Shown piece after piece: positions 1 through 64,000 of a stretch of 64,000 bases of DNA. Source of the DNA: Pelagomonas calceolata. Taxonomy: Eukaryota. The position numbers were made by a program, and so were the translations under genes. The notes below the pieces were generated by a model that saw nothing but the letters and a program-made list of their open reading frames with translations, did no database searches and was not told the origin of the DNA. The DNA lies in NCBI GenBank assembly GCA_918797485.1, contig CAKKNE010000001.1, positions 1,302,001-1,366,000 of the forward strand, given 5' to 3'. Numbering within the stretch: the stretch's first letter is position 1; each line of letters starts with the position of its first letter.

Positions 1-2329
1 GACGCCGACGAGCGACCTGACGGCGACGCCCCGCGGACCATCGCTGTACCCGGGCGCCCGGCCGCCGTTGTCCGGAGGTGACGCGCTCGACCACTCGGGC
101 CTCACCGAGTGCACGACTGCAGTAAGACGCCAGGACTCGTCTTCTTCCTTCTTCCAAACGCCTGATAGGAGAAGCGCCGCGACGCCGCCACCCGTCCGGG
201 AGTGCGAGGTCTGTGCCGGTGCCAAATGCGTTTGTTCGCCAGTAGATCTAAGCCCAGCATTACTCGAGAGGCACAACCGGCAGCAGCCGCTGCAGGGGCT
301 GTCGTCGTTATCGCTAGGTGACAGGGAAGCCTTGAACCTCGATAATTTTGCGATCGTGTGTAAGATCGGCGAGGGGTCTTTCGGGAAAGTCGTGCTTGCC
401 CGAAAGAAAGACGACGGGGCCCTCCACGCGGTCAAGGCGGTGCGCAAGGAGAAATTATTAGCGTCCGGGTCTGCGGCGATCCAACATGTCCTCGACGAGA
501 ATAGCATCCTGCAGCGACTGAGGCATCCCTTCGTACTTACCTTACAGTACGCGTTCCAGGACGCCGATCGGCTGTACCTCGTGACGAATTATGTCGGGGG
601 TGGCACGCTGTATCAATTAATAACACAACGAGGAAAAGTGAAAGAAGACTTGGTGAGATTCTACGCGGCGCAGCTCGCCGCAGCTTTTGCTTATCTCCAC
701 CTAAATAATGTGGTGTACCGCGACCTCAAGCCGGAGAACGTCCTACTCGGATTAGATGGCTACGTCGTCCTGGCAGATTTTGGCCTCGCGAAAACACTGG
801 TGGATACGACGACCGCAACCTTTTGCGGCACTCCCCTCTACTTAGCGCCGGAAGTCGTCCAGCGGCGACCCTACGCGTTTTCCGTCGACTGGTGGACTCT
901 TGGGTGCCTTACGGTGGAGATGCTGACGGGACGGCCGCCGTTCGTGGCCCGAGACTTGCCTGAATTGATGCAGCTCATCGAGCAAGGTAAAAGATCCTTC
1001 GACGTCTCTACTTTGAGTGGCAACGCGTCCATGTTCGTGCTGGGGCTCTTACAAAAGGACGTCTCCAAAAGGTTAAAAGCGCCGGGCGTGTTTGATACGC
1101 ACTTCCTGCGATCAATAGACCGCACGGCACTCGAAAACAAGACCATCGAGCCGCCCTACGTCCCCGACCCCGCGAGCGAAGCCATTGGTAGAGGCGGCTC
1201 GCCGCGCCACGCGTCGCAGCGGGAGCTCGCGCAGTTCGCAAATTTCAACGCCTTTTGTCGAGACGAGTCGCCGCGGGCCCACGCCGAATTATCGTCCAAA
1301 TTATGTGATGCTGCTAGACGAGGAGCCTGTGGGGAGTTGCGGGAGTTGATGGCGGATGGTGCGGATGTGAATCACGGAGACTATGATCGAAGGACGGCGT
1401 TGCATTTAGGGGCCGCGGAAGGTCATCTGGATGTGGTGGACTTTCTCATAGCGCACGGCGCGGACGTGAACGCGCAGGACCGGTGGCGGGGCACACCTCT
1501 CAGGGACGCCGAGGCTAGTGACCATCAAAACGTTGTGGAGCTCCTAAAACGCCACGGCGCGCGCGACTCGGTCACGGAGCAGCGCGCTTCGGTCACGGAA
1601 GCCGACGTCACGTCGCGGTTATGCGACGCTGCTAGGCGTGGCGACGTCGAGTCCTTGAGACGATTAGTTGCGGCGGGCGCCGAAGTGACACGTTCAGATT
1701 ATGATGATAGGACACCGTTACACTTGGGCGCGGCGGAGGGCCACGTCCGGGTCGTGGAATACTTGATTGCGCGCGGTGCTGACGTGAATGCCTGTGATAG
1801 GTGGCGCGGCACGCCTTTACGAGACGCGGAGGACGGCGGCCACTCTAGTGTAGTGCAACTGCTGAAGCGCCACGGCGCGAAACGGTTGAAACGGCGCTCG
1901 CGTAGCCTAGGAAGCTTCGGCAACCTGCGCCAGGCCTTCCGGCAGCAGACGATGCGGAGGAACGTCTCGGCCATAAACATGGCCGCGATCGCGCCCGCAC
2001 CCGAAGTCGGCTTGGATCTGTCCCAGAGTGGCTCCGACGGCCGCCTCTCGCCGTCGTCGCTCATGGACCGTTCTAATAGGTCGAACCGGTCGGCGGGCTC
2101 GGCTCGATCGGGGCGGTCGTCGCCCTCCTCCCTCACACGGCTCTTCCACCGGCGGAAAACGCCGTCCATGGACGCTTCTGGTAGTACTAGGGCGGTGGAT
2201 CGGTCGACGCTCGACGCGTCGGGCCGCGGGCTGATTATTGACCCGCCGGCGCGCGGACGTCGAGAAGGTGATCAGCTGGACCGGTCGAATGAATTAGATA
2301 GGTCCAACGCGTCCTGCAAGCTGATGTAG
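1..2329 (+). CDS. AGC-family Ser/Thr kinase (S6K/SGK/PKB-like) fused to C-terminal ankyrin repeats; 5' partial
   Basis: Kinase motifs GEGSFGKV, AVK, YRDLKPEN, DFG, TFCGTPLYLAPE and DWWTLG, plus an AGC tail (EPPYVP). Two ankyrin blocks follow (DYDRRTALHLGAAEGH). The frame is open from base 2 and the listed start at 68 is TTG, so the true start is probably upstream of the window. Confidence 0.9.
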   Translation, partial: TPTSDLTATPRGPSLYPGARPPLSGGDALDHSGLTECTTAVRRQDSSSSFFQTPDRRSAATPPPVRECEVCAGAKCVCSPVDLSPALLERHNRQQPLQGLSSLSLGDREALNLDNFAIVCKIGEGSFGKVVLARKKDDGALHAVKAVRKEKLLASGSAAIQHVLDENSILQRLRHPFVLTLQYAFQDADRLYLVTNYVGGGTLYQLITQRGKVKEDLVRFYAAQLAAAFAYLHLNNVVYRDLKPENVLLGLDGYVVLADFGLAKTLVDTTTATFCGTPLYLAPEVVQRRPYAFSVDWWTLGCLTVEMLTGRPPFVARDLPELMQLIEQGKRSFDVSTLSGNASMFVLGLLQKDVSKRLKAPGVFDTHFLRSIDRTALENKTIEPPYVPDPASEAIGRGGSPRHASQRELAQFANFNAFCRDESPRAHAELSSKLCDAARRGACGELRELMADGADVNHGDYDRRTALHLGAAEGHLDVVDFLIAHGADVNAQDRWRGTPLRDAEASDHQNVVELLKRHGARDSVTEQRASVTEADVTSRLCDAARRGDVESLRRLVAAGAEVTRSDYDDRTPLHLGAAEGHVRVVEYLIARGADVNACDRWRGTPLRDAEDGGHSSVVQLLKRHGAKRLKRRSRSLGSFGNLRQAFRQQTMRRNVSAINMAAIAPAPEVGLDLSQSGSDGRLSPSSLMDRSNRSNRSAGSARSGRSSPSSLTRLFHRRKTPSMDASGSTRAVDRSTLDASGRGLIIDPPARGRREGDQLDRSNELDRSNASCKLM

Positions 2330-2673
2330 AAAAATATTCGAGCGCCAGACGGCGCGCCAAATTCGTTCCTTGCACATAGAAAGTCGAATCGAAAAGCACC
2401 CCCCTGCCTGTGAAAAACCCTTTGCTTGACCCCTTGATTGCTCTTCGCGTTTCATGGTGTTCTCTCCCCGGCGCGGTCGTCCCCCTCCGTGGGGCCGCCG
2501 CGCCACGCTGCCTGCGCGCCCGCCGCGGCCCCCGGCCGCCGCGCGCGCGATTTGCAGTCGCCCAAGCAAGAAGTGTTCGTGGCGTGTAAATATTTTCGTG
2601 TTCAAATCCTTGTTTCTCTCCTTCTTCTCCGTGCTAACACTCGGGGCGACGGCGTCTGACCAAACTTTTTTTA

Positions 2674-2696
2674 GCTAGTGTCTAACTACCGCTAGA
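2674..2696 (-). promoter_or_regulatory. Upstream CTAG-GACACTAG motif copy
   Basis: Reverse complement TCTAGCGGTAGTTAGACACTAGC, ~90 bp before ATG 2785. Confidence 0.55.
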
Positions 2697-2784
2697 TAAT
2701 GTTGCTTTTCGCAATCAGCCACTTCGCCGCAGTTTTGCACACCAATGCAATATTGCCACCACTGACGCGTACGTATGCTCACGA

Positions 2785-3249
2785 ATGATGCTTGACATCC
2801 CAGCGCGCATGCAAACGCCATCGAAAACGTGCCCGGGCGTCAAAAACCACCAGGCTCACAATCTGCACGAGCCGCACGTGATGCAGCAAAACCTAATGCA
2901 CGAGCCGCAAGCAACGCTGAGGGCGCAGACGGAACCAATAGAGGTGCCCTCGCCGCAACGCCGGGCGACTTCGCGCAAGCCGCGCCGCGCGCCGACGCCG
3001 CCGCTGTGCGACGCCGGCCCGGCCGAGATGATGAGGATACTCACCCTAGACGGGGAGTGGCGGACGATGGGCGCGAGCCCACTGGCCGCAGCGCACGAGC
3101 TGCTCGACGGCGACGATGACGACTGCCCCGTCTGCGCCTCCCTGCGCCCCTTCAGACCCGCCGACGACGACGAGGGCCCGTTCGCCATGTCCCCGCCGAA
3201 GCTGTCTCCGCGCGCGTGCCGCTGCCCGCCCGCGCGCCCCGGCGGCTGA
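2785..3249 (+). CDS. Hypothetical protein (154 aa, CPVC motif)
   Basis: ATG-started ORF with GC3-rich 3' half; a copy of the upstream motif lies ~90 bp before the ATG. Confidence 0.55.
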   Translation: MMLDIPARMQTPSKTCPGVKNHQAHNLHEPHVMQQNLMHEPQATLRAQTEPIEVPSPQRRATSRKPRRAPTPPLCDAGPAEMMRILTLDGEWRTMGASPLAAAHELLDGDDDDCPVCASLRPFRPADDDEGPFAMSPPKLSPRACRCPPARPGG

Positions 3250-3354
3250 GGATCCCCCGCCATCCCTTTGGGCCTGTTGTGTTGTGGCCCAGGCGAGCGT
3301 TCTTCTTTCCCCTTGACTGTAATGACTGTCCTAGTTTCTCTGACCAGACCACTA

Positions 3355-4452
3355 CTAAATACCCCTAATCAGGGGTATTTAGAGCGAGGCGCCAGCGAGC
3401 CGTTAGGGTTCTAACCCGTATTTAACCCGCACCTTTCAAACACTAACCCGCACGTATCAACCCTAACCCGCGTTCCCGTACCACCTGGGGGTACGGTTGC
3501 TTAAAGCACGTGTGATAGTGCACGTGCTATAACAGCGAATTAGGTTGGGATGCTAATGCTAATCTAAAAGTGATTTAATCACCAAAATCGAACACGAAGT
3601 GTTCTTGTGCGCAGGGCGCCGCCGCAGCGTCTAAATCACCGCCGCGGCCACGCACAGCGCGCGCGGGGTGCACGGGGGCTCCTGCGTGCGCGAAGCGCTG
3701 CTGCGCGCACAAGAAATGCGCGCGCACAACACGCTGGGGCGTGGTGTTCGCCAAGGGGTTCGCACGGAGCTCGCGCGTCGATTCCGCGCCGCCAATCGCG
3801 CGAGTCGCCGCGCGCGAGTCGCCGCCGTAAAAAAATTGCCGCAAAACTCACGCGTTCATTTTCCTCACGCAGGACAAAAAAAATATTGTCCATATACAAC
3901 AGAAAAACTTGGACCATGAACCCAGGCAAAATCTCAAACGAGGATTACGTCGTCGACAGCGACGAAATAATGGAAGATGCAACTCACGATGCATTCAGAT
4001 GTATAAGCGCATTAGAAGTCTGGTTTGAACACCGGGGGGGGGGCTGCATTACATATATTATCTTTCATATGTTTTATACTTTTATGTTATACTAAGAAAG
4101 GGGGGGTCGGGCGAGGAGAGAGGCGAGGAGAGAGAGGCATTTTTCCGTCAAAAATTCAAAACATTTCAAATCGAAGAAAAAAAATTCGGAGAGGAGCCCT
4201 CTCCGCCTCTCCTCTCTCGCCTCCTCTCCTAGAGGGTTTTTTCTTACTAATTAGCATCCCAATTTGATTCGCTTTTTATAGCACGCGCTATAGCGCACGT
4301 GCTTTAAGCAACCGTACCCCCGGGTGTAACGGGAATGCGGGTTAGGGTTGAGACGTGTGGGTTAGTGTTTGAAAGGTGCGGGTTAAATGCAGGTTATGAA
4401 CCCTAACGGCTCGCTGGCGCCTCGCTAAATACCCCTAATTAGGGGTATTTAG
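3355..4452. mobile_element. Non-autonomous foldback/MITE-like element with ~203-bp terminal inverted repeats
   Basis: 3355-3557 is an imperfect reverse complement of 4250-4452. Both ends are 28-bp palindromes, CTAAATACCCCTAAT(C/T)AGGGGTATTTAG. ACTA is duplicated on both flanks (3351-3354, 4453-4456). The interior is AT-richer and has no recognisable transposase. Confidence 0.85.
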
Positions 4453-4468
4453 ACTACTACAACAACAG

Positions 4469-7400
4469 TTACTCGAAGGTCGTCGACGCGTCGACGCGGC
4501 TCAGCCGCTGGGACCGCGCGTGCGTCGGGCCCCGCGCCTTGTCACCGGGAGACGGCGCGTTCCCGATCCACGACCGTTTTTGAGAGCCACCGAAGAGCCT
4601 TCCAAAAAAACCTGGCCGTTGGTCGACACCCGCAACGACGGGCTCCTCGTCAATGGAATCCTCGTGCAACGGCAAGTCGGCCATAACCCTTAACTCCTCG
4701 AGGAGCGACCGGTCGCACCCGCGCACGTCCGCCGTGTCGACCATGCTCTCCATGACCCTCCTTAATTTAGCGTTCTGGGCCACTTGGTTGAGGTAGATGG
4801 CCTGCCTCATGGCCAGTTCTTCCTTGAGGACCGCTGTAGCTTTCAACAACTGCCGGTTCTCATTTTTTATGGACGCGTTCTTGTCGCCCAGGAACCGCAC
4901 GTGGGCCGCCACCGCCGCGACACTTTGTTGCGCCGATGCGCGGGCCTGCTGGCCCCGCTCGTGGTGCGTCCGCAATATATCATTTTCTCTTCTCAGAGCG
5001 TCGCAGGTCCGCGTGAGAGCTACCACTTCCGTCCTCAGGTAATCGAGCATGCGCGTGGACTCGTCCGTCAACGTATCAGAGGACAGCCTCCTCTCGACCC
5101 GTTCTCTTTGCTCTTTCTCTTCATCGAGGCGTCTTCTTAACTCGTCAAGTTGGTTCTCCATCTTCTGGCGCTCAATGGCGTTGCGTCGTAACTTCTCCAC
5201 GAACAACACAGCGAGGACCCTTCGAACTAAAGTCTGGATGCGCACCGAGGCGTCGCGGACTCGTGTGAACTTGTGCAGCTCGCTGCGCGTCTTCGCCCAC
5301 GCCGCGAGACGAGTCGCACTCACGCGGCGTCTTTTATGTTTCGTGGCCTTTCGAGCCCGTCTTGATCGCGCTACCGCTTGCAGCGTGATAGAAGCTGCGA
5401 CGAGGCTCACGAACGCGCGCCTCCTCACGAAACCGCGCCGCCGCCTCTGTACAAGGATAGCCGTTTGTCTGAGGACAGAGAACCGTCTCAACTGGAGATA
5501 CCTCCGCGCACACGTATTTACTGAAGTGGCACTCCTCGCATGCGCCGTGGATAACAGCCGCTCGAGGAACTCCAAGACGCCAGGTCCCAAATACACGCGA
5601 GTCTTGCCGACGGCGTGCCTCCTTTCACCAAGTAATGAACGTGCGACGCTCTCTACATCAGACTCGGACGTCAACCGGCCGTACCTTGCGAGGAACGCCG
5701 CGTGACCCGACCGGTTGGGGTAGCCGGCCCGCGTCATTTCCACCGCAGCGACGACGCCCGCGCATCTCAGCTGGGCACAAACCGATGGAGCATCAAACAA
5801 AGAAGATGACGCCTCGCTATTGGGCTTCACGCACCGCACGTACCTCGTCTCCGTCCGCGACACGTCCTCGAGGAGCGTCTTCAGCCTTCGTCGGAACTTG
5901 GAGGCGACCGTTTTTTGGCGCTTGTCGTCCGTTTCGAAGAGTGACGAGACGGAGCTCTTCTTCATGAGTTCTACCAAATCAGCATGTAGCGCGTCGCGGT
6001 TTCGTTCGCACCACCCGTCGACGGTGTATGATACTGGTTCCGCGTAGTGTCTTACCCCGAACTTGTTCGCAGAGAACTTGTCCGGCACATAAAAACGTTG
6101 ATTGTCGTCGTGCAAGGTCTTCAGCTTCGACACGAGAGCCAGCTCCGAGCCGCCCGGTCGGGCGCACTCTTCGTCGAGCACGTCTACAATACCCATCGGC
6201 CCCTCCAACAGTTTCAACGCAGCGGCGGCGTCCGGGAAGGCGATGGGTTCGAAGGGAATCCCCTCGTCCTCGTACTCCGCCTGGACGCTCCGGAACAGGT
6301 CCCGACCTGTGTGGAACGACGCCGTCGCGACACTGCCGCGGCTCTCTCGCGAGACGCGTGGACTCTCGCGCGGCCGCGTCGACGACGTCGAGGCGACACG
6401 GCATCGCGTCGACGCCGTCGCGGCGACCGCGTCAACTTGTGAAGCTCATTTCCCACGCTGAGCCACTGACAGAACTTCTCCTGTAGTCTTTCATTTGCGT
6501 AGTTGATGCACAGCTGCTCGAACCTGTTGATCGGGAAGGACTCGAAGCCGAAGATGTCCAGCAGACCACACGACGCCTCCCACGCATCGACAGAGGTGGC
6601 TTCGTTCGTGAGCGCGACGACCCAATCGAAGCATCGAGCGTAGAGCTCTTTGGCGAGGGCGTCCCTCGCGGCCGTTCTTTCGGCTGGCGTGCGCTGGACG
6701 ATGGTCGTTTCTCTTCTTACAGTTACTGTTCGTTCTTTGAGCGCTGTTTTTAGTGAATCTGCGGGTACGCCGAGCAATGAAGCTGCCTCATCGGTGCTAT
6801 CGCCGAGTAGAAACACCGCCTTGAGCATGTCTATTAGTGAATCGCGATCCTTGGCAGACACGCCGCACTTCGCCAGTGAAGCCCAGGCCTGGCTATGTCT
6901 ATCCTCATCTGTAAGACCTTCTATCGTACCGCGTTGCGACGCCGTGACGTAATGTAAAGCTGCTACATCTAAATCAGGAATGCCGTAGGCGCAGTGGTAC
7001 GTTCGTTCCCCAGGCGCTTGGGCTACGACCCTACTTTTCTCCAGTAAATACGTCTCGCAGTCCGACCCGCGCAGACGGCCGTGTCCATCATAGCGCAACC
7101 GCGTGAACTTGCCGAACCTCGACGAATTGTCGTTCCGGATCGTCTTGGCGTTGCCGAAGGATTCCAAGAGTGGAGCAGCATCTAACACGCGAGAGGCCAC
7201 ATCACTACTATCACCACAGAGGTGCCGCAGTAAAATCTTCACCGTCTCGGTCTTTCCGGCGCCCGACTCGCCAGACACGAGAATGGACTGGTCCCTGCCA
7301 TCGAGCACGCCTCGAAACGCGCGGTTGCTGATCGCATACGCGTGTGCTTCCTCTTGCTTCTCTCCGTAGCGTTCTCGCGTTTGAGCATCATACAACTGAG

Positions 7401-7740
7401 GCAGCCACTTAAATGGATTCACGGCCACCACAATGTCGTCTCCCGTGCGCGTGTAGGGCTTGCCTCGGAAGAACCGTTCGCGCAAACACCACAGCACGCT
7501 GGCCTCGTGGAGCCGGTCTAGAGAGACGAGGTCTTCGACGATTGCTGGCGTGTTCTGCTGCGGCAGCGTCGAGGCGTCGCCCTCTGTTTGTAATTCTACG
7601 TAGGGGCAGCTCTCTAGTGACGCGTCGTTGGCGGGGCGCCGCGCCTTGACCACGAGCTTGCCCGCGCTCTGTTGCAGGACGGTCGCCGGCGCCCAGACCA
7701 AGCGGTCGTCCTGGACGTAGATTGCGGCGCGGTCGGCCAT
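4469..7740 (-). CDS. Myosin heavy chain (motor, IQ motifs, coiled coil); 2 exons, ~1035 aa
   Basis: Motor motifs GESGAGKT, NDNSSRFGKF, LLDIFGFE and YVRCVKPN. Exons 7740-6471 and 6306-4469 join across GT-AG intron 6470-6307 to give NERLQEKFC-RDLFRSVQAEYEDEGI. Confidence 0.93.
6307..6470 (-). other. Spliceosomal intron (164 bp), probable degenerate introner
   Basis: GTCAGT...TTCCACACAG; removal restores the myosin frame. The acceptor end matches the introner TIR end and the interior is rich in CGCGTCGACG motifs. Confidence 0.85.
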
Positions 7741-7934
7741 GTGTTCCGCTGCCGCTGTGTTCCGCTGCCGAGATGCTGGAAACTTTGGTTTGAGGGCTGT
7801 TACTATGCGCAGCGCTGCTGAAAATTTGCGAGTAGCTCCTGGCGACCGCTGGCAAGCACTTAAACTTTTGCCGACAGCGCAAGGCTGGATTTACGACCAG
7901 TTTTGGCTGCCGCAAAAAAAGGTGAAAAATGCTT

Positions 7935-7959
7935 GCTAGTGCCTTTACTGAACGCTAGC
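7935..7959 (-). promoter_or_regulatory. Upstream motif copy (myosin/BMS1 divergent gap)
   Basis: Reverse complement GCTAGCGTTCAGTAAAGGCACTAGC. Confidence 0.55.
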
Positions 7960-8299
7960 TACTCGATTGGCGGAGGTGCGAGTGTGGCGACACTGCAGGC
8001 TAACAGACGTCTGTCAGCGCGCCAGCATCACTGCACGTCAGCACACGCTGGCACAAACAGCTGCTGGTGCATCGCTGCGCGCTGGAATAGTTTCATCGCT
8101 GGGTGGCACTGCACTGCAGCGAGAGCGCATCGCTGCGCTGACTGCTTGATTCCATCATCAGCGCGCCCGTCGCCGCGAACGCCGCGTGTATTCTCGGCGA
8201 CCGACGGCGTAGGCCGCGTAGGGCTACTGTGGGCCACTCCGCGCGTGCCGCCGTCGACAGGCTGTGACACTGCCTTAACAACCAACACGCCGAGCAAGC

Positions 8300-11200
8300 A
8301 TGGCCGACCAGTCCAACGCCCGCCACAAGCCGCGGAAAGATGGATTAGCACAATCAACAAAAAAGGCCGCGGACCGCTTCCGCGCTGGCGGCCAGCAAAG
8401 CGGGAAGCACAAGACGCGAGCCTTTGGCGTCGCGAATCTGGGACGGTCGAAGCGCTCTTTACAGAGAAACGCGGATCGGTCCCACCGGAAAGAAGTAGCG
8501 GCGACCATACGGAGAGATAGTGGCGTCGCACCTACAGTGATAGTCGTTTGTGGACCGCGAGGATCGGGAAAAACCACACTCATCAAGTCTTTAGTAAAAC
8601 TACACACGCGCCACTCGTTAAAGACGTGTGCCGGACCGATCACGATCATCTCCGGGAAAGATAAGCGGTTGACGTTAATTGAGTGTCCGGACGACGCGTG
8701 CGCTCTGATTGACTTGTGCAAAGTAGCCGATCTAGTTTTACTCACAGTGGACGCGTCGTTCGGCTTCGAGATGGTGACGTTCGAAGCGTTGGCCTGTCTG
8801 CAAGCGCACGGGTTCCCGAAGGTCGTCGGTGTTCTGACGCACTTGGACAAAATGAAAACGAATAAGGCCCTGCAACAAGTAAAAAAAGCTCTCAAGCACC
8901 GCTTCTGGCAGGATGTGTATGATGGGGCCAAAGTTTTTTACATCGGCGGCATCCTGCAGAGCGGCAAGTACCCTAGGAACGAGATGAGGCAACTCGCTCT
9001 GTATGTGAATCGCGTCAAGTACCGCCCTTTAGCTTGGAGGAATGCCCACGGCTATGTGGTTGTCGATCGCGTCGATGACGCGACACCTGGTAGTCGTATC
9101 AGAGCTGATGCTGATTGCTCGAGACGAGCGGACTGCTACGGCTATGTGCGGGGGGCTAGACTCAAACCCGGCGGTAGCGTCCATGTGCCGGGTCTGGGCG
9201 ACTTCTCGCCGGAGTCCATAGAAGTACTCGATGACCCCCTACCGTTAATATCAAAAACCTCGACTCTCGAAAAAAGTGACAGTGTCATCTACGCGCCGTT
9301 GTCCGACGTCGGCGGCGTGGCCTATGACGACGACGCGGTCTACATCGACCTGAAGACCGTCGCCTATTCCAAAGAAGAGGACTTGGACGGTGAAGGCCGC
9401 AGGGCCGTGACGGGCGGCGCCGCGGACCTGGTGCGACGGCTGCAGCAGCCCGGTTCGGTAGATGCGAAGCTGGAGAAGTCGGAATTACGACTGTTCGGCG
9501 GTTCACGAGCGGTGCGCGGGAGTACTGTGGAAGAGGACTCGGCCGAAGACTCCTCGGATTCGGATAGCGACGAGTCGTCGTCTAGCGAGGAGGAGGACGC
9601 GGCCCGGGCGTCCTTCTTCGAGGAGTCGAGACTGTCGCTGGAGAAGCGCAAGGCGGCACGGGAGGCGGGAGACCTCGGGGCGCGCGTTTATGGGTATGAA
9701 GAGGAGGAGGAGGATGATGATGATGAGGACGACGAGGGCGACTTGTTTCGGAGGCGAGGGGACGGCCCGGCCTACAAGGAGCGGAAGGTGGCGGCGGAGG
9801 GTTTGGACGCCTCGGACGACGACGATGTGGCCGTCGCGTTCGATGACGACGACGTACTGGAGGGCGCGCAACACTGCTTCGCGACGGTGGACGACGACGA
9901 GGCCTACGGCGACTTTGAAAATCTAGACGAGTCCGACGACGACTCTTCTGATGGTGAAGACGAGGCCGCTCCTGCTGATAATGAAGAAGCACCCTTAGAA
10001 GGTAGGGAGGCGATCGCCGCCGCGAAGGCCCGGGCCATGGCGCAGAAGGCCGAGGAGGAAGAAGACGACGACGACTTCGCGGCCGACGCGCGGCAGGCCT
10101 TGCGGGATCGGGCCGCGAAGACCGATAGCGTGTTTGCGGACGATGAGGAGAGAGTAGCGTTGGAGGGCCATCGAGCGGGGTTGTACGTGAGAGTGCGACT
10201 CGAGGACGTCCCTCGGAGTTTCTTCGACGAGCGCGATCCGGCAAGGCCCATCATCCTCGGTGGGTTATTACCACACGAGTGCACGCCGCCCAGTCTACTC
10301 ACGGCGAGAGTCCGGCGCCACCGCTGGCACGGTCGTATACTGAAAGCGCGGGATCCCGTCGTGTTCAGCTGCGGCTGGCGGCGCTTCCAGTCGGCGCCGC
10401 TCTACTCGCTGGAAGATGAAAGGCAAACGCGACAACGCTTCCTCAAGTACACGCCGGAGCACATGCACTGCGGCGCCCATTTCCGAGGTTATGGCGTCGC
10501 GCCGAACACGCCATTACTTGGGTTTCATTCCCTCAAGAGTGATTGCGCCACTTTCAGAGTTTGTTTAGTTGGTGTGGTGGTCAAGCAGGAGACTCTCAGT
10601 CCGGTCGTGAAGAAGCTCAAGTTGTGTGGAGCCCCGTACCGAGTCGAGAAGAATACAGCCTTCATAGATGGGATGTTCACCTCGGCCCTGGAGGCCGCCA
10701 AGTTCGAGGGCGCCCAGATAAAAACTGTTTCCGGGATTCGCGGGTCGATCAAGAAGGCCATCCGCGAGGACGCTTCTCAAGCCGCGAGGCGTGCTGGTGC
10801 TCCGTCGGGCAAGGCCGGGGCTTTTCGAGCCACGTTCGAGGACAAGTTATTATTGTCAGATGTGGTCGTCTGTCGGTTGTGGGTGCCCGTGGAGCCGCCG
10901 CCTCTCTGTTTACCTGTTGCTAACTTACTGGAAGCAGTGTCGGGAGATACTCTGTTAGCAAGATCCGTGGCCGATGTCAGAAGAGCAACAGAAACACCCA
11001 TTCCAGTATCAAAAGATTCTTTATATAAGGGTCCCATCGCGCGCGCTCCCCGGAAGTTCGCGCCCCAAAAGCTGCCGAAGAAACTCGTGGACCAGTTACC
11101 GTTCGCGTCGCGACCGAAGGAAGACGCGCCTCGTGGGAAGCGCGACGGCTACCTGAAGCAGCGCGAGGACGCGTCGACCGGTTTGGCGCCTCGAGAGTCG

Positions 11201-11434
11201 ACTGAAACCAGAAGGACGCGGAAATTAGTGCATCAGCTCGAGACCGTGCGCGCCGAGAAAAAAAGAATCAAGGGTGCGGCGAAGGAGAAGAAGAAGGGCG
11301 AGCGGGCCAAGGAGCTCGCGAAGATCGACGCTTCCAGGCGCGCATCCTCAAAACTGAAGAACAAGGCCGCGCATAGGGCGCACGGCCGCGACCAAGCTAG
11401 AAAGCGGGCGAAGTTCACGAGTGGCGACGAGTAA
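8300..11434 (+). CDS. BMS1: Ribosome biogenesis GTPase BMS1
   Basis: GPRGSGKTTLIKSLVK, ADLVLLTVDASFGFEM, GVLTHLD, GWRRFQS, KYTPEHMHC and KFEGAQIKTVSGIRGSIKKA. Confidence 0.96.
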   Translation: MADQSNARHKPRKDGLAQSTKKAADRFRAGGQQSGKHKTRAFGVANLGRSKRSLQRNADRSHRKEVAATIRRDSGVAPTVIVVCGPRGSGKTTLIKSLVKLHTRHSLKTCAGPITIISGKDKRLTLIECPDDACALIDLCKVADLVLLTVDASFGFEMVTFEALACLQAHGFPKVVGVLTHLDKMKTNKALQQVKKALKHRFWQDVYDGAKVFYIGGILQSGKYPRNEMRQLALYVNRVKYRPLAWRNAHGYVVVDRVDDATPGSRIRADADCSRRADCYGYVRGARLKPGGSVHVPGLGDFSPESIEVLDDPLPLISKTSTLEKSDSVIYAPLSDVGGVAYDDDAVYIDLKTVAYSKEEDLDGEGRRAVTGGAADLVRRLQQPGSVDAKLEKSELRLFGGSRAVRGSTVEEDSAEDSSDSDSDESSSSEEEDAARASFFEESRLSLEKRKAAREAGDLGARVYGYEEEEEDDDDEDDEGDLFRRRGDGPAYKERKVAAEGLDASDDDDVAVAFDDDDVLEGAQHCFATVDDDEAYGDFENLDESDDDSSDGEDEAAPADNEEAPLEGREAIAAAKARAMAQKAEEEEDDDDFAADARQALRDRAAKTDSVFADDEERVALEGHRAGLYVRVRLEDVPRSFFDERDPARPIILGGLLPHECTPPSLLTARVRRHRWHGRILKARDPVVFSCGWRRFQSAPLYSLEDERQTRQRFLKYTPEHMHCGAHFRGYGVAPNTPLLGFHSLKSDCATFRVCLVGVVVKQETLSPVVKKLKLCGAPYRVEKNTAFIDGMFTSALEAAKFEGAQIKTVSGIRGSIKKAIREDASQAARRAGAPSGKAGAFRATFEDKLLLSDVVVCRLWVPVEPPPLCLPVANLLEAVSGDTLLARSVADVRRATETPIPVSKDSLYKGPIARAPRKFAPQKLPKKLVDQLPFASRPKEDAPRGKRDGYLKQREDASTGLAPRESTETRRTRKLVHQLETVRAEKKRIKGAAKEKKKGERAKELAKIDASRRASSKLKNKAAHRAHGRDQARKRAKFTSGDE

Positions 11435-11640
11435 AGGGGAGTAGTGTGTCAAGATCCGATTGGAAGAGTCGCTTGTTGCGCGCGCATCTGCGAGACAAAA
11501 CCCGACGTACTTCGTGAGATCATGCATGTCATCATGAGATCAATTCGCCTGCCACGGGGAGCCCGCTTGGCCGGGCAGCCCGCTTGACATCCCCGTGGAC
11601 GGGGCAGGAGTCAGCACGCTGTGCCGCCTCGGCCTGCAAC

Positions 11641-13002
11641 ATGCTCCTGCCCCTCCTGCTGCTCGCGGGGGCGGCCCGCACCGCCGCGCAGACGACAGAA
11701 GGGGGCTGCACGTGCCAGGAGGCATGCACGACGGCCAATCACCACCGGGAGTGGTGCAAAACAATAAATGCGTGCGGCACATATAGTTTGTGGGGCTACT
11801 ACTGGGACAATTGCGCGACGACGCCGACGCCGGGCGAGTCGACGAAGGGCGGCTGCACGTGCAAGAGCAGTTACACCTGGAACTGGAAAACGTATGACGG
11901 CTGCACGACCGACGACCACTACGCGAGCTGGTGCGCCGTCCAATCGCCGTGCTGCCCCTTTTTTGGGACGGTCGGCTGCTGGGACGAGTGCGGGACTGAG
12001 GGCGAGCCCTACGTGGTGCTGGAGTGGCCGGAATGGGGCGAAGACGACCCGTGCGAAGAAAAGCTGGACGCGTGGTGGGAGTGCATGCAGGACGAATGCG
12101 GCACGACCGAGGCCTCGGAGATGGGGGACACGCTCGGCGGGTTGCTGGGCGCGTGGCTACCCGGACGGACCAAATTCGGAAAACTGTGCAGCTTACTCTG
12201 TACCTTTTTAGGTTCGTGCGGGTGCCAGCAGGTCCTCGGGCAGATCGGCTCTGAAATATTCGGCATGCTGGGCCAGCTCGTCTTCGGCGGCGTCTCATTC
12301 CTGGCGAACTGCGGCGACATCCTCGCGGATTCCAAGGCGGCGAATGCCCAGGCGGATAGCATCCAGGGCAAGTCCTGCGAGGAGATCGGGGCCTCGAACG
12401 GCTTCGCGAGCGAGTGTGTCAACCTCCCCTACAACCGGGACATCTGCGTCGCCGAGTACCGCAGATACATCGAGTGCAAGTACGAGGACCAAGCGGAGCA
12501 GCAGAACCTGCTGAAGGACTGCCAGCTGACCTGCCCGACCGAAATCATCAACGCCGCGCCGACGCCGGCGCCGCGGTGGCCGACGCCGACGCCGACGTCC
12601 TCGGGGGTTGGCGCCGATGCGTCGGCGGGACTCATCGCGGGCGTCGTCGTGGGTGTCGCCGCGCTCGCCGCGATCGCCTTCGGGGCGTACTGGTTCATGC
12701 GCGCCAAGGGCGGCGCGGAGCCCGCGGAGCCCCCGATGATAGAGGTGGAAGAGATGGCACCGGGCCCGGTCCCGCGCAAGGATCAACTCTACGCCGCCGC
12801 CGTCCCAGTCGCTTCGGCGCCGCCGACCATGCCGCCGCCGCCGCCAGAGCCGGCTCAGGAGCGCCCCTCCATGCTGTCGAGGCTGGCGTCCTGGCGGGCG
12901 CCGGCTGCTGAGGCGCCGACCGGGCGCAACTTGTTCTGCACTGCGTGCGGCGCCCCGGTCCAGGGCCCGTTCTGTACGCAGTGCGGCGCCCGCGTGCAGT
13001 AA
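11641..13002 (+). CDS. Cys-rich type I membrane protein (FN2-like modules, TM helix, C-terminal zinc ribbon)
   Basis: Signal peptide MLLPLLLLAGAA; GCTCKSSYTWNWKTYDGCTTDDHYASWC resembles fibronectin type II; TM segment AGLIAGVVVGVAALAAIAFGAYWF; tail CTACG...FCTQCG. Confidence 0.75.
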   Translation: MLLPLLLLAGAARTAAQTTEGGCTCQEACTTANHHREWCKTINACGTYSLWGYYWDNCATTPTPGESTKGGCTCKSSYTWNWKTYDGCTTDDHYASWCAVQSPCCPFFGTVGCWDECGTEGEPYVVLEWPEWGEDDPCEEKLDAWWECMQDECGTTEASEMGDTLGGLLGAWLPGRTKFGKLCSLLCTFLGSCGCQQVLGQIGSEIFGMLGQLVFGGVSFLANCGDILADSKAANAQADSIQGKSCEEIGASNGFASECVNLPYNRDICVAEYRRYIECKYEDQAEQQNLLKDCQLTCPTEIINAAPTPAPRWPTPTPTSSGVGADASAGLIAGVVVGVAALAAIAFGAYWFMRAKGGAEPAEPPMIEVEEMAPGPVPRKDQLYAAAVPVASAPPTMPPPPPEPAQERPSMLSRLASWRAPAAEAPTGRNLFCTACGAPVQGPFCTQCGARVQ

Positions 13003-13182
13003 GAGTTACTACCCACCGATACGCCGTCGAAGCGGCGAGTCTTTGATTCCACGCCGTCGACGCGGCGAGTCTTATTGATTCCACAATTAGTTAGGCGTCG
13101 GGGGAAGGAAAGGGAAAGGAGATGACTGGCTAACTTCGGGGATGCGACTTCCGACGAGGACGCGGACCCAAAGGGCACGCGG

Positions 13183-13572
13183 CTAGTAGCCATTGGTCGG
13201 GTGGTAGTCGAACGTCGCCGGGTCCGCACCTAATCTACGGCCCTGGCCCAGGTCGATGCCCTTCTTCGCCGCCAGGTACCAGGACCCCGGCGAGTAGGGC
13301 TCCGCGCAGAAGCTCACCTCGTTCGCGATCTTGAAGCGGTCGCCGATGCAGAGTAAGCCGTCGTCGTTCTTGTCCGGTTGATCATAAAACTGGCAGTCGG
13401 CGCGCTTCCGGCGCGGCCGCGCGACGAGGTGGCTCGCGTCGAAGGGCGCGCAGTCCAAATCAGAAGTGAGGCGGCGGCTCTGGCGGCCCGACTTCGGCCA
13501 GACCCTGATCCAGTCCTCTAACGCGACCGCTGTCGTCGCCGCTAGCGCGGCGATTAGCGTGAGGCGGCGCAT
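13183..13572 (-). CDS. Hypothetical secreted protein
   Basis: ATG at 13572, hydrophobic N-terminus (RLTLIAALAATTAVA), GC3-biased codons. Confidence 0.6.
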   Translation of the reverse strand: MRRLTLIAALAATTAVALEDWIRVWPKSGRQSRRLTSDLDCAPFDASHLVARPRRKRADCQFYDQPDKNDDGLLCIGDRFKIANEVSFCAEPYSPGSWYLAAKKGIDLGQGRRLGADPATFDYHPTNGY

Positions 13573-14226
13573 CAAAGCTGTTTATGCACGTGGCTGAGGT
13601 ATTTGGCCTCGTTTGCTGCGGCGCGCGTGAGGATGCGATTGGTTCCGCGCGGGACGTGGCGTGCGCGACCGTGACGCGCTGCAGGAGTACTGGTTGCTCC
13701 GCTGATTGCGCGTAGCTCGAGCGTGCTAAAATGCTCTCGAGTCGGCCCAAATCAGGCAAAATGGGAACGACTGCCGAAGCGCCGAGTCAGGGACGAGTCG
13801 TCGCCGCCACACAACCACGAGGACGGGTAGATACGCATCTCCGAAGAAGACGAGCACTGCAGACAATCGACTAACGTGCGGGGTCAAGCCGCTCCCAGCT
13901 CGCTCCGCTTTTGGCCCAGTTTTCGCGGGTATACGGGCATACTTGACTGGTGAGTGCTGTCCAATCTTACAACCGGGCCTAATCGCCACGCTAGAGCAGA
14001 AGAAAGCGGCTCGCCGGACCCAGTGGACGCCACAATCAAGGCTAAAGAGGTAGCGCACGCGCTGCTCCAAAAGCGGCAGCGCAGCGCGCCGCACATTCGC
14101 ACGGTTCGGTACAGCATTATATACGCTGTCGCAAATACACGAGACGTCTCCTCCCGAGAAAACCGCCGTCTCCGCTCACCGCCCCGCCGCCCGCAGGCAG
14201 TCGATCGACAACAGCGCCACGAAACC

Positions 14227-14397
14227 ATGCTCAAGGCGGGCCAGGCGGCGACGCGCGTCGTGCGCGCCTGCGTCAAGGACGCCAAGGCCGCGGCCCTCGC
14301 GAGCGAGGCCAAGAGCTACTACACGGTCATCAAGTACGAGACGACGGGCGGCCAGGCGAAGGAGCTGTCGCGCGAGACCTTCGGGCAGAAGGAGTAG
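14227..14397 (+). CDS. Small hypothetical protein (56 aa)
   Basis: ACCATG context and near-pure GC3 codon usage: MLKAGQAATRVVRACVKDAK...FGQKE. Confidence 0.45.
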   Translation: MLKAGQAATRVVRACVKDAKAAALASEAKSYYTVIKYETTGGQAKELSRETFGQKE

Positions 14398-14744
14398 AGA
14401 GTAAGACGTGTTTATTTAAACCGTCGCGCGTCGTCGACGCCGGTACGAAGAGTATACTTTGCGTCGTAGACCGCGCGATCTCTGGGTCGACGGGGTTGGT
14501 GGTTCCGGTGCCAAGCCTAGTGGGCGGAGCCCCTGGGCTGGGGGGGAGACACCGCGCCCGGGTCGGGACCCCGCACCATCCGTTGCGAGTTTTGTGTGCC
14601 AAATTGTGGCAAACAATCACGCCCACAAGTGCGTGAGGCGCGCGCGTCGTGCATCCGGACCGCCGCGGCGCCGGGGGGCTGCCCGCACGCGGTTTGGGGA
14701 AGATGGCCAGCTGACAGGGCCAGGCATGCCCGCCCCCTAAACCT

Positions 14745-15535
14745 ATGCACAAAGCCCTGAAGCTCAAGCGCGTCGCCGACGCCCTCGCGGCGGCCGGCGG
14801 CGGCTGGCTGCCCTTGACTTTAAAAGCGTGGCGCAAGTACGTGAGGCGCAAGCGCGGCAAGGAGAACAAGCCGCCCGCCCTACCGCCGCCGCCGCCCGTC
14901 GCAGAACCGCCGGTCCTGGACACTTGTGCAAAACTCCAACCGCCGTCGCCGCCCCTCTGCCAGACGTACGCGGCGCCGCCCGTCCCGCCGCCGCGGCGCC
15001 GCCCGCTGCGCGGCGCGTTGAGAGAAGAGGCCGTCCAGCTCGCCGCGCTCTTGGAGCGGCGCCGCGCGGCGTCGGCCACCTACCTCCTGGAGCAGCACCA
15101 ATCGAAAGCCACGCGGCGCCGCCTGACCGCGCGGCCCAAACCCATTCAGTCAAAACGGTTCGGCTGGCTCAAGATGCAGGGCGCCCGTTCTCCCGCGGAC
15201 AAGACGGCGCAGCAGGCGCTCAAGATCTTTCCCGCCTTGCGGTGCCTCGAGGTCGCGTCCGGTGCGCGCGCGGCGTCCGTCATTCGACGGCGTGGAGGTG
15301 GCGCGTACGTGTCCCCCACCCGCACGCCATCGCCGCGACCGCGTCTTCGCTCGACGCGTCGACGGCGCGGAGAGGATACGACGTCGAAAGCGTCGACATG
15401 GCGTGACGATCACCTCACACAGGCGTCGCCTCGAACCTCTTCGACCGCTTCGCGACAGCAGTACTAGTAGTAGAGTTCTACCTGACGGACGACCTGCCGC
15501 GGGTCATGGAGCCTCCTGTGGCCGTGGACCCCTGA
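14745..15535 (+). CDS. Hypothetical protein, 2 exons
   Basis: Putative GT-AG intron 15262-15422 (GTGCGC...CACACAG, 161 bp) joins ...CLEVASG to VASNLFDRFATAVLVVEFY...DP*. Confidence 0.5.
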
Positions 15536-15559
15536 TGCCCGGTGCGCGGCGGCCGCTCC

Positions 15560-15907
15560 ATGAATTTATTGAATGACTTCGCGGCCAAGTATAGACAGGG
15601 CGACGTAGCACTACCAGCAAATTGCGTCACCTTCGCCGCAATTTGCGTCGACGACAACCCGAAGCGATGCCGCGTCAACGCTCAACGCAAGTGGCCCCAC
15701 CTCGCCCACTTCTGGGTCGAGGCCGCGCAGATCGCAAAGTGCCGCGTCGCCTTCGTGCCCAACCGCTGCGTCGTGCGGTGCGCTGATCGTTCAGTGGTCA
15801 AGTGGTGGGACGGCTCGCACGGGAACGTCCTGCGGGGGCCGCACGGCGCGTCGCGCGCGAACGGGTCCCAGTCTCTGGCTCGAGCCATCGCCGACGCCCT
15901 CGCTTGA
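15560..15907 (+). CDS. Hypothetical protein, possibly thioredoxin-like fold
   Basis: ATG ORF with GC3 bias; weak pattern only (FAAICVDD, RVAFVPNRCVV). Confidence 0.35.
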   Translation: MNLLNDFAAKYRQGDVALPANCVTFAAICVDDNPKRCRVNAQRKWPHLAHFWVEAAQIAKCRVAFVPNRCVVRCADRSVVKWWDGSHGNVLRGPHGASRANGSQSLARAIADALA

Positions 15908-16192
15908 AGTGTGAATATGCGCTACATGACGGCCCGCGTCTCAACTCGGGACGCGGGCCCGACCGCGCAGTGCCGCTTTGGGCGACTTATCGTTAACTAT
16001 GTCGTTTTTATATCGTCGCGGCGATGGCGTTCTTGCCTTGCTTGAGGTGCTTGTCCCGACGCGGCCTTTGGCGTTGCCTGGCCCTAACCGCTCGTAGGAT
16101 TAAGCCTGGCTGCCACTAGCTCCTGCGACCCGTGGCGTCAAACAAAACGGTTTTCACACCCCGCGCCCTGGCTCCGCGCGGAATCCGCGTGG

Positions 16193-16214
16193 GCTAGCGG
16201 TGTAAGACACTAGA
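16193..16214 (+). promoter_or_regulatory. Upstream motif copy (before SNF2 gene)
   Basis: GCTAGCGGTGTAAGACACTAGA. Confidence 0.6.
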
Positions 16215-16392
16215 AATTTCTGCCGGGCGCGCAGCCGCGGCAGCGCCTTGTTGTGCGTGTCTTCGCAGTCACCACGCCAAATTCCTCGTCCTCGGACAGC
16301 TGCGCTGCGCTCCAGCCAACCTCAGTCCAGCAGAGGGCCGAGAGCGCCTGCGTTTTGAGCGCACCCAACAAGCTGCTAATTTGAATGCGCCG

Positions 16393-16474
16393 CGCGCGAG
16401 GTGATCGCATAGCTCACAACAGCAACGCATAGCCGCGCGAGGTGATCGCATAGCTCGCAACAGCGACGCATAGC
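16393..16474 (+). repeat. 41-bp tandem duplication just upstream of the SNF2 start codon
   Basis: CGCGCGAGGTGATCGCATAGCTC(A/G)CAACAGC(A/G)ACGCATAGC occurs twice with 2 mismatches. Confidence 0.9.
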
Positions 16475-16478
16475 AAAA

Positions 16479-18608
16479 ATGGCCCAGCGCAAACCTTTCA
16501 CGTTCTCGCAGCCAGCCGCGAGCAAGCCGCCGCCACCACCTCAACGACCAAAACCCCAGCCGCCGCCGGCGTCGGCGCGCGCCCAGCTCCTGCTGGCGAA
16601 CAGCGCGAAGATCCGCGCCAAGCAGCCCGCGCCTCCGCCGAAGAAGAAGCCACGGACCGAGCGGCGGCCGCGCCCGCCCAAAAAGCGGGAGCCCGCGCAC
16701 CCCTCGCTCCTCGATATGAAGGCCCACGGCCTCACAAGAGAGAACGCCGCTAGGATAGTGCAGCGCCACGCGACGGCCGCGCCGGTCGTTGCTGAACCAA
16801 CGGAGTGGCGGCCGCCACCGGCACAAAAAGAACTTCCGAACCTCCCGAAAGCGCAAGGCTTCTACGGGTCCAAGGACGAGAAGCAGACGGCCCAGGAAAC
16901 CGCAAGGGGATTACATGGCGTCCAGCTCACGGAACGCCTTACGAATGTACTGCGACCGCACCAACTGGAAGGCGTCCAGTGGCTCTGTGCGAGGCTCTGG
17001 CAGCGCCAGGGGTGCCTGCTGGCGGATGAGATGGGCCTCGGGAAGACGGCGACGTGTTTAGCTTCACTGGCCGTGCTGATGGGTATCGAAGGGTCGAGTG
17101 CGCGGCCCACTACTAAATCTTTTCGGAGCGTCGTGTGCTGCCCGGCCGGTGTGCAGCGCACCTGGGCGAGCGAAGCGTCAAAATGGTTAAGGCCGACGCC
17201 GGAGGCCGCCGCGCGGGCTCAAGCGGGAGGACCTAGACATCTCGCCGTGTTTTCTTCTGTTGATGTACAGGAAGCTCGAGCTCACGCCAGACAAAAAAGA
17301 TTGCAAGAGCGCGTCGACGCGCGGTCCCGCAAGAAGTGGACGGGTCAGGAATCATATAATGATTCCATAGACGACGACGCCATCGGGCGCTTCGCCAAAT
17401 GCGCTTTGGAGGAGAAGCCTTTGCTTATTCTATCGTACGAGGCTTATCGGGCCCACGCCGAGCGCATCCAGGCGATCCGAGACGTGGGGTTGCTCATCCT
17501 GGACGAAGCGCATCGCTTGAAGGGCGGCGACTGCGTCCAAGTGAACGAGTGCGTTGCGAGGGATCGGGCGCCTCGTAGATTGTTAGTGACCGCAACGCCG
17601 GTGCAAAACAGTGTAGATGATCTCCGGAGTCTCCTGGAGCTGGCGAACGCAGTACCTGAAAAGGCTTCTGAGTCGATACTGAGGGAGGCCCTTCGCACAA
17701 AAACGCTGCGGAGGTCTGTACACGAGAGTCCCCTGAATCTGCCGCCGTTACGAGAATGTGTGGTCTACTGCCGCCCTTCAGCTACACAAAGACGGGTCCA
17801 CGCGGCACAGGGCGGCAACGCCCTCGCGCGGGTCAACCGGTCGAGGCATCTGTTGTCCTCTGTGAACGCTCTTGACGACACTTGTGACGACCTCACAAGC
17901 GTGGCCAAGTGGGCCTTCGCGACGTCGTTGCTCGAAGCTTGTCGCGCGAGGAACGAGCGCGTCGTTTTGGTCTCACAGTTCAGCGGGCCCTTACGAGCGG
18001 CGGAACGGTTAGCCTCGTCAAAGAACTGGCCCTGTCGGACGATCGACGGCGCGACGTCCCTCGAAGCGCGGCACGACGCCCAATCTAAGTTAAATGGCAC
18101 CGAGGACTTCTTTCTACTCTGTCTGGCGTTGCGAGCGGGTGGCGTCGGGCTCACACTCACTGGAGCGTCGCGGATCGTTCTCTTCGAGCCGTCGTGGAAC
18201 CCCTCGGACGATTCGCAAGCGGTCGCGCGCGTCTGGCGCTGGGGCCAGCGGCGGGAGACTCGTGTTTATAGACTGGCGACTTCCGATTCGATAGAAGAGC
18301 GCGTCTTGACGAGGCAGGCCGCGAAGGTGAAACTCTGCGAGCGCGTGGCCCACCTGCAGCGGGCCGAAGCTTTGTTGGATACGTGTAAGCTCGAAGCGGC
18401 GTTCGACGCCGACGCGAAGCGCAACGAAGATGCATCACAACTGTGTGCGTTGGGCGCGGGAGGGGTGGAGGTGGCCTGCGCCGCGGCGCGCGCGGCGGAC
18501 GCCGCCTTCGTCGCTTGTGATCCGGTTTTAGAAGAGGCGTCTTCATCACTCGTGGACGGGGAGCCCGTCGTGCGGGGCGTGCGGTGTCGAGCTAGAATCT
18601 CCTATTAA
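16479..18608 (+). CDS. SNF2-family helicase, RAD54-like
   Basis: LRPHQLEG, LLADEMGLGKT, LILDEAHRLK, TATPVQN, GGVGLTLTGASRIVLFEPSWNPSDDSQAVARVWRWGQ. Confidence 0.9.
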   Translation: MAQRKPFTFSQPAASKPPPPPQRPKPQPPPASARAQLLLANSAKIRAKQPAPPPKKKPRTERRPRPPKKREPAHPSLLDMKAHGLTRENAARIVQRHATAAPVVAEPTEWRPPPAQKELPNLPKAQGFYGSKDEKQTAQETARGLHGVQLTERLTNVLRPHQLEGVQWLCARLWQRQGCLLADEMGLGKTATCLASLAVLMGIEGSSARPTTKSFRSVVCCPAGVQRTWASEASKWLRPTPEAAARAQAGGPRHLAVFSSVDVQEARAHARQKRLQERVDARSRKKWTGQESYNDSIDDDAIGRFAKCALEEKPLLILSYEAYRAHAERIQAIRDVGLLILDEAHRLKGGDCVQVNECVARDRAPRRLLVTATPVQNSVDDLRSLLELANAVPEKASESILREALRTKTLRRSVHESPLNLPPLRECVVYCRPSATQRRVHAAQGGNALARVNRSRHLLSSVNALDDTCDDLTSVAKWAFATSLLEACRARNERVVLVSQFSGPLRAAERLASSKNWPCRTIDGATSLEARHDAQSKLNGTEDFFLLCLALRAGGVGLTLTGASRIVLFEPSWNPSDDSQAVARVWRWGQRRETRVYRLATSDSIEERVLTRQAAKVKLCERVAHLQRAEALLDTCKLEAAFDADAKRNEDASQLCALGAGGVEVACAAARAADAAFVACDPVLEEASSSLVDGEPVVRGVRCRARISY

Positions 18609-18654
18609 CGGTGTAATTAGTGTGAACGTACGACTCGACAGCGATCGATCGGAA

Positions 18655-20682
18655 TCAGGACCGCGCCTTGGCCCGGTCGAAATAGCGGTGCCACGCGGGC
18701 GTCGACTCGTAGAGGTCCTCCTCCTCGCTCTCCTGGTCCGACCCTTCGCTTTCCTCGGACCAGTACGTCGCGTAGCGCGGTCGCGACGAAGACTCCTGCA
18801 GCTCGTCGTGCGCCGCCGAGATGCGCTGGAACATGAGGTGGGCCCTATATTTATGTTCCGGCGTGCCGGAGGCCTGGCGGTCGGGGTGCCACTGTAAACT
18901 TTTTTTCCGGTAGGCCTTTTTGAGCTCCGCGGGCGAACAGCGAGGCGACTCCAATCCGAGGAGTTCGTGGGGCCGCCGACTGGCCTTGGCTCGTTCCGCT
19001 TGGGCTTTCGATCGCCACGTTCGCGCCTTCTGAACATCATCGGCATCGTCCGCGAGACTCTCCCAGGCTTCTGCTGCTTTCGCATGTTCCAGGAGCTTCG
19101 CGTCGCATTCCGCCCGGCGATCGGCCGCGACGGGGTACTTGGCGTCCCCACCAGCTGCTAAACAAGCTTCCAATAGCCCATTCCTCGCGGCCAGGAACTG
19201 GCCGAGGGCCATCAAGCTTCTAGCTCGGTTATGTTGTAAAGTTGCCACACTTTGACTCTTGGGGTACCTCGCGTCATTCTTCGGGAGCTTCGCGAGCTCA
19301 GCTAAAGCTTGGTCGTACGAATCCAGGGCCAACGCGTGCTCGCCCTCTTTGCACAAGCGATTCGCGCGCGCCGCCCGCGCCCAGAACAACAACCCCGGAT
19401 CTCTCAAAACTTTTTCCGTCCGCGTCCAGCGCATCTTGGACGCACAGTCGGCCGCCGTCTGCCCTTCATCGTCCACGGCGTCGAGGCGCGCGTTGCACTT
19501 CGACACTAAGAAGCGCGCGAGCTCGGACCTATTATGCCTCGCTGCGGCATGGAGGGGCGTGGCGCCGCCCAATCGTGTTGACGTGGCGTTGGCGTTGGCG
19601 CCGCGCGTCACCAACAACTTCGCGACGGCGTCGTGGCCGGCCACGATGGCGGCATGTAAAGCCGGCACGTCCGTCGCCGGCGCCGCGACGACGGGCCACT
19701 CGGGCATCGCCTCGACGTCGCAGCAGGCGCGCTCCGCGTTCGCGCCCAAATCTAAAAGTTGTTGGGCGACGCGCGCGTGGCGGCCGACGGCGGCTCTCGC
19801 GACGCCCAGGCTCAAAACGCTCTCGCCGGCGTCCCTTAACGATTCGCGCGCTTCCGTAAAGGCGCGGTCCGGCGCCCGGCCCAGGGCACTCGCGTCGACG
19901 AGTTGTGACGGTGGCGAGAACTTTAGCGCCGACGCCACGCGCAGGGCGGCGGCGTGCGTCCGGCGCCTCCGTAGTATCTCGGCTTTTCTTGCCGCGACGG
20001 CCGCGTCCTCGGGCGGGGCCGCGGTCTCGGGGTCTTCTTCTTCCTCCTCCTCCGGCGTTTCCGATTTCGTGGGCGACGGCGGCGGCGACGCCGCCGCCGC
20101 GGCGTCCCCCTCGACGCAGGCGCGGCACCGCCGCGTCGCCGCCTTCGCCTGCCACTGCTTGTTGCTGTAGCTCGCCTTGGGGCACGGCTTCTCGCACTCG
20201 GCGCAGACGCGCGTGAGCTCCGGCGGCGGCGTGTTCTCGTCGGCCGGCGGCGGCGGCGGTAAGTCTGCCGGCTCAGAGGCCGCGACCGGCGTGTCCGCGT
20301 CGTCCTCGTCCTCCTTCGGCGGCTCCTGCGCGAGGTCCGCGATCAGAAACAATGCCCCCAGCACGCGGACCTGCTCGTCCTTCAAATCACGAGCCAGCTC
20401 CGCCTTCTCCGCGGTCACTGATTTCACCATATCGCTTGCGATCTCAGCATCGTGCTTCGCCGCCGCGAGGTCCCTCTCTAGTTTGGCAACCTTGTCGCCC
20501 ATTTCAGTAATGGTGTCCTCGGCCTCGTTGAGCTGGTCCCGTAGGTCGGCTTCCGCCTGCTTGCGCTTTCGCTCCCAGGCCATGGTGATCTGGAGCACCT
20601 CCGTCGACATCTCGTCGTCGTCGTCGTCCGCCCGACGCCTCCTGGGAGGACTCCTCGGGCTCCAGGCCGACCGACGAGCCAT
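18655..20682 (-). CDS. Multidomain co-chaperone: coiled coil, Cys4 (Stc1-like) finger, ankyrin, TPR and C-terminal DnaJ domain
   Basis: J domain with HPD (ELKKAYRKKSLQWHPDR); ankyrin motifs GATPLHAAAR and ALHAAIVAGH; CAEC...SNKQW...CRAC. First ATG in frame taken at 20682. Confidence 0.85.
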   Translation of the reverse strand: MARRSAWSPRSPPRRRRADDDDDEMSTEVLQITMAWERKRKQAEADLRDQLNEAEDTITEMGDKVAKLERDLAAAKHDAEIASDMVKSVTAEKAELARDLKDEQVRVLGALFLIADLAQEPPKEDEDDADTPVAASEPADLPPPPPADENTPPPELTRVCAECEKPCPKASYSNKQWQAKAATRRCRACVEGDAAAAASPPPSPTKSETPEEEEEEDPETAAPPEDAAVAARKAEILRRRRTHAAALRVASALKFSPPSQLVDASALGRAPDRAFTEARESLRDAGESVLSLGVARAAVGRHARVAQQLLDLGANAERACCDVEAMPEWPVVAAPATDVPALHAAIVAGHDAVAKLLVTRGANANATSTRLGGATPLHAAARHNRSELARFLVSKCNARLDAVDDEGQTAADCASKMRWTRTEKVLRDPGLLFWARAARANRLCKEGEHALALDSYDQALAELAKLPKNDARYPKSQSVATLQHNRARSLMALGQFLAARNGLLEACLAAGGDAKYPVAADRRAECDAKLLEHAKAAEAWESLADDADDVQKARTWRSKAQAERAKASRRPHELLGLESPRCSPAELKKAYRKKSLQWHPDRQASGTPEHKYRAHLMFQRISAAHDELQESSSRPRYATYWSEESEGSDQESEEEDLYESTPAWHRYFDRAKARS

Positions 20683-21082
20683 GGTTGCTGCTGCCGGCAC
20701 CGCACTGGGCAGCCCTATCCAGCCGCGCGCCGGCTGCCGAAAGAGAGCAATTGATTTTAAAATCGGGTTCTCTATTCTTACTCTCTCTTCGCGGCGGGAA
20801 TGGTCGCGGCCGGCGCCGGCGGGAAGAGGAGCAGCAAGTTGGGCACGACGTCGGCGCTCTTGAGCATGTCCCGGCAGACGCCCTCGATCGCGCCGACGAC
20901 CGTCGCCGTGGCAAATGCATAGCCAGTCCATTGCGGATCGGCAGGCTAACCGGCGCGCTCGCGCCGGATCTCGACGGGAAAGCGTCTCCACAGTATAGAG
21001 AGATCCAGAGCCGGCTTCTACGGTTGGCGCTCGCCCGATCCAAGGCCGTTCCCAATCTCCTCCGAGCGAATTATCGCGTGAA

Positions 21083-21106
21083 GCTAGCGGCCTGTAAGAC
21101 ACTAGC
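21083..21106 (+). promoter_or_regulatory. Upstream motif copy (before DnaJ/ankyrin gene)
   Basis: GCTAGCGGCCTGTAAGACACTAGC. Confidence 0.6.
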
Positions 21107-21165
21107 AAAGCGCTGGACGCGGTACCGCGGAACGCAAACGACGACATTTACTACAAACCAGAAGC

Positions 21166-23354
21166 TTACGCCGCCTCGAGCGCCCCCCGGTACCCCTCGA
21201 GCGCCACCTTCGCCAGGTACCGCGCGTTCGCCGCGACCCAGTGCTTGTCCTCCTCCAGCATCGCCCGCATGTGCGGCTCTAGATTCCAGATCTGTGTGAA
21301 GCTCAAAACCTCCTTGGTCTGCGTCTCGGCGTCGTTCGCGAGTTTATTGCCGACGGCGACGTAGGCCGCGACCAATCTTTTGGCGGCGTCCGCATTGCCG
21401 GAATCTAAGGCGCAGGCCTCCCGCGCGCGTTTGAGCGCCAGGACGGCGTCTCCATCATGATCCGCCGCGTCACCGAGCAACCGGAGCGAATACATGCGTT
21501 GCCTTGCGTCCTCCAAGGTTTCTGTTCGGTTCAACCGTTCCTCGAACTCCACGTCCCGGTCCGCCTTCTTGCCCTGCAGGCCGAGAACCGCCCCGACGTG
21601 CCCGAGCGCGGCGAGCGCCTCCGCGTCGGCTTGGGGCTCTGTATCCTTGGAAATGGCCAGTTCGCAGACCTCCAGCGCACTTTGCAGCTCCTGTTCCGTC
21701 GTCGCGCCGGCGCTGCCGTAGAGTCCCATCCCGGTGCCCTTCCGCCGACACGCCCCGAGCCCCACCCTACTGGACCTTCGTTCCGTGCGCAGGAAATCCG
21801 CACGCGACCGGTCACCTAACACTGAAACACCATACTCGTCGGGGAGCGGCTTCTCGAGCTCCTTCACCGCGTCGAGGGCCGCCTGGTAGGCGTCGGACGC
21901 GCCGGTCGCGTCGCCGCCGATGGCTTTTGCTTTCGCTTGTGCCGTGGATAAAGCGTGGGTGAGGACCGCGGCCGTCGTCGTGGGCTCCTTGGCTTGTGCT
22001 GCGACGGCGTAGCGCCGCGCCGCGTCTATCGACCTTTCAACCAATTCGAGCTCCGAGTCATCAAGCCGCCGCTGGCTCAGCGCCAGCTGCACAAAAGCAC
22101 CTAGCAGCGCGTCCTCGGCGCCTGTGTTGAAATCAAATTTACGGCACCTTCGCTATCGTCGCGTCGACCTCCACGCCGTCGACGCGGCACCTGCTCGATG
22201 GCGTGGCGATGTCGGTTCCCCACCGCTCGACGGAGCCAGCGCGGCCACGTCATCGCCGAGAAATGACTTAGTGAAGAATATATCGGGTGCACCCGACGCA
22301 CTGGTTGATTTCCACACAGCTCGGCACGCCCGGGCCACGGCTCGTCCGGCGGCGGCAAGAGGGACGCGGCGCGCTCGAGCCGCGACCGCGCGCCGACATC
22401 CAGGGAAGGCGCCTGCGTCGCCCGGGCCGCGTGGTACAATGCTCTGGCTTGCACCGTTGCAGGAGAAGCGCCTCGAAACAGCCCGTCCGCGTCCTCCGGT
22501 ACGACCGTACTCTCGTCCAACAATTTGGCGCAGCCATCAAATTCTTGCCGCGCGGGCCGGAACTTGCCCAGCCTGCACAGACAGACGGCGCAGTTGTGCT
22601 TCGCTCGTAAGATTATAAGTGGATGTGCGTCCTCCTTGCGCACCAACGCATCTGATAATTCTAAATCTTTTTGATGACAGACTAACGCCTTCTGCACATC
22701 GCCCTTCCGAAAGTGGATAACGCCCGCCAACGACGCGTTCCTCGCTTGTTGCGTGGGCGCGTCTTTCAGCAGGCCGTCGGACTTCTCCAACGCCTCCAGC
22801 GCTTCATTATCTTTCCCTAGCATCGCATACACGTGGGCCAGATTGGCATATGACGAGGCCTGGCCCTCCTTGCGTATGCCTTTGTCCTTTTCCTCGGTCG
22901 CACTCGACCTGTGTGGAAATCAAATTTACGGCGCGTTCGTCCTGAATCGCCGCGTCGACCTCGACGCCATCGACGCGACGCCTGCTCGATGGCGTGCGAT
23001 GTCGGTTCCTAACCGCTCGACGGAGCCAGCGCGGCCACGTCATCGCCGTGCACCCGACGTGCCGGTTGATTTCCACACAGCACTCGACAATTGCTTCTCG
23101 AAGGTTCCTAACGCACCAGGGACGTCGCGCAGCTCGAGCTGGCACTGTCCGATCTTGGCACAGAGTCTTGACATGACCATGTGCTCCTCATACGTCTCCA
23201 GCGCCTCCGCGGCCGCCTCGAGTTTTGCCAGCGCTGGAGCCCAGTCGCGTTCCTCGACGAGCGCAGTACCATCATCGATGAGCTCGTCGACGTCGCCGCG
23301 GCTCAGCTTTACCTTCTCCGGCTCCGGCTCAGTTTTTTTCTTCTTGGGCGCCAT
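21166..23354 (-). CDS. TPR-repeat protein; 3 exons, ~600 aa
   Basis: Exons 23354-23089, 22908-22328 and 22121-21166 total 1803 nt in one open frame. TPR-like helices include SYANLAHVYAMLGKDNEALEALEK and GDVQKALVCHQKDLEL. Confidence 0.85.
22122..22327 (-). mobile_element. Introner intron B (206 bp)
   Basis: TIRs CTGTGTTGAAATCAA (from 22122) and TTGATTTCCACACAG (to 22319). TSD CTCGGCGC (22114-22121) / CTCGGCAC (22320-22327). Splicing restores the frame. Confidence 0.92.
22909..23088 (-). mobile_element. Introner intron A (180 bp)
   Basis: Perfect 15-bp TIRs CTGTGTGGAAATCAA / TTGATTTCCACACAG spanning 22909-23080. Perfect 8-bp TSD CACTCGAC at 22901-22908 and 23081-23088. Confidence 0.95.
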
Positions 23355-23783
23355 GGTTCACCACTGCTCGCCTCCCGAGGCCTGCAGCGCTGCCCCCTCC
23401 GCTCTCCGAGGGACGAATGGGCTGCCCGCGGTCTCAGGTCGTCGCGTGCGCGGCACAGGGACCTGCTCGACACGCTCGGCGCTGCGCTTGATTATGGAAT
23501 TTGCTCTAGATGAAGCATACTAGATTATGCTCGAGTCTTGCCCGGTGATGTCTTATTCGACAACGAGATCCGTCGACTTCTCTCCCCCGACACCCCGACG
23601 CCGCGTTCGGCGCGCTCGAGGACAAGTTCCGGAACCGCGGGACGCCCCCGCCCGCGGCGCTCGCGCGAATCGCAGAGCTCGAGGCGAAGCGCAGTGGCGG
23701 CGGATAGTACTTTGTTCTAAACTTCTAAGTTACTCACTACGGCTGGCGGCGGGACGTAGTACTCGGATACTAGAACTTCAAAG

Positions 23784-25427
23784 TTACCGGAGCCGCGTCC
23801 GCCTTCGAACCGGCGCGCCCTCATCATAATCATCAATGGACCGCTTCTGCATGGCCGCGTGCCACTTCAATAACCCCGCCAGCCGCCGGCACGCGCGCTC
23901 GCCCGGCTTCAATGCGGAGACCCACGCCTCGTCGCCGGCCGCCGCGCCGGCGGCGTACTGTTCGGCCAGAAAACCCATGGCCTTCTCACTCCTCAATTGG
24001 GCCCCGCACGCAGAAAACCCATCAGAAGCAGGAGCACCGCAGGCCGGCCCGAAGCCCCGGAACAGCGGCGCATATAAAGCTCCAACCGCACACGCGGCCG
24101 CGTGGTAGTAGGCGTATGAACTGGTATCTTTGTCGCGCGTCGGCCAGCCTCCTGAATCATCGCCTTCCGTAGTTTGCGCCTGCATGATATACTCGCAGCC
24201 CCGTTTGACCCTACCGTCGTCGTCTTCCAGACCAAAACTTCTCAGAGCACGAACGACCGCACCCGCGAGGTGGACATCTTCTTTCCGGATAGCTCTAGTC
24301 ATACACGCGACATCAGCTAATAACGCGTACTCGTCGGGGAAGGCCGACGGTCTTAATCGTAGCTCGCCGTAATTCGAGGCAATATCGACAATCGCACACG
24401 CGAGCGTCGCTTGATCGACATACCCGTCCCATCCCAGCTGCGCGAAGGGCATGTAGGGCTTCAGGCCGTCAATCCACTTCAGCACTGAACTTTCGTCGTG
24501 CGAGATATGTACTCCTGCTCTGTCAGCATAAGAAGCGTGATACAACGCCTGCGTCGCTGCCTTGATGCGCGTCATGCGCCGTTGCGCGTCCGTGACGTCC
24601 TTCGTGCCCTGGGCCGGTCTTGATAAGTTGGCACCTAGGAAACTCGAAGCGAACACATCGGCACCTCTAGCTTTGGAAGTTTTGGCGACGTAGTCCCGAC
24701 ATTCGAGTTTGAGATTGGCATGGCCCACGCCGCACCGCTCCAAAGCGGCGATGCCACACAGCGCGTCGGCGCACTCGGGCGGCTCCGCTTGATCTGAATC
24801 GAACGCAAAGCCGTCGCGCCACTTTATGGCCAGTCTTTCCACATGGTATGTGGCTAACGCCCTCAATGGATCGGGCGCCGTGGCCGCCACCGACGAGAGG
24901 AAGGTGAGAGCGTCGGCCCCGAAATTCTTCGCGCACAGGTCGTTATCCAACAAATCGGCGATGAACGACAAGCCCTTCCAGGCGCTCGCTAATCTTTTGG
25001 TTTGTGCGTCTGGCGGTGCGTCATATGTCCCAGGTGCTTCGGGCGGCTTGCCGTGGTCGTCCAGCGCCTCCAGGGCCTTCTCGTTACTGACAGTTTTGAC
25101 AACAGCAGTAACAGGTCTAGGCTGCTCTTCGGCCGCTTTCAAAGCTTCCGCGAGCTCCGCCTCGTCCAAATCCTCCTCGTCGCCGTCGTCGTGCCTCACC
25201 CGGTAGTAGGGCTCGCCCTCGTTCAGGTGAGCTGGTAGCCAACTTACAACGGTCCCGTAGGACTCGATGCCCCGCCCGAACTTCCTCAAAACAGATCGAT
25301 TCACAAAATCACAACCTTCAGACGTATAATCGTCCGTGTTGTCGCCTTCATTGTCCTCCGTGAAGTTAAAGCCCGCGGCGCCCTCGCCCTCCCACCAGCG
25401 GCCGCCGGTCTCCTTGGCGTCGCCCAT
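23784..25427 (-). CDS. Tudor-like domain fused to an alpha/alpha-toroid (prenyltransferase/squalene-cyclase-repeat-like) domain
   Basis: N-terminal RKFG...YGTVVSW...YRVRHDDGDEEDL is Tudor-like; C-terminal RGCEYIMQAQTTEGDDSGGW resembles a QW-type repeat. Confidence 0.65.
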   Translation of the reverse strand: MGDAKETGGRWWEGEGAAGFNFTEDNEGDNTDDYTSEGCDFVNRSVLRKFGRGIESYGTVVSWLPAHLNEGEPYYRVRHDDGDEEDLDEAELAEALKAAEEQPRPVTAVVKTVSNEKALEALDDHGKPPEAPGTYDAPPDAQTKRLASAWKGLSFIADLLDNDLCAKNFGADALTFLSSVAATAPDPLRALATYHVERLAIKWRDGFAFDSDQAEPPECADALCGIAALERCGVGHANLKLECRDYVAKTSKARGADVFASSFLGANLSRPAQGTKDVTDAQRRMTRIKAATQALYHASYADRAGVHISHDESSVLKWIDGLKPYMPFAQLGWDGYVDQATLACAIVDIASNYGELRLRPSAFPDEYALLADVACMTRAIRKEDVHLAGAVVRALRSFGLEDDDGRVKRGCEYIMQAQTTEGDDSGGWPTRDKDTSSYAYYHAAACAVGALYAPLFRGFGPACGAPASDGFSACGAQLRSEKAMGFLAEQYAAGAAAGDEAWVSALKPGERACRRLAGLLKWHAAMQKRSIDDYDEGAPVRRRTRLR

Positions 25428-26004
25428 TGTCGCGCCGCGGCGCTGCGCTTCGCGACGTTTGTTGACGCGTTCGCTCGGCTGTCCTGCTCGCTCGCGTCGC
25501 TGCGGCGGCGGCGGCGTGCTCGCCCGAGCTGTTGTGGCTCCTAGAGCTGCTGGCACGCGACGTTGGTCCTAGAGCTCACGCAGCGCGCTGCTCGCTGTCG
25601 GTATGGCGCACAAATGAGATACCCTATTAAACGGCGCGCGTAAGCAGCCTCGCGCGCTCCGCGAGTTTTTATCTGAAGCAAAGGCCTAGGTGATGGACAC
25701 TAGACTCAGGGGAACCGGTTCCACAACTCGCGGATATGTCGCGCCCCGACCAAGCCACCCTGGCCTTTCTGGAGAACTCGGCGAAGCACGCGCCAAGCCC
25801 GCCCGATCTAGCTTTCTTACAAAGAAGCCATCGCGATCGTGATCGCCACGCGAGGGACATCCGGAGCCGTCGCGGCGAGCCAAAGGACCTCAGCGCTTGA
25901 TACGGTTTGCACCCGCGTCCCATCTTTGAGCAGGGGCAGCCAAGGGCAGCCTTTCCAGCGCCAACAGTGCGCCCACTCGAAAGCAGAGCCGCCGCGCAGG
26001 CACC

Positions 26005-27258
26005 ATGAGCGCCCCGAAGGAGCAGGAGATGGTCGAGCGCGTCGAGCCGACGGCCGTGACGCCCGTGATCGTGGACCCGATCCCGCTCGCGCCGGTCGCG
26101 GTGGTCGTGCCGCCGGGCGCCGTCACGGGCACGGTCGTCGCGGTCCAGGGCCAGAACGTCGTCATCCCGGCGGGCTACGCCGCGGGCGCCGAGTGGCAGG
26201 TCATGCTGCCGACGACCAAGGTCGTGCAGCAGTCGGGGCTGGTCGGCATGGCCCAGCTCCTGGGCGGCGCGGACCGCATCCACATCAACCAGCGCATGAT
26301 GATGTTCGAGGCCCTCTCGTGCGGCATGTTCGAGCAGAAGAACAAGTACGACATCCGGATCGGCGACAAGGAGGGCCCGACGGTCATGGTCGCGACCGAA
26401 GAAAGCAAGCCGTGGACGCGCCTCTGCTGCGCGCCGCGGCACTCGGCGTTCGTCTACTTCGCGCCGGCCTACGACCAGAACAACGTCCTGCTGACGATGG
26501 AGCGGCCGGGCTGCAAGTGCGACGGCTGCTTCGACGTCATGTGCTGCGTCAACTCGCCCAAGCCCTGCACGGGCGGCGGCTGCTACACGTGCCACGACAT
26601 GTGCGTCGAGGAGGTCACGCTGCACGACGGCATGGTCACGGGCGAGCCGGGCGTCGAGCTCCAGAACGCCAAGCCCCTCGCGGTCATCCGCCAGCCGATG
26701 CAGTGCTGCACGCCGCCCATGGACGGCTGCACGCCGACTTTGGATATCTTCCCGGCGCAGGGCGAGACGCCCTACGCGCAGATCACGGGGCCCACGCTCT
26801 TCGGCGGCTGCTCCGAGCTCTGCTGCGAGAGCCACTTCCGCTACACGAGCGACGGCCGCGAGGCCGGCCAGGTCACGCACCTCACGCCCAAGTCGCCCGG
26901 CGAGGTCTTCAAGGCGATCTGCACGGACTCGGACAACTACGGCATCGAGTTCGCGCCCGGCGCGTCCGAGGTGGACAAGGCCAATATGATCGCGGGCTCG
27001 GTGCTCCTCGACTACATGTTCTTCGAGATCGACAACGGCCTCGTGCACATCAACCCGATCGACCGTTCGGTCGAGATCACGTGCTGCCTCTGCTTCTGCT
27101 GGGGCAACTTAACACCGTGCGTCTGCAAGTGCGGCGGCAAGAACGACGACGGCGGCGCGAGCGGACTCGGCGCACTTGGCGGACTTGCCGGCGGCGGCCC
27201 GCCGCGCGCCGAGGACGGCTCTGTGTTTGGCCAACCCTGGCTGACGGCCCAGAATTAG
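26005..27258 (+). CDS. Phospholipid scramblase (PLSCR)-like protein
   Basis: FEQKNKY, ATEES..TRLCC, TDSDNYGIEF..ASEVDKANMIAGSVLLDYMFFE; Cys-rich, very strong GC3 bias. Confidence 0.88.
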   Translation: MSAPKEQEMVERVEPTAVTPVIVDPIPLAPVAVVVPPGAVTGTVVAVQGQNVVIPAGYAAGAEWQVMLPTTKVVQQSGLVGMAQLLGGADRIHINQRMMMFEALSCGMFEQKNKYDIRIGDKEGPTVMVATEESKPWTRLCCAPRHSAFVYFAPAYDQNNVLLTMERPGCKCDGCFDVMCCVNSPKPCTGGGCYTCHDMCVEEVTLHDGMVTGEPGVELQNAKPLAVIRQPMQCCTPPMDGCTPTLDIFPAQGETPYAQITGPTLFGGCSELCCESHFRYTSDGREAGQVTHLTPKSPGEVFKAICTDSDNYGIEFAPGASEVDKANMIAGSVLLDYMFFEIDNGLVHINPIDRSVEITCCLCFCWGNLTPCVCKCGGKNDDGGASGLGALGGLAGGGPPRAEDGSVFGQPWLTAQN

Positions 27259-27464
27259 CAGGCGCCTCCGCGCCTCCCACAAGTCCCCCTCCCACAAGTC
27301 CCCTTCACTTACGGCTACGGTGGTCGCACCGTTACCCCAGTTGGCCGTCCCGCGGCGTAAATTCATAGAAATGGAGATACGCCAACGACGCGACCTAGCA
27401 GGTTAATACAATAGATTTTATAAGTTTTCTTGGGGGGCGGGCCGGCCGTAGGATAATAGGGGGG

Positions 27465-28079
27465 TCAGCCGCGGCTCACGAGCAGCTCGCCCGTGTTGCG
27501 GTGCAGTGCCTTGAGGACCCAGTCCTCTCCGCCTTTCTCGAAGACGCCGACGGCGCAGTAGGGCAGCTTGAGCTTCTCGTGGGCCAGGTCGCGGATGCCC
27601 TCGCGGTGGGAGACAACTAACGCTTGTGGCGTCTGCTGCGACACCCAGGCGCACGCCGCTTCAAAGGACTTCGGCGCCGACTCGCCGAAGGAATCGATCC
27701 TGGGGCACATGCGCGCCATCTCCGTCGGCGCGAGGAAGGGCAGGTTCTCCAGACCTCGCTTCTTCACGGCCGCGGCACAAGCCGCCAGCGCGGGGACCAC
27801 GGTGACCGGTAAATCACCGAGCGCTTCGGAGAGCTCCTTCGCCGTCGCCAGGGTCCGCGCGCAGGGGCTCGCATAGATGCGGTCGAAGCACTGGCTGCGC
27901 AGGAACTCGGCGGCCGTTCTGGCTTGCGTCGCGCCCTGCTCGGTCAGCGGCGGGTCGAACCTTCGGTTCGCCGGCGTCTGGGCCTTCCAGGCCGCCTTGT
28001 GGCTCGTCTCGTCGACGCGCTCGCCGTGGCGGACGATGAAGAGCGTCGGCTTTTGCGCCGCTTGCGCGTGCGCCGCCAT
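27465..28079 (-). CDS. Histidine phosphatase / phosphoglycerate mutase family protein
   Basis: LFIVRHGERVD, DPPLTEQG, ASPCARTLAT and VVSH motifs. Confidence 0.88.
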   Translation of the reverse strand: MAAHAQAAQKPTLFIVRHGERVDETSHKAAWKAQTPANRRFDPPLTEQGATQARTAAEFLRSQCFDRIYASPCARTLATAKELSEALGDLPVTVVPALAACAAAVKKRGLENLPFLAPTEMARMCPRIDSFGESAPKSFEAACAWVSQQTPQALVVSHREGIRDLAHEKLKLPYCAVGVFEKGGEDWVLKALHRNTGELLVSRG

Positions 28080-28591
28080 CGCCTCGTTCTCGAGGCACAG
28101 GATTTCACCCGTGTCCTCACGCCGTCCCCGGGCCGCCTGCCGCGGGGTATTTGGGCCGGTCCCCGCTTCCCGGGCCGCAAATGGGCGCTGCCGCGGCACA
28201 CCTCCTGGTGGCCGGGCTCTGAGGCTCTGTCAGCCTGGTTCTTGGGGACGTCAGAAGGAGTGGTGGTAGGAGGCTGTCAGAAGTCTTTCTCTACGGCCGT
28301 AGCAAGGGCGTTTTCAGGCGCCGCTGAAACCAAATGTCGAGCGAGAATATTTTTTTTTGGGGGCCTGGGACCGCGTAGTGCACGCCGGAGGCTCTCTGGA
28401 CGAGCTGGAGGGATCGTGGGGCCGGCGGCAGGGCATCAAAGTCTGGAGGTCGAGGCTACGGCAGGCGACGCGACGCGCGGCACACGAAAACGACGCCGCG
28501 CAGGGCCCGCAGTACTCCAAAGACAGCGCATCAATCGCACTCGCCAGTGAGCAGCGCTGCCGACGGCCACAGCCAACAAAGAGGCAACATT

Positions 28592-30205
28592 ATGGCCGAC
28601 CTCGTCCGCAGCCTCCCGGCGCCGCAGCGCGAATACGTCGTCTGGCAGGACCCCGACAAGTCTCTACGGAAAGCGCCGACACCGAAGAGTAGGGCGCCGC
28701 CCTACGGTCGGAGGAGAGGCTTCGTGCCCCGGTCGATCGCCGACTTTGGGGATGGGGGAGCGTTCCCCGAGATCCACGTGGCCCAATATCCCTTGGGCAT
28801 GGGCACGAAGGAAGACAAGGCCGCGCAGCAGAAAGGTGGTGTGGTAGCTCTCGAAGTAGGGGAAGATGGTAGTGTGAGATACGACGCCATCGTCAAACAA
28901 GGCGCCAACAAGAATAGGATCGTGCAGACGTCGCTGAAGGACACGAAAGGTAGAGCTGTTGGTGATGATGAAGGTTTGGAACTACCGACGGAGGAAGAGG
29001 TCCAGGAAACGGCCCAAAGAACACAACAGGCCTTATCCGTCATTTTGGACGGCAAAGTGAACAGCTCCAAGCCGACCCACATCCCGGAGCAGTGCGACCC
29101 GAACCAGCAGAAGGCCACGTTCGTGCGGTACACGCCGAACCCGAACGCTCCGGGGTATACCGCTACTGCTGCTCAGCGCATCGTGAAGCTGGTCGACCAG
29201 CAGGTCGACCCCATGGAGCCGCCCAAGCACAAGCACACGAAGGTTCCCCGAGGGCCGCCTAGTCCGCCGGCGCCCGTATTGCACTCGCCACCCAGAAAAG
29301 TTACGGTCCACGACCAGCAGTCCTGGAAGATCCCGCCCTGCGTCTCGAACTGGAAGAACGCGCGCGGCTACACCATACCGCTCGATAAAAGATTGGCGGC
29401 GGACGGGCGCGGCCTGCAGGAACAAACGGTCAATAACAATTTCGCGACGTTAGCGGAGGCCTTGTACATTGCGGAACGTTCCGCTCGAGATGAAGTTAGG
29501 GCACGAGCGGAGGTGCGCCAGGCGAATGCTTTGAGGGATAAGGAGGCGCAGGAGGCGCGGCTGCGGGACCTGGCCGCGCAAGCGCGCGAGGAGCGCAACA
29601 ATCTGCAAGCGAGTCGAGGCGCACCTAGGAACGACGGCGCGGCCGCCTTCTTCGACGGTGACTCAGAATTGTTAGAGGAGGAGGACGCTGGTCGAAGGGA
29701 AAGAGAACAAGTCAGGATAGAGAGAAAGCGGGAGCGGGAACGGCAGATGCGGCTAGATAATGCGAAGGGCGACATGAAGCGGTCTCGGTTAGAAAGGGAG
29801 CGCGATAGAGACGTCTCCGAGAAGGTCGCCCTCGGGCTGCTGAAGGGGTCTGCCAAGTTAACGGGTGAAGCGCAGTTCGACAAGCGGCTCTTCAACCAGT
29901 CGAGCGGCATGGACCAGGGCTTCGGGGCGGATGATGATTACAACGTCTATTCGAAGCCGTTGCTGGATCGGGAAGATGCTGCTGCTATTTATAGGCCACG
30001 GAAGCAAGATGATGGCCCATCAGCGGACGACCAGTACGCGGCGCTGACGTCTTCCTCCAAATTCGCCGCGCCTGAGAGAGGTTTTGCGGGCACCGAAGGA
30101 GGTGCTAGACCTCGGGACGGCCCGGTGCAGTTCGAGGCCGACGCGCCTTCCGATCCGTTTGGCTTGGACAAGTTCCTGACGGACGTGAAGAATAAGAAAT
30201 CATAG
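28592..30205 (+). CDS. SNW1: SNW/SKIP (Prp45) spliceosomal protein
   Basis: DFGDGGAFPEIHVAQYPL, DPMEPPK, WKIPPCVSNWKNARGYTIPLDKRL and RDVSEKVALG. Confidence 0.96.
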   Translation: MADLVRSLPAPQREYVVWQDPDKSLRKAPTPKSRAPPYGRRRGFVPRSIADFGDGGAFPEIHVAQYPLGMGTKEDKAAQQKGGVVALEVGEDGSVRYDAIVKQGANKNRIVQTSLKDTKGRAVGDDEGLELPTEEEVQETAQRTQQALSVILDGKVNSSKPTHIPEQCDPNQQKATFVRYTPNPNAPGYTATAAQRIVKLVDQQVDPMEPPKHKHTKVPRGPPSPPAPVLHSPPRKVTVHDQQSWKIPPCVSNWKNARGYTIPLDKRLAADGRGLQEQTVNNNFATLAEALYIAERSARDEVRARAEVRQANALRDKEAQEARLRDLAAQAREERNNLQASRGAPRNDGAAAFFDGDSELLEEEDAGRREREQVRIERKRERERQMRLDNAKGDMKRSRLERERDRDVSEKVALGLLKGSAKLTGEAQFDKRLFNQSSGMDQGFGADDDYNVYSKPLLDREDAAAIYRPRKQDDGPSADDQYAALTSSSKFAAPERGFAGTEGGARPRDGPVQFEADAPSDPFGLDKFLTDVKNKKS

Positions 30206-30379
30206 TCTCGTGTTTATTCGGTGTTGCGTCGATGGCGTGGAGTCCGGCGGAGAGTTCGCCGCGCCAACCGTCTACGCCGAGCCGACCGTCTACTACTAGT
30301 ACTAGCCTGAGTACCGTCACAGTGACGCCGACAAACGTGCCGACAAGCAATTTTTCGATGTGATGATACAAGTAAAGAA

Positions 30380-30925
30380 TTACGCTTGTGTCTTGTAGAC
30401 GAGCACCAACCCCAGGAAAATCAAAAAAGGCACCCACGTCTTCAGCGCGCCCGACAGGGACGTATGCCGCCCGCAGAAGAAGACGACGGCGGCGAGCTCG
30501 ACCTTGTTGTGCACCGCGCAGCCCCCATATCTCAGCAAATTGAGCACGCGCGCCACATGAGAATGGCAGTCGTGGCCGCAGCCCATCACATGAACATGCC
30601 GCGCGTATTCGTTGTCGGCTTGGTCGATCGCATCGTCCCAGCGTTTTCTGTCAGCATCGTCCCCGAACTTTATAAGCCGCACGTAGCGCGCCGGCTCGCC
30701 GAACAGCATTTGTTTCGGGTGATTCGCCGAGATGGGGCAGCCGTGCCAGTCGTGCAAATAACCTTTGCTATCCGTGATGCCCATGTGGCCAATCGCGGGA
30801 ATGCAGCACGTGATCGGTTGGATGGGAGTCCACGCTATTGATCCCGGCGGCACGGTCGCGTTTAAGACGTCCGGTTGCGGGCTTTCCGGGTCGGCGCTGG
30901 CGATCATCGCGTGCCGCCCGGACAT
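30380..30925 (-). CDS. TMEM222: TMEM222 / RTE1-like (DUF778) protein
   Basis: IAWTPIQPITCCIPAIGHMGI, FGEPARY, WDDAI, DCHSHVARVLN and a C-terminal TM segment. Confidence 0.88.
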   Translation of the reverse strand: MSGRHAMIASADPESPQPDVLNATVPPGSIAWTPIQPITCCIPAIGHMGITDSKGYLHDWHGCPISANHPKQMLFGEPARYVRLIKFGDDADRKRWDDAIDQADNEYARHVHVMGCGHDCHSHVARVLNLLRYGGCAVHNKVELAAVVFFCGRHTSLSGALKTWVPFLIFLGLVLVYKTQA

Positions 30926-31099
30926 GTGGGCCCTGAGAGCTGTGTTTGATCTGCTTTGCTTTGCTGCCTACCAGAGGCCGCAACGCGTCAAACCAAGCTG
31001 GTCAGCGTGCGTCGAGGGCCACAGGAGGCGCTTACAACGAGCCCTAGCTCCACAGCACGCCGCTGCGAGGAGACTTTTACGTTTTGGCAGCCACAGTGG

Positions 31100-31123
31100 G
31101 CTAGCGTATTGTAACACACTAGC
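31100..31123 (+). promoter_or_regulatory. Upstream motif copy (TMEM222/PHD divergent gap)
   Basis: GCTAGCGTATTGTAACACACTAGC. Confidence 0.6.
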
Positions 31124-31326
31124 AAGCAAAAAAGCCCAGCTTGCGAGCGCTCGTTTGGCGCAAGCGGTCGATTTTTGGGCGAGCGGGCTGCTTTCACAGC
31201 TAGCCAGTACTCCTCGCTAACCTCTCCACAATTTTTAGCCTGCCGCAAGCTGTGCAGGCTACAAACCCAGCCTAGCACTCCTGGACGCCTGTACGCCGCC
31301 ACACGAAGAAGAAAAAAACAGGAAAG

Positions 31327-34300
31327 ATGCCGGGCGGCGCCTGCATCGTCTGCGCCTCGCAAACGGACCAGGCGAGCCCCTGCTGCAAGATCCACGTGTG
31401 CCACGCGTGCCTCGAAGCGGCCGCGGCCGCGTCAGGAAGCTTGTTCGCCTGCCCGGCCTGCCGCGACCGAGACGCGTTCCGAAAACATGCGGCGGAACGG
31501 GGCGTGAACATGTACGAGGGCGTCCCGGACTACGTGGAGACCGGCACCGCGGCAACGAACGACCGCTTCTGCTGCGCGACGCACTGCCGGAGCCCGCACG
31601 GGCCGGCCTACGACACGACGGCGTCGCGGCCGACGCGCCGCTCCGTCTCCGACCAGGCCATGTGGCAGCTCGTGTCCTGCGAGTTATGCGGTTCCAAAAG
31701 TATACATATCGGGTGTTCTGGTAGATCCCTAAACGTCGACTTAACGAGGTGGCGCTGCGACGACTGCGGCGGCACCGAGGACATCCCCGAGCCGCCCGTG
31801 GAACAATTCGAGGTGCAAGTTCCTCAAGTGCCGACGCTGACGGGCCGACGGCGGCGGCGCCGGCGGCCGCGCGACGCGAGAATAGGACGGTGGGTCGAGG
31901 TCTACTGGGCGGGCGACGCGGCCTGGTATCTAGGAAGGGTCGCCTCGCAGCGTAACGGGCGCTTCAAGGTCGCCTACGCCGACGGCGAGACGGTGTCGCA
32001 GGCGTTGATGGACGAGGCGTTCGAGGGGGCGACGCCGCCGCCCCAGCCGGACGGCGCGCCGGAGCCGTGGCGCTTCGCGGAGGCGCCGCCGGCGGCGGAA
32101 GCGCCCGGCGAGCCGCCGGCCAGGGCGCGCGACGCCGCGGTGGCCGCGCCTCCGCCGCCCTCGACGGCGTCCGAAGCGCCGCCGGCCGCTGCCAAAAAGG
32201 CAACGGCGTCGCTCTTCGCCGTCGGCGAGCTCGTCGCCGACGCCGACGCGCCGCAGCACGCGCTCGAGGTCGTGGCCGTCCATGGCGACGCCTACACGCT
32301 GCGCTACCGCGACGCCGGCGCGTGGCGGGGCCAGGAGGTGACGCTTAGTTCAAGCCGCCTCGTCGCCTTCGGGGCCGCGCTGCCGCGCCGGCGGCGCGCG
32401 CCTCCCTCGGCACCGCCGCCCGCGCGCCCGTCGGCGCCGCCAACGGCCCCGCTGGCCGCAGAGGCGCCGCATCCCGCGCCCGCCGCGCGGCCCGCGCCGG
32501 AGCCGACAGAGGAGCCGATGGCGCCCGCCGCGGCGTCGCCGCGCGGCAGCGTCTCCGAGGACGTCCTCGCGGCGGCCCCCACCTCGTACGACGACGCCGC
32601 GGCCATCGAAGCCCAGGCCGCGGAGGCCGAGGACGTTTTTGCGGCCGTGTTAGATGATGACGACGCCATCGACGATGACGACGCGCCGCTCGACGCCTTT
32701 GACGTGACGGAAGAGGACCCGTTCGAGTTGGGGGCGGCGCGCATGGCCGCACGCGAACACGATGAACACGAGCTGGACGGTTTTGAGATCGGCGCCGGTT
32801 TACTCATTGACGATGACCAGGAGGTCTCGGAGACGAATCAAAGACCCGGCGCGAACGTCCGGAGGACTGTTTTAACTGGTGAGGAAGCGAGGCGGGCGCA
32901 CGCGGAAATGTTGCATGAACGCCGGCCGCGGCGCGAGTGCGCGACGACCAGCACAACAACCACCACAACAGTAGAGGAGGATGAGGAGGAGGAACCCGTA
33001 GTGAAGCCTACGGCGATCAAGAGAAGACGTAGGAAGCCCGTCGTGGACCCGCCGACGGCCTGGGCTAGTCGTGCAACGTTACCGCTCTGGGTCGTCTGGT
33101 GCCGCTGCGGTTTGAAGGCCTGCAACGCCAATTCGAGGGAGGAGGAGATGTGGCAGTGCGACCGGTGCCACTGCTGGCGGCACGCGCGGTGCTGCAAAGG
33201 GGAGTCTCCGGGCGACTGCGGGTGCGGTCGAGGCGACGCGGCTCGAAGAGTGGCTCTCGCGAAAGCTTCTTGTGAGTCCAAGGAAGACCGCCCTCTAGCG
33301 GATGCGCTAGTCATCAGGCAGCGGCTCGCGGCCGTGTGCGCCATATCCGAGCGCTCTCCGGGTCTGCTACCTTCGGAGGTCGTAAGGTCGTTCGGCAAGT
33401 GCTGGTTGAATGCGGACGCGCTCGCGAAGACTATACTCCATAGAAACGGCAATCTAGAAGCGTCTTCCGTCATCGCGGTGATAAACGTGCGGAAGGCGGC
33501 GGACGAGCTGCGATCTTCACTCCAGCAAGCGCGAAGGGTGGTCCGAGGCGATGCGCGGGCCGTCGCGGCGGTTGCCGCGGCGGCGAGGCAGCTGCCGTCG
33601 TCCGAGGACCGGGCGTCCTTCAACGAGCACGCCCGAGCGCTCTTTGATAGATTGGGCAGCGTCGAGGCCCGCCTGAAGAGACTCGTCGAGGGCAGGCCCG
33701 TCGTGCAGGTCGAGGACGATGTTGCGGTGGTAGCTTCGTTCGACTTTGCGCACACGGCCGGTTCGGTTTTAGATTCCGACCGGTGGTGCCCAGCTCAAGG
33801 TTCTCGTTCCATCGGCGCGGACGCGACATACAAGCGACCGGGGTGTTCTGACTACCTCATTATACGCGCTAGAAAGGACCACCAAATCCAGTATTCGGGG
33901 CCTCCTCGCATAATAGCGAGGGGTTTCGGCGACGCTTCTGTGGATGTCGTGGCCGTCGACGCCGATGGGCGCGCGCGGGCGGCGTGCGGGCTGGCTCCGA
34001 TTCAAGTCGGCGTGCTAGCTTGTACGCGACTGGTCGAGGCGGAGGACGATGTTTTATTGGACGTGGTCCTGCCGGCGACGCATCGGTTGGCGCGGCAACT
34101 CGGAGCGAAAGTCGTCGCCGCGGCGCAAGGCCCCTGGCCCGATCACTTGCCCTTCTCGCCCGGGACCTACAAGGCGCCCAAAGGTAGTACATCGTTAACG
34201 CTCGACGACCTCGATGCCGAGGAATCGGACGAGGAGGAGTCTTCGGACGAGAGCGAGGCCGAGGCGCTTCCGGTCCGACCGTCGTGGGGCTCGGCGTGGA

Positions 34301-35325
34301 AACAACCGATCGATGGCGTGAAGGCTGACGGAGGACTCACTGGTTGCCTTCCACGCAGGTCGAAAGGAGGCCGCGAACCGCCGAGGAAGCGGAGCGCGCC
34401 GCCGCCACGCAAGGGCGCCTTCCCGTCGGCCTGGGACTACCAAGTAAAACCCCCACCGCCGAAGAAGAAGCCGCCGCCCGTTATCATCAGGCACACGCGG
34501 CCGCCGCCGCCCCCCAAACCGCCCGTCGTCAAGGTGTCCAAGGACGGCGTTGTTACTAGAGATAACCGAGAAGACGAGTCCCAGCGGACGCACCGGCGCT
34601 ATTTATTATTAGCGGCGTTGGGCGGCTCGCAGCACGCGTCGGCGACGAAGGTCGCCGCCGCTTTAGAATCGCGCGTCTGGACGGCCTGCCCCGCTTCATT
34701 GAGAGGGGCCTGCGTCGAGCGATTGGCGGAGTGCCTCGCGAAGAAACGTAGTGCGCGCGACGCTTTGCTGAGTGGCCAAGTGGCGCCGGCCGACGCGGTC
34801 GCTGAGGCCGCAAGGAGGGCCGCGAAGCGCAAGCCCGTCGTCCAGGCGCCTCCGCCGCCTGTCGTGAAGAAGCGGCCGAAACCGGAGGCGCCCCCGCCGG
34901 TGCGCGTCGAGCAGCGCGTCGCCGAGGCGGCGAAAAGGCCTTTACCTGTCCAATCATCAGCATCAGCAACGGTAAAGCCGCCGGACGCCTGGGCCGCGCT
35001 GACCGTCGCGGCGCCACCTGCGGCGACGCCGTCGCCGCCGGCGCCACAGCCGCCTCAACAGCCGCGCGCGCCGCCGCCGCCCACGGAAGCCTCCTTCGCG
35101 CGCGAGATGAAACGGGCGGTGGCGTCCTTTTTAGGATTGCACTTCGAGCGCGGCCGTATTTCATCAGACGCCATGGCCCGGTTAGGACCGAAGCTCGCCA
35201 AGGCGCTCGTCGCGAAGCACGCTTCTCGGTCTTCGGACTTTGCGTTCACGGACAAGGTCCGGTCGAAGGTGCGGAAGTACGTCGACGAGTATGTGGAAAG
35301 GAAGGGGGCGGAGCTGCGGCGGTAG
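31327..35325 (+). CDS. Chromatin-associated multidomain protein (RING/PHD fingers, Tudor/Agenet, second PHD, probable C-terminal SRI-like domain)
   Basis: CELCGSKSIHIGC...WRCDDC; GRWVEVYWAGDAAWYLGRV..FKVAYADGE; WCRCG..MWQCDRCHCWRHARC; C-terminal DKVRSKVRKYVDEYV. Confidence 0.8.
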   Translation: MPGGACIVCASQTDQASPCCKIHVCHACLEAAAAASGSLFACPACRDRDAFRKHAAERGVNMYEGVPDYVETGTAATNDRFCCATHCRSPHGPAYDTTASRPTRRSVSDQAMWQLVSCELCGSKSIHIGCSGRSLNVDLTRWRCDDCGGTEDIPEPPVEQFEVQVPQVPTLTGRRRRRRRPRDARIGRWVEVYWAGDAAWYLGRVASQRNGRFKVAYADGETVSQALMDEAFEGATPPPQPDGAPEPWRFAEAPPAAEAPGEPPARARDAAVAAPPPPSTASEAPPAAAKKATASLFAVGELVADADAPQHALEVVAVHGDAYTLRYRDAGAWRGQEVTLSSSRLVAFGAALPRRRRAPPSAPPPARPSAPPTAPLAAEAPHPAPAARPAPEPTEEPMAPAAASPRGSVSEDVLAAAPTSYDDAAAIEAQAAEAEDVFAAVLDDDDAIDDDDAPLDAFDVTEEDPFELGAARMAAREHDEHELDGFEIGAGLLIDDDQEVSETNQRPGANVRRTVLTGEEARRAHAEMLHERRPRRECATTSTTTTTTVEEDEEEEPVVKPTAIKRRRRKPVVDPPTAWASRATLPLWVVWCRCGLKACNANSREEEMWQCDRCHCWRHARCCKGESPGDCGCGRGDAARRVALAKASCESKEDRPLADALVIRQRLAAVCAISERSPGLLPSEVVRSFGKCWLNADALAKTILHRNGNLEASSVIAVINVRKAADELRSSLQQARRVVRGDARAVAAVAAAARQLPSSEDRASFNEHARALFDRLGSVEARLKRLVEGRPVVQVEDDVAVVASFDFAHTAGSVLDSDRWCPAQGSRSIGADATYKRPGCSDYLIIRARKDHQIQYSGPPRIIARGFGDASVDVVAVDADGRARAACGLAPIQVGVLACTRLVEAEDDVLLDVVLPATHRLARQLGAKVVAAAQGPWPDHLPFSPGTYKAPKGSTSLTLDDLDAEESDEEESSDESEAEALPVRPSWGSAWKQPIDGVKADGGLTGCLPRRSKGGREPPRKRSAPPPRKGAFPSAWDYQVKPPPPKKKPPPVIIRHTRPPPPPKPPVVKVSKDGVVTRDNREDESQRTHRRYLLLAALGGSQHASATKVAAALESRVWTACPASLRGACVERLAECLAKKRSARDALLSGQVAPADAVAEAARRAAKRKPVVQAPPPPVVKKRPKPEAPPPVRVEQRVAEAAKRPLPVQSSASATVKPPDAWAALTVAAPPAATPSPPAPQPPQQPRAPPPPTEASFAREMKRAVASFLGLHFERGRISSDAMARLGPKLAKALVAKHASRSSDFAFTDKVRSKVRKYVDEYVERKGAELRR

Positions 35326-35648
35326 CGCGTGTGTAATTTGTTGTCAGTTTGATTCGTAGGTTGGCGCGCGGGCCGCGACTCACCTCAAAGTGCCAAAAAC
35401 GCACTCCGCCGCTCCGTACCTCTCCTGCACGACTTAGATGAGCCGTCCACGTCACGAAAGAGCCGTATGGAGGCAGGCCCCAGGCCCCTCGAGATGGCCA
35501 ACACAGCAAGCTCTGCGGCGTAAAAGACGGCCTTCCGAAACGGCTGCGACCTCCAATCTGGTCGGAAGCCGTCCTGATACACGCAGTCGGCGGCCACGCA
35601 GCCGAAATTTTAAACTCCGACGGCTAAGGGCTCCGACCAGACACAGTC

Positions 35649-36506
35649 ATGTCCAAGCCCATCTTCGCGGGCGCCGCGGGCGGTCTCACGACTCTTCTAC
35701 TCATCAGCGCAGCCGCAGCAGCCATGTCCACCACAATCACCAAGCAGCGCGTGACGCTCGGAAGAGTCCGGCCCATCGTCGCGCCGAGCGTCGCGAAGGC
35801 GAATTTTCTCGCGCTCGGCGCCGAGCTCGAGGCGTGCACGGCCGCGGGCTGCGAGTGGCTCCACTGCTCGGTCCAGGACGGTGTGTTTGTTCCCAAGGTC
35901 AGCTTCGGCGCGCCGGTCGTCGCCGCCGCGCGCAAGGCGTGCCCCGACACGGTCATCGACGTCAAGCTCGGGTGTATCGACCCGGAAAACCGCGTCGCGG
36001 AATTCGCGGCCGCCGGAGCGGATGCGATCTCATTTCACCCTGAAGCCACGAAACAACCGGCCGCAGTAGCTCAGCGCATCCGCGACGCCGGCGTGGCGCC
36101 CGGCATCGTGCTCAACCCCGGGACCGCGGTCGCGTCCGTCGCGCCTCTCCTGGATATGGTAGACATAGCAGTGGTCATGCTGGTGTCGCCGGGCCACGGC
36201 GGCCCGAAGTACACCGAACAGGCCGTCGAAAAAGTCAAGGCTTTGCGCGCGCTACGCCCGGACCTGCACATCTCGGTCGACGGCGGAGTTAACGAGAAGA
36301 TCGCCCCCGAGTTACTCCGGGCGGGCGCGAACGTGCTTGTCGCGGGCGGCGCCATCTTCAAGGCCGACGACAAAAAGGCGGTCGTCGCGGAGCTGATCAG
36401 GAACGCGCCGCACAAGCGTGGGAATGACATCCAGGCGGCCGATGACCATTCCGGACCTGCCGGCTCCGCTTCTGCCTTCGAAGACGACGCTTGCCCTGAC
36501 GCCTGA
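35649..36506 (+). CDS. Ribulose-phosphate 3-epimerase-like protein with N-terminal targeting extension; two metal ligands substituted
   Basis: IVAPSV, GIVLNPGT, MLVSPGHGG, ISVDGGVN and AGANVLVAG match RPE. HxD reads HCS and DVHL reads DVKL. Confidence 0.85.
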   Translation: MSKPIFAGAAGGLTTLLLISAAAAAMSTTITKQRVTLGRVRPIVAPSVAKANFLALGAELEACTAAGCEWLHCSVQDGVFVPKVSFGAPVVAAARKACPDTVIDVKLGCIDPENRVAEFAAAGADAISFHPEATKQPAAVAQRIRDAGVAPGIVLNPGTAVASVAPLLDMVDIAVVMLVSPGHGGPKYTEQAVEKVKALRALRPDLHISVDGGVNEKIAPELLRAGANVLVAGGAIFKADDKKAVVAELIRNAPHKRGNDIQAADDHSGPAGSASAFEDDACPDA

Positions 36507-36551
36507 ACATACATACCTGTCCCTTAAATAACATGTTGATTGAATCTACTC

Positions 36552-38314
36552 TTACGCGGTGCCGTCGTCGTCTTCCATGACGTCCTCGTCGCCGTCGTCG
36601 GGGATTTCGTCGCCGTCGTCGGGGACGTCGCCGTCGTCGTCGATGTCGTCGTCCTCGAAGTCCTCGGCGTCGTCCGAGTAGCTCGTCGGCGACGTCGGCG
36701 ACGTCGGCGCCGGCGCCGGCGCCGCGGCAGCGCCGGGCACGAGCCGCTGGAGCATCCTCATCGTGTCCCGCGCGACGTCCGCGACCGTCACGCCGCGGCT
36801 CCGGAACGGCGTCCGACACGAGGGACAGTCGTGCCGCGACTCGCCGAGCGACTGGTTTATAGCTAAACAATCGGAGCAGAAGACGTGGCCGCAGGGCACC
36901 TGGACCGCCCGCTCGACGGCGTCCAAGCAGATGGGACAGGACAGCTCCTCGCGCATCGCGTCGACCCACGACGTGTCCGCGTCCTCGCCATGTGAGGCGA
37001 TGATGGCGGCCCAGCGCGGAGGTAGCTGGGTGGGGAGGGCGAGGCGTCGCGGCGGCTTGTCGCTCGAATCGGGCGCCATCGGCGACGGCGACACGACGTC
37101 GGCGGCCTGCGTCAACGTGAGCAAACGGTGGGCCGGCGGCGCCGTCACCTGGCGCGGCGGCATCGGCGGCGGCGGCGGCGGCGGCGCCCAGTCGTCGCGA
37201 TTCATAAGGTTCCAGTGCTGCTCGACGGCCCACGCGCTCCGTTCCGTGCCGAGGCTCTCCGAAATACCTTCGAAATCATCCCCGAGCTGGCCGACGAGGT
37301 CGCGCAGGTGCCGCTCCTCGGCGGGCGTCCAGCGTCGCCACACGCGCTGGACTGGCGCGGGCCCCTCCTCCTCGTCCTCCTCCTCGGCCTGGAGGCGCCG
37401 CGCGAGCGCGGCGTCGGCCTCCTCCTGGCGCTGCCGCGCGTCGCCGCCGCGGCGCTTCTTGGGCTTGGCCGCGTCCTCGACCCACTCGTCGTCGTCGCCG
37501 CCCCGGCGCCGGCGGTCCTGGCCCGGGATCTCGGTCATATTCTGCCAGTGTCGCTCGACGGCCGACGGCGACCGCCGCGTCCCGAGGCGCGCCGTGATGT
37601 CGGCCCAGCCGGAAGCACCCAACCTTTTCTCCGGGTGGCCCGCCGCGGCGACCATCTCCCTGAGGCGCCGCTCCTCGGCGGCGGTCCAGCGGTCACATAA
37701 CCGCCGGGGCACGGTCACGCTCTCGCCGCCCTGGCCCTCCATGAGCTTCCAGTGCTGGTCGACGGCGCCTGCGGTGCGCCCCGTGCCCAGGCGGTCGGCG
37801 ATCTCGGTCCACCTGCGTCGTAACACGTCGCGTCGGAGGAGAGAGGGAGAGAGTCGCGGCGATGGCGTAGACATCGGACGCCGGCCGCTCACCGGTTGCC
37901 GAGCTCCTTGACGAGCCCCCGCAGCTTGTTTTCCTCGGACGTCGTCCACGAATTCGACCGGAGCGGGCTCTTTTCAACGACGGTGAGGAAGCGCTCGGGC
38001 GTGGCCCAGACTAACCCATCATCATCGTAGCGCACGCGCCAGACGGGCCCGCCCACCTCTTCCTCGGACAGCGCCGGGCGGCCGCTGTCGTGGCCGTCCG
38101 TCGTGCCGCGCTCCACCACGGTCCCGCGGAACTTTACCTTGGAGCGGCCCCGCGCGAAATCTTCTCCGAACGCCTCCGCGGCGGCGTCGACGACGGCGCC
38201 TTCGCGGACGCCGCCCGGCGCCGCCCTTGGTTTTGGGCCCTGGGTTTGGACCCACGCGCCCGTCGCGGTGTCCCAGCGCTTGCCCTTGGGCGGCCGGCCG
38301 GGCGGCTGCGACAC
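36552..38314 (-). CDS. Myb/SANT-repeat and RING-finger protein; at least 2 exons, start unresolved
   Basis: Repeated WT..EE..L..LV...W..IA..LGT.R....V.QHW; RING CPICLD..VPCGHVFCSDC..CPSCR. GT-AG intron 37892-37813 joins ELGNR-WTEIA. No in-frame ATG was found upstream. Confidence 0.78.
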
Positions 38315-38457
38315 GTTGAGCCCTCCGGCCGGTTGAGAAACGGAACCGTCCTCATTGACGTTGCGCGCCTCGAACTGGAGGCGCTTCGCCTTGATCGTCG
38401 ATGTCGGACACGTGTCCCCATTAATGCGTCGACGCGAGCGGCGGCGCGTCGGCTCTG

Positions 38458-38847
38458 TTGCATCTCCGCGAGGACACTCGAAGGGTGCTTGGGAGCATCG
38501 CCGCGTGCCTACGACCGCCCTTCGATGCCGTGCCGGACGGGCTCGGCGCGCTCGTGTACGGGACCACTACGACGCTCCTCGACCGGCTAGAAGTCCAGGA
38601 GACCGTCGCGGGGAGCGCGTCGCTACCAAGGCGCGTCGTCCTTGAGGACGGCACACCAAGACGGTTCCATCTGCGCTGGACGACGTTCCTCGTGCTCTAC
38701 GGAGACCTCGCCAAGGAGCTGCGCGCGTTCGTCGACGTGGCCGACGCGTGGCTCGAGACGCTGCCGAACCGCCCACGCAAATTTGCGAGAGACGAGTCCG
38801 GAGTCGAGGCCGACGAGGACATAGATGATGGCGAGGGCGCGGCCTAA
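38458..38847 (+). CDS. Hypothetical protein fragment (no clear ATG)
   Basis: Coding-like GC3 pattern; its 3' end is duplicated just downstream. Confidence 0.35.
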   Translation: MHLREDTRRVLGSIAACLRPPFDAVPDGLGALVYGTTTTLLDRLEVQETVAGSASLPRRVVLEDGTPRRFHLRWTTFLVLYGDLAKELRAFVDVADAWLETLPNRPRKFARDESGVEADEDIDDGEGAA

Positions 38848-38939
38848 GAATCATCATAAAAATCTACGAGAGATGAACACGTGGAGGCCACAACCTGGAC
38901 GACGGCGAGGGCGCGGCCTAAGAGTCATCATACAAAATA

Positions 38940-41900
38940 TTATAATTCCGGCGTCCCGAGGACGTCCTCCTGCTCCTGCAGCTTCCAGTTGTCCGGCTTG
39001 GACCAGGACGTCTCGCCGGTCTCGGCGCAGAAATAATAAGTGCGCCCTTGATCGTCTTCGTGCTCCTCCCACCTAGGAGTTTGGAGCGGCGTCTTCGGAC
39101 GACTCCCCGCCGTGCCGGGCCGCGAGCCGCTCGTTCCCGGGCGCTTCGTTGGCGACCGCCGCTTCGGCGACGGCGTGAGCGGCGAGGCGGGGCCGTCGGG
39201 CGGCGACCGCATGGCCTCCGCGTCCAGCGTGACCTTCTTCTTCACAGGAGTTTTCTTCTTAGAAGAAGCGGCTTTCGCCTCGCGCTCCGCCCGCAGCCGC
39301 TTCCTTTCTTCGTCTTTCGCCCGGGCCTTCGCCAGGCGCCGTTCCTCACGCAACCTCTTCTTCTCCTCCTTGCGCGCCTCTTTAGCCGCTTCCTTGCGCT
39401 CCATCCTTTCTTCCGCGGTCTCCTTGGAAGCCTCCCTTGCCTCGTCGTCGGTCGACTCATATTCGGACTCGGCCTCCTCTTCACTCTCGGACTCGATCCA
39501 GTTCTTACGGTTCGCCTCCTCCGCGATCCTCTCGATGAGCTCCTTCTCACCAATCCACTGGTCGTCGGACAACCGGTCCGGCTCCACAAAGTTCTGGACG
39601 TCGGGGTCCAGCGCGTCCCGTTCGATCTCGTACCGTCGGATCGTCGCGTCGAACTCCGGCGGCCTCGTCAAAACGAACCAGGTCGGCGGCGCCTCCAAGT
39701 TCGCGTAATGTACTGTATCTCTCATTTTGCGGTACTTTCTCGGGGAGGCGGCCATACTCGCTAGATAAGCCGCGTGGCGGCGCCACATTTCGACCGTGGA
39801 CGCGGCTCGTTCCGGCGCGGCCAGCGACAAGCTCCGTTTGATGCGGTATAGGGGCGGCTCCAATCGAGGCGTCGGCGGCGGTGTGAGTTCACCTGGTAAC
39901 AGTTCGGGCTTGGGCGGCGCCATCAATTTCGCGAAGTCCAACAGCTTCTGTTCCTTGAGGTACGCGCGCCGATCCAGAACGTCCTTGTCCCTCGTGATGA
40001 GGTCCCTGATATGTAGTGGTGGTTTTGGCATTTCGGGAGCGTGGAAGAGGTGCGGACACGCGGTCGACGTAGCTAACGCAGCCTGTAGTGTCGTAGGGGC
40101 CTGCTTGTACCTTCGTAATTCTTCGCACTCGAGCAAATCGTCGCTCAGGAGCCACTTCCGCGCATCCTCCAACGACTCGACGACGCCTTCCCGCGACTCG
40201 CGCGTTTGCATGCCGTCGTATTCGTCCTGCGCGGCTTCTGTGGACGATCGAACAGGCTTCTCGTGCACGAAGAGAGGTAGCAGATCTTGCAGGTTCAGAG
40301 GTGTCTCCTCCTCCTCGTCCTCCACCAACTTACGCCTCCTTGCACGCCTCTCGGCTCTTTCCGCTTCCGCCGCTTCTTGCTGGAGCTGCTGTTTCCGGTT
40401 CACCGCAGACACGACTTCCTCTTCCTCGGGCTCGACATACACAAAAGACTTGTCCTCAAAACAATGCTTCTGGTACAAATCATCACGACTCATTCGCGAA
40501 TCCAAGACCCGGAGTTGGTCCCTCCGCGTAAACCGCACTCTACTATAAAGTGCCTCCGGCCCGCTGATCGATGCTCTGCGTCGTAAGAATTGGGACGCCT
40601 CCCTATCGACCTCCCGTAACGCGCGTTGCCGCGCCGACAAGACAAATAGGTTCACGTCCGGGTCGGGCACGAGCCCGAGCTCGACCCGAAAATCGCCGCC
40701 AGCAGGCAGTTCTCTCGTTAACAAAGCCGTCTCCGCCAACGTCGCACGCTCGTCCCGGTAGTGCCGCCGGTGCCACTGGCGAAGGGCCCGTCGACTTCGT
40801 AACCGCACGTCCGACTCCGGTAGTAATGGATCACCCACACCTGTAGCTGCTGAGATAGCTCTAAGAGCCACGACCTGGTTCTCGCAGGCCTGCAGGATGA
40901 TCTGGCACTTCAGGTACTTTCTGACCGCATGGCCCTCCACATCAGCTTCAGCCATCCTCGGCCGCTCCATGCGCGTCACCTTGTCCTCGCGCCACGTGTC
41001 CGCGCGGCGCCAGACCGCTTGGCGTATCTTCGAATACACGTGGGTCGTCGCCGCATATCTCCTAGAAAAAGCTACGGAGGCTCGGAACGCCGCGCGCTTC
41101 CGCTGATGCGCGATCCACCGGCCAAATCTCTGCAGGATGATAGCCTTGTCTTCATCGTATGCTTCCTCTGTTGATACTTGTAGTCGCTTGCACGTCCCTC
41201 GAAACCCGCACTCGCAGAGCTGCGGGTACAAACTACTGAGAGGCGGTTCCGCGTCCACATTCCCGGAAGCACCTATGCGAGGCCCGCCCGTCGACCGCGC
41301 CGGCAGCTTCAGAGCTAATTCCTCGTCGACCTCGACGATCTCGTGGCCCGCGTGGCACATGCGCGCGCACCAGGGGCACAGCGCGAGACAGTCGCAGGTC
41401 TTGCAGTACTTTATCGGTGTACTTTCAAAGGCTTTCGGGGACGATTGATGAGGATGCAAGGGCGACGTCGGCGACGAACGCACGCAGACGTAGTTGAGCT
41501 TCGTCAGAGCGCAGCACGCGCTCCTTTGGAGTCCGACGTGGGCGTTCGGCGCTTCCAGGGGCCTCGACTCCCGCAACTTCCTCCCGATGGACTTGTGCTT
41601 CAAGGCTATGGCGAGCGTGTGTCGGTCGCCGGCGGCCACTTTCAAAAACTGGTGCTTTCCAGAAACCTTCTCGGGACCACATCTGTTCCTATCATCACCT
41701 AATCCGAGCTCGCCGCGCCAGCCCTTGCCCCAGGCGTACAGGTCGCCATGAGCGGTAACGGCCAACGAGTGCGCCTTGCCGCAGGCCACCTGTTGCACCA
41801 CCTCATTTCTCGGGAGCTTGACTCTTGTTGGAAGTGCCCGATCTGTCATGCATTCATCACCAATCTGCCCGTTCCCACCGTAGCCCCACGCATAAACATG

Positions 41901-43397
41901 TCGTTGCCTACCCCACGGATTCGCGCCGGACGCCGGTATCGCCTTCTCGGCCAGCACGAGGGAATGGGCGCCACCTAACGCCGCGCCGATCACGTGCATC
42001 CCCTGGAAGCACGAGGGCCACTTTTGTACATTCTGCGGCGTCTTCTTGTTCAAGGTGCGCCCCAATCCTAGTCGGCCGTGCGCGCCGCGGCCCCACGCGT
42101 AGACGCCTCCCGGCGCCGTGGCGCCTTGTGCCGCATCGACGACGACCAGGGAATGCGCATCGCCCGCCGCGACGATGCGAGGCGCGAGTTTCCGTTCGTC
42201 GAAGAACACTAGCCGCTCCGGCTCGTCCCGATCCTCGTAGTCGCCGTGGCCTAATCTTCCATCTCGACCTCGCCCCCATACAAATAAAGCAGCGGGCTTC
42301 GCACACAACGCCAGGACGTGGGCCCGGCCGCAGGCGATGGCGTGCACTCGACGATTCAGTGCCTTCATTTGCGTGGGGATCGCTCGTTGTCTTGTAGATC
42401 CGAGGCCGAGCTCGCCGTATACACCAGTCCCCCAAGCTAAAACGCGGCCGTGGGCCTGGCGTTCTAGGGAGGACGCCTCCTCCACTAGACAAGCCCGGAG
42501 TCTAGCTGTAGAGTCATCATAACCGTAAGATGCCTCCCGCCGTTTTACCAGTTCCGTCATCCTCGACAAAGCCACCTTCGTCGCGAGGGCCTCGTCGGCG
42601 TTCGTCTCCCGGGCAAACGAAGCAGTAGCACAGCACGCGACCTGCGTCGTGTGGATGTCCTTAAATGCTGCGGATAATGCACCAGAAGGAAAGGTCTGCC
42701 GCGGGTATCGTAGTAGATGCCGATTGCCCGTCGTGAACCAGTCCCCCAGCGACTTTGGTTTGTCTTTTTTCGTCGTCATGCCCATGGGCTTGGCCTTGAG
42801 GGTCATGAGGTTCGCGGCGCTCTTCAGTCGCTTCGCGCGTTTCTGCTCTTTTCTGGCCTTCTTCAGGGCCTCCTCCTTGGCCTCCTCCGGTGTTTTGGAG
42901 AACGTAAATAACGGTGGTGGCGCATCCGGATCATCGGAAGACGAGTCGGAGCCGTAGAGCTTCCGTCGGATCCGTCGTCGCCGCTCCCGTTTCGCCTCGG
43001 GACCCTCTGGTCGAGGTGGGAGTCGTTTCGACCCTAATTGGCCATCGTCCCCGTCCCCACAAGCCAGGATCACGCCTTCGCCCGTACAAAATAAAGAGTG
43101 CCTCCTCGAAGCCGCGCAGTCGACGAAAGGTTGTATTCTGCGAGTATACGCCACTTCATGAGGCGTCGTGTACGTCTCCAGGTCGCCCGTGCCCGTCCTC
43201 CCGCAACTGCCGTCGCCCCACGCTAGTAGTACTCTATCTTCTTTGCCGTCGCCGTCGAAGTACGGCGCGCGGGGATAGCCCCGGTTCCCGAAGTTCGCCG
43301 GTCTCGAGAGGTCCCGCACCTTGTCCGGAATCAAGTCGGCGGGCCAGGGCTCCGTGTAGCGCTCCGTGACCTCCGCGGGCGTGCGGTAGAGCGCCAT
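38940..43397 (-). CDS. RCC1-repeat protein with UBR/B-box-like Zn finger, coiled coil and C-terminal WW domain
   Basis: Multiple WGxGxxGxLG / ACGxxH repeats; CKTC..LCPWCARMCHAGH..CECG; WEEHEDDQGRTYYFCAETGETSWSKP. Confidence 0.88.
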   Translation of the reverse strand: MALYRTPAEVTERYTEPWPADLIPDKVRDLSRPANFGNRGYPRAPYFDGDGKEDRVLLAWGDGSCGRTGTGDLETYTTPHEVAYTRRIQPFVDCAASRRHSLFCTGEGVILACGDGDDGQLGSKRLPPRPEGPEAKRERRRRIRRKLYGSDSSSDDPDAPPPLFTFSKTPEEAKEEALKKARKEQKRAKRLKSAANLMTLKAKPMGMTTKKDKPKSLGDWFTTGNRHLLRYPRQTFPSGALSAAFKDIHTTQVACCATASFARETNADEALATKVALSRMTELVKRREASYGYDDSTARLRACLVEEASSLERQAHGRVLAWGTGVYGELGLGSTRQRAIPTQMKALNRRVHAIACGRAHVLALCAKPAALFVWGRGRDGRLGHGDYEDRDEPERLVFFDERKLAPRIVAAGDAHSLVVVDAAQGATAPGGVYAWGRGAHGRLGLGRTLNKKTPQNVQKWPSCFQGMHVIGAALGGAHSLVLAEKAIPASGANPWGRQRHVYAWGYGGNGQIGDECMTDRALPTRVKLPRNEVVQQVACGKAHSLAVTAHGDLYAWGKGWRGELGLGDDRNRCGPEKVSGKHQFLKVAAGDRHTLAIALKHKSIGRKLRESRPLEAPNAHVGLQRSACCALTKLNYVCVRSSPTSPLHPHQSSPKAFESTPIKYCKTCDCLALCPWCARMCHAGHEIVEVDEELALKLPARSTGGPRIGASGNVDAEPPLSSLYPQLCECGFRGTCKRLQVSTEEAYDEDKAIILQRFGRWIAHQRKRAAFRASVAFSRRYAATTHVYSKIRQAVWRRADTWREDKVTRMERPRMAEADVEGHAVRKYLKCQIILQACENQVVALRAISAATGVGDPLLPESDVRLRSRRALRQWHRRHYRDERATLAETALLTRELPAGGDFRVELGLVPDPDVNLFVLSARQRALREVDREASQFLRRRASISGPEALYSRVRFTRRDQLRVLDSRMSRDDLYQKHCFEDKSFVYVEPEEEEVVSAVNRKQQLQQEAAEAERAERRARRRKLVEDEEEETPLNLQDLLPLFVHEKPVRSSTEAAQDEYDGMQTRESREGVVESLEDARKWLLSDDLLECEELRRYKQAPTTLQAALATSTACPHLFHAPEMPKPPLHIRDLITRDKDVLDRRAYLKEQKLLDFAKLMAPPKPELLPGELTPPPTPRLEPPLYRIKRSLSLAAPERAASTVEMWRRHAAYLASMAASPRKYRKMRDTVHYANLEAPPTWFVLTRPPEFDATIRRYEIERDALDPDVQNFVEPDRLSDDQWIGEKELIERIAEEANRKNWIESESEEEAESEYESTDDEAREASKETAEERMERKEAAKEARKEEKKRLREERRLAKARAKDEERKRLRAEREAKAASSKKKTPVKKKVTLDAEAMRSPPDGPASPLTPSPKRRSPTKRPGTSGSRPGTAGSRPKTPLQTPRWEEHEDDQGRTYYFCAETGETSWSKPDNWKLQEQEDVLGTPEL

Positions 43398-43668
43398 GGG
43401 CTGGGCTGCCTCTTTACGGAGTCCTCATGGCTGCGCTGTGGTCGTCCGCACCGATGCGTCGGCGGGCGGCCAGAATTGGTCGTTTCTGGCCGCAAGGGCA
43501 GCGATCTCCGGCCGCGCCGCGCCGACAAGCTTGATTGGCGCTGCCGCCGCGCTGGGCCCGCCGCTTTGTTTTTTAGCGTCGTCGGAGTATTCTCCGTGGT
43601 CTTAAGGACGCGTGTGGGCGGCGAAGCGGGTATCCGGGAGCTCAATGATCCGTCGCCTTTCGGTCCCG

Positions 43669-43692
43669 TCTAGTGTCTTACAGCACGCTAAG
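43669..43692 (-). promoter_or_regulatory. Upstream motif copy (divergent gap 43397/43927)
   Basis: Reverse complement CTTAGCGTGCTGTAAGACACTAGA. Confidence 0.55.
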
Positions 43693-43926
43693 CCATCATA
43701 GACGCGCGACGTAAAAATCGCGTAGACGGCGTACCGCGTGCTGTTGGAGCAACGCATTGCTCCTCCAGGTACCACACTTAACGTTCAAACCAGTGCTTGG
43801 GCGCGTCGCGTCGCACCACAGGAATTTGTGAACCCCAGCCTGCAGGCTGCTACAGTAGGACTGCGGCGCAAGGCGGCGGGCGAAGCATTACCTGTGTCGG
43901 TGCGAGACATTGACGGCGTCGGTGCG

Positions 43927-44340
43927 ATGAATGCACTCGCCGACTATGGTAGCTCCTCGGACGACGACGACGGCAGTGGCGACGAAGCGATGCCGCCCGC
44001 GCCTGCGCCTGCACCCGCGCCAGCGCTGCCATCAGCCGCAGCGCTGCTGAACGGGCCCGCACGACCGCCGACCGAGGCGGCTCTGCCATCGGCCGCCGCC
44101 CTGCTGAACGGCCCAGCGCGACCGCCGACCGAGGACATCAGGCCGCGCCTCGGCCCCGCGCGACCGCCCGCCGACAATCGGCCGGCGAAGCGGAAGCGGG
44201 GCGGCGCGAGCGGCGGCCTCATGGCGCCGCCGCAGATGCGCCGGCCGAACGTGTCCACGGAGGCCGTGGGGTCGTGGTCGTCGAAGGCCACGACCAAGAA
44301 GTTCCAGTCGAAGGAGCGGGAGAAGCTAAGTAGAAGGTAG
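43927..44340 (+). CDS. Proline-rich hypothetical protein (PRCC-like termini)
   Basis: N-terminal MNALADYGSSSDDD, internal 19-aa duplication, LMAPPQMRRPNVSTE. Confidence 0.6.
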   Translation: MNALADYGSSSDDDDGSGDEAMPPAPAPAPAPALPSAAALLNGPARPPTEAALPSAAALLNGPARPPTEDIRPRLGPARPPADNRPAKRKRGGASGGLMAPPQMRRPNVSTEAVGSWSSKATTKKFQSKEREKLSRR

Positions 44341-44361
44341 TATTAAGCACAGAGGGACTTC

Positions 44362-44856
44362 CTAGAACGGCGTCACCGCGTCCATGATGTCCTCGAGGGT
44401 GATCTCGACCTTCCGCTTGTCCGCCATCTTGGCGGCCACGACCTCCTCGACGGACATGGCCGGGTCCTGGCGCGCGCCCCACTCGCGGAGCGTCAGGTAC
44501 CTGTGTAAGTACCGTCAAGCCTTCCCCAACCATCTCACATTTAGTGACCGATACGTGATTCGAACACGTAACCTTCAGGACTGGAATCTGACGCGCTACC
44601 GTTGCGCCAATCGGTCGAAGTAAGGCAAATGAAGGTGGAAGGGGACGCGGCCGCGGTACGGGTCGACGGGGCCCTTCTCGCCGCCGGGCTTGCGCGGCCG
44701 GCTCTTGCCGTTGCTGCCGGCGTAGACCTTGCCCTTCTTCGTGCGCTTGTCGTTGCGGCCCGCGACGACGGTGAGCGGCGCCGACGTCGGCTGCGGCGCG
44801 ACGAAGGCCTCCGCATACCCCACGAGGGCAATGAGGGCTAATACCACGCGACGCAT
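44362..44856 (-). CDS. PSRP4: Plastid-targeted 30S ribosomal protein bTHX/PSRP4; 2 exons, 111 aa
   Basis: Signal peptide followed by AEA-FVAP plastid motif; THX core GRNDKRTKKGKVYAGSNGKSRPRK. Exons 44856-44660 and 44500-44362 join across GT-AG intron 44659-44501 (GPVDP-YLTLREW...TPF*). Confidence 0.85.
44545..44616 (-). tRNA. trnW-CCA: tRNA-Trp (CCA), intronless, 72 nt, nested in a protein-gene intron
   Basis: GACCGAT TGGCGCAACGGTAGCGC G TCAGA TTCCAGT CCTGA AGGTT ACGTGTTCGAATCACGT ATCGGTC A: 7-bp acceptor stem, A and B boxes, CCA anticodon. The last pair of the anticodon stem is an A-C mismatch. Confidence 0.93.
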
Positions 44857-45215
44857 GGCTTTCAGTGCAATTTTGTGCTACGGGCCGCTGGAGTAGTTGC
44901 TTAGGTAGCTATGCTTGAGCTGGGCCGAGCTATGGGCTCTTTGTGGCGACGCACAAGCGCGTTGCCGTCGAGTGTCGTGTGTGCAACCCCGCACGCAGCG
45001 ATGAAATCTGCTTTAAGCGCCTCGTAATACGCGAGTACACAGCAAACGCTGCATTCCGCTGGCGATATAACGTCTTACGATAGCGGAGGAGTGTATCACC
45101 AAGTCTGAACCGATTTGACGCACCACGCGCAACGATACACAGCGTTGCAGTAGCTCACTGGCCATTCACACGAGCTGTACGCGCCAGACGCCGTCGACGC
45201 GTCGCCACAGCAGCC

Positions 45216-46532
45216 ATGGCGACCTTTGGCGACGTCAAAATCAAGTTAGAAGAGCAGCCGGAGAGCGAGGGCGACACCGAGGACACCGAGGACGACGACG
45301 ACGGCATGATCAAGGGTAGATGTTATGTGCCTCCCGGTTGTCCGAACAAAGAACAAAATAACTTTGGAGATGAGTTCGAGAGCCACTTCGTCGTGCCGCA
45401 CCGGCTCGGGAACCAGCCGGGGGAATTGGTGGAAGCTGTCAACGACTTTCATTATGCGATGATCAACGATCGGCCGAGGAACGAGTTCTATCGCGAGTGT
45501 TTAAGGAGGGCGATCGTGCCCGGTCAATCTATAGTGCTGGAGATCGGCACGGGTAGCGGGTTACTGGCCATGCTCGCGGCTCGGTTGGGCGCCAAAAGAG
45601 TCGTCGCCATCGAGGCGTCGCCGCACATGGCCGCGCTCGCGCGTAGGAACATCAATGCTAACAATCTAGACGGCACGATCACGATCCTCGAGGCCTTGTC
45701 GACGGAACTCGACGCCGACGACATCCGCAAGGCCCTGGGCGTCAGCACGCGCCGCGAGGTGTCCATCTCGGCGCAGACGTCTTCTGATTCGAAACCGTTC
45801 ACGTCCGACCTGCCGGACGTCCTCGTCTCGGAGCTGTTCGGCACGCTGCTGCTGGGCGAATCCGCTCTGGAATACTTGAAAGACGCGCGGGAACGGCTCG
45901 TGCGGCCCCAATGCCGCATCGTGCCGCCGCGAGGAAGACAACTGGCAGCTCTGGTCGAGTGCCCGGCCATCGCGGAGCTGTCGCGGGCGAACGATTTTGA
46001 AGGGCTGGACCTCGGCCACGTGAACGTCCTCCAGGACACGGCGTCCTTGGTCTTCGCGAAGCAGTACGGGTTCCGTTTTGGGGATGTGCCTTCGCGGTTC
46101 CTCGCGCCGACGATCGAGGTTTTGTCTTGTGATTTCGCGCGGGACGCGCCGGGCGACTGGAAGGCCGAGATGGAGCACCTGGTCACGTGTTCCGAGGCCG
46201 GTACGGCCCACTGCGTCGTGCTCTTCTGGGAGGCTAGTCAGGGCGGCCCCGGGACGCCATCATGGGAGGGTGCCGACACGCTCATGATGTCCACAGACCC
46301 GCGGGCGACGCGATCTAATTTCGCTCGAGATATGCAGTGGGGCCAAGGAATTCAATTGCTGGAGGATTTGGACGCCGAGGCTTTGGATGCCGTGCGGAAC
46401 CCGGGCGGTATATCTACTCGACCACCAACACCTCTAGTGGTTAAGGCGGGCGAGCAGTTGCGGGCGGCCGTGCGGCTGTCGTCGGATAGCGTCGTGCTGC
46501 AGTTCGGCGTGCGGCGGGCTGCTGGCGCGTGA
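45216..46532 (+). CDS. Protein arginine N-methyltransferase, PRMT7/9-like single module
   Basis: HYAMINDRPRNEFY, VLEIGTGSGLLAMLAARLGA, double-E loop DVLVSELFGTLLLGE, and MQWGQ. Confidence 0.85.
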   Translation: MATFGDVKIKLEEQPESEGDTEDTEDDDDGMIKGRCYVPPGCPNKEQNNFGDEFESHFVVPHRLGNQPGELVEAVNDFHYAMINDRPRNEFYRECLRRAIVPGQSIVLEIGTGSGLLAMLAARLGAKRVVAIEASPHMAALARRNINANNLDGTITILEALSTELDADDIRKALGVSTRREVSISAQTSSDSKPFTSDLPDVLVSELFGTLLLGESALEYLKDARERLVRPQCRIVPPRGRQLAALVECPAIAELSRANDFEGLDLGHVNVLQDTASLVFAKQYGFRFGDVPSRFLAPTIEVLSCDFARDAPGDWKAEMEHLVTCSEAGTAHCVVLFWEASQGGPGTPSWEGADTLMMSTDPRATRSNFARDMQWGQGIQLLEDLDAEALDAVRNPGGISTRPPTPLVVKAGEQLRAAVRLSSDSVVLQFGVRRAAGA

Positions 46533-46587
46533 TATACAAAGTACTAACCTGTCGATCGTGTATGCAATTCTTAACTTTCTATCGTTC

Positions 46588-47507
46588 TTACTCGCCGCGC
46601 GCATTCCGTCGACGCGGGTAGAGGCGCCGCGACGCCCAGACCGTCACGTCTTTGAAGAGCCGACGGATGGGCCGCGGCAGCCGCGAGTCGTAGATCTCGA
46701 CCAAGTGCAGGAAGCCCGTCGTCTGTCCGCGGAAATGCAACATCACCACAGATAGGCCGGCGAGGCGGAAGTTATATTCAAAGCGGCGGCACGGGCGGAC
46801 CGCCTCACCTGATTTACGCCGCACATATTGCATCACCGCCTCGGAGGGATGCAGCGAATGCGGCGGTAAAACATCGTCGACTTCTCGCGCGTTTATGACG
46901 TCGACTTCTCGCGCGTCGAGGGTGTCCGTGAAACCGAGGAGCGTCGACAGGCCCGTCAGACTCACGAGCACGAGGAGCCAGTAACCAAACGTCGTCAGCC
47001 GCTTGACCTCGTAGGGCGAGTCGCCGACTCGCGCGGGGAAGTCTTCGTCGGTGTAGCTCGACGGCGCGAACACGATCGTGTCCTTGAAGGCGGCGACGCA
47101 GCGCCGCGCCACGCCCGGTGCAGGCAGCATGGCGTGAAACCGCTCGAACTCGGCCAGCGTCGGCTCGGCCACCTGGGGCCGCAGATCCGCGAACCCCCGG
47201 AATGGGCGTTGGCGCATATTTACAAATTGTCGAGGAGACCGGTAGCTTTCGGGATGTCCTTGAAGGGGTCGTCGTCCGAGCCGATGGCGCTGTCGATCAT
47301 CGCGTCGACGCTCTTTTGGTTGATTTCTTCGTCCTGCTTGGCTTTTTTAACGTCCTTGACCACCTCGTCTATGAGATCTTCCACGTATGCTTCTACCTCG
47401 ATGGCCTCATCACGGGGGTCGGAGCGGAGAGACGTGTGCAGCGTGCGGTGATGCTGGCAGATGAAGGCGCTGGCTTGGGCTAGGAGGAGAGCGACGAGGA
47501 GACGCAT
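46588..47507 (-). pseudogene. Plastid-targeted membrane protein split by an apparent 1-nt frameshift (assembly error or pseudogene)
   Basis: ORF 47507-47220 (signal peptide plus ASAF) stops 2 nt before ORF 47217-46588. Adding one T to the minus-strand TTT at 47224-47226 gives a continuous LLDNFVNMRQRPF. Confidence 0.55.
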
Positions 47508-47705
47508 CGACTACTCGGCGCTGTGCGAGGGCTGCGGGTGAAGTTGCTGTGTGGCGCTCTGAGGGCTCTAAATGGCCTTGTAGTGAACAGAGATGGCTGA
47601 AATTGCTGCTCGGAGCGATAGGGGCTGCGAGGGCGCTGTGACGATGTATTGCTGGTTTGTTTAAAGCCTAGCAAGTGCTTGGGTAGCTTTGCGCCTGGCT
47701 GGCTG

Positions 47706-47728
47706 GCTAGTGTCTTAGTGTCGCTAGC
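47706..47728 (-). promoter_or_regulatory. Upstream motif copy (divergent gap 47507/47891)
   Basis: Reverse complement GCTAGCGACACTAAGACACTAGC. Confidence 0.6.
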
Positions 47729-47890
47729 TAGCGCTGGCTTTTGGGACAGCTTTGACGGCTTTATCGCTGCGTGCTGGGGCCGAAAATCGCGCGTGGAAAC
47801 GTTCTCGACGCGTGCGCTGCGTGGTGCTTTTTTTTTGGAGCGCTGCCTGGCTCCAACAGCTGCTGCAGTCTCACAGCCTCTGCGTCGCGT

Positions 47891-48832
47891 ATGCGCCGCA
47901 TAGCTGCTGCCGCCATGGCTGCCATGCTGTCATTCCGTGCCATGGCAATGAAACCGCACTTCCGAGTCGCAGTGATGGGAGACGCGCACGGAGACTTTCT
48001 GGACGGCGAGTGCGCCGTCTTAGAACGCGTCGCAAAGCCCGACCTCTTCCTAGCGGTCGGCGACTTCGCAAACGAAGAATCCACAATAATAAAACGAGTC
48101 GCGGCGGCCACGAAACACCTCTCGGGCGCCGCGCATCTAATCCTTGGCAACCACGACGCCTGGCGCTCGTCACGAACAGGCACCGTCTCCGAGACGCTGC
48201 GCGCCATCCGAGACGCCGTCTCTCCAGACCTGGACGTAGCTTACCGGCGTGTAGAGGTCCCGTCGGCTACTGGCGTATTTTCGGTAGTTGGCGCTCGGCC
48301 GCTGTCGTGGGGCGGAGGGCTCGCAGCCACTACGAAGAAGTCCTGGGCGCTGCTCAAGGAGCTCTACGGTGTCTCAACGCCCGAGGAATCGACGGGTGTC
48401 ATCACGGACGCGCTGCTCGGCGCCGTCGGACCGGCAATAGTAGTAGCGCACCAGGGTCCCGCGGGCCTGGGTGAAGAGGCTGCGTCTATATGTGGCAAGG
48501 ACTGGGTGCAGCCGTACTCTGATTTCGGTGATGATGATTTGCGGGATAGCCTTGCGTCAGCACGGTCTGTTGGCATACCCCTGTGTGCTTTTGGACACAT
48601 GCACGCACCTCTCCGGCACGGGGGCCGGCGCCGTATGGTGTGCGAGCGCGAGGGCACTGTATATGTGAACGCCGCCGAGGTGCCGCGACACCGACAATCG
48701 ACGACGGGTATCGAGTATCACTATACAATCGTCGACTTCGGCCCAGGGGACCGCGTGGACCGCGTCGCCGGCGTCTGGCTCAGCGAACGGGATGGGCTGG
48801 TCGACGAGGAGGTTCTGTGGAGGAGGGAGTAA
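47891..48832 (+). CDS. Calcineurin-like metallophosphoesterase (TIGR04168-like)
   Basis: GDAHG, VGDFANE, LGNHD, VAHQGPAGLG..SICGKDW..DFGDDDL, FGHMH and YVNAAEVPR. Confidence 0.88.
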   Translation: MRRIAAAAMAAMLSFRAMAMKPHFRVAVMGDAHGDFLDGECAVLERVAKPDLFLAVGDFANEESTIIKRVAAATKHLSGAAHLILGNHDAWRSSRTGTVSETLRAIRDAVSPDLDVAYRRVEVPSATGVFSVVGARPLSWGGGLAATTKKSWALLKELYGVSTPEESTGVITDALLGAVGPAIVVAHQGPAGLGEEAASICGKDWVQPYSDFGDDDLRDSLASARSVGIPLCAFGHMHAPLRHGGRRRMVCEREGTVYVNAAEVPRHRQSTTGIEYHYTIVDFGPGDRVDRVAGVWLSERDGLVDEEVLWRRE

Positions 48833-48844
48833 TATGTTTGTGAT

Positions 48845-51535
48845 TTATCCACACTTACTCGCCCACTCATCCACGCTCTTGAACTTCGTGGGACGTTTTT
48901 TGGGAAGCGGCGCCGTCACGGTCGGCTCCTCGAACTTTTCCCTGCGCCGGCGCTGGACGTAGCCCGGGAACGACTCGGGCTCCCGGCGCGGCGCGGGCGG
49001 CGTCGGCGGCGTCGCGGCGGCGGCCTCCTCGGCCGCGGCGGCGGCCGCGTCGGCCTCGGCCTTCGCTTGTTGTTCAGCAAGCGCACGCGCCTCGGCCTCG
49101 GCCCGGCGCTTTGCTGCTAAACGAGACCGTCTATCTCTATCCCGTTTCATTCGGGCGGCGTCGAGGGCCTGGCGCGCGTTTTGCGCGGCCTCCTCGGCCG
49201 CCTTGCGATCCTGCGCCTCGAGCTTCTTCAGGTACTGTCCCGCCTCTCTCGCGGCTCTAGCAGCAGCCACGGCGTCCGCGTGCATCGGGTCGCGCTTCTT
49301 GGGCACCGTGCGCTTCCTGGGCTGTTTTTGTTTCGCCGCGAGGCGCTCGGCGAGCTCGCGTTCCCGCCTCTTGGCGGCCTCTCTAGCTAAGCGCCGCGCG
49401 CGCGCCCGTAGTCTCTTCAAATACCGCCGCGCGCGCCAGTTGCGCGCGAAATTACATAACGTGGAAGCCGCGTCCGCGCGGATGCCCAATCTACGAGCCA
49501 CCTCCGCGTCCCGGGCCGACCGCGCCGCGCGCCCGCGGAAGATTGATTGACAAGCCGTCGCGGCGTTGTACTGGTCCTCCGCATCACGTTTTGCCCGCCG
49601 CTCGGCCTCGACCCGCTCGGCGTTGGTCCGGCGCTGCCGGAGACGGAAAAGCTCCGCCAGCGCGAGGCGCGTCGCCAGCGACCCGCGCCACCACAATTGT
49701 AGTTTCACCGCCGCGGTCAACTCTCGCTGAGAACGTTCAGCAAGCCGCAATTTCGCCTCGCGGTAGCCCACCAAGTCGTCGCGCCACGACTCCACAGACT
49801 GTTGCATCCCGCACAGCTCCGCCGCGTCCTCGCACAGCACGCCGGCCAACGCTCGCGGCGGCCGCCGGCCCCCGCTCCGTAAAGCGTCAATATCGCCGTC
49901 GTGGTCCGGGGCCAAATCAACGAGAGCCACTGCCGCGTCGTCGTCGCCATTTGAGAGGGCCTCTTCGAGTTGGGATCGACACGCCAATCGCCTCAACGCC
50001 TCGCGCGCTCTCTGTGAATCTTCCCCGACATCATCCTCAAAAGACTCCAGCGCCTGCTTTATGGGAGTAGGGTCCCTACTATCAATACCTAAATCTGTCA
50101 TCCTCCGCAACCTTCGGAGTCGATCTTGCAACTCCTCCTCGAGCATCTCGCGGTAGAAGCGCCTTGCACGTTTACCCCGGTACAACGCTTGCAGATATAA
50201 TGAGACGCGCCGTATGGCAAGGCGCCTTCGTCGCAACATTTCCAAGTCGCTCCCCACCGCCTCGGCCACGACGGCAACCGACGCCGAGCCGCCGCAAGCA
50301 ATAGATGCAACACAAGCGGGCCCGTTCCGCAACCCCGCCTTCGACAAGTCAACATCTACCGGAGACGACTTTTCGGCCTCCCTTCCAAAGCCGAGCTGGC
50401 CGTCCTCGCCGAAGCCCCAGCTCTTCGCGTTTCCATTAGAGTCGACGGCTATGGAATGCCCGAGGCCGCAGGCGACTTTTATTGCGCTGAACGGGACCTT
50501 GAACCGAACGGGAGTCAGGTGCCACACACTACTACAATTCATGCGACCCGTCGCCTGGCCCCACTCGTTCCAGCCGCAGCCGCTCACGAAGCCGTTGTTG
50601 TCCACGACAATTGTGTGGGCCGCGCCGCACGAGACGTCAATACATTCCCCGCCACCGGGCAATGAGGCGATTCCCGGCGTGCCCGCAACCCTACCATCGT
50701 CCTCGTCCTCCTCGACGGAGTCTCTCCCGAGCCGCCCGTGCTCCGTCCAGCCCCAGGTCCATAGAGCTCCGGCACCGTCTACGAGCGCCGAGTGGTGCGC
50801 TCCCGCCGACAAAGCGCCCCTTTCACATGGCTCGTAGTCCGCCGGGAAGACGATAGCCGTCGGGTGGGCCCGCGTGATGTCGTGGCCGTCGTCGTCGCCG
50901 AGTTGGCCCGCGTCGCCGGCGCCCCACGCAAAAACCGCGCCGCAGGAGGACCTTGCTAAACAATGATTTGAACCGCAGGCGACGCCCGTGATGGTTCGCG
51001 CTTGCGCAAATGGAGGCGCACCCGCAAAAGGGTCCAGGCGCCGGGGCCGCTCCCAGGAGCCGTTGCGCGGGGCGTCCCTACTAGGGTCGACGGCGTAGAG
51101 ACTCTGGTCGTTCAAGATCAGCGCCACGGTCTCGCCGACGGCCGCGCTTTGTGCTCGGCAGCCGACCTTCCTTCTCCCACCCTCCGCCGGCGCCGCGACG
51201 GCATGATTCTCCTCGCTGATGACGACGACGCCCGCCGGGCCGCAGGCGACGCTCGCTATTGATCCTCTGAAGGACACCGCCGCCGGCGTCGCGCGGGCGC
51301 TCCGGCGCGGGCCGCTCTTTTTCAAAGCGGGAAGGTGCGGCACGAGGCCCCAGGCGGCGACCCAGCTTGTGGGTGCCGTCGCGCTCGTGGTCGTCGACAC
51401 CGCGGACCGCACGGCCGCGAGGCCCGAGCCGCCGGGCCGCCGCACGCGCGTCGGGCTGTCGTCGCTGTCGAGAGCTCTACCGAACTTCCGGAGGAGGGCG
51501 CGCGCGTCGGCCTCGCCGCGGCGTTTGGCTGGCAT
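48845..51535 (-). CDS. RCC1-repeat protein with IQ motifs and coiled coil
   Basis: ACGSNHCLA..WGAGDAGQLG and WGFGEDGQLG repeats; IQ-like LQALYRG, LQLWWRG and CQSIFRG. Confidence 0.85.
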   Translation of the reverse strand: MPAKRRGEADARALLRKFGRALDSDDSPTRVRRPGGSGLAAVRSAVSTTTSATAPTSWVAAWGLVPHLPALKKSGPRRSARATPAAVSFRGSIASVACGPAGVVVISEENHAVAAPAEGGRRKVGCRAQSAAVGETVALILNDQSLYAVDPSRDAPRNGSWERPRRLDPFAGAPPFAQARTITGVACGSNHCLARSSCGAVFAWGAGDAGQLGDDDGHDITRAHPTAIVFPADYEPCERGALSAGAHHSALVDGAGALWTWGWTEHGRLGRDSVEEDEDDGRVAGTPGIASLPGGGECIDVSCGAAHTIVVDNNGFVSGCGWNEWGQATGRMNCSSVWHLTPVRFKVPFSAIKVACGLGHSIAVDSNGNAKSWGFGEDGQLGFGREAEKSSPVDVDLSKAGLRNGPACVASIACGGSASVAVVAEAVGSDLEMLRRRRLAIRRVSLYLQALYRGKRARRFYREMLEEELQDRLRRLRRMTDLGIDSRDPTPIKQALESFEDDVGEDSQRAREALRRLACRSQLEEALSNGDDDAAVALVDLAPDHDGDIDALRSGGRRPPRALAGVLCEDAAELCGMQQSVESWRDDLVGYREAKLRLAERSQRELTAAVKLQLWWRGSLATRLALAELFRLRQRRTNAERVEAERRAKRDAEDQYNAATACQSIFRGRAARSARDAEVARRLGIRADAASTLCNFARNWRARRYLKRLRARARRLAREAAKRRERELAERLAAKQKQPRKRTVPKKRDPMHADAVAAARAAREAGQYLKKLEAQDRKAAEEAAQNARQALDAARMKRDRDRRSRLAAKRRAEAEARALAEQQAKAEADAAAAAAEEAAAATPPTPPAPRREPESFPGYVQRRRREKFEEPTVTAPLPKKRPTKFKSVDEWASKCG

Positions 51536-51939
51536 CCTATCTGGTGCTTTGCTGCCCCGGCCTGCTGAGGTTCGTTTCTGAGGCTGCCTTTCGCAGATAG
51601 CGTGGGTGCTGTGCTTCGACAAAGTCCCCAGTGGCCGCTCGACCGCTTGTCAGCGCTTTCAGGCCGATTGCGCTGCGCAGACCTTCGCAACCGCTGCCCG
51701 AGGCGGCGCGAGCCGCTGCCCGAGGCGGCCGGCGGCCCGGCGCCCGCGTGGGCGAGCTGATGCCAGTTTCGTCTAGAGGGGTTAGAGCTGTCGCAGAACA
51801 GTGCGGCGCCGCCGAACGGCCCTGCTCCCGGCGGCGGGCCGGCGCATCTGGCCGGCGCGTCCATTTATGTACTAGTACAACAAAAACTCTAAAACAAAAC
51901 GATTATGTTAGGCGGACGAAGTGAGTGAGTGAGTGTGAG

Positions 51940-53652
51940 CTAGTGGGTATTCCGCTTGAGCCCGAAGAACGCCAGGAGCCGGAACGCGACGGCAAAACCA
52001 GCTAATACAGCAAGATCGGCCCCCACGCTCGAACGGCGGATCCGCGCGTCAATTAACGCGCTCTCGCGCAGCACCGTACACCTCCCCGCGGCGCAGTCGT
52101 AGTGCGCGCCCTTGTATTCGATCTTGAGGAGCGCGCCGTACGCGTAGCGCGTGAAACTCAAATCTCCAAACCATTTCAACCAGACCGGCACGCCGCGCAC
52201 GTAGAACCCGCCGCACATCATCGTCGCCAGCATAAAAACCGTTTGTAATGTAGTAGCGCGCTTCAGATTCATGATCCACGCGCCAATACATAATCCCGCG
52301 GAGTGGGCACATAACGAGTTTAGGAAGAGCGTGAGCAGATGCCAGCCGACCTCTGATGGCCTTAAACCAGCAGCAAAGTAGTAGATCAACGATAATAAAG
52401 GCGACATTAACACAATAGTGAGCGTGTCCACGGACGTCCTTGCTAAGAAGTAGGCGCTGATGGAGTATAATCCAGCCGCGCGCTCTTTGGTGACGACGAC
52501 GCGATCCGCCGGAAACGTATACAACGCCAAGATCATGAGCTGGAAGGCCCAATAAACAGGACTCAAAAACAACAACCCCGAGATGTCCCGTACTGACGTT
52601 TCGGTCCGCGGCCGCTTCGACCCTTGGCCCGACCATAAAGTTGCAGATAATAACATGACGCTGAACATGTTCGCCAGGAGCATGGGGTCCACGAGATCCA
52701 GCCGGTGCGCGAGGAAGCAGCGCTTTAGTAGTATGATGAATTGCGACAGCCAGGGCAAAGCTGGCCCGGCCTCCTCTGATATACTGATGGTGCCAGTAGT
52801 AGCCGCCGCCTCGCGCGCGGTCGCCTGTTTCGCGTCGTCGCCACAAATGACTTCCATCAAATAATCGGCAATGGGCATGCCCTTCGGCGGCGGTTTCGGG
52901 GCGATCGCCGCGACCGCGTTTTGCGGGTCGCCGGCGTACGAGGCCTCGCCGTCCCGCAGCAATAGTAGCGAATCAAACCCCAGAAACATGGCGTCGGTAG
53001 GTTGGTGGAGCGTCGCGAGCACGGCGACGCCGCGCGTCGACAGGTCTTTGAGGATGCGAAAGATCTTCGCGGCCGCGTGGCTATCCAATCCGGAAGTGGG
53101 CTCGTCCAGCAAAACTAAACCAGGATCCAACAAAAGCTCGTGGCCGATGGAGACGCGCCGCCGCTGGCCGCCCGAGATCTCCCTTCTTATGTTCGCGCCT
53201 CCGATCGCTTGGTCGGCGCACTTGTCTAGATTTAGTTCGTGGAGCATTAGTGATGCTCGTGCGGCCGGGTCGGGCTCGCCTCTTAATGCTGCGGCAAATG
53301 TCAAAGTTTGGCGCACGGTCAGGTCTTTTAGTAGAGCATCCTCCTGTTCCACAAAGGCCACGCGCCGCTTATGCCGCGAGCGGTCCCAGGCCTCGCCGTC
53401 GTAGCGCACGGAGCCTCTTAGGACACGTAATTGCGACGGGAAGCGCGCCGACACGGTGCCGAGCAGCGTGCTTTTACCAGAGCCGGACGGGCCCAGCACC
53501 GCCGTCAGCGCGCCGGCGCTCGCGCCTCCCGTCAAGTTGCGGAGGACGGGCACGCGCTTGGGGCCGACGCCGACGGTCAGGTCCTGCCATTGCACGCTCA
53601 AGCCCGCTGTCTGTTCCTGCTTTTGCTCAGCTAGGGAGGCTGGCCGGCACAT
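51940..53652 (-). CDS. ABCG half-transporter (NBD-TMD)
   Basis: GPSGSGKST, ISGGQRRRVSIG, LLDEPTSGLDS, TLHQP and ERAAGLY, followed by a multi-TM C-terminus. Confidence 0.93.
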   Translation of the reverse strand: MCRPASLAEQKQEQTAGLSVQWQDLTVGVGPKRVPVLRNLTGGASAGALTAVLGPSGSGKSTLLGTVSARFPSQLRVLRGSVRYDGEAWDRSRHKRRVAFVEQEDALLKDLTVRQTLTFAAALRGEPDPAARASLMLHELNLDKCADQAIGGANIRREISGGQRRRVSIGHELLLDPGLVLLDEPTSGLDSHAAAKIFRILKDLSTRGVAVLATLHQPTDAMFLGFDSLLLLRDGEASYAGDPQNAVAAIAPKPPPKGMPIADYLMEVICGDDAKQATAREAAATTGTISISEEAGPALPWLSQFIILLKRCFLAHRLDLVDPMLLANMFSVMLLSATLWSGQGSKRPRTETSVRDISGLLFLSPVYWAFQLMILALYTFPADRVVVTKERAAGLYSISAYFLARTSVDTLTIVLMSPLLSLIYYFAAGLRPSEVGWHLLTLFLNSLCAHSAGLCIGAWIMNLKRATTLQTVFMLATMMCGGFYVRGVPVWLKWFGDLSFTRYAYGALLKIEYKGAHYDCAAGRCTVLRESALIDARIRRSSVGADLAVLAGFAVAFRLLAFFGLKRNTH

Positions 53653-54067
53653 GATGCTGTCTCTGTGCTCGGTCTGACAGCGATTTCGAGCAGCGATTCG
53701 TCGCAGCACGATGAGTGCTATTACAGCGGTCCTAATTCTCGGCTGTCGGCTGCGCTGGACAGCAATGCAAGTGCTCTGCGCTGTTTTGAAGTGCGTGTTG
53801 AGCGCTAGCTTGACATACTAGTTTCGACGGCTCTTGTTTCAGTTCTCTTGAGGGGCAATAGAGAGCCGTCTGAGGACCCTTGTTGAGGCTGCTCTCTCAG
53901 AGTGGGAAAAATAGGCATTGTCTGCGTTGGCAAGTTTGAGCGTGCTGCAAACGCCGGCCAAGTGCAACGCACTAGCCGAACGCATACACAGAACACGTAA
54001 GCGTCACCGGCTTACTCTCGCGAAACCGATTTGGCACACTTGCAAAGCGAAAAAACGACGAGCAGCC

Positions 54068-54988
54068 ATGCTCGGCCAACCCGCAGCGTGCATATTGCTC
54101 CTCACGACGGGCGCCACGGCGTTCGACTACCTCGCGTCGCTGACCGTGCAGGACGCGGCAACCGTGGCTAAGCCGGCGGCCAAAGACCCTGCGACCTACC
54201 TCGAGTCGCTTCCGACGCCGAAGGCCGCCACTATCAAAGAGGCCGTCGCCGCCGCGCCCGTGCTCGTTCCACGCACGGACCCGTTCTCGAACCCGAAGGC
54301 CGAGGCGCGCCAGGAGGCGTCGACGACGTGGGACGCGGCCCGGCGCAAGGCCCAGGACGACGGCCCGAAGGCGGATTACGCGGCGCGCGCCAGGGAGTGG
54401 GTGCTGAACGACGGTTTCCACGCGCCGGCCAAGGCGTCGCTCATGGCCGACGATTTTGTGTGGTTCGGTCCGATCGTGGGACCGCTCAACAAGCAGGACT
54501 TCCTCCGCACCGTCGACATGTTTAAAGTGTACGAGGGCTTCCCGGACCTCAAAATGCACCTCGCCGAGTTCACGCGGGACCCGGTCGAGGAGAATAGATA
54601 CTGGAGCATTTTGCGCCTCGAGGGCACGAACACGGAGCCCCAGGCCTCGGGCACCGGTTTTTCGTACAAGCCGACCAACAACAAGCTGGACGTCGGGCCG
54701 CAGTGCATCTCGGTCACGTTCGACGCGGACGGGCGCGTGTCGCGGTACACGGGCGGGTACGTCGTGGACCGCACCCAGGGCAAAACGGGTATGCTCGGCG
54801 CAATGTTCGCAATCACCAAAACGGTGGGCGGCTTCGTCCCTTCGCTGCGCGTGGCCAAGATCCTCAATGCCATCGGCGCGCGGCTGAAGAATTTCCCCAA
54901 GGCCCGGAGCCACCGGGATGATCTCCCCGCGAAGTGGCGGTCGCTGGGGCGCCGGTTCGGAAAGCGCACAGCCGAGGCGTGGGATTAA
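54068..54988 (+). CDS. SnoaL/NTF2-like protein, probably plastid-targeted
   Basis: Signal peptide plus ATAF; MADDFVWFGPIVGPLNKQDF, EGFPDL and GGYVVDRTQGKTGMLGAMF. Confidence 0.7.
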   Translation: MLGQPAACILLLTTGATAFDYLASLTVQDAATVAKPAAKDPATYLESLPTPKAATIKEAVAAAPVLVPRTDPFSNPKAEARQEASTTWDAARRKAQDDGPKADYAARAREWVLNDGFHAPAKASLMADDFVWFGPIVGPLNKQDFLRTVDMFKVYEGFPDLKMHLAEFTRDPVEENRYWSILRLEGTNTEPQASGTGFSYKPTNNKLDVGPQCISVTFDADGRVSRYTGGYVVDRTQGKTGMLGAMFAITKTVGGFVPSLRVAKILNAIGARLKNFPKARSHRDDLPAKWRSLGRRFGKRTAEAWD

Positions 54989-55040
54989 GCATTAGTAGAC
55001 ACGGAGGTATGCGCTCTTTGCCACGCGATGTGTAACAATT

Positions 55041-55062
55041 GCTAGTGTCTTTGTTCGCTAGC
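55041..55062 (-). promoter_or_regulatory. Upstream motif copy (before methyltransferase 55297)
   Basis: Reverse complement GCTAGCGAACAAAGACACTAGC. Confidence 0.55.
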
Positions 55063-55296
55063 TCAAAGCGTCGTCGCGAGCGTGTACCACTGCATGAGGC
55101 GCTGCAAATTAGCGCATCATCTATCATTACCGTGCCCACGACCTGCTGATCGCGGCTGAGCCATCGCTGCGATAGGTGCAGGGCTCGTTTGCAGGGGCCA
55201 CTGTGAGAGCAAATATATATATATTTGATCAAACACCATCGCAGCGTGCCCCATCTGTGCGAACGAAAATCATCTGCGGGAGCATTGATCAAAAGA

Positions 55297-56178
55297 ATGA
55301 GTGCGCTGCAAGCGGCGGTGTGCCCAGACGGTCTGGAGGCCATCGTCGGCGCCGACGACGCTAAATGGCTCACAAATGAAGCCCGCAAAGCGAAGGAGCG
55401 CGTGGAGCGCTACGACGGCGCCGACGGCGCCGCGGCGCTCTTTGATGAGGAGGACGCGAGCGACGGCGGGTGCGAGGGCGGTGACGGCTGGATGGAATGG
55501 CTCGACCTCTTCTTCGTGGCCTCCGCGGTGCAGTGGCCGCCGGCGCCGTATTTAAAGTACCATAGCTCGATCGGCGCGATTGGCCACGGCGACGTCGTCT
55601 GGGCCGCGGGCGAGGAGCTGGCGCGGCGGATCCTCGCGCACGAGGCGCCGTTCGAGGCCGTAGGCATGGGCACGCGCGTGCTCGAGATGGGCGCGGGCTG
55701 CGGCCTGCCGTCGCTCGCGGCGGCGCACGGCGGCGCCGACGTCGTCGCGACGGACGCGCCCGTCGCCGGCGGCATCGTCGCGCTCGCGGCGACGGCGCGC
55801 AGGATGGGGCCGACCTTCGACGGGCGGCTCCGCGTCCGGCGGCTCGACTGGGGCGACGCCGCGCGGGAGGGTCCGTTCGACGTCGTATTAATGGCCGACA
55901 TCATCTACGCGCCGTCCGCGCATGAGAAGCTACTGGACACGCTCCGGGGCGTCTTCGAGGCCAACCCCAAGGCCGTCGCCGTCGTCGCGTTCTGTTTGCA
56001 TGGGAACGCGCCGGACGACAAGGTCATGGCGTTCTTCGACCGCGCGCGCGAACGCGGCCTGACAGCGACGGAGGTCGACGTCGTCCAGCGCGGCGCCTCC
56101 GAGTCGATGCGAGGCGTCATCATGGCTACGGACCCGAAGCGGGCGCGCGTGCATACGTGGGTGTTGAGGCTAAGTTAA
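55297..56178 (+). CDS. Lysine methyltransferase family 16 (METTL21/EFM7-like)
   Basis: GDVVWAAG, RVLEMGAGCGLPSL, VVATD, LDWG and DVVLMADIIY. Confidence 0.88.
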   Translation: MSALQAAVCPDGLEAIVGADDAKWLTNEARKAKERVERYDGADGAAALFDEEDASDGGCEGGDGWMEWLDLFFVASAVQWPPAPYLKYHSSIGAIGHGDVVWAAGEELARRILAHEAPFEAVGMGTRVLEMGAGCGLPSLAAAHGGADVVATDAPVAGGIVALAATARRMGPTFDGRLRVRRLDWGDAAREGPFDVVLMADIIYAPSAHEKLLDTLRGVFEANPKAVAVVAFCLHGNAPDDKVMAFFDRARERGLTATEVDVVQRGASESMRGVIMATDPKRARVHTWVLRLS

Positions 56179-56180
56179 CA

Positions 56181-57533
56181 CTACTTATCCAGCTCCCAGA
56201 ACCCACACATCCCGCACAAGGGATGCGTCGGTTTTTCGAGAGGCTTCACCTTCCGCAGCTTGATGCGGTTCTTCGACCGGTGCGGGTCGCGCTTGCCGAC
56301 CAAACGCGAAAAGGGCGTCGCGTCTAAGACATCCTCGACGGAGTTGTCGTCGTCGTCGACGACGATGATCTTGGGCTTCCTCTTCTTCTTCTTTCGTTTG
56401 GCGATTGGTATTTGCCCTTTTGGTAATGTGCCGAGCGCCCAGTCCCGCAGCGCCGTGAACGCGACGTCCCGGCGCGACGCGAAGCCGTGGTCCGCGCCGG
56501 ACACTATCGTTAATGAACTGCCTCTGCTTTTTTTTCGGGCCAGAGCTTTCGCGTGCAGGAACTCCGAGATTTGCAGCGCGACGTTGCCGTCCCTCGAACC
56601 GTGTAAGAACAGGCACGGGCAACTTGATCGATCGATGCACGGCGGCGTCGACAGGTTCCGCAAGTCGTACGCGTCGCCGCCGAAGGCATGGCCCGCGATC
56701 GTCGCCGTGCCGCCGATTCTATGTCCGAGCCCCTTGCGTTGCAACCTATCCAAGCACGCCCAGCCCACAGCCCCGCCAAACCCATGGCCGACGATCAGCA
56801 CGTACGCGCGCGGGTACTGCTCCATCAACCAAGCACACGCGATGAACGCGTCGTCGACCGCCGTCTCCAGACTACCTTGCCTTGCCAATTTCATCTTTTT
56901 CTTCCGCACGGCCGACCAGTCCAGGATCAAGGATGAAACATCACCAGACACAAACTCCTCGACAAATTTACCGTGGTGGTTCGTCTGCCACTTCAATTGA
57001 CTCCCGGTGTCTTCGTACGACCACGTATGACAACGGCCCGTCGCAAGTTCATGTGCTAATCGTAAAAAGAGGGCCCCTCTGCCTCTTTGAGTGTGGCATT
57101 TCTCTAAAGCTTGGGGGTACCTTGCTACTCCCGGTCCGAGGCCGCCGTCCGAGCTCGGGAGCAGCAGTGCCACTGCTTTTGGTGAGGAGTCGCGGGGCCA
57201 GAAATGCAAACCTCGCGTGCTCCCGAGCTCGCGCCAGGCGCACCTGAGCAGAGACGGGTCCTCGGCGGGCGCCGGCGCCGGCGCGCCCGCACATGCAAGA
57301 GTACCATCATAATCCGGCGCGGGCGCCTCGTCGTCAAAAAAGGCCTCGACGGGGCTTCTAGCTTCCTCGTCTCCTCTAGAAGGCGACGCGAGGCCTTCGG
57401 GCTCGTCGCGCTCGCGCGAGTCGAGGAGCCGCTGCGCATCCACTCTAAGCTCCCTCACGTCCTTGACGCGCGGGTCGTCGCTCGTCGGGACGGAGACGTG
57501 GGTCCGCACGCTTGAAGGCGTCCGGTACGCCAT
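56181..57533 (-). CDS. Alpha/beta-hydrolase-fold protein lacking the nucleophile Ser
   Basis: LIVGHGFGGAV (GxSxG expected), CPCLFLHGSRDGNV and GADHGF. Confidence 0.8.
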   Translation of the reverse strand: MAYRTPSSVRTHVSVPTSDDPRVKDVRELRVDAQRLLDSRERDEPEGLASPSRGDEEARSPVEAFFDDEAPAPDYDGTLACAGAPAPAPAEDPSLLRCAWRELGSTRGLHFWPRDSSPKAVALLLPSSDGGLGPGVARYPQALEKCHTQRGRGALFLRLAHELATGRCHTWSYEDTGSQLKWQTNHHGKFVEEFVSGDVSSLILDWSAVRKKKMKLARQGSLETAVDDAFIACAWLMEQYPRAYVLIVGHGFGGAVGWACLDRLQRKGLGHRIGGTATIAGHAFGGDAYDLRNLSTPPCIDRSSCPCLFLHGSRDGNVALQISEFLHAKALARKKSRGSSLTIVSGADHGFASRRDVAFTALRDWALGTLPKGQIPIAKRKKKKRKPKIIVVDDDDNSVEDVLDATPFSRLVGKRDPHRSKNRIKLRKVKPLEKPTHPLCGMCGFWELDK

Positions 57534-57713
57534 GCGCTCGCGTCGACGGCGTCACGGCGCCCTCACCGAGGCTGGAGGCTCCTACTCCTTCTCCGGGTCA
57601 GCGTTTGCCCAAGGGCAGCCACCGGCGGACGTGGGCAGGAATTTGGACGGCGTAAAACGCAGCCTTGTCGGAAGAGGTGTCCAATATGGTCTCAGCTCCA
57701 ACGCCGAGCTGTT

Positions 57714-57736
57714 GCTAGTGTCTTACTGCCGCTAGC
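57714..57736 (-). promoter_or_regulatory. Upstream motif copy (divergent gap 57533/57895)
   Basis: Reverse complement GCTAGCGGCAGTAAGACACTAGC. Confidence 0.6.
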
Positions 57737-57894
57737 ATGCGCACGGCGAAGAAAAGTCTAACAGCGGGTCATCATCATAGAACCCCTCTTAATGCACGCG
57801 CGATGGCTGCCCAATCGACCCCCCACGGGTACAAGTCCGAAATTCCCCCACTTGGCATCAGCCTGCGAGGCTGCCCCGCAGCGCATATATAGCA

Positions 57895-59267
57895 ATGCGG
57901 CGCATCACACTCCTCCTCGCCGCCGCGGCCGTATCAGCAGAGTACTTTGATGTGGAGGAGGACGCCTTCTGGGAGAACGACGGCCCGCAGGAGCCGCGCA
58001 AGACGGTCAAGCCCAAGACGACGGCGCCGCGCATCGCGAAGCGCGACCGGGCGCAATTATCATTGAACCAGATGGTGACGTTTGCGTCCCAGGGCTGGAT
58101 CCGGTGTGTCAAGTGCATTCCTGAATTACGCGATCCGGGCGTCGCTGCGGCGTTGGACCGCGGCTACGAAGCGACATTGCGGCAGTACGCGAGGTATGCT
58201 CCCTCGTTCATGTTAGATCGGTTCGACGTCGACGTCCACGAACACAACGAGGAGTGCGGTCCCGTGGTTATGGAGCTGCTCGATCAGGGTCGAAGGGGCG
58301 TCGAGGAGTACCTGGATCGGCTACGGTGTTCCGTGCGCATAGGACGGCACTATTCGAACGTGTCCTTGCCTTATTTTCAGGGCTTGAACGTGCATCGCGT
58401 CGAAAGTGTTGTTGAGTCTGTCGCGACGACGAAAGCACTAGGCTTGGCCGCTGCCAGTCTGTTACAAGCCGCCAAGGTTCGGTTGTACCAGACGGCCATG
58501 TTCGTGAAGGATCCGGCCCATGGCGCTGGCTTAAATAATGCGACAGGATGGCACCGCGACTTGCAGTTGGTACCTTTGGATACGCGAGGTAGAGGTTATG
58601 TGACCTTCTGGTGCCCCTACGAGCGCCCATTAGGCGAAGGGGATTCCTTCCTGCACTTCGCCGTCGGTTCCCAACGAGACATTGGGTTTGAGTACTGGTA
58701 CGGCAACCCGGAAAAATTAGGACCGCTCATAGCAGCTAGATACGCCATTACGAGAGTCGCGTCATTGGATGTGGGCGACTGCACGGCCCACGACGGCTGG
58801 ACGTTCCACACGGCGCCGCCGCAGGATCCGTCGCGGGGCGCGCGCAAGGCCGTGGCTTTCTGTGTGGAAATCAAAATATTACGGCGCGTTCGCCATCGAC
58901 GCGATGCCTGCTCGATGGCGTGGCGGCGCCGGTTCCTCACCGCTCGACGGAGCCAGCACGGCAGCGTGTGCACCCGACACACTGGTTGATTTCCACACAG
59001 GTGGCGTTTTCGTTCGTGACGACGGACGCGATACCTCTCCCGGACTTGGACGCGGAGAATATACGTGTGGACCGGCCGGATAGGGTCTTCGTGAGGGAGG
59101 ACGAGATCGGGTGGCGCGACTTCTATGACGACTTGGAGCCCTTCGAGCCCGTCGACCATGAATTACTACCCATGGTCTTCGAAGATACGCGGGCGACGAA
59201 TTTGCCCGCGCCCGGCGGCAAGCAGTCTCTGCTGAATGCTGCTAGGGCGGCGGGGGCGAACATCTAA
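57895..59267 (+). CDS. PhyH-like Fe(II)/2-oxoglutarate dioxygenase with signal peptide; 2 exons, ~407 aa
   Basis: FVKDP..TGWHRD, VTFWCP, GDCTAHDGWTFHTA..RKAVAFSF. Exons 57895-58851 and 59001-59267. Confidence 0.88.
58852..59000 (+). mobile_element. Introner intron C (149 bp)
   Basis: Perfect 15-bp TIRs spanning 58860-59000; TSD GTGGCTTT (58852-58859) / GTGGCGTT (59001-59008). Confidence 0.93.
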
Positions 59268-59308
59268 GCTTTCGTTTTACAGAACTTATACAAAACCAGG
59301 CAGGCGCA

Positions 59309-59331
59309 GCTAGCGCCTGTAAGACACTAGC
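59309..59331 (+). promoter_or_regulatory. Upstream motif copy (before UNC-93-like gene)
   Basis: GCTAGCGCCTGTAAGACACTAGC. Confidence 0.6.
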
Positions 59332-59481
59332 AAGCGGCAAGCCCTCTGCCAGGGTCTGCCTTTGCCGAAATCGGCGTGTTCACACAGCCAGCATCGTGCC
59401 TGAGTGTTTTTTCATCGCTGCGACCACTGCGGCCCGCGCACGCGCAAGGCCGTCGAGCACACAACAAACACCATAAACACC

Positions 59482-61110
59482 ATGGCATCCAGCCCACCCA
59501 TGGACCGGGCACTGATTAACCCATTGCACGACGGCGCCGCCGCGGACGACTCGGCGACCGAAATTACCGCCAAGAGCGCACAACGAGTCCTGCGCAACTT
59601 CCACGTGCTGGCGGCTGCTTTTAGCCTGAATCACGGCTGTGTGACCGCGCTTGTGGCGCTCGCCGCTTCCGAGCTCGGCCCATCCCTGGGAAACACGACA
59701 TTGTTCGTACTCTACGCATGCTACACACTCAGCGCCGCGTTCCTGAGCAATGGCCTCGTCGCGCGGCTCGGCGCGAAACGAACACTGGTCCTCAGCCTGG
59801 GCCTCTATTGTGTGTACGTCGCCTCGTATGCCGTGGCCTTCTTTACGCCGATAGACAACGTCGTTATCGTCGGGGCAGCGGTCGGCGGGGTCGCGGCCGG
59901 CTGCCTCTGGCCTGGCGCCTGTGCGGAAATCAACCAGTGACTCGGGTGCACTGCCGTGCTGGCCGAGTGGAGCGGTGCGAGACCTACACCGCCACGCCAT
60001 CGAGCCAGTATCGCGTCGATGAAGGTGCCGTGAAATTTTGATTTCTGCGCAGGCCAGCGCAGGGCGTCTTCTTCGCACGATCAGCTGAAGCATACGCCGA
60101 CGCCGCGAGTATCTCGCAAAAGGCCGCGACGGCGCTGCTGGGCGCGCACTTCTCGGCGGCCTACCTCGTCGGAGAGGTGGGGATGAAGCTTCTTGCTAGT
60201 GCTTTTGAGCCGGGCGGGCCCCTGTTCGTGGCGTACTCGTGCATCGCCGTCGGCGCGGCCCTGACCGTGGCTCGTTTCGTAGACGATGTCAGCGGCGACA
60301 CAACACCGCCACCGCCCTTCGCCGAGTCGGCGACGGCGGCTCTACGGCTGTTCCGCCGGTCGGCGCTGTGCCGTTTATTGGTGCCGACGAACCTCTGCTT
60401 CGGCCTCGCCGCTGCGTACTTAAATGGTTCGTTTCTGAGCGCCGTGGTCGCTGCGGGCATGGGTGAGTGGCTGTGCACTAATCAATCAGTGAGTCGGGTG
60501 CACGATGCGGCCGTGCTGGCTCCGTCGAGCGGTGAGGAACGGTATCGCCACGCCATCGAGCAGGCGCCGCGTCGATAGCATGGAGTCGACGCGAAAGAAG
60601 GCGCCGTGAAATTTTGATTTATGCACAGGCGAGCGGGCGGTAGGAGCTGTCTCCGCGGTCGTTGTTGCGTCCGCGGCGCTGCTAGCGTTGCCACTCGGCC
60701 GCCTCGGCCGCGCGCTCGGGACGCAGCGACCCGTGGTCGCGCTCGGAGGGGCCTGCTTTGGGCTCTTCGGCGTGGCGACGCTCATCTTTAGTAAGGAGAC
60801 GCTAGGATGTTGGCTGGCGAGTGTGGGGTTGGCCGTCGTCTTCGGCGCGGGCAGGGCGACCTGGGAAGGCAATTTCAAGAGCAGCGTGGCCGACGACTTT
60901 CACGACGCCGCGACAGCGGCGTTCGCCAACGTGACGGTGCAGTCCGGCCTCGCGTCGACCCTGGGCTTCCTGCTCAACCGGAGTCTAACGCCGCGGGCCG
61001 TGGCGACAGTTGTCGTGGCCTGCTCAGTGGCTGCGGGAAGCTCGCAGTTCGTCGCCGCGCGGATCCGCAGCGAGCCGCGGACGACCTACGCCGCGACCGA
61101 TGTTGTATAA
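59482..61110 (+). CDS. UNC-93-like MFS membrane protein; 3 exons, ~439 aa
   Basis: Many hydrophobic helices; splicing restores GGVAAGCLWPAQGVFF. Exons 59482-59909, 60053-60462 and 60629-61110. Confidence 0.82.
59910..60052 (+). mobile_element. Introner intron D (143 bp, predicted GC-AG)
   Basis: TIRs CTGTGCGGAAATCAA (from 59919) and TTGATTTCTGCGCAG (to 60052). Degenerate TSD GCCTGGCGC / GCCAGCGC. A GC donor at 59910 restores LWPAQG. Confidence 0.8.
60463..60628 (+). mobile_element. Introner intron E (166 bp)
   Basis: TIRs CTGTGCACTAATCAA (from 60471) and TTGATTTATGCACAG (to 60628). TSD GTGAGTGG / GCGAGCGG. The frame is restored (GMG-ERAV). Confidence 0.88.
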
Positions 61111-61172
61111 CTAGTAGTAGAAGTACAAGAGAAAACGGAGCCTTATGCTTCACGTTCAGGGGAAGGAGGAGC

Positions 61173-64000
61173 TCAGGCCGCGTCCTCCGCGTGCGCCTTG
61201 AGGAGCTCGAGGAGGAAGAGCCGCTTGTCGAGCACGCGGCCGTCCGGCAGCAAGATGACGAAGTCGACGCCCGCCCAGATCGTGTAGGTCCAGTTGCCCT
61301 TGCAGTGGACGGTCGGGTCAAAGACCTCCAGGAGCGAAGAAGGCGACTTCGTGACGTCGCGGATGTCCATCCCGCGGAAGATCAGGGCCGCGCCGGCCGC
61401 GAGCGCGCGCAGCGTCTTGGACTCGAAGACCCAGGCGGGCATGGCGTCCCATCTGGACACGTTGAGCTTAGGCATGACCGTCGCGAAGTCGTCGACGAGG
61501 AACCACTCCGTGAGCTTCGAAGAGTTCGGCTTGTGGAAGCGGATCCAGAAGTAAGGCACCGACACCGCGAGCGGCGGGAACCCGAGCTGCGAAGACAGGA
61601 GCGCCGAGCCGCGCCGCGCGCACGTCGGGGGCGAGGAGAAGTCGATCTGCTTGTAGTCGACGCCCGCCGAAAAGAGCGACGACACCGCATCAGAAGAGCC
61701 GCCCGCCGCCGAAGACGGCACGAGCGCCCGCGAGCGCTTCGCGCGGCGCGGCGCGACGACGAGGGTGCCGGGTGCGACGCCGGCCGTGGTGAGCGCGAGC
61801 GCCGAGCCCGAGGCGGCGACGCAGGCGACGCTGGACCAGAGCAAGCACTTGCAGTCGAAGAACAAGCCGTTCGACCGCTTGAGGAGGTTCAAGATCACAG
61901 CAGTCGACTCGAAGTACAAGCCGCGCGGAAACACGGCGCGGACCCACGACGGCAGCTTGCGCAGGTCCTCGACTCGTATCTCCAAAGGAACCCAGAGCAG
62001 CGGCAATTTCATCTTCATCGCGTCCAGCATCGTCTTTCTGCCGACCCATAAGATCCTTGCGAGGGCGTAGCGGCCGAAGACGCACCGGAAGATGCTGATA
62101 CCCTTCTCGAAGCAGACCTTCCCGTAGATGAGAGCCATCTGCATCGCGAACATGAGGATCTTGTAGATGTAAAATCTAATGCCATTGCTACTCTTCGACC
62201 GGTTCTTCTCGTCCAGCTTCTCCAAATCGTCAATCATAGAGCCCCCGCCGACCGTGCACGTCCCCTTGATGACCGCAAATAAATTGAAGCGTAGTAACAG
62301 GGCGCCGAGGCAGCTCGAAGGCGTCTTCCCCGGAGGTAGATCGTTCAGGGCCTCCCGAGCCTCTGGAGTCTCGGGCTCCGCCTCGGCTTTGCGCACCGCC
62401 GCCGTGAGGGGGTCGTCGTCGTCATCATCATCATCGTCGCCGGCGCGCCGCAGTGGAGGCATGGGCGCGTCCGAGCCGCCGAAGGCCGCCGATTCAGCCG
62501 CACCGCGCGTCAGACCGGCACCATCTAAAGAAGAGAGGGGCGCGTCGCGCTGAGAAGACGCCGAGGCGTCCGAAGCAGCAAGCGCGCGGAGCGCGCGCGA
62601 CGGCAGCGAGCGCAACGTGTCGTCAGAGGCGCCCGCCGTCGGATCATCTAAAGCGTCGAGCGCGCGGGCACCATCGAGTAGATCGGCGCGGGGCTTCTCG
62701 GGCGGCACGTCGCCGCCCGCAGCACCGCCAAACGCCGAAGCCGCGACGACGCGCCGCGCCGCGAGCGGCGCGGCGCGCATCGTCGCGTCCTCAACTAAAG
62801 CGGCGGCCGGCGCCGCGCCGCCGCCGACGGGCAGCGCGCCGCGCGCGTCGCCGCAGATCGCCGCTGCCGACGCGGCGACGGCGTTCACGTCGCCGAGCGG
62901 CGCGCGCCGCGGGGACGGCGCCTTCGCCTCGGCGGCGAGCTGCGCCGCGCGCTCCTTGCGCAGCTCGGCCTCGAGCTTCTCCTTGGCCTGCGCGACCAAA
63001 CAGTCGGCGTGAACGCGTCGCGTCGATGGCGTGAAGGTCGACGCGACACTACCGTTCCAGGCTGAAGGTCTCGGACTCGGGAAGCACGCCATCATCACGT
63101 GCTGGCGCGTCGTCTCCGCGGCGACCGTCAGACACCGACTCAGCGTGTCCATGAGGCCCCGTAGCTTCATCTCCCGCGACATGCCGTCCGTCCAGGCGAT
63201 CTCGATGAACTCCGTCCCGAACAGGGCCCACTCCTCCTTCGACATCTTCTCCAACAAGACCTCGAAGATGGCCTCGCACCTAGCGTCGCCCCAGCCCCAG
63301 TAATCGCCCCTCACGCCGCTGGGGTTGCCAAAGGGCACCTGGCCGTCGTGCTCGTTCTTGTAGTCATCTGGATGATAGAAGTCCGTCGGCGTGCCTGCGG
63401 GGACGTCGACCAGTGGACGAGGGCCACGCAGTCGAGCACGTCGTGTCGATGGCGTAGAGGTACTTCGGCGGTCGCATCGAGTCGAAGGCGCTTCGCGGAC
63501 ACTGTGCGAGTACTGTCGCGCTGCGAGGACCGCACTTCGTCGCGCGCCTTGGCGTCCGCGACCATAGCATCTTGCCGCTCCCGGCGGAGCTGGTCCCAGA
63601 ACGCCCGGCCTCCGCCGCCGGTGCGCTCGAGGAAGTCGTCCCTGCCCATATTCAATTCGAACGACGCCGGGTCCACGAGCGCCTCGCGCCACTTGGCCTC
63701 CCGCGCCGCGTCGTCGTCGTCCGGGAACTCGAGGTCGAGCTCGCCGTCCTCCCGTAACTTGGCGCGCTTCGCTTCCTTGGCGTCGGTCTCGTCCGGCTGT
63801 GCGGCGCGCGCGAGCCGGTCCCGGAGGTACATTTGCACGGCCGTGCGGTTCGTGCCGCGGCCGCCGTCGCCCTTACAAATGACGGCCAGGTCTTCTTGTG
63901 AGAGGCCCGTGAGCGGCACGTCGTCGACGTTCGACGCGTCCATGCGCGTGAAGAAGTCCGCGTGACCGCGGGGCAGCAGCTCCGTCGGCCCGCCGAACTC
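61173..64000 (-). CDS. Large hypothetical protein, multi-exon, possibly 5' partial
   Basis: Coding-like frames 63943-~63510 and ~63394-61173; probable introns near 63395-63512 and 62988-63089, with uncertain boundaries. A hydrophobic stretch lies near 62100-62300. Confidence 0.5.

Follow-up and report, generated by a model that had tools for sequence, protein, structure and literature searches.

Several classes of promoter sequence described in other eukaryotes provide a background for the locus analyzed here. Yeast general regulatory factors, among them Reb1, Abf1, and Rap1, recognize sites that are thought to open chromatin and to block read-through, and the Abf1 site is bipartite (RTCRY-N5-ACG). 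In vertebrates, multi-zinc-finger proteins read long promoter motifs, such as the ZNF143/Staf SBS of 18-20 bp and the CTCF motif with its optional upstream module; these motifs are found near thousands of transcription starts, often in bidirectional promoters, and act in either orientation. The fission-yeast HomolD box and the Drosophila elements Motif 1 and DRE are shorter (8-12 bp) and replace the TATA box at a fixed short distance in housekeeping-type genes. In oomycetes, the INR and FPR elements are core promoter words of fixed orientation that overlap the transcription start.

The DNA examined was a window of 64 kb (64,000 nucleotides) from Pelagomonas calceolata. The accessible part of the genome paper reports a GC content of 63% and few introns, which measure about 150-210 bp and contain repeats (PMC9481584), and the window was consistent with these features. 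In a preliminary description made from the letters alone, 12 sites, two of them weak, had been assigned to a motif composed of GCTAGCG, two to four variable nucleotides, and GTAAGACACTAG. All 12 sites were present in the window; only the minus-strand coordinates had been off by one. The complete pattern GCTAGCG-N(2-4)-GTAAGACACTAG occurred four times without mismatch, compared with no occurrence in 100 shuffles, and nine sites carried at most two mismatches over the 19 core positions, compared with none in 30 second-order Markov shuffles. When the 12-mer GTAAGACACTAG was searched for separately with at most one mismatch, nine occurrences were obtained against 0.08 expected, and eight of these were sites already listed. 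The ninth falls within the coding sequence for myosin (6044-6055); four of the seven positions of the 5' half mismatch there, and the invariant last G is changed. As the 5' half is absent, this match was rejected as an instance of the motif. With 12 sites in 64 kb, the density of the motif is about one per 5-6 kb.

A metagenome scan yielded at least 121 further contigs with 123 exact copies, and these copies gave a refined consensus of approximately 28 bp, A-GCTAGCG-(G/T)C(C/A)T-GTAAGACACTAG-CAAGC, the spacer of which measures 2-4 nt. The architecture of two halves joined by a variable spacer, as originally proposed, was borne out; what had to be revised was the freedom of the spacer, which is partly specified, and the extent of the motif, which continues with an A at position -1 and CAA(GC) at the 3' end. 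Spacers of 4 nt (n = 80) were more numerous than those of 3 nt (n = 38) or 2 nt (n = 5), and the spacer sequence was non-random, the 4-nt form being G/T-C-C/A-T with GCCT preferred. Information was carried by the spacer, by position -1, and by positions +1 to +5, and it fell below 0.15 bit beyond -1 and about +5/+6. The flanks differed at 123 of 123 exact copies, and comparison of the copies in the window led to the same observation, in agreement with the earlier statement that the flanks are not conserved. Mismatches in 21 copies collected without conditioning on an exact match were concentrated at positions 1-2 of the 5' half and positions 1, 5, and 6 of the 3' half, and no mismatch was seen in these 21 copies in the TAG of the 5' half or the ACTAG of the 3' half. 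This position-specific pattern would be typical of a binding site. The 3' half almost never stood alone, being paired with a 5' half in 19 of 21 cases. The two ends form an imperfect inverted repeat (GCTAGCG ... CACTAGC). A hairpin or cruciform was considered and rejected, as folds of four copies were not above those of shuffles. In the non-coding DNA of the metagenome loci, k-mer enrichment detected no second word of comparable weight; the only other find was a minor companion motif.

For the placement of the motif, a gene map of the window was made using Pfam, a codon model trained on the window, and RNA contigs. The promoter-bearing gaps of this map add up to 6,124 bp, or 9.6% of the window, and contained all 12 sites (binomial p = 6e-13), whereas no copy was located in the predicted coding sequence of the window (~51 kb). 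Copies were present in seven of eight divergent gaps, five of 11 tandem gaps, and none of the nine convergent gaps. The restriction of the motif to the upstream side of genes, its absence from coding sequences and convergent gaps, and the presence of a single copy in every occupied gap therefore hold on the new map, as does the location of five of the ten strong copies in divergent gaps. The neighboring genes are functionally unrelated, as had been suggested, and include those for a kinase, myosin, BMS1, SNF2, DnaJ, RCC1, an ABC transporter, methyltransferases, and others. Seven of the 19 promoter-bearing gaps lacked a copy. In one of these seven, divergent starts are well mapped (28309/28316 and 28444/28464), so that initiation does not depend on the motif; accordingly, it does not behave as a core promoter element needed at most promoters of its class.

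Transcript starts were taken from the ends of unstranded short-read RNA contigs (the longest ones listed) and from a few stranded-read pile-ups, none of them cap-selected. Where both kinds of evidence exist, they agreed exactly in one case (57869 and 57869) and lay close together in the other (28444 vs 28464). Nine sites were assessable, leaving out 2675, 7936, and 47707. At six of them (16193, 25686, 31100, 53804, 55042, and 57715) a transcript 5' end was located 6-36 bp from the motif edge, in three cases 3' of the motif and in three cases 5' of it. A positional relation to transcript starts, the lack of which had been named in advance as a ground for giving up the promoter reading, was thus observed at these six of nine sites. 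The remaining three sites, 43670, 59309, and 21083, had no start within 36 bp. A TATA-like element would be expected at a fixed distance and in a fixed orientation; on these contig-end starts, the six near ends fall on either side of the motif, and at the other three sites the starts lie 75-368 bp away.

Seven copies are located in divergent gaps. The minus-strand copy at 7936..7959 (GCTAGCGTTCAGTAAAGGCACTAG) carries one inserted nucleotide in its 3' half and separates the genes for myosin (-) and BMS1 (+). At 25686..25703 (+), a weak variant (CTAGGTGATGGACACTAG) was found 25 and 16 bp from the minus-strand 5' ends of Tudor-gene contigs (25661 and 25670), measured from its 5' edge. The copy at 31100..31122 (+), with one mismatch, carries a recurrent variant (GTAACACACTAG) and is followed by a plus-strand contig start at 31158, 36 bp past its 3' edge. 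The copy at 43670..43692 (-), with two mismatches in the 5' half, has a minus-strand read-end pile-up at 43531 (139 bp) and a plus-strand contig start at 43767 (75 bp), and the copy at 47707..47728 (-) has one mismatch, no transcript end being apparent there in the RNA data. A second weak variant (GCTAGCTTGACATACTAG) at 53804..53821 (+) lies, by its 5' edge, 25 and 27 bp from the minus-strand 5' ends of ABC-transporter contigs (53779 and 53777). The exact copy at 57715..57736 (-) has two minus-strand contig 5' ends nearby, one at 57702, 13 bp from its edge, and one at 57664, and the plus-strand start at 57869, given by a contig start and 13 read ends, is 133 bp away. Where both starts of a divergent gap were mapped or estimated, one adjoined the motif and the other was about 130-150 bp away. 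For the unannotated neighbor gene at 56184-57533, an Atlas look-up suggests an alpha/beta-hydrolase-like fold.

Five copies occupy tandem gaps. The copy at 2675..2696 (-; TCTAGCGGTAGTTAGACACTAG) has two mismatches and a 3-nt spacer and lies 88 bp before the ATG at 2785. The exact copy at 16193..16213 (+) has a 2-nt spacer; RNA of the upstream gene ends at 16012, and SNF2-gene contigs start at 16231 and 16238, 18 and 25 bp past the 3' edge. Another exact copy, with the 4-nt spacer GCCT, is found at 21083..21105 (+), 47 bp beyond the RNA end (21152) of the upstream gene, which is on the minus strand. The nearest mapped minus-strand 5' end, 20715, is 368 bp off, so this site is either an exception to start proximity or one whose start is not yet placed. 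The copy at 55042..55062 (-), with two mismatches and a 2-nt spacer, has the plus-strand contig start of a methyltransferase gene (55068) 6 bp from its 5' edge. Finally, the exact copy at 59309..59330 (+) is preceded by the RNA end of the upstream gene (59206-59260) and followed, after 77 bp, by the start of the downstream contig (59407); one RNA contig crosses it.

The same distribution was observed in independent metagenome contigs (284 kb), whose gene maps were derived from Pfam and the window-trained codon model. Predicted coding sequence makes up 71% of the bases but held only four of the 123 exact copies (p = 5e-59). Of the exact copies assigned to gaps, 32 were in divergent, 28 in tandem, and two in convergent gaps, with the limitation that introns can mimic tandem gaps. 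Among the gaps that had not been used as bait, a copy was present in 8/24 of the divergent and 3/37 of the tandem gaps but in none of the 45 convergent gaps (Fisher p = 0.0015). An equal frequency of the motif in all gap classes and in coding sequence was thus seen neither in the window nor in these contigs. In tandem gaps, 20 copies were in sense and 11 in antisense orientation, which is no significant preference (p = 0.15), and in divergent gaps the motif was closer to the gene on its 3' side in 17 of 40 cases. The claim that the motif occurs in either orientation is borne out, as far as placement is concerned, by this tandem split and by the starts found on both sides.

In the homologous locus pairs L010/L086 and L068/L119 (73% and 80% identity by BLAST), the motif was kept and the adjacent non-coding DNA contained indels and substitutions; this conservation is partly an effect of ascertainment, because both pairs had been fetched for holding an exact copy. 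In the pair L029/L062, the motif was found at the same place in inverted orientation. No copy was present in the viral contigs of the scan. In 596 Gb of prokaryote genomes, eight copies were detected, close to the 13 or so expected by chance under uniform base composition. At least five of these eight belonged to marine bins and showed a eukaryote-type spacer or the CAAGC tail, two bins sharing the same contig, and when five of these genomes were searched whole, each contained one copy per 1.2-7.0 Mb, so that none provided the additional data set that a mislabelled algal bin would have been.

About half of the gaps that contain gene starts carry one copy. Since the motif has this frequency, occurs in either orientation, was never found between gene ends in the window, and lies near starts, it is likely to be a docking site for a protein. 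The word is a real, strongly over-represented promoter-gap motif, and we regard it as probable that it is the site of a putative two-module DNA-binding protein, which would organize or protect the promoter immediately upstream of the closest transcript start. The class that fits best is a general, orientation-independent, TSS-proximal promoter element, the activity of which we infer from placement and constraint. One protein, or two acting as a pair, would read the invariant TAGCG core and the invariant CACTAG core, and the linker between the two modules would tolerate the loss of 1-2 nt. The bound factor would sit at the place usually taken by the TATA box, its center about 15-50 bp from the start, and from this place it would seed the assembly of the transcription machinery, or position that machinery, to either side. 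As the genome is tightly packed, it could in addition keep transcription of the upstream gene from running through. The length of the word counts against this reading, a near-invariant stretch of 28 bp being unusually long for one factor.

Compared with the described systems, the motif resembles the sites of Reb1, Abf1, and Rap1 in being a specific, orientation-free word found in many unrelated promoters and enriched where promoters are shared, and it resembles the Abf1 site in having two half-sites around a spacer. Enrichment in the promoter DNA of unrelated genes, a hallmark of general regulatory factor sites, was found in both the window and the metagenome loci. The yeast sites differ in being much shorter (7-13 bp against ~28 bp here, with a partly specified spacer varying from 2 to 4 nt) and in lying about 80-150 bp upstream, whereas the motif is 6-36 bp from the start at six of nine sites; there is also no sequence likeness. 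With the ZNF143 and CTCF motifs it shares a long, information-rich, modular structure with some freedom of spacing and a location near the starts of unrelated genes, but the sequence and the eukaryotic supergroup are different, and a zinc-finger reader is not implied. Its prevalence, about half of the promoter gaps, is above the prevalence generally known for these vertebrate motifs. Unlike HomolD, Motif 1, and DRE, which are mostly restricted to gene classes, it serves unrelated genes and has starts on either side. The INR and FPR elements of oomycetes, which are also stramenopiles, are similar as lineage-specific promoter words in compact genomes, but they are unrelated in sequence and differ in overlapping the start with a fixed orientation.

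Four other explanations were weighed. A bound factor could act mainly as a barrier that stops read-through polymerases and separates transcription units in gaps of 100-500 bp, start proximity being a by-product. The motif does lie between the upstream RNA end and the downstream start in tandem gaps (16012/16193/16231; 59206-59260/59309/59407; 21152/21083), and read depth was low to moderate at genes whose start adjoins the motif (~3-57 per bin) compared with 80-310 at several motif-less neighbors, a rough measure on a small sample. Yet divergent gaps, into which no upstream gene reads, carry the motif most often (7/8 in the window; 8/24 against 3/37 tandem in the unseeded gaps), and one RNA contig crosses the 59309 copy. 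We therefore consider a pure barrier unlikely; as it needs the same putative binding protein, it is a variant of the preferred reading. Alternatively, the motif could be a relic of a mobile or copy-paste element of very small size with a preference for insertion into open promoter DNA, kept by recent spread and not by function. Many near-identical short copies over ~28 bp and imperfect inverted ends are also properties of MITE and transposon termini, the variable middle junction is reminiscent of an excision footprint, and introner-like repeats are present in the same genome. Against such an origin, all 123 exact copies differ in both flanks and have no sequence continuing into an element or conserved interior; target-site duplications were absent (the best of 660 boundary and length combinations was a 4-mer at 3 of 117); the mismatches are position-specific and not uniform; the supposed junction has a preferred sequence of its own, GCCT; and homologous loci 20-27% apart in sequence have retained the motif. 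We know of no eukaryotic mobile element as short as ~28 bp and judge this origin decidedly improbable, in line with the initial view that the motif is not an ordinary dispersed repeat; a transposon terminus, named at the outset as an outcome that would overturn the promoter reading, was not borne out.

Long, specific, orientation-free intergenic words might also be expected at replication origins or chromosome-maintenance sites, for example sites of ORC-type binding that coincide with promoters, and origins are often found in nucleosome-free promoter DNA. The spacing of one copy per 5-6 kb is far denser than origins need, the tight link to transcript 5' ends would be unexpected, and the sites show no switch in strand composition beyond the outward A>T, C>G bias of the transcription units, so that we give this explanation very little weight. 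Least probable of all is an element acting as RNA, whether a leader, an upstream transcript, a structured RNA, or a small RNA gene. GTAAG resembles a splice donor, and the contig reading across the 59309 copy would fit; in contrast, contigs stop short of the motif at six sites, and both orientations relative to the downstream gene occur. No copy had a match in Rfam or in a tRNA scan (the only Rfam match in the window was a tRNA at 44545-44616), the DNA of four copies folded no better than shuffles (z -0.97 to +0.34), and the transcript starts among those listed had no common loose-end leader.

No published description of the motif was found in the literature searched; in the preliminary description, too, it had not been recognized as a described motif. 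In the text reached by a literature string search, the 12-mer GTAAGACACTAG was absent in forward orientation, and its reverse complement appeared once, in an unrelated paper on yeast diphthamide. Search listings for pelagophyte or stramenopile promoter motifs contained nothing relevant. The words "motif," "promoter," and "intergenic" are absent from the main text of the P. calceolata genome paper (PMC9481584), the readable supplements of which mention only protein-domain "motifs," and "motif" does not occur in the accessible text of a Hi-C preprint (10.1101/2025.04.21.649811).

More tentatively, and with more doubt than confidence, we propose that the 28-bp word and a putative lineage-specific factor might constitute the main TATA-substitute promoter signal of this globally abundant ocean picoalga, maintained by selection at the starts of thousands of genes and common to diverged relatives. 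Such a compact and portable "universal promoter" would, if true, be unlike the short and degenerate core elements of model eukaryotes. If one long word marks about half of the promoters, it offers a direct handle on transcription start in understudied but ecologically dominant marine algae and could be used as bait for its putative factor. In the annotation of genomes and metagenome bins, the word can help to locate where genes start and which way they run, and it can reveal eukaryotic contigs wrongly placed in prokaryote bins, as happened in the prokaryote-genome scan. For genetic tools, it could provide a minimal synthetic part with promoter function. It would also test whether stramenopiles evolved the logic of the yeast-type general regulatory factor on their own, using a far longer site at the TATA position.

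The bipartite motif, in which a 5' half (GCTAGCG) and a 12-mer 3' half (GTAAGACACTAG) are separated by a spacer of 2-4 nt, occurred in the window far above expectation. The 3' half with at most one mismatch was found 9 times (0.08 expected), the exact full pattern 4 times (0 in 100 shuffles), and nine sites carried no more than two mismatches over the 19 core positions, compared to none in 30 second-order Markov shuffles. The copies listed in the preliminary description are thus real: nine sites at this threshold (2675-, 16193+, 21083+, 31100+, 43670-, 47707-, 55042-, 57715-, and 59309+), one copy whose 3' half carries an extra base (7936-7959, minus strand), and two weaker variants (25686-25703 and 53804-53821, plus strand). 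A match at 6044-6055, in myosin coding sequence, was rejected; it comprised the 3' half alone, with its last base altered and without the 5' half.

The window had a GC content of 58-68% and densely packed long open reading frames, with Pfam matches typical of eukaryotes (a protein kinase with ankyrin repeats, myosin, BMS1/Tsr1, SNF2 helicase, DnaJ, SKIP/SNW, RCC1 proteins, an ABC-G type transporter, ribulose-phosphate epimerase, and others). A codon model trained on the Pfam-supported frames delimited 44 coding segments, covering 50,823 of the 64,000 bp. On this gene map, all 12 motif copies were located in gaps bound to hold at least one promoter, which total 6,124 bp or 9.6% of the window (binomial p = 6e-13). 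Seven of the 8 divergent and 5 of the 11 tandem gaps were occupied, each by a single copy, whereas none of the 9 convergent gaps and no coding sequence of the window held one. The motif had been described as restricted to the upstream regions of genes, with one copy per gap and functionally unrelated neighbors, and this description holds for the window; Pfam revealed no function common to the adjoining genes.

The genes of the window were covered by RNA contigs and stranded poly(A) reads from the same organism, and these showed a few introns of about 95-206 bp. Such features are in keeping with the genome paper of the pelagophyte Pelagomonas calceolata, which gives 63% GC, 11% intergenic DNA, and 0.45 introns per gene, with a length peak near 210 bp (PMC9481584). 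Introns 22121-22326, 22900-23079, and 58852-59000 (GT..AG or CT..AC joints) had a repeat in common that looks like an introner-type family. About 35-45 nt of it (22286-22329, 58968-59002) also occurred within a very abundant transcript from elsewhere, with hundreds to thousands of loose read ends there, and an inverted copy near 60509-60544 produced joints on apparently opposite strands. A tRNA-Trp (CCA) gene (44544-44616, minus strand) lay within a spliced minus-strand intron (44496-44654); in many reads the sequence returned from position 44616 to 44545, always across an insert of 32 nt, as either a circular or permuted RNA or a tandem copy located elsewhere could produce. Minus-strand RNA 3' ends at 61160/61161 were extremely short, 13 nt past the stop at 61173, and convergent transcripts overlapped, the SNF2 and DnaJ genes being joined in one RNA contig (18600-18624). 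The myosin motor domain (4469-7890, minus strand) was split over two overlapping frames (4469-6445 and 6214-7890), implying an intron or a frameshift.

Scanning metagenome contigs with the exact pattern yielded at least 121 stretches, and 120 of these loci were examined (283,885 bp in all, 54-74% GC, no overlap with the copies of the window). They contained 123 exact copies, each with different flanks. Only 4 of the 123 fell in predicted coding sequence, though the window-trained codon model assigned 71% of locus bases to it (p = 5e-59); 32 were in divergent, 28 in tandem, and 2 in convergent gaps, and 57 had a neighboring gene on one side only or on neither. Another 12 copies, carrying 1-3 mismatches and not themselves bait, were found in the locus flanks. 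All were non-coding; divergent gaps accounted for 8 and tandem gaps for 3, and the remaining one had a single neighboring gene. Of the unseeded gaps of at least 40 bp, copies were present in 8 of the 24 divergent and 3 of the 37 tandem ones and in none of the 45 convergent ones (promoter-bearing versus convergent, Fisher p = 0.0015), the tandem value being lowered insofar as some of these gaps may be introns. The comparison of gap classes and coding sequence proposed in the preliminary description thus favored divergent and tandem gaps in independent DNA.

No copy was present in 2.9 million viral contigs, and prokaryote genomes gave 8 in 596 Gb. Since most of these 8 came from marine bins with an alga-type spacer or tail, and the same motif-bearing contig was present in two different bins, they look like mis-binned eukaryotic DNA, as contigs L125 and L128 (also L122-L124) from prokaryote bins probably are. 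Five of these genomes, searched whole, had one copy apiece.

Among the 123 exact copies, 80 had a 4-nt spacer, 38 a 3-nt spacer, and 5 a 2-nt spacer. The spacer had been called slightly variable, which is correct for its length; its sequence is partly specified, the 4-nt form preferring G/T-C-C/A-T, with GCCT by itself in 28 copies. Of 121 exact copies, 65 had A just before the motif; of 118, the three bases after it were C in 89, A in 90, and A in 85, with a less marked G-C next. Because the spacer and edge bases also carry preference, the full word extends to about 28 bp, A-GCTAGCG-GCCT-GTAAGACACTAG-CAAGC. Beyond the CAAGC tail the information content of the exact locus copies was about zero, and the wider flanks are indeed not conserved. 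In 21 unconditioned copies, which were not required to match exactly (9 from the window and 12 from the loci), mismatches were concentrated in the 5' half at its first two positions and in the 3' half at positions 1, 5, and 6, with GTAACACACTAG as a recurrent variant. The 5'-half TAG and the 3'-half ACTAG were mismatch-free. In 19 of the 21 occurrences of the 3' half outside bait sites, a 5' half accompanied it.

In the copies at L046, L048, L051, L013, L080, and L087, the CAAGC tail was shifted by about 7-9 nt (CACTAG-GGATGCC-TAGCAAG), which hints at a third module with flexible spacing of its own. In at least eight metagenome loci (L011, L021, L030, L058, L066, L081, L108, and L112), a second recurrent word, roughly CTTCCAGGGCTCCCGCGYTTAGGAAAT, preceded the main motif on its 5' side by 5-50 bp; no clear copy stood beside any motif in the window.

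Either orientation occurs, as described. The motif ran with the downstream gene in 20 tandem gaps and against it in 11 (p = 0.15), and in 17 of 40 divergent gaps the gene on its 3' side was the nearer one. Predicted coding starts lay at a median of about 175 bp from the motif, whichever the side. Outward from some 30-50 bp off the motif, base composition on both sides had a mild A>T and C>G bias, which is weakly suggestive of transcription leaving both ways on average.

Transcripts were mapped on 43000-62000 and 14000-33000 with two sets of stranded poly(A) reads and two of RNA contigs, dating from different years. Contig ends matched read-end pile-ups wherever both were present, as for the contig start at 57869 (the end of 13 molecules) and that at 28444 (pile-up at 28464). 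Contig 5' ends came close to the motif at six sites. On its 3' side, they were found 18 and 25 bp from its edge at site 16193 (16231 and 16238), 36 bp at 31100 (31158), and 13 bp at 57715 (57702); on the 5' side, they were found 6 bp away at 55042 (55068), 16 and 25 bp at 25686 (25670 and 25661), and 25 and 27 bp at 53804 (53779 and 53777). We infer that repeat-induced assembly breaks are an unlikely cause, since the ends lie outside the motif and the copy at 16193 is a rare spacer variant. Starts were more distant at 43670 (139 bp for the read pile-up at 43531, at most 75 bp for a contig start) and at 59309 (77 bp for the downstream contig start, with one contig running through the motif). 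At 21083, where repeats break contigs, the nearest mapped 5' end (20715) was 368 bp off, and at 47707 reads and contigs over 43000-62000 resolved no transcript end. The other start of the divergent gap was 133 bp from the motif at 57715 and an estimated 150 bp or so, from bin depth, at 25686. A motif-less divergent gap also had sharp starts (28309/28316 and 28444/28464), so the motif is common and not obligatory. Where a gene start abuts the motif, read depth was modest, in a small sample, compared to some motif-less neighbors. This is more in keeping with a constitutive role of the housekeeping type than with a strong activator.

BLAST revealed a few diverged homologous pairs among the loci. 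Apart from the length of the spacer, every motif base was retained within L010/L086 (73% identity) and within L068/L119 (80%), a test biased by both members of each pair having been fetched for an exact copy; the non-coding DNA beside it carried substitutions and indels. In L029/L062 it occupied the same place in opposite orientation. Its retention in diverged pairs implies that the motif is older than their divergence.

These data bear on what the motif is. A mobile-element relic, such as the terminus of a degraded transposon, is disfavored by the placement in independent DNA, the conservation in homologous pairs, and the motif anatomy: the flanks all differ, and no target-site duplication appeared over 660 boundary and length combinations (best, 3 of 117). 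The density of copies and their tie to transcript starts speak against an origin of replication. An RNA element is likewise disfavored by the occurrence in both orientations, the positions of the contig ends, a fold of the motif DNA no better than shuffles, and the lack of any Rfam family at any copy. We regard the motif as a putative DNA-level promoter element.

In logic it resembles the sites of yeast general regulatory factors, among which the Abf1 site is also bipartite, and the long vertebrate motifs of the ZNF143 and CTCF type; in position it resembles TATA-less core elements, HomolD and Drosophila Motif 1 among them. Its sequence and length (about 28 bp) set it apart from all of these, as do a spacer that is length-variable yet partly specified, a place near the start combined with freedom of orientation, and the share of promoters occupied. 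In literature text, GTAAGACACTAG did not occur as written, and its reverse complement occurred once, in an unrelated paper. No DNA motif is mentioned in the Pelagomonas calceolata genome paper or in those of its supplements that could be read (PMC9481584), and a search of the openly accessible literature gave no published description.

The most economical mechanism would be a sequence-specific protein, or protein pair, that binds the motif. It would contact both invariant cores, tolerating slight changes in the linker between them, occupy the place of a TATA box with respect to the nearest start, and work whichever way the motif points. Once bound, it could position the transcription machinery, keep the short gap nucleosome-free, or stop read-through from the upstream gene.

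What the first reader, a model, noticed from the sequence alone, without database searches (positions are those of the whole stretch)
44501..44659. tRNA-Trp nested in sense orientation inside a spliceosomal intron of the plastid ribosomal protein bTHX/PSRP4 gene, with no Pol III terminator
Seen: a complete cloverleaf tRNA-Trp(CCA) at 44616-44545 fills the middle of a 159-bp GT-AG intron, and removing that intron extends the THX frame by a GC3-rich exon. The tRNA 3' trailer (CTAAATGTGAGATGGTTGGGGAAGGCTTGACGGTACTTACACAG) has no T-run. The first T4+ on that strand that I can find is ~830 bp downstream (43717-43713). Known: nuclear tRNA genes normally end in an oligo-dT Pol III terminator, and intron-hosted processing is typical of snoRNAs rather than tRNAs. 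Inference: this tRNA may be cut from the Pol II pre-mRNA or lariat by RNase P/Z, tying tRNA supply to a translation gene, or tRNA processing may compete with host splicing.
Basis: partly seen in the sequence, partly recalled or inferred. Interest (0 to 1): 0.85.

Follow-up and report, generated by a model that had tools for sequence, protein, structure and literature searches.

The report
tRNA-carrying hairpin introns in Pelagomonas
A tryptophan tRNA gene lies inside a normally spliced intron of a chloroplast ribosomal-protein gene of the ocean alga Pelagomonas, and it is one of dozens of look-alike tRNA-carrying hairpin introns that lack the usual tRNA stop signal, so these tRNAs are likely made from the host genes' own transcripts.

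Summary
Every observation checks out. tRNA-Trp(CCA) lies at 44545-44616 (-), scoring 61.8 bits in Rfam. It sits in sense inside a 159-nt GT-AG intron (44501-44659) of the plastid-targeted THX gene of Pelagomonas calceolata. The splice is seen in RNA reads of three runs, in one culture RNA contig and in one seawater metatranscriptome contig. The first T4+ on that strand is 827 nt downstream.

The locus is not a one-off. A scan of marine metagenomes with a 31-nt tRNA core gave 76 loci, holding about 33 genomic contexts. Most show the same unit:
- a 17-nt 5' motif, GTACCGCGGCGGCGTCC, that starts at the splice donor;
- a variable leader, the tRNA (or a tight tRNA cluster), and a variable trailer complementary to the leader;
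- CGGTAC-ACCCACAG at the acceptor.

The whole intron folds as a long hairpin with the tRNA at its tip. Pfam domains of L24e and uL2 continue residue for residue across the predicted junctions; zf-CW, L7Ae and a nucleoside-transporter domain fit them.

Only 4 of 99 distinct tRNA downstream contexts have T4 within 50 nt.

The best reading is an introner-like intron family with tRNA cargo. The tRNA is likely matured from Pol II host transcripts, but this is untested; autonomous Pol III transcription remains a strong rival.

I found no paper describing this. Earlier notes of this scan report tRNA-built introns in Perkinsus, on other DNA.

The parts
44660..44856 (-). THX/PSRP4 exon 1 (start codon at 44856). 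It encodes a signal peptide, an AEA|F motif and the Thx domain; the intron falls after the second base of a codon.
   Evidence: Translation. Pfam PF17070 Thx E 1.4e-5, 25.4 bits, below the 29.7 cut-off. 100% identical to P0002. RNA depth 70-99 in X21.
44501..44659 (-). 159-nt GT-AG spliceosomal intron. It folds as a long hairpin with the tRNA at the apex and the last 8 nt unpaired.
   Evidence: Skipped in RNA reads and contigs. MFE -55 kcal/mol, z -2.51, 0 of 200 shuffles as stable. The fold with the cloverleaf enforced has the same shape.
44643..44659 (-). 17-nt 5' family motif GTACCGCGGCCGCGTCC, which begins with the splice donor GT.
   Evidence: It is the only match with 2 or fewer mismatches in the 64-kb window. 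In the 76 loci, 57 of 59 motif instances precede a tRNA within 60 nt.
44617..44642 (-). Variable leader, predicted to pair with the trailer.
   Evidence: Folds. Test of own against swapped leader/trailer pairs. Unalignable between orthologues.
44545..44616 (-). tRNA-Trp(CCA), cytosolic type, 72 nt including the discriminator A.
   Evidence: ARAGORN. Rfam 61.8 bits. Identical body in 27 of 76 family instances.
44501..44544 (-). Trailer without a T-run. It holds TTGAC (branch-point-like, inferred), CGGTAC, which pairs with the 5' GTACCG, and the acceptor TTACACAG.
   Evidence: Sequence. 3' motif match with 3 mismatches. CGGTAC or TGGTAC present in 28 of 29 elements.
44362..44500 (-). THX exon 2: a 45-residue C-terminal extension plus the stop codon (44362-44364).
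   Evidence: Translation. Present in P0002 and in the relatives P0027 and P0046. 100% conserved in L017, L026, L029 and L054 and 98% in L064.
43713..43717 (-). First T4+ (T5) run on the tRNA strand, 827 nt downstream. It lies beyond the host's poly(A) region, inside the convergent gene.
   Evidence: Script. Minus-strand RNA depth falls to 0 below about 44310.

Best explanation
The tRNA-Trp sits inside an efficiently spliced 159-nt intron of the plastid THX gene and is one copy of a family of tRNA-carrying hairpin introns of Pelagomonas; the tRNA is likely cut out of the host's Pol II transcript or of the excised intron by RNase P and RNase Z rather than made as a terminator-bounded Pol III unit.

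Shown:
- The tRNA and the splice.
- The family architecture: a 17-nt donor motif, leader, tRNA or tRNA cluster, a trailer complementary to the leader, then CGGTAC plus ACCCACAG.
- Its presence at about 33 genomic contexts, in coding regions and apparently in 5'UTRs.
- The near-absence of oligo-T after these tRNAs.

Inferred:
- The unit spreads as an intron (it is introner-like).
- The hairpin brings the splice sites together or marks the RNA for processing.
- The mature tRNA derives from Pol II transcription.
For: (1) tRNA and splice.

(2) Family. The 31-nt core found 76 metagenome loci. 29 distinct Trp elements carry both end motifs, with lengths 120-165 and a median of 148. 57 of 59 instances of the 5' motif are followed by a tRNA within 60 nt: 40 Trp, 11 Arg-TCG, 5 Ala-TGC and 1 Arg-TCT. 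In the window the motif occurs only at this intron.

(3) These are real introns elsewhere. Pfam profiles run on across the predicted junctions:
- Ribosomal_L24e 7-28 | 29-65 in L063, a 232-nt intron with Arg-TCT and Trp.
- Ribosomal_L2_C 2-23 | 25-118 in L071, a 231-nt intron with Trp and Sec.
- zf-CW from profile position 12 at residue 1 in L068.
- L7Ae from profile position 32 in L050.
- Nucleoside_tran 10-89 | 138-308 in L067.

(4) Hairpin. All 29 elements fold with the 5' end paired to CGGTAC and the tRNA at the tip. GTACCG with CGGTAC or TGGTAC occurs in 28 of 29. A leader pairs with its own trailer better than with another element's: -12.0 against -9.8 kcal/mol, permutation p 1e-4.

(5) No Pol III stop. 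Of 99 distinct tRNA downstream contexts, 3 have T4 within 15 nt and 4 within 50 nt. 74 of the 90 with enough sequence have none in 200 nt. The background is 2.9% and 8.9%. Several Arg-TCG copies even carry T5 in the leader.

(6) Tight same-strand clusters with spacers of 1-17 nt (Trp-Sec, Leu-Trp, Arg-Trp, Ala-Arg, Gly-Trp) lie inside single introns.

(7) The tRNA is under constraint. In 25 orthologous pairs the tRNA is 99% identical and the exon flanks 94-95%, but the leader only 58% and the trailer 64%. The two main body variants differ by a compensatory pair, 51:61. 69 of 76 bodies keep the cloverleaf.

(8) Hosts include THX, uL2, L24e-type and L7Ae-type genes. This recalls snoRNA host genes; the comparison is my own knowledge.

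(9) PolyA RNA holds sense reads that run from the tRNA into the intron leader and donor motif of other family loci. So Pol II transcripts carrying unprocessed tRNAs exist.
Against: - No datum here shows which polymerase makes the tRNA. Only polyA libraries were laid, and they cannot show mature tRNA or Pol III precursors.
- No read pile-ups begin or end at the tRNA borders (table 6).
- In every eukaryote studied, nuclear tRNAs are Pol III products (my own knowledge; the one exception I recall is trypanosome tRNA-Sec).
- The A-box-like and B-box-like parts of this tRNA are intact (by eye against recalled consensus), so Pol III could use it.
- A few units do carry T-runs just after a tRNA: T6 after tRNA-Sec in L018 and L071, and T5 six nt after Arg-CCT in L011, L030 and L053.
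- The loci were picked by a Trp core, come from metagenomes of several strains, and are not a genome census. No whole genome was available.
- No target-site duplication was found, so a transposon origin like that of published introners is not shown.
- The THX copy is one of many, so its own contribution to the tRNA-Trp supply may be small.
Confidence: 0.5

Rival explanations
1. Ordinary Pol III genes in a safe harbour. The tRNAs would be transcribed by Pol III from their internal A and B boxes, independently of the host. Transcription would end at distant or non-canonical sites, and RNase Z would trim the long trailer. The intron context would only reflect where a mobile tRNA unit can insert without harm.
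For: Universal precedent (my own knowledge). In C. elegans 44% of 609 tRNA genes are intronic and 56% of those lie in the host's orientation (PMC4999229, passages read). The cloverleaf and the box regions are intact. T6 follows tRNA-Sec and T5 follows Arg-CCT in some units. The conserved GC-rich motif 7-26 nt upstream of the first tRNA lies where an upstream promoter element could sit.
Against: 95 of 99 distinct downstream contexts lack T4 within 50 nt, which is at or below background. The T6 after tRNA-Sec is absent in the orthologous L057. T5 stands inside the leader of Arg-TCG units. The motif-to-tRNA spacing varies from 7 to 26 nt, and the motif starts exactly at the splice donor and pairs with the 3' end, which fits an intron part better than a promoter.
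Confidence: 0.35
2. Selfish introner with a tRNA-shaped module. Most copies would be passengers that add little to translation. The tRNA fold and long stem would serve the element itself, for example by stabilising the excised intron for reverse splicing or by aiding splicing. The cell's tRNA-Trp would come from a few dedicated genes.
For: Trp is served by one codon, yet the tRNA body is strongly multi-copy in one strain and occupies about 33 contexts. Copy borders coincide with the splice sites and show no target-site duplication, as reverse splicing would give. 7 of 76 bodies carry extra mismatches. Published work reports 956 putative introner elements with terminal inverted repeats in this species (PMC9481584, Supplementary Note 3, passages read).
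Against: The tRNA is 99% conserved where the leader and trailer have diverged to 58-64%. Changes in it are compensatory. Other isotypes (Arg, Ala, Leu, Sec, Val, Gly) ride in the same kind of intron, some as the only visible copies. Giant-virus contigs carry the same tRNA-Trp at 70 of 72 identity, which points to a working host tRNA sequence. The search required an exact 31-nt core, so decayed copies could not be seen; this cuts both ways.
Confidence: 0.12
3. A chance or dead tRNA-like sequence (pseudogene) in an ordinary old intron, with no wider meaning.
For: One non-standard pair, A31:C39. No terminator.
Against: The A31:C39 pair lies within the 31-nt core that the search required, so all 76 family bodies share it; the giant-virus copies that match the same core carry it too. 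The tRNA is kept in five environmental THX orthologues while the surrounding intron sequence is scrambled.
Confidence: 0.02

Closest known systems
Introner elements (Micromonas, Aureococcus, Pelagomonas; 956 putative elements reported for P. calceolata)
   Same: Many look-alike short introns lie at unrelated sites. They have inverted-repeat ends and carry their own splice signals, and this species is already known to have such elements (PMC9481584 main text and Supplementary Note 3, passages; review PMC11282704, passages).
   Different: The cargo is a complete, conserved tRNA or tRNA cluster. No target-site duplication is seen. The inner stem is variable but self-complementary. The word tRNA does not occur in the genome paper's main text or in its supplementary file 2, and the review mentions no tRNA cargo. 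I could not see the published element logos, which are figures, so I cannot say whether these introns were counted among the 956. Huff et al. 2016 is not held.
Intronic tRNA genes of animals (C. elegans sup-7 and others)
   Same: [quoted passage not shown] The host promoter influences expression, and the host-tRNA pairing is conserved between species (PMC4999229, passages).
   Different: There the orientation is near random (56% sense), the tRNAs are taken to be Pol III products, and the introns have no shared ends or hairpin. Here the tRNA and the intron form one conserved unit without a terminator.
Classical Pol III-type RNAs made from Pol II introns: the Arabidopsis GUT15 tRNA-like RNA, insect RNase P RNA, intronic snoRNAs
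   Same: A structured small RNA lies in sense inside a Pol II intron and is released by processing. Hosts are often translation-related (GUT15: PMC6152437, abstract; RNase P RNA: PMC6797745, search listing only; snoRNAs: my own knowledge).
   Different: Those are single loci or non-tRNA RNAs. GUT15 gives a tRNA-like RNA, not a decoding tRNA, and it inhibits splicing of its intron. Here bona fide tRNAs of several isotypes are involved and splicing is efficient.
tRNA-derived SINEs
   Same: A tRNA-related sequence is amplified to many dispersed copies.
   Different: There is no A-rich or LINE-like tail and no target-site duplication. The copies begin 29-43 nt upstream of the tRNA at a splice donor and end at an acceptor, and the tRNA part is an intact tRNA rather than a decayed head. 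The SINE features are recalled.
Non-conventional introns of euglenids
   Same: The intron ends are brought together by base pairing a few nt inside both borders (PMC11282704, passages).
   Different: Those have non-canonical borders and no tRNA. These are GT-AG introns.

Membership tests
Nuclear cytosolic-type tRNA gene (tRNA-Trp) | Cloverleaf with a CCA anticodon that scores above the family threshold | tested here: met
   ARAGORN. Rfam RF00005 61.8 bits against a gathering score of 29, full length.
Nuclear cytosolic-type tRNA gene (tRNA-Trp) | Oligo-T Pol III terminator shortly after the 3' end | tested here: not met
   The first T4+ is 827 nt downstream. Family-wide, 4 of 99 contexts have T4 within 50 nt.
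Nuclear cytosolic-type tRNA gene (tRNA-Trp) | A mature, aminoacylated tRNA is produced from this locus | not testable with these tools
   Only polyA RNA runs could be laid. All tRNA-body reads carry the flanks of other loci.
Spliceosomal GT-AG intron | Removed from the mRNA at GT..AG borders, restoring the reading frame | tested here: met
   Junction reads and contigs. 111-codon frame. Identical to protein P0002.
Introner elements (mobile, intron-generating repeats) | Many similar copies that are introns at unrelated sites | tested here: met
   29 distinct elements with both end motifs and about 33 contexts. Pfam continuity across junctions in four further genes.
Introner elements (mobile, intron-generating repeats) | Terminal inverted repeats | tested here: met
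   GTACCG at the 5' end with CGGTAC or TGGTAC 8 nt before the 3' end in 28 of 29 elements.
Introner elements (mobile, intron-generating repeats) | Target-site duplication at the borders | tested here: not met
   Of 25 elements only the window copy has a 5 of 5 repeat; most have 3 of 5 or fewer. The THX orthologues have GTGCC against GTACC.
Introner elements (mobile, intron-generating repeats) | Presence/absence polymorphism or recent insertions | not tested
A tRNA-less extra intron is present only in L026.
bTHX / PSRP4 (host gene) | Thx domain | tested here: inconclusive
   PF17070 E 1.4e-5 but 25.4 bits, below the 29.7 cut-off. Close relatives carry a precomputed PF17070 hit.
tRNA-derived SINE | tRNA-related head, a tail (A-rich or LINE-derived) and a target-site duplication | tested here: not met
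   Flanks were inspected. No duplication. The tRNA is intact.
Intron-hosted small RNA made from a Pol II host (snoRNA-like mode) | Sense orientation in a spliced intron and no transcription signals of its own | tested here: inconclusive
   Sense orientation, splicing and the lack of a terminator are met. However, a tRNA always carries potential internal Pol III promoter boxes.
Intron-hosted small RNA made from a Pol II host (snoRNA-like mode) | Release from the pre-mRNA or the excised intron | not testable with these tools
   This needs small-RNA or lariat data and polymerase inhibition.

The most novel reading that the evidence does not exclude
Pelagomonas has moved a large part of its nuclear tRNA production into a dedicated class of mobile hairpin introns. 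tRNAs of many isotypes are transcribed by Pol II as cargo of host-gene introns, often in ribosomal-protein genes, and are freed after splicing by RNase P and RNase Z. The same tRNA-intron unit copies itself to new sites and so creates new introns.
Probability: 0.3. Interest if true: 0.95.

Novelty: new variant of a known kind. Interest (0 to 1): 0.8.

Why it matters
Two textbook rules meet here: nuclear tRNAs are Pol III genes that end in oligo-T, and introns are non-coding spacers.

A family in which tRNA and intron form one conserved, hairpin-shaped, terminator-less unit offers a natural test of whether a eukaryote can make decoding tRNAs through Pol II and the spliceosome. The family is spread over dozens of genes, including ribosomal-protein genes.

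It also bears on how new introns arise, because a structured RNA cargo may help an intron to spread.

Pelagomonas is one of the most abundant picoeukaryotes of the open ocean and has a chromosome-scale genome and cultures, so the decisive experiments are feasible.

It has a practical side too. Gene callers on metagenomes translate straight through these introns: 7 of the 10 THX relatives that I fetched do so.

Tried and rejected
- Whole-genome census: no genome is held for this window.
- Huff et al. 2016 could not be read, so the published Aureococcus introner ends were not compared.
- Testing exon continuity by open-frame span was not discriminating in this GC-rich DNA, because antisense frames are open as well. 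It was replaced by Pfam continuity.
- Two scripts with faulty motif or acceptor patterns gave wrong borders and were discarded. A GC3 filter was too strict.
- Target-site duplication: the 5-nt GTACC repeat at this intron is not a family feature and is not kept in the orthologues.
- A tRNA-less 'empty' hairpin intron at window 21113-21193 (minus) joins two long frames. I rejected it because relatives down to 61% identity all end with the same C-terminus, read straight through that sequence.
- The 17-nt motif as a general intron signal: no other match with 2 or fewer mismatches in the 64-kb window, and only 1 of 59 instances in the loci has no tRNA nearby.
- Plastid origin of the AT-rich loci: rejected, because they are IMG/VR viral contigs, one of them named as a giant-virus MAG.
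- Read ends at the tRNA borders: none were listed. PolyA libraries are the wrong material, so this says nothing either way.
- Literature searches for tRNA-bearing introners or intron-derived tRNAs in algae found nothing that describes this. bioRxiv supplements and most subscription journals were not searchable.
Full report
**1. The observation**

The window has 63.2% G+C. By protein identity it belongs to Pelagomonas calceolata: the spliced product equals P0002, an NCBI 'unnamed protein product [Pelagomonas calceolata]' of 111 aa.

ARAGORN finds a single tRNA in the 64 kb, tRNA-Trp(CCA) at 44544-44616 on the minus strand. Rfam's tRNA model matches 44545-44616 end to end at 61.8 bits (gathering score 29, E 2.6e-12), with one non-standard pair, A31:C39.

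The surrounding frame starts at 44856. It encodes a signal peptide with an AEA|F junction, which I recall as typical of stramenopile plastid targeting, followed by a Thx-like stretch. The Pfam hit to PF17070 has E 1.4e-5 and 25.4 bits, just under the curated 29.7.

PolyA RNA reads of the same organism skip exactly 159 nt, GT..AG on the minus strand:
- 46+4 reads in X21 and 14 in X22.
- 45+4 in X21, 14 in X23 and 0 in X24, where the gene is hardly expressed.
- One RNA contig of X5 and one contig of a seawater metatranscriptome, X15, show the same joint. The DNA run X1 does not.

The spliced CDS has 111 codons plus a stop, with GC3 of 0.92 and 1.0. The exon-2 extension is kept in the relatives P0027 (74% identity) and P0046.

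The first T4+ on the tRNA strand is at 43717-43713, 827 nt downstream. The missing T-run is not an anomaly of composition: 21% of random positions in the window are as far from a T4. It does mean that no terminator has been selected here.

**2. Splicing is efficient and the tRNA is multi-copy**

In the fine-scale lay, the intron's unique leader (44620-44649) and trailer (44500-44539) have depth 0-1, against 54-88 in the exons (X21). In steady-state polyA RNA the tRNA therefore does not visibly hinder splicing. No 3' cleavage product (trailer plus exon 2) accumulates.

The tRNA body itself is covered about 790-fold in X21. All of those reads run on into flanks unlike the window. In the DNA run the summed word depth over the tRNA is 10,000-89,000, against about 510-550 in the flanks. 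Single 49-nt contigs reach 9,000-11,800. The tool warns that this is not a copy number, so I take it only as 'many copies'.

Some RNA reads hold two tRNA-Trp copies separated by 26 or 32 nt.

**3. A family of tRNA-bearing introns**

I scanned the metagenome collection with an unchanged 31-nt stretch of the tRNA and got 76 loci. ARAGORN finds 80 tRNA-Trp and 54 other tRNAs in them.

Five loci are THX orthologues with the tRNA in the same intron: L017, L026, L029, L054 and L064.

Most other tRNA-Trp copies lie at different places but in the same frame as the window copy:
- 5' GTACCGCGGC(G/C)GCGTCC;
- a variable leader that often ends in CCTTC;
- the tRNA;
- a variable trailer;
- (C)GACGGTAC-ACCCACAG, followed by G.

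Twenty-nine distinct elements carry both end motifs. Their lengths are 120-165 nt with a median of 148, and 26 of 29 end in ACCCACAG. The acceptor of L026 was set 2 nt short by my pattern.

In 141.6 kb of loci there are 59 matches to the 17-nt motif with 2 or fewer mismatches:
- 57 are followed within 60 nt by a tRNA (40 Trp, 11 Arg-TCG, 5 Ala-TGC, 1 Arg-TCT);
- one is followed at 225 nt;
- one weak match has no tRNA.

In the window the motif occurs only at the THX intron. Clustering by outer flanks gives about 33 genomic contexts for 77 Pelagomonas-like instances. This is a rough figure, because shared neighbouring tRNAs merge some contexts.

The loci come from several strains or species. That they are Pelagomonas-like rests on three points:
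- their 63% G+C;
- the THX orthologues;
- the fact that flanks of the L018 and L063 types appear in the RNA reads of the cultured organism (loose ends, compared).

**4. They are real introns**

At five other loci, Pfam domains run on or fit across the predicted junctions:

| Locus | Family | Upstream exon (profile) | Downstream exon (profile) | Intron |
|---|---|---|---|---|
| L063 | Ribosomal_L24e | 7-28, ending at the last residue | 29-65, from residue 1 | 232 nt, Arg-TCT and Trp |
| L071 | Ribosomal_L2_C | 2-23 | 25-118 | 231 nt, Trp, one base, then tRNA-Sec |
| L068 | zf-CW | no hit | starts at position 12 at residue 1 | not recorded |
| L050 | L7Ae | not scanned | starts at position 32 | 194 nt, Gly and Trp |
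| L067 | Nucleoside_tran | 10-89 | 138-308 | 146 nt, Trp |

Rfam confirms the tRNA-Sec (RF01852, 62.5 bits in L018, the same Trp-Sec arrangement as L071).

Several elements lie just upstream of an ATG and look like 5'UTR introns: L013, L038, L048 and L075. This is by inspection only.

**5. Hairpin architecture**

The window intron folds at -55 kcal/mol (z -2.5; 0 of 200 shuffles as stable). The 5' GUACCGCGGCC pairs with the region ending in CGGUAC, the leader pairs with the trailer, the tRNA sits at the apex, and the last 8 nt are free.

With the cloverleaf enforced, all 29 elements give the same shape. GTACCG faces CGGTAC in 24 elements or TGGTAC in 4, which makes 28 of 29.

The variable parts are complementary within an element more than between elements. 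The mean duplex energy is -12.0 kcal/mol for a leader with its own trailer and -9.8 for swapped pairs, with a permutation p of 1e-4. The elements are related, so this is not a count of independent events.

**6. Fast-changing stems, frozen tRNA**

In the THX alignment the exons and the 3'UTR are 97-100% identical and the tRNA is 70-72 of 72. The leaders and trailers are unalignable, and the trailer length ranges from 9 to 44 nt.

Over 25 orthologous pairs in five host groups the mean identities are:

| Part | Identity |
|---|---|
| Exon flanks | 0.95 / 0.94 |
| 5' motif | 0.96 |
| tRNA | 0.99 |
| Leader | 0.58 |
| Trailer | 0.64 |

Among 76 tRNA bodies there are 13 variants. The two main ones, 27 each, differ by a compensatory change in pair 51:61. 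69 of 76 keep the cloverleaf apart from the constant A31:C39. The search demanded an exact 31-nt core, so decayed copies could not be found.

I have no tested explanation for why the stems turn over so fast. Instability of hairpin DNA or exchange between copies are guesses.

**7. Terminators**

Of 99 distinct downstream contexts of Pelagomonas-like tRNAs:
- 3 have T4 within 15 nt and 4 within 50 nt;
- 74 of the 90 with enough sequence have none within 200 nt;
- the background in the same loci is 2.9% within 15 nt and 8.9% within 50 nt.

The exceptions within 15 nt are T6 directly after tRNA-Sec in L018 and L071 (absent in the orthologous L057), T5 six nt after one Arg-CCT, and one Trp copy, L055; the fourth context within 50 nt is T5 41 nt after tRNA-Val in L018.

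tRNAs inside one intron are 1-17 nt apart.

**8. Mechanism**

What is shown is a conserved tRNA-in-hairpin-intron unit, spliced, widespread and without Pol III stop signals. How the tRNA is made is inferred.

I favour maturation from the host's Pol II transcript or the excised intron by RNase P and RNase Z (confidence about 0.5), for these reasons:
- the terminator is missing across the whole family;
- the tRNA and the splice signals form one unit;
- clusters share one intron;
- some leaders contain T5;
- hosts are often ribosomal-protein genes.

Against this stand the universal Pol III precedent, the intact box regions, the few T-runs and the complete lack of direct data.

The main rival (0.35) is autonomous Pol III transcription with read-through and RNase Z trimming. 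A third reading (0.12) is that most copies are passengers of a selfish intron. It is compatible with either route.

That the copy borders equal the splice sites, with no target-site duplication, fits spread by reverse splicing better than the cut-and-paste model published for introners. No insertion polymorphism was examined.

**9. Comparison with what is known**

- Intronic tRNA genes are common in C. elegans: 44% of 609 genes, 56% of those in sense, with a host promoter effect on sup-7 (PMC4999229, passages). Nesting alone is therefore not new.
- P. calceolata is reported to have 0.45 introns per gene and 956 putative introner elements with inverted-repeat ends. 'tRNA' does not occur in that paper's main text or in its supplementary notes (PMC9481584). 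The figures with the logos could not be read.
- A 2024 review of transposon-derived introns mentions no tRNA cargo (PMC11282704, passages).
- RNAs of Pol III type made from Pol II introns are known as single cases: the Arabidopsis GUT15 tRNA-like RNA (PMC6152437, abstract) and insect RNase P RNA (PMC6797745, search listing only).
- Eight searches found no description of tRNA-bearing introners.
- Earlier AI notes of this scan report short introns built from tRNA genes or tRNA halves in Perkinsus (e1-7243405 and e1-9739232). I did not check them. They suggest the theme may be wider.

**10. Verdict**

The thing is a member of a previously undescribed, tRNA-carrying variant of introner-like introns. 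The open and testable question is which polymerase feeds these tRNAs.

Noticed in passing
L028, L037, L045, L049, L061 (metagenome) and L077-L081 (IMG/VR viral contigs): AT-rich contigs (about 30% G+C, up to 73.5 kb, one named as a giant-virus MAG) have an HSP70 gene next to a tRNA-Trp. That tRNA is 70 of 72 identical to the Pelagomonas nuclear tRNA-Trp and differs by one compensatory acceptor pair (3:70). Here a T-run follows at +2 or +41. This looks like a host-derived tRNA in a giant virus and may link that virus to pelagophyte hosts.
   Followed up: partly
L026, about 1275-1360 (THX exon 1 region): One environmental THX orthologue has an extra 86-nt intron (GTACCGAC...GACGCAG) without a tRNA. 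It is absent from the window and from L017, L029 and L054, so this is an intron presence/absence difference between close relatives.
   Followed up: no
L018, L071, L057: tRNA-Trp and tRNA-Sec (Rfam RF01852, 62.5 bits) are separated by a single base inside an intron of the uL2 (RPL8-type) gene. T6 follows tRNA-Sec in L018 and L071 but not in L057. Reads with this leader are the largest share of tRNA-bearing reads in the polyA libraries.
   Followed up: partly
L063 and L014: An L24e-type gene carries two consecutive tRNA-bearing introns, one with Arg-TCT, Trp and Trp, and one with Arg-TCT and Trp. L053 holds ten tRNAs on one strand within 1.5 kb, apparently spread over several short introns.
   Followed up: partly
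window 44617-44642 and 44501-44544; orthologous loci: Leaders and trailers of orthologous tRNA introns are almost unalignable, although the exons and the 3'UTR are 97-100% identical. This turnover is far faster than at neighbouring silent sites and is unexplained.
   Followed up: partly
window 44598 (also 44556, 44566, 44600): Apparent RNA-DNA differences in the reads (A>G in 38% of reads at 44598) are differences between tRNA-Trp paralogues, not editing. The same variants occur in the DNA run and in the metagenome copies.
   Followed up: yes
window 43738-44340 (+) and 45216-46532 (+): A convergent plus-strand gene (200-aa frame, no Pfam hit) ends about 20 nt from the THX stop codon and is expressed. 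Upstream of THX, a divergent PrmA-like methyltransferase gene starts about 360 nt from the THX start codon.
   Followed up: no
window 21113-21193 (-): An 81-nt stretch with GTACCG...CGGTAC...AG ends would join two long frames if spliced. It is coding sequence at the conserved C-terminus of the upstream gene, so it is a false lead.
   Followed up: yes
proteins P0004, P0005, P0006, P0013, P0016, P0019, P0021: Public metagenome gene calls for THX relatives read straight through the intron and translate the tRNA in all three frames. This produces spurious C-termini in protein databases.
   Followed up: yes
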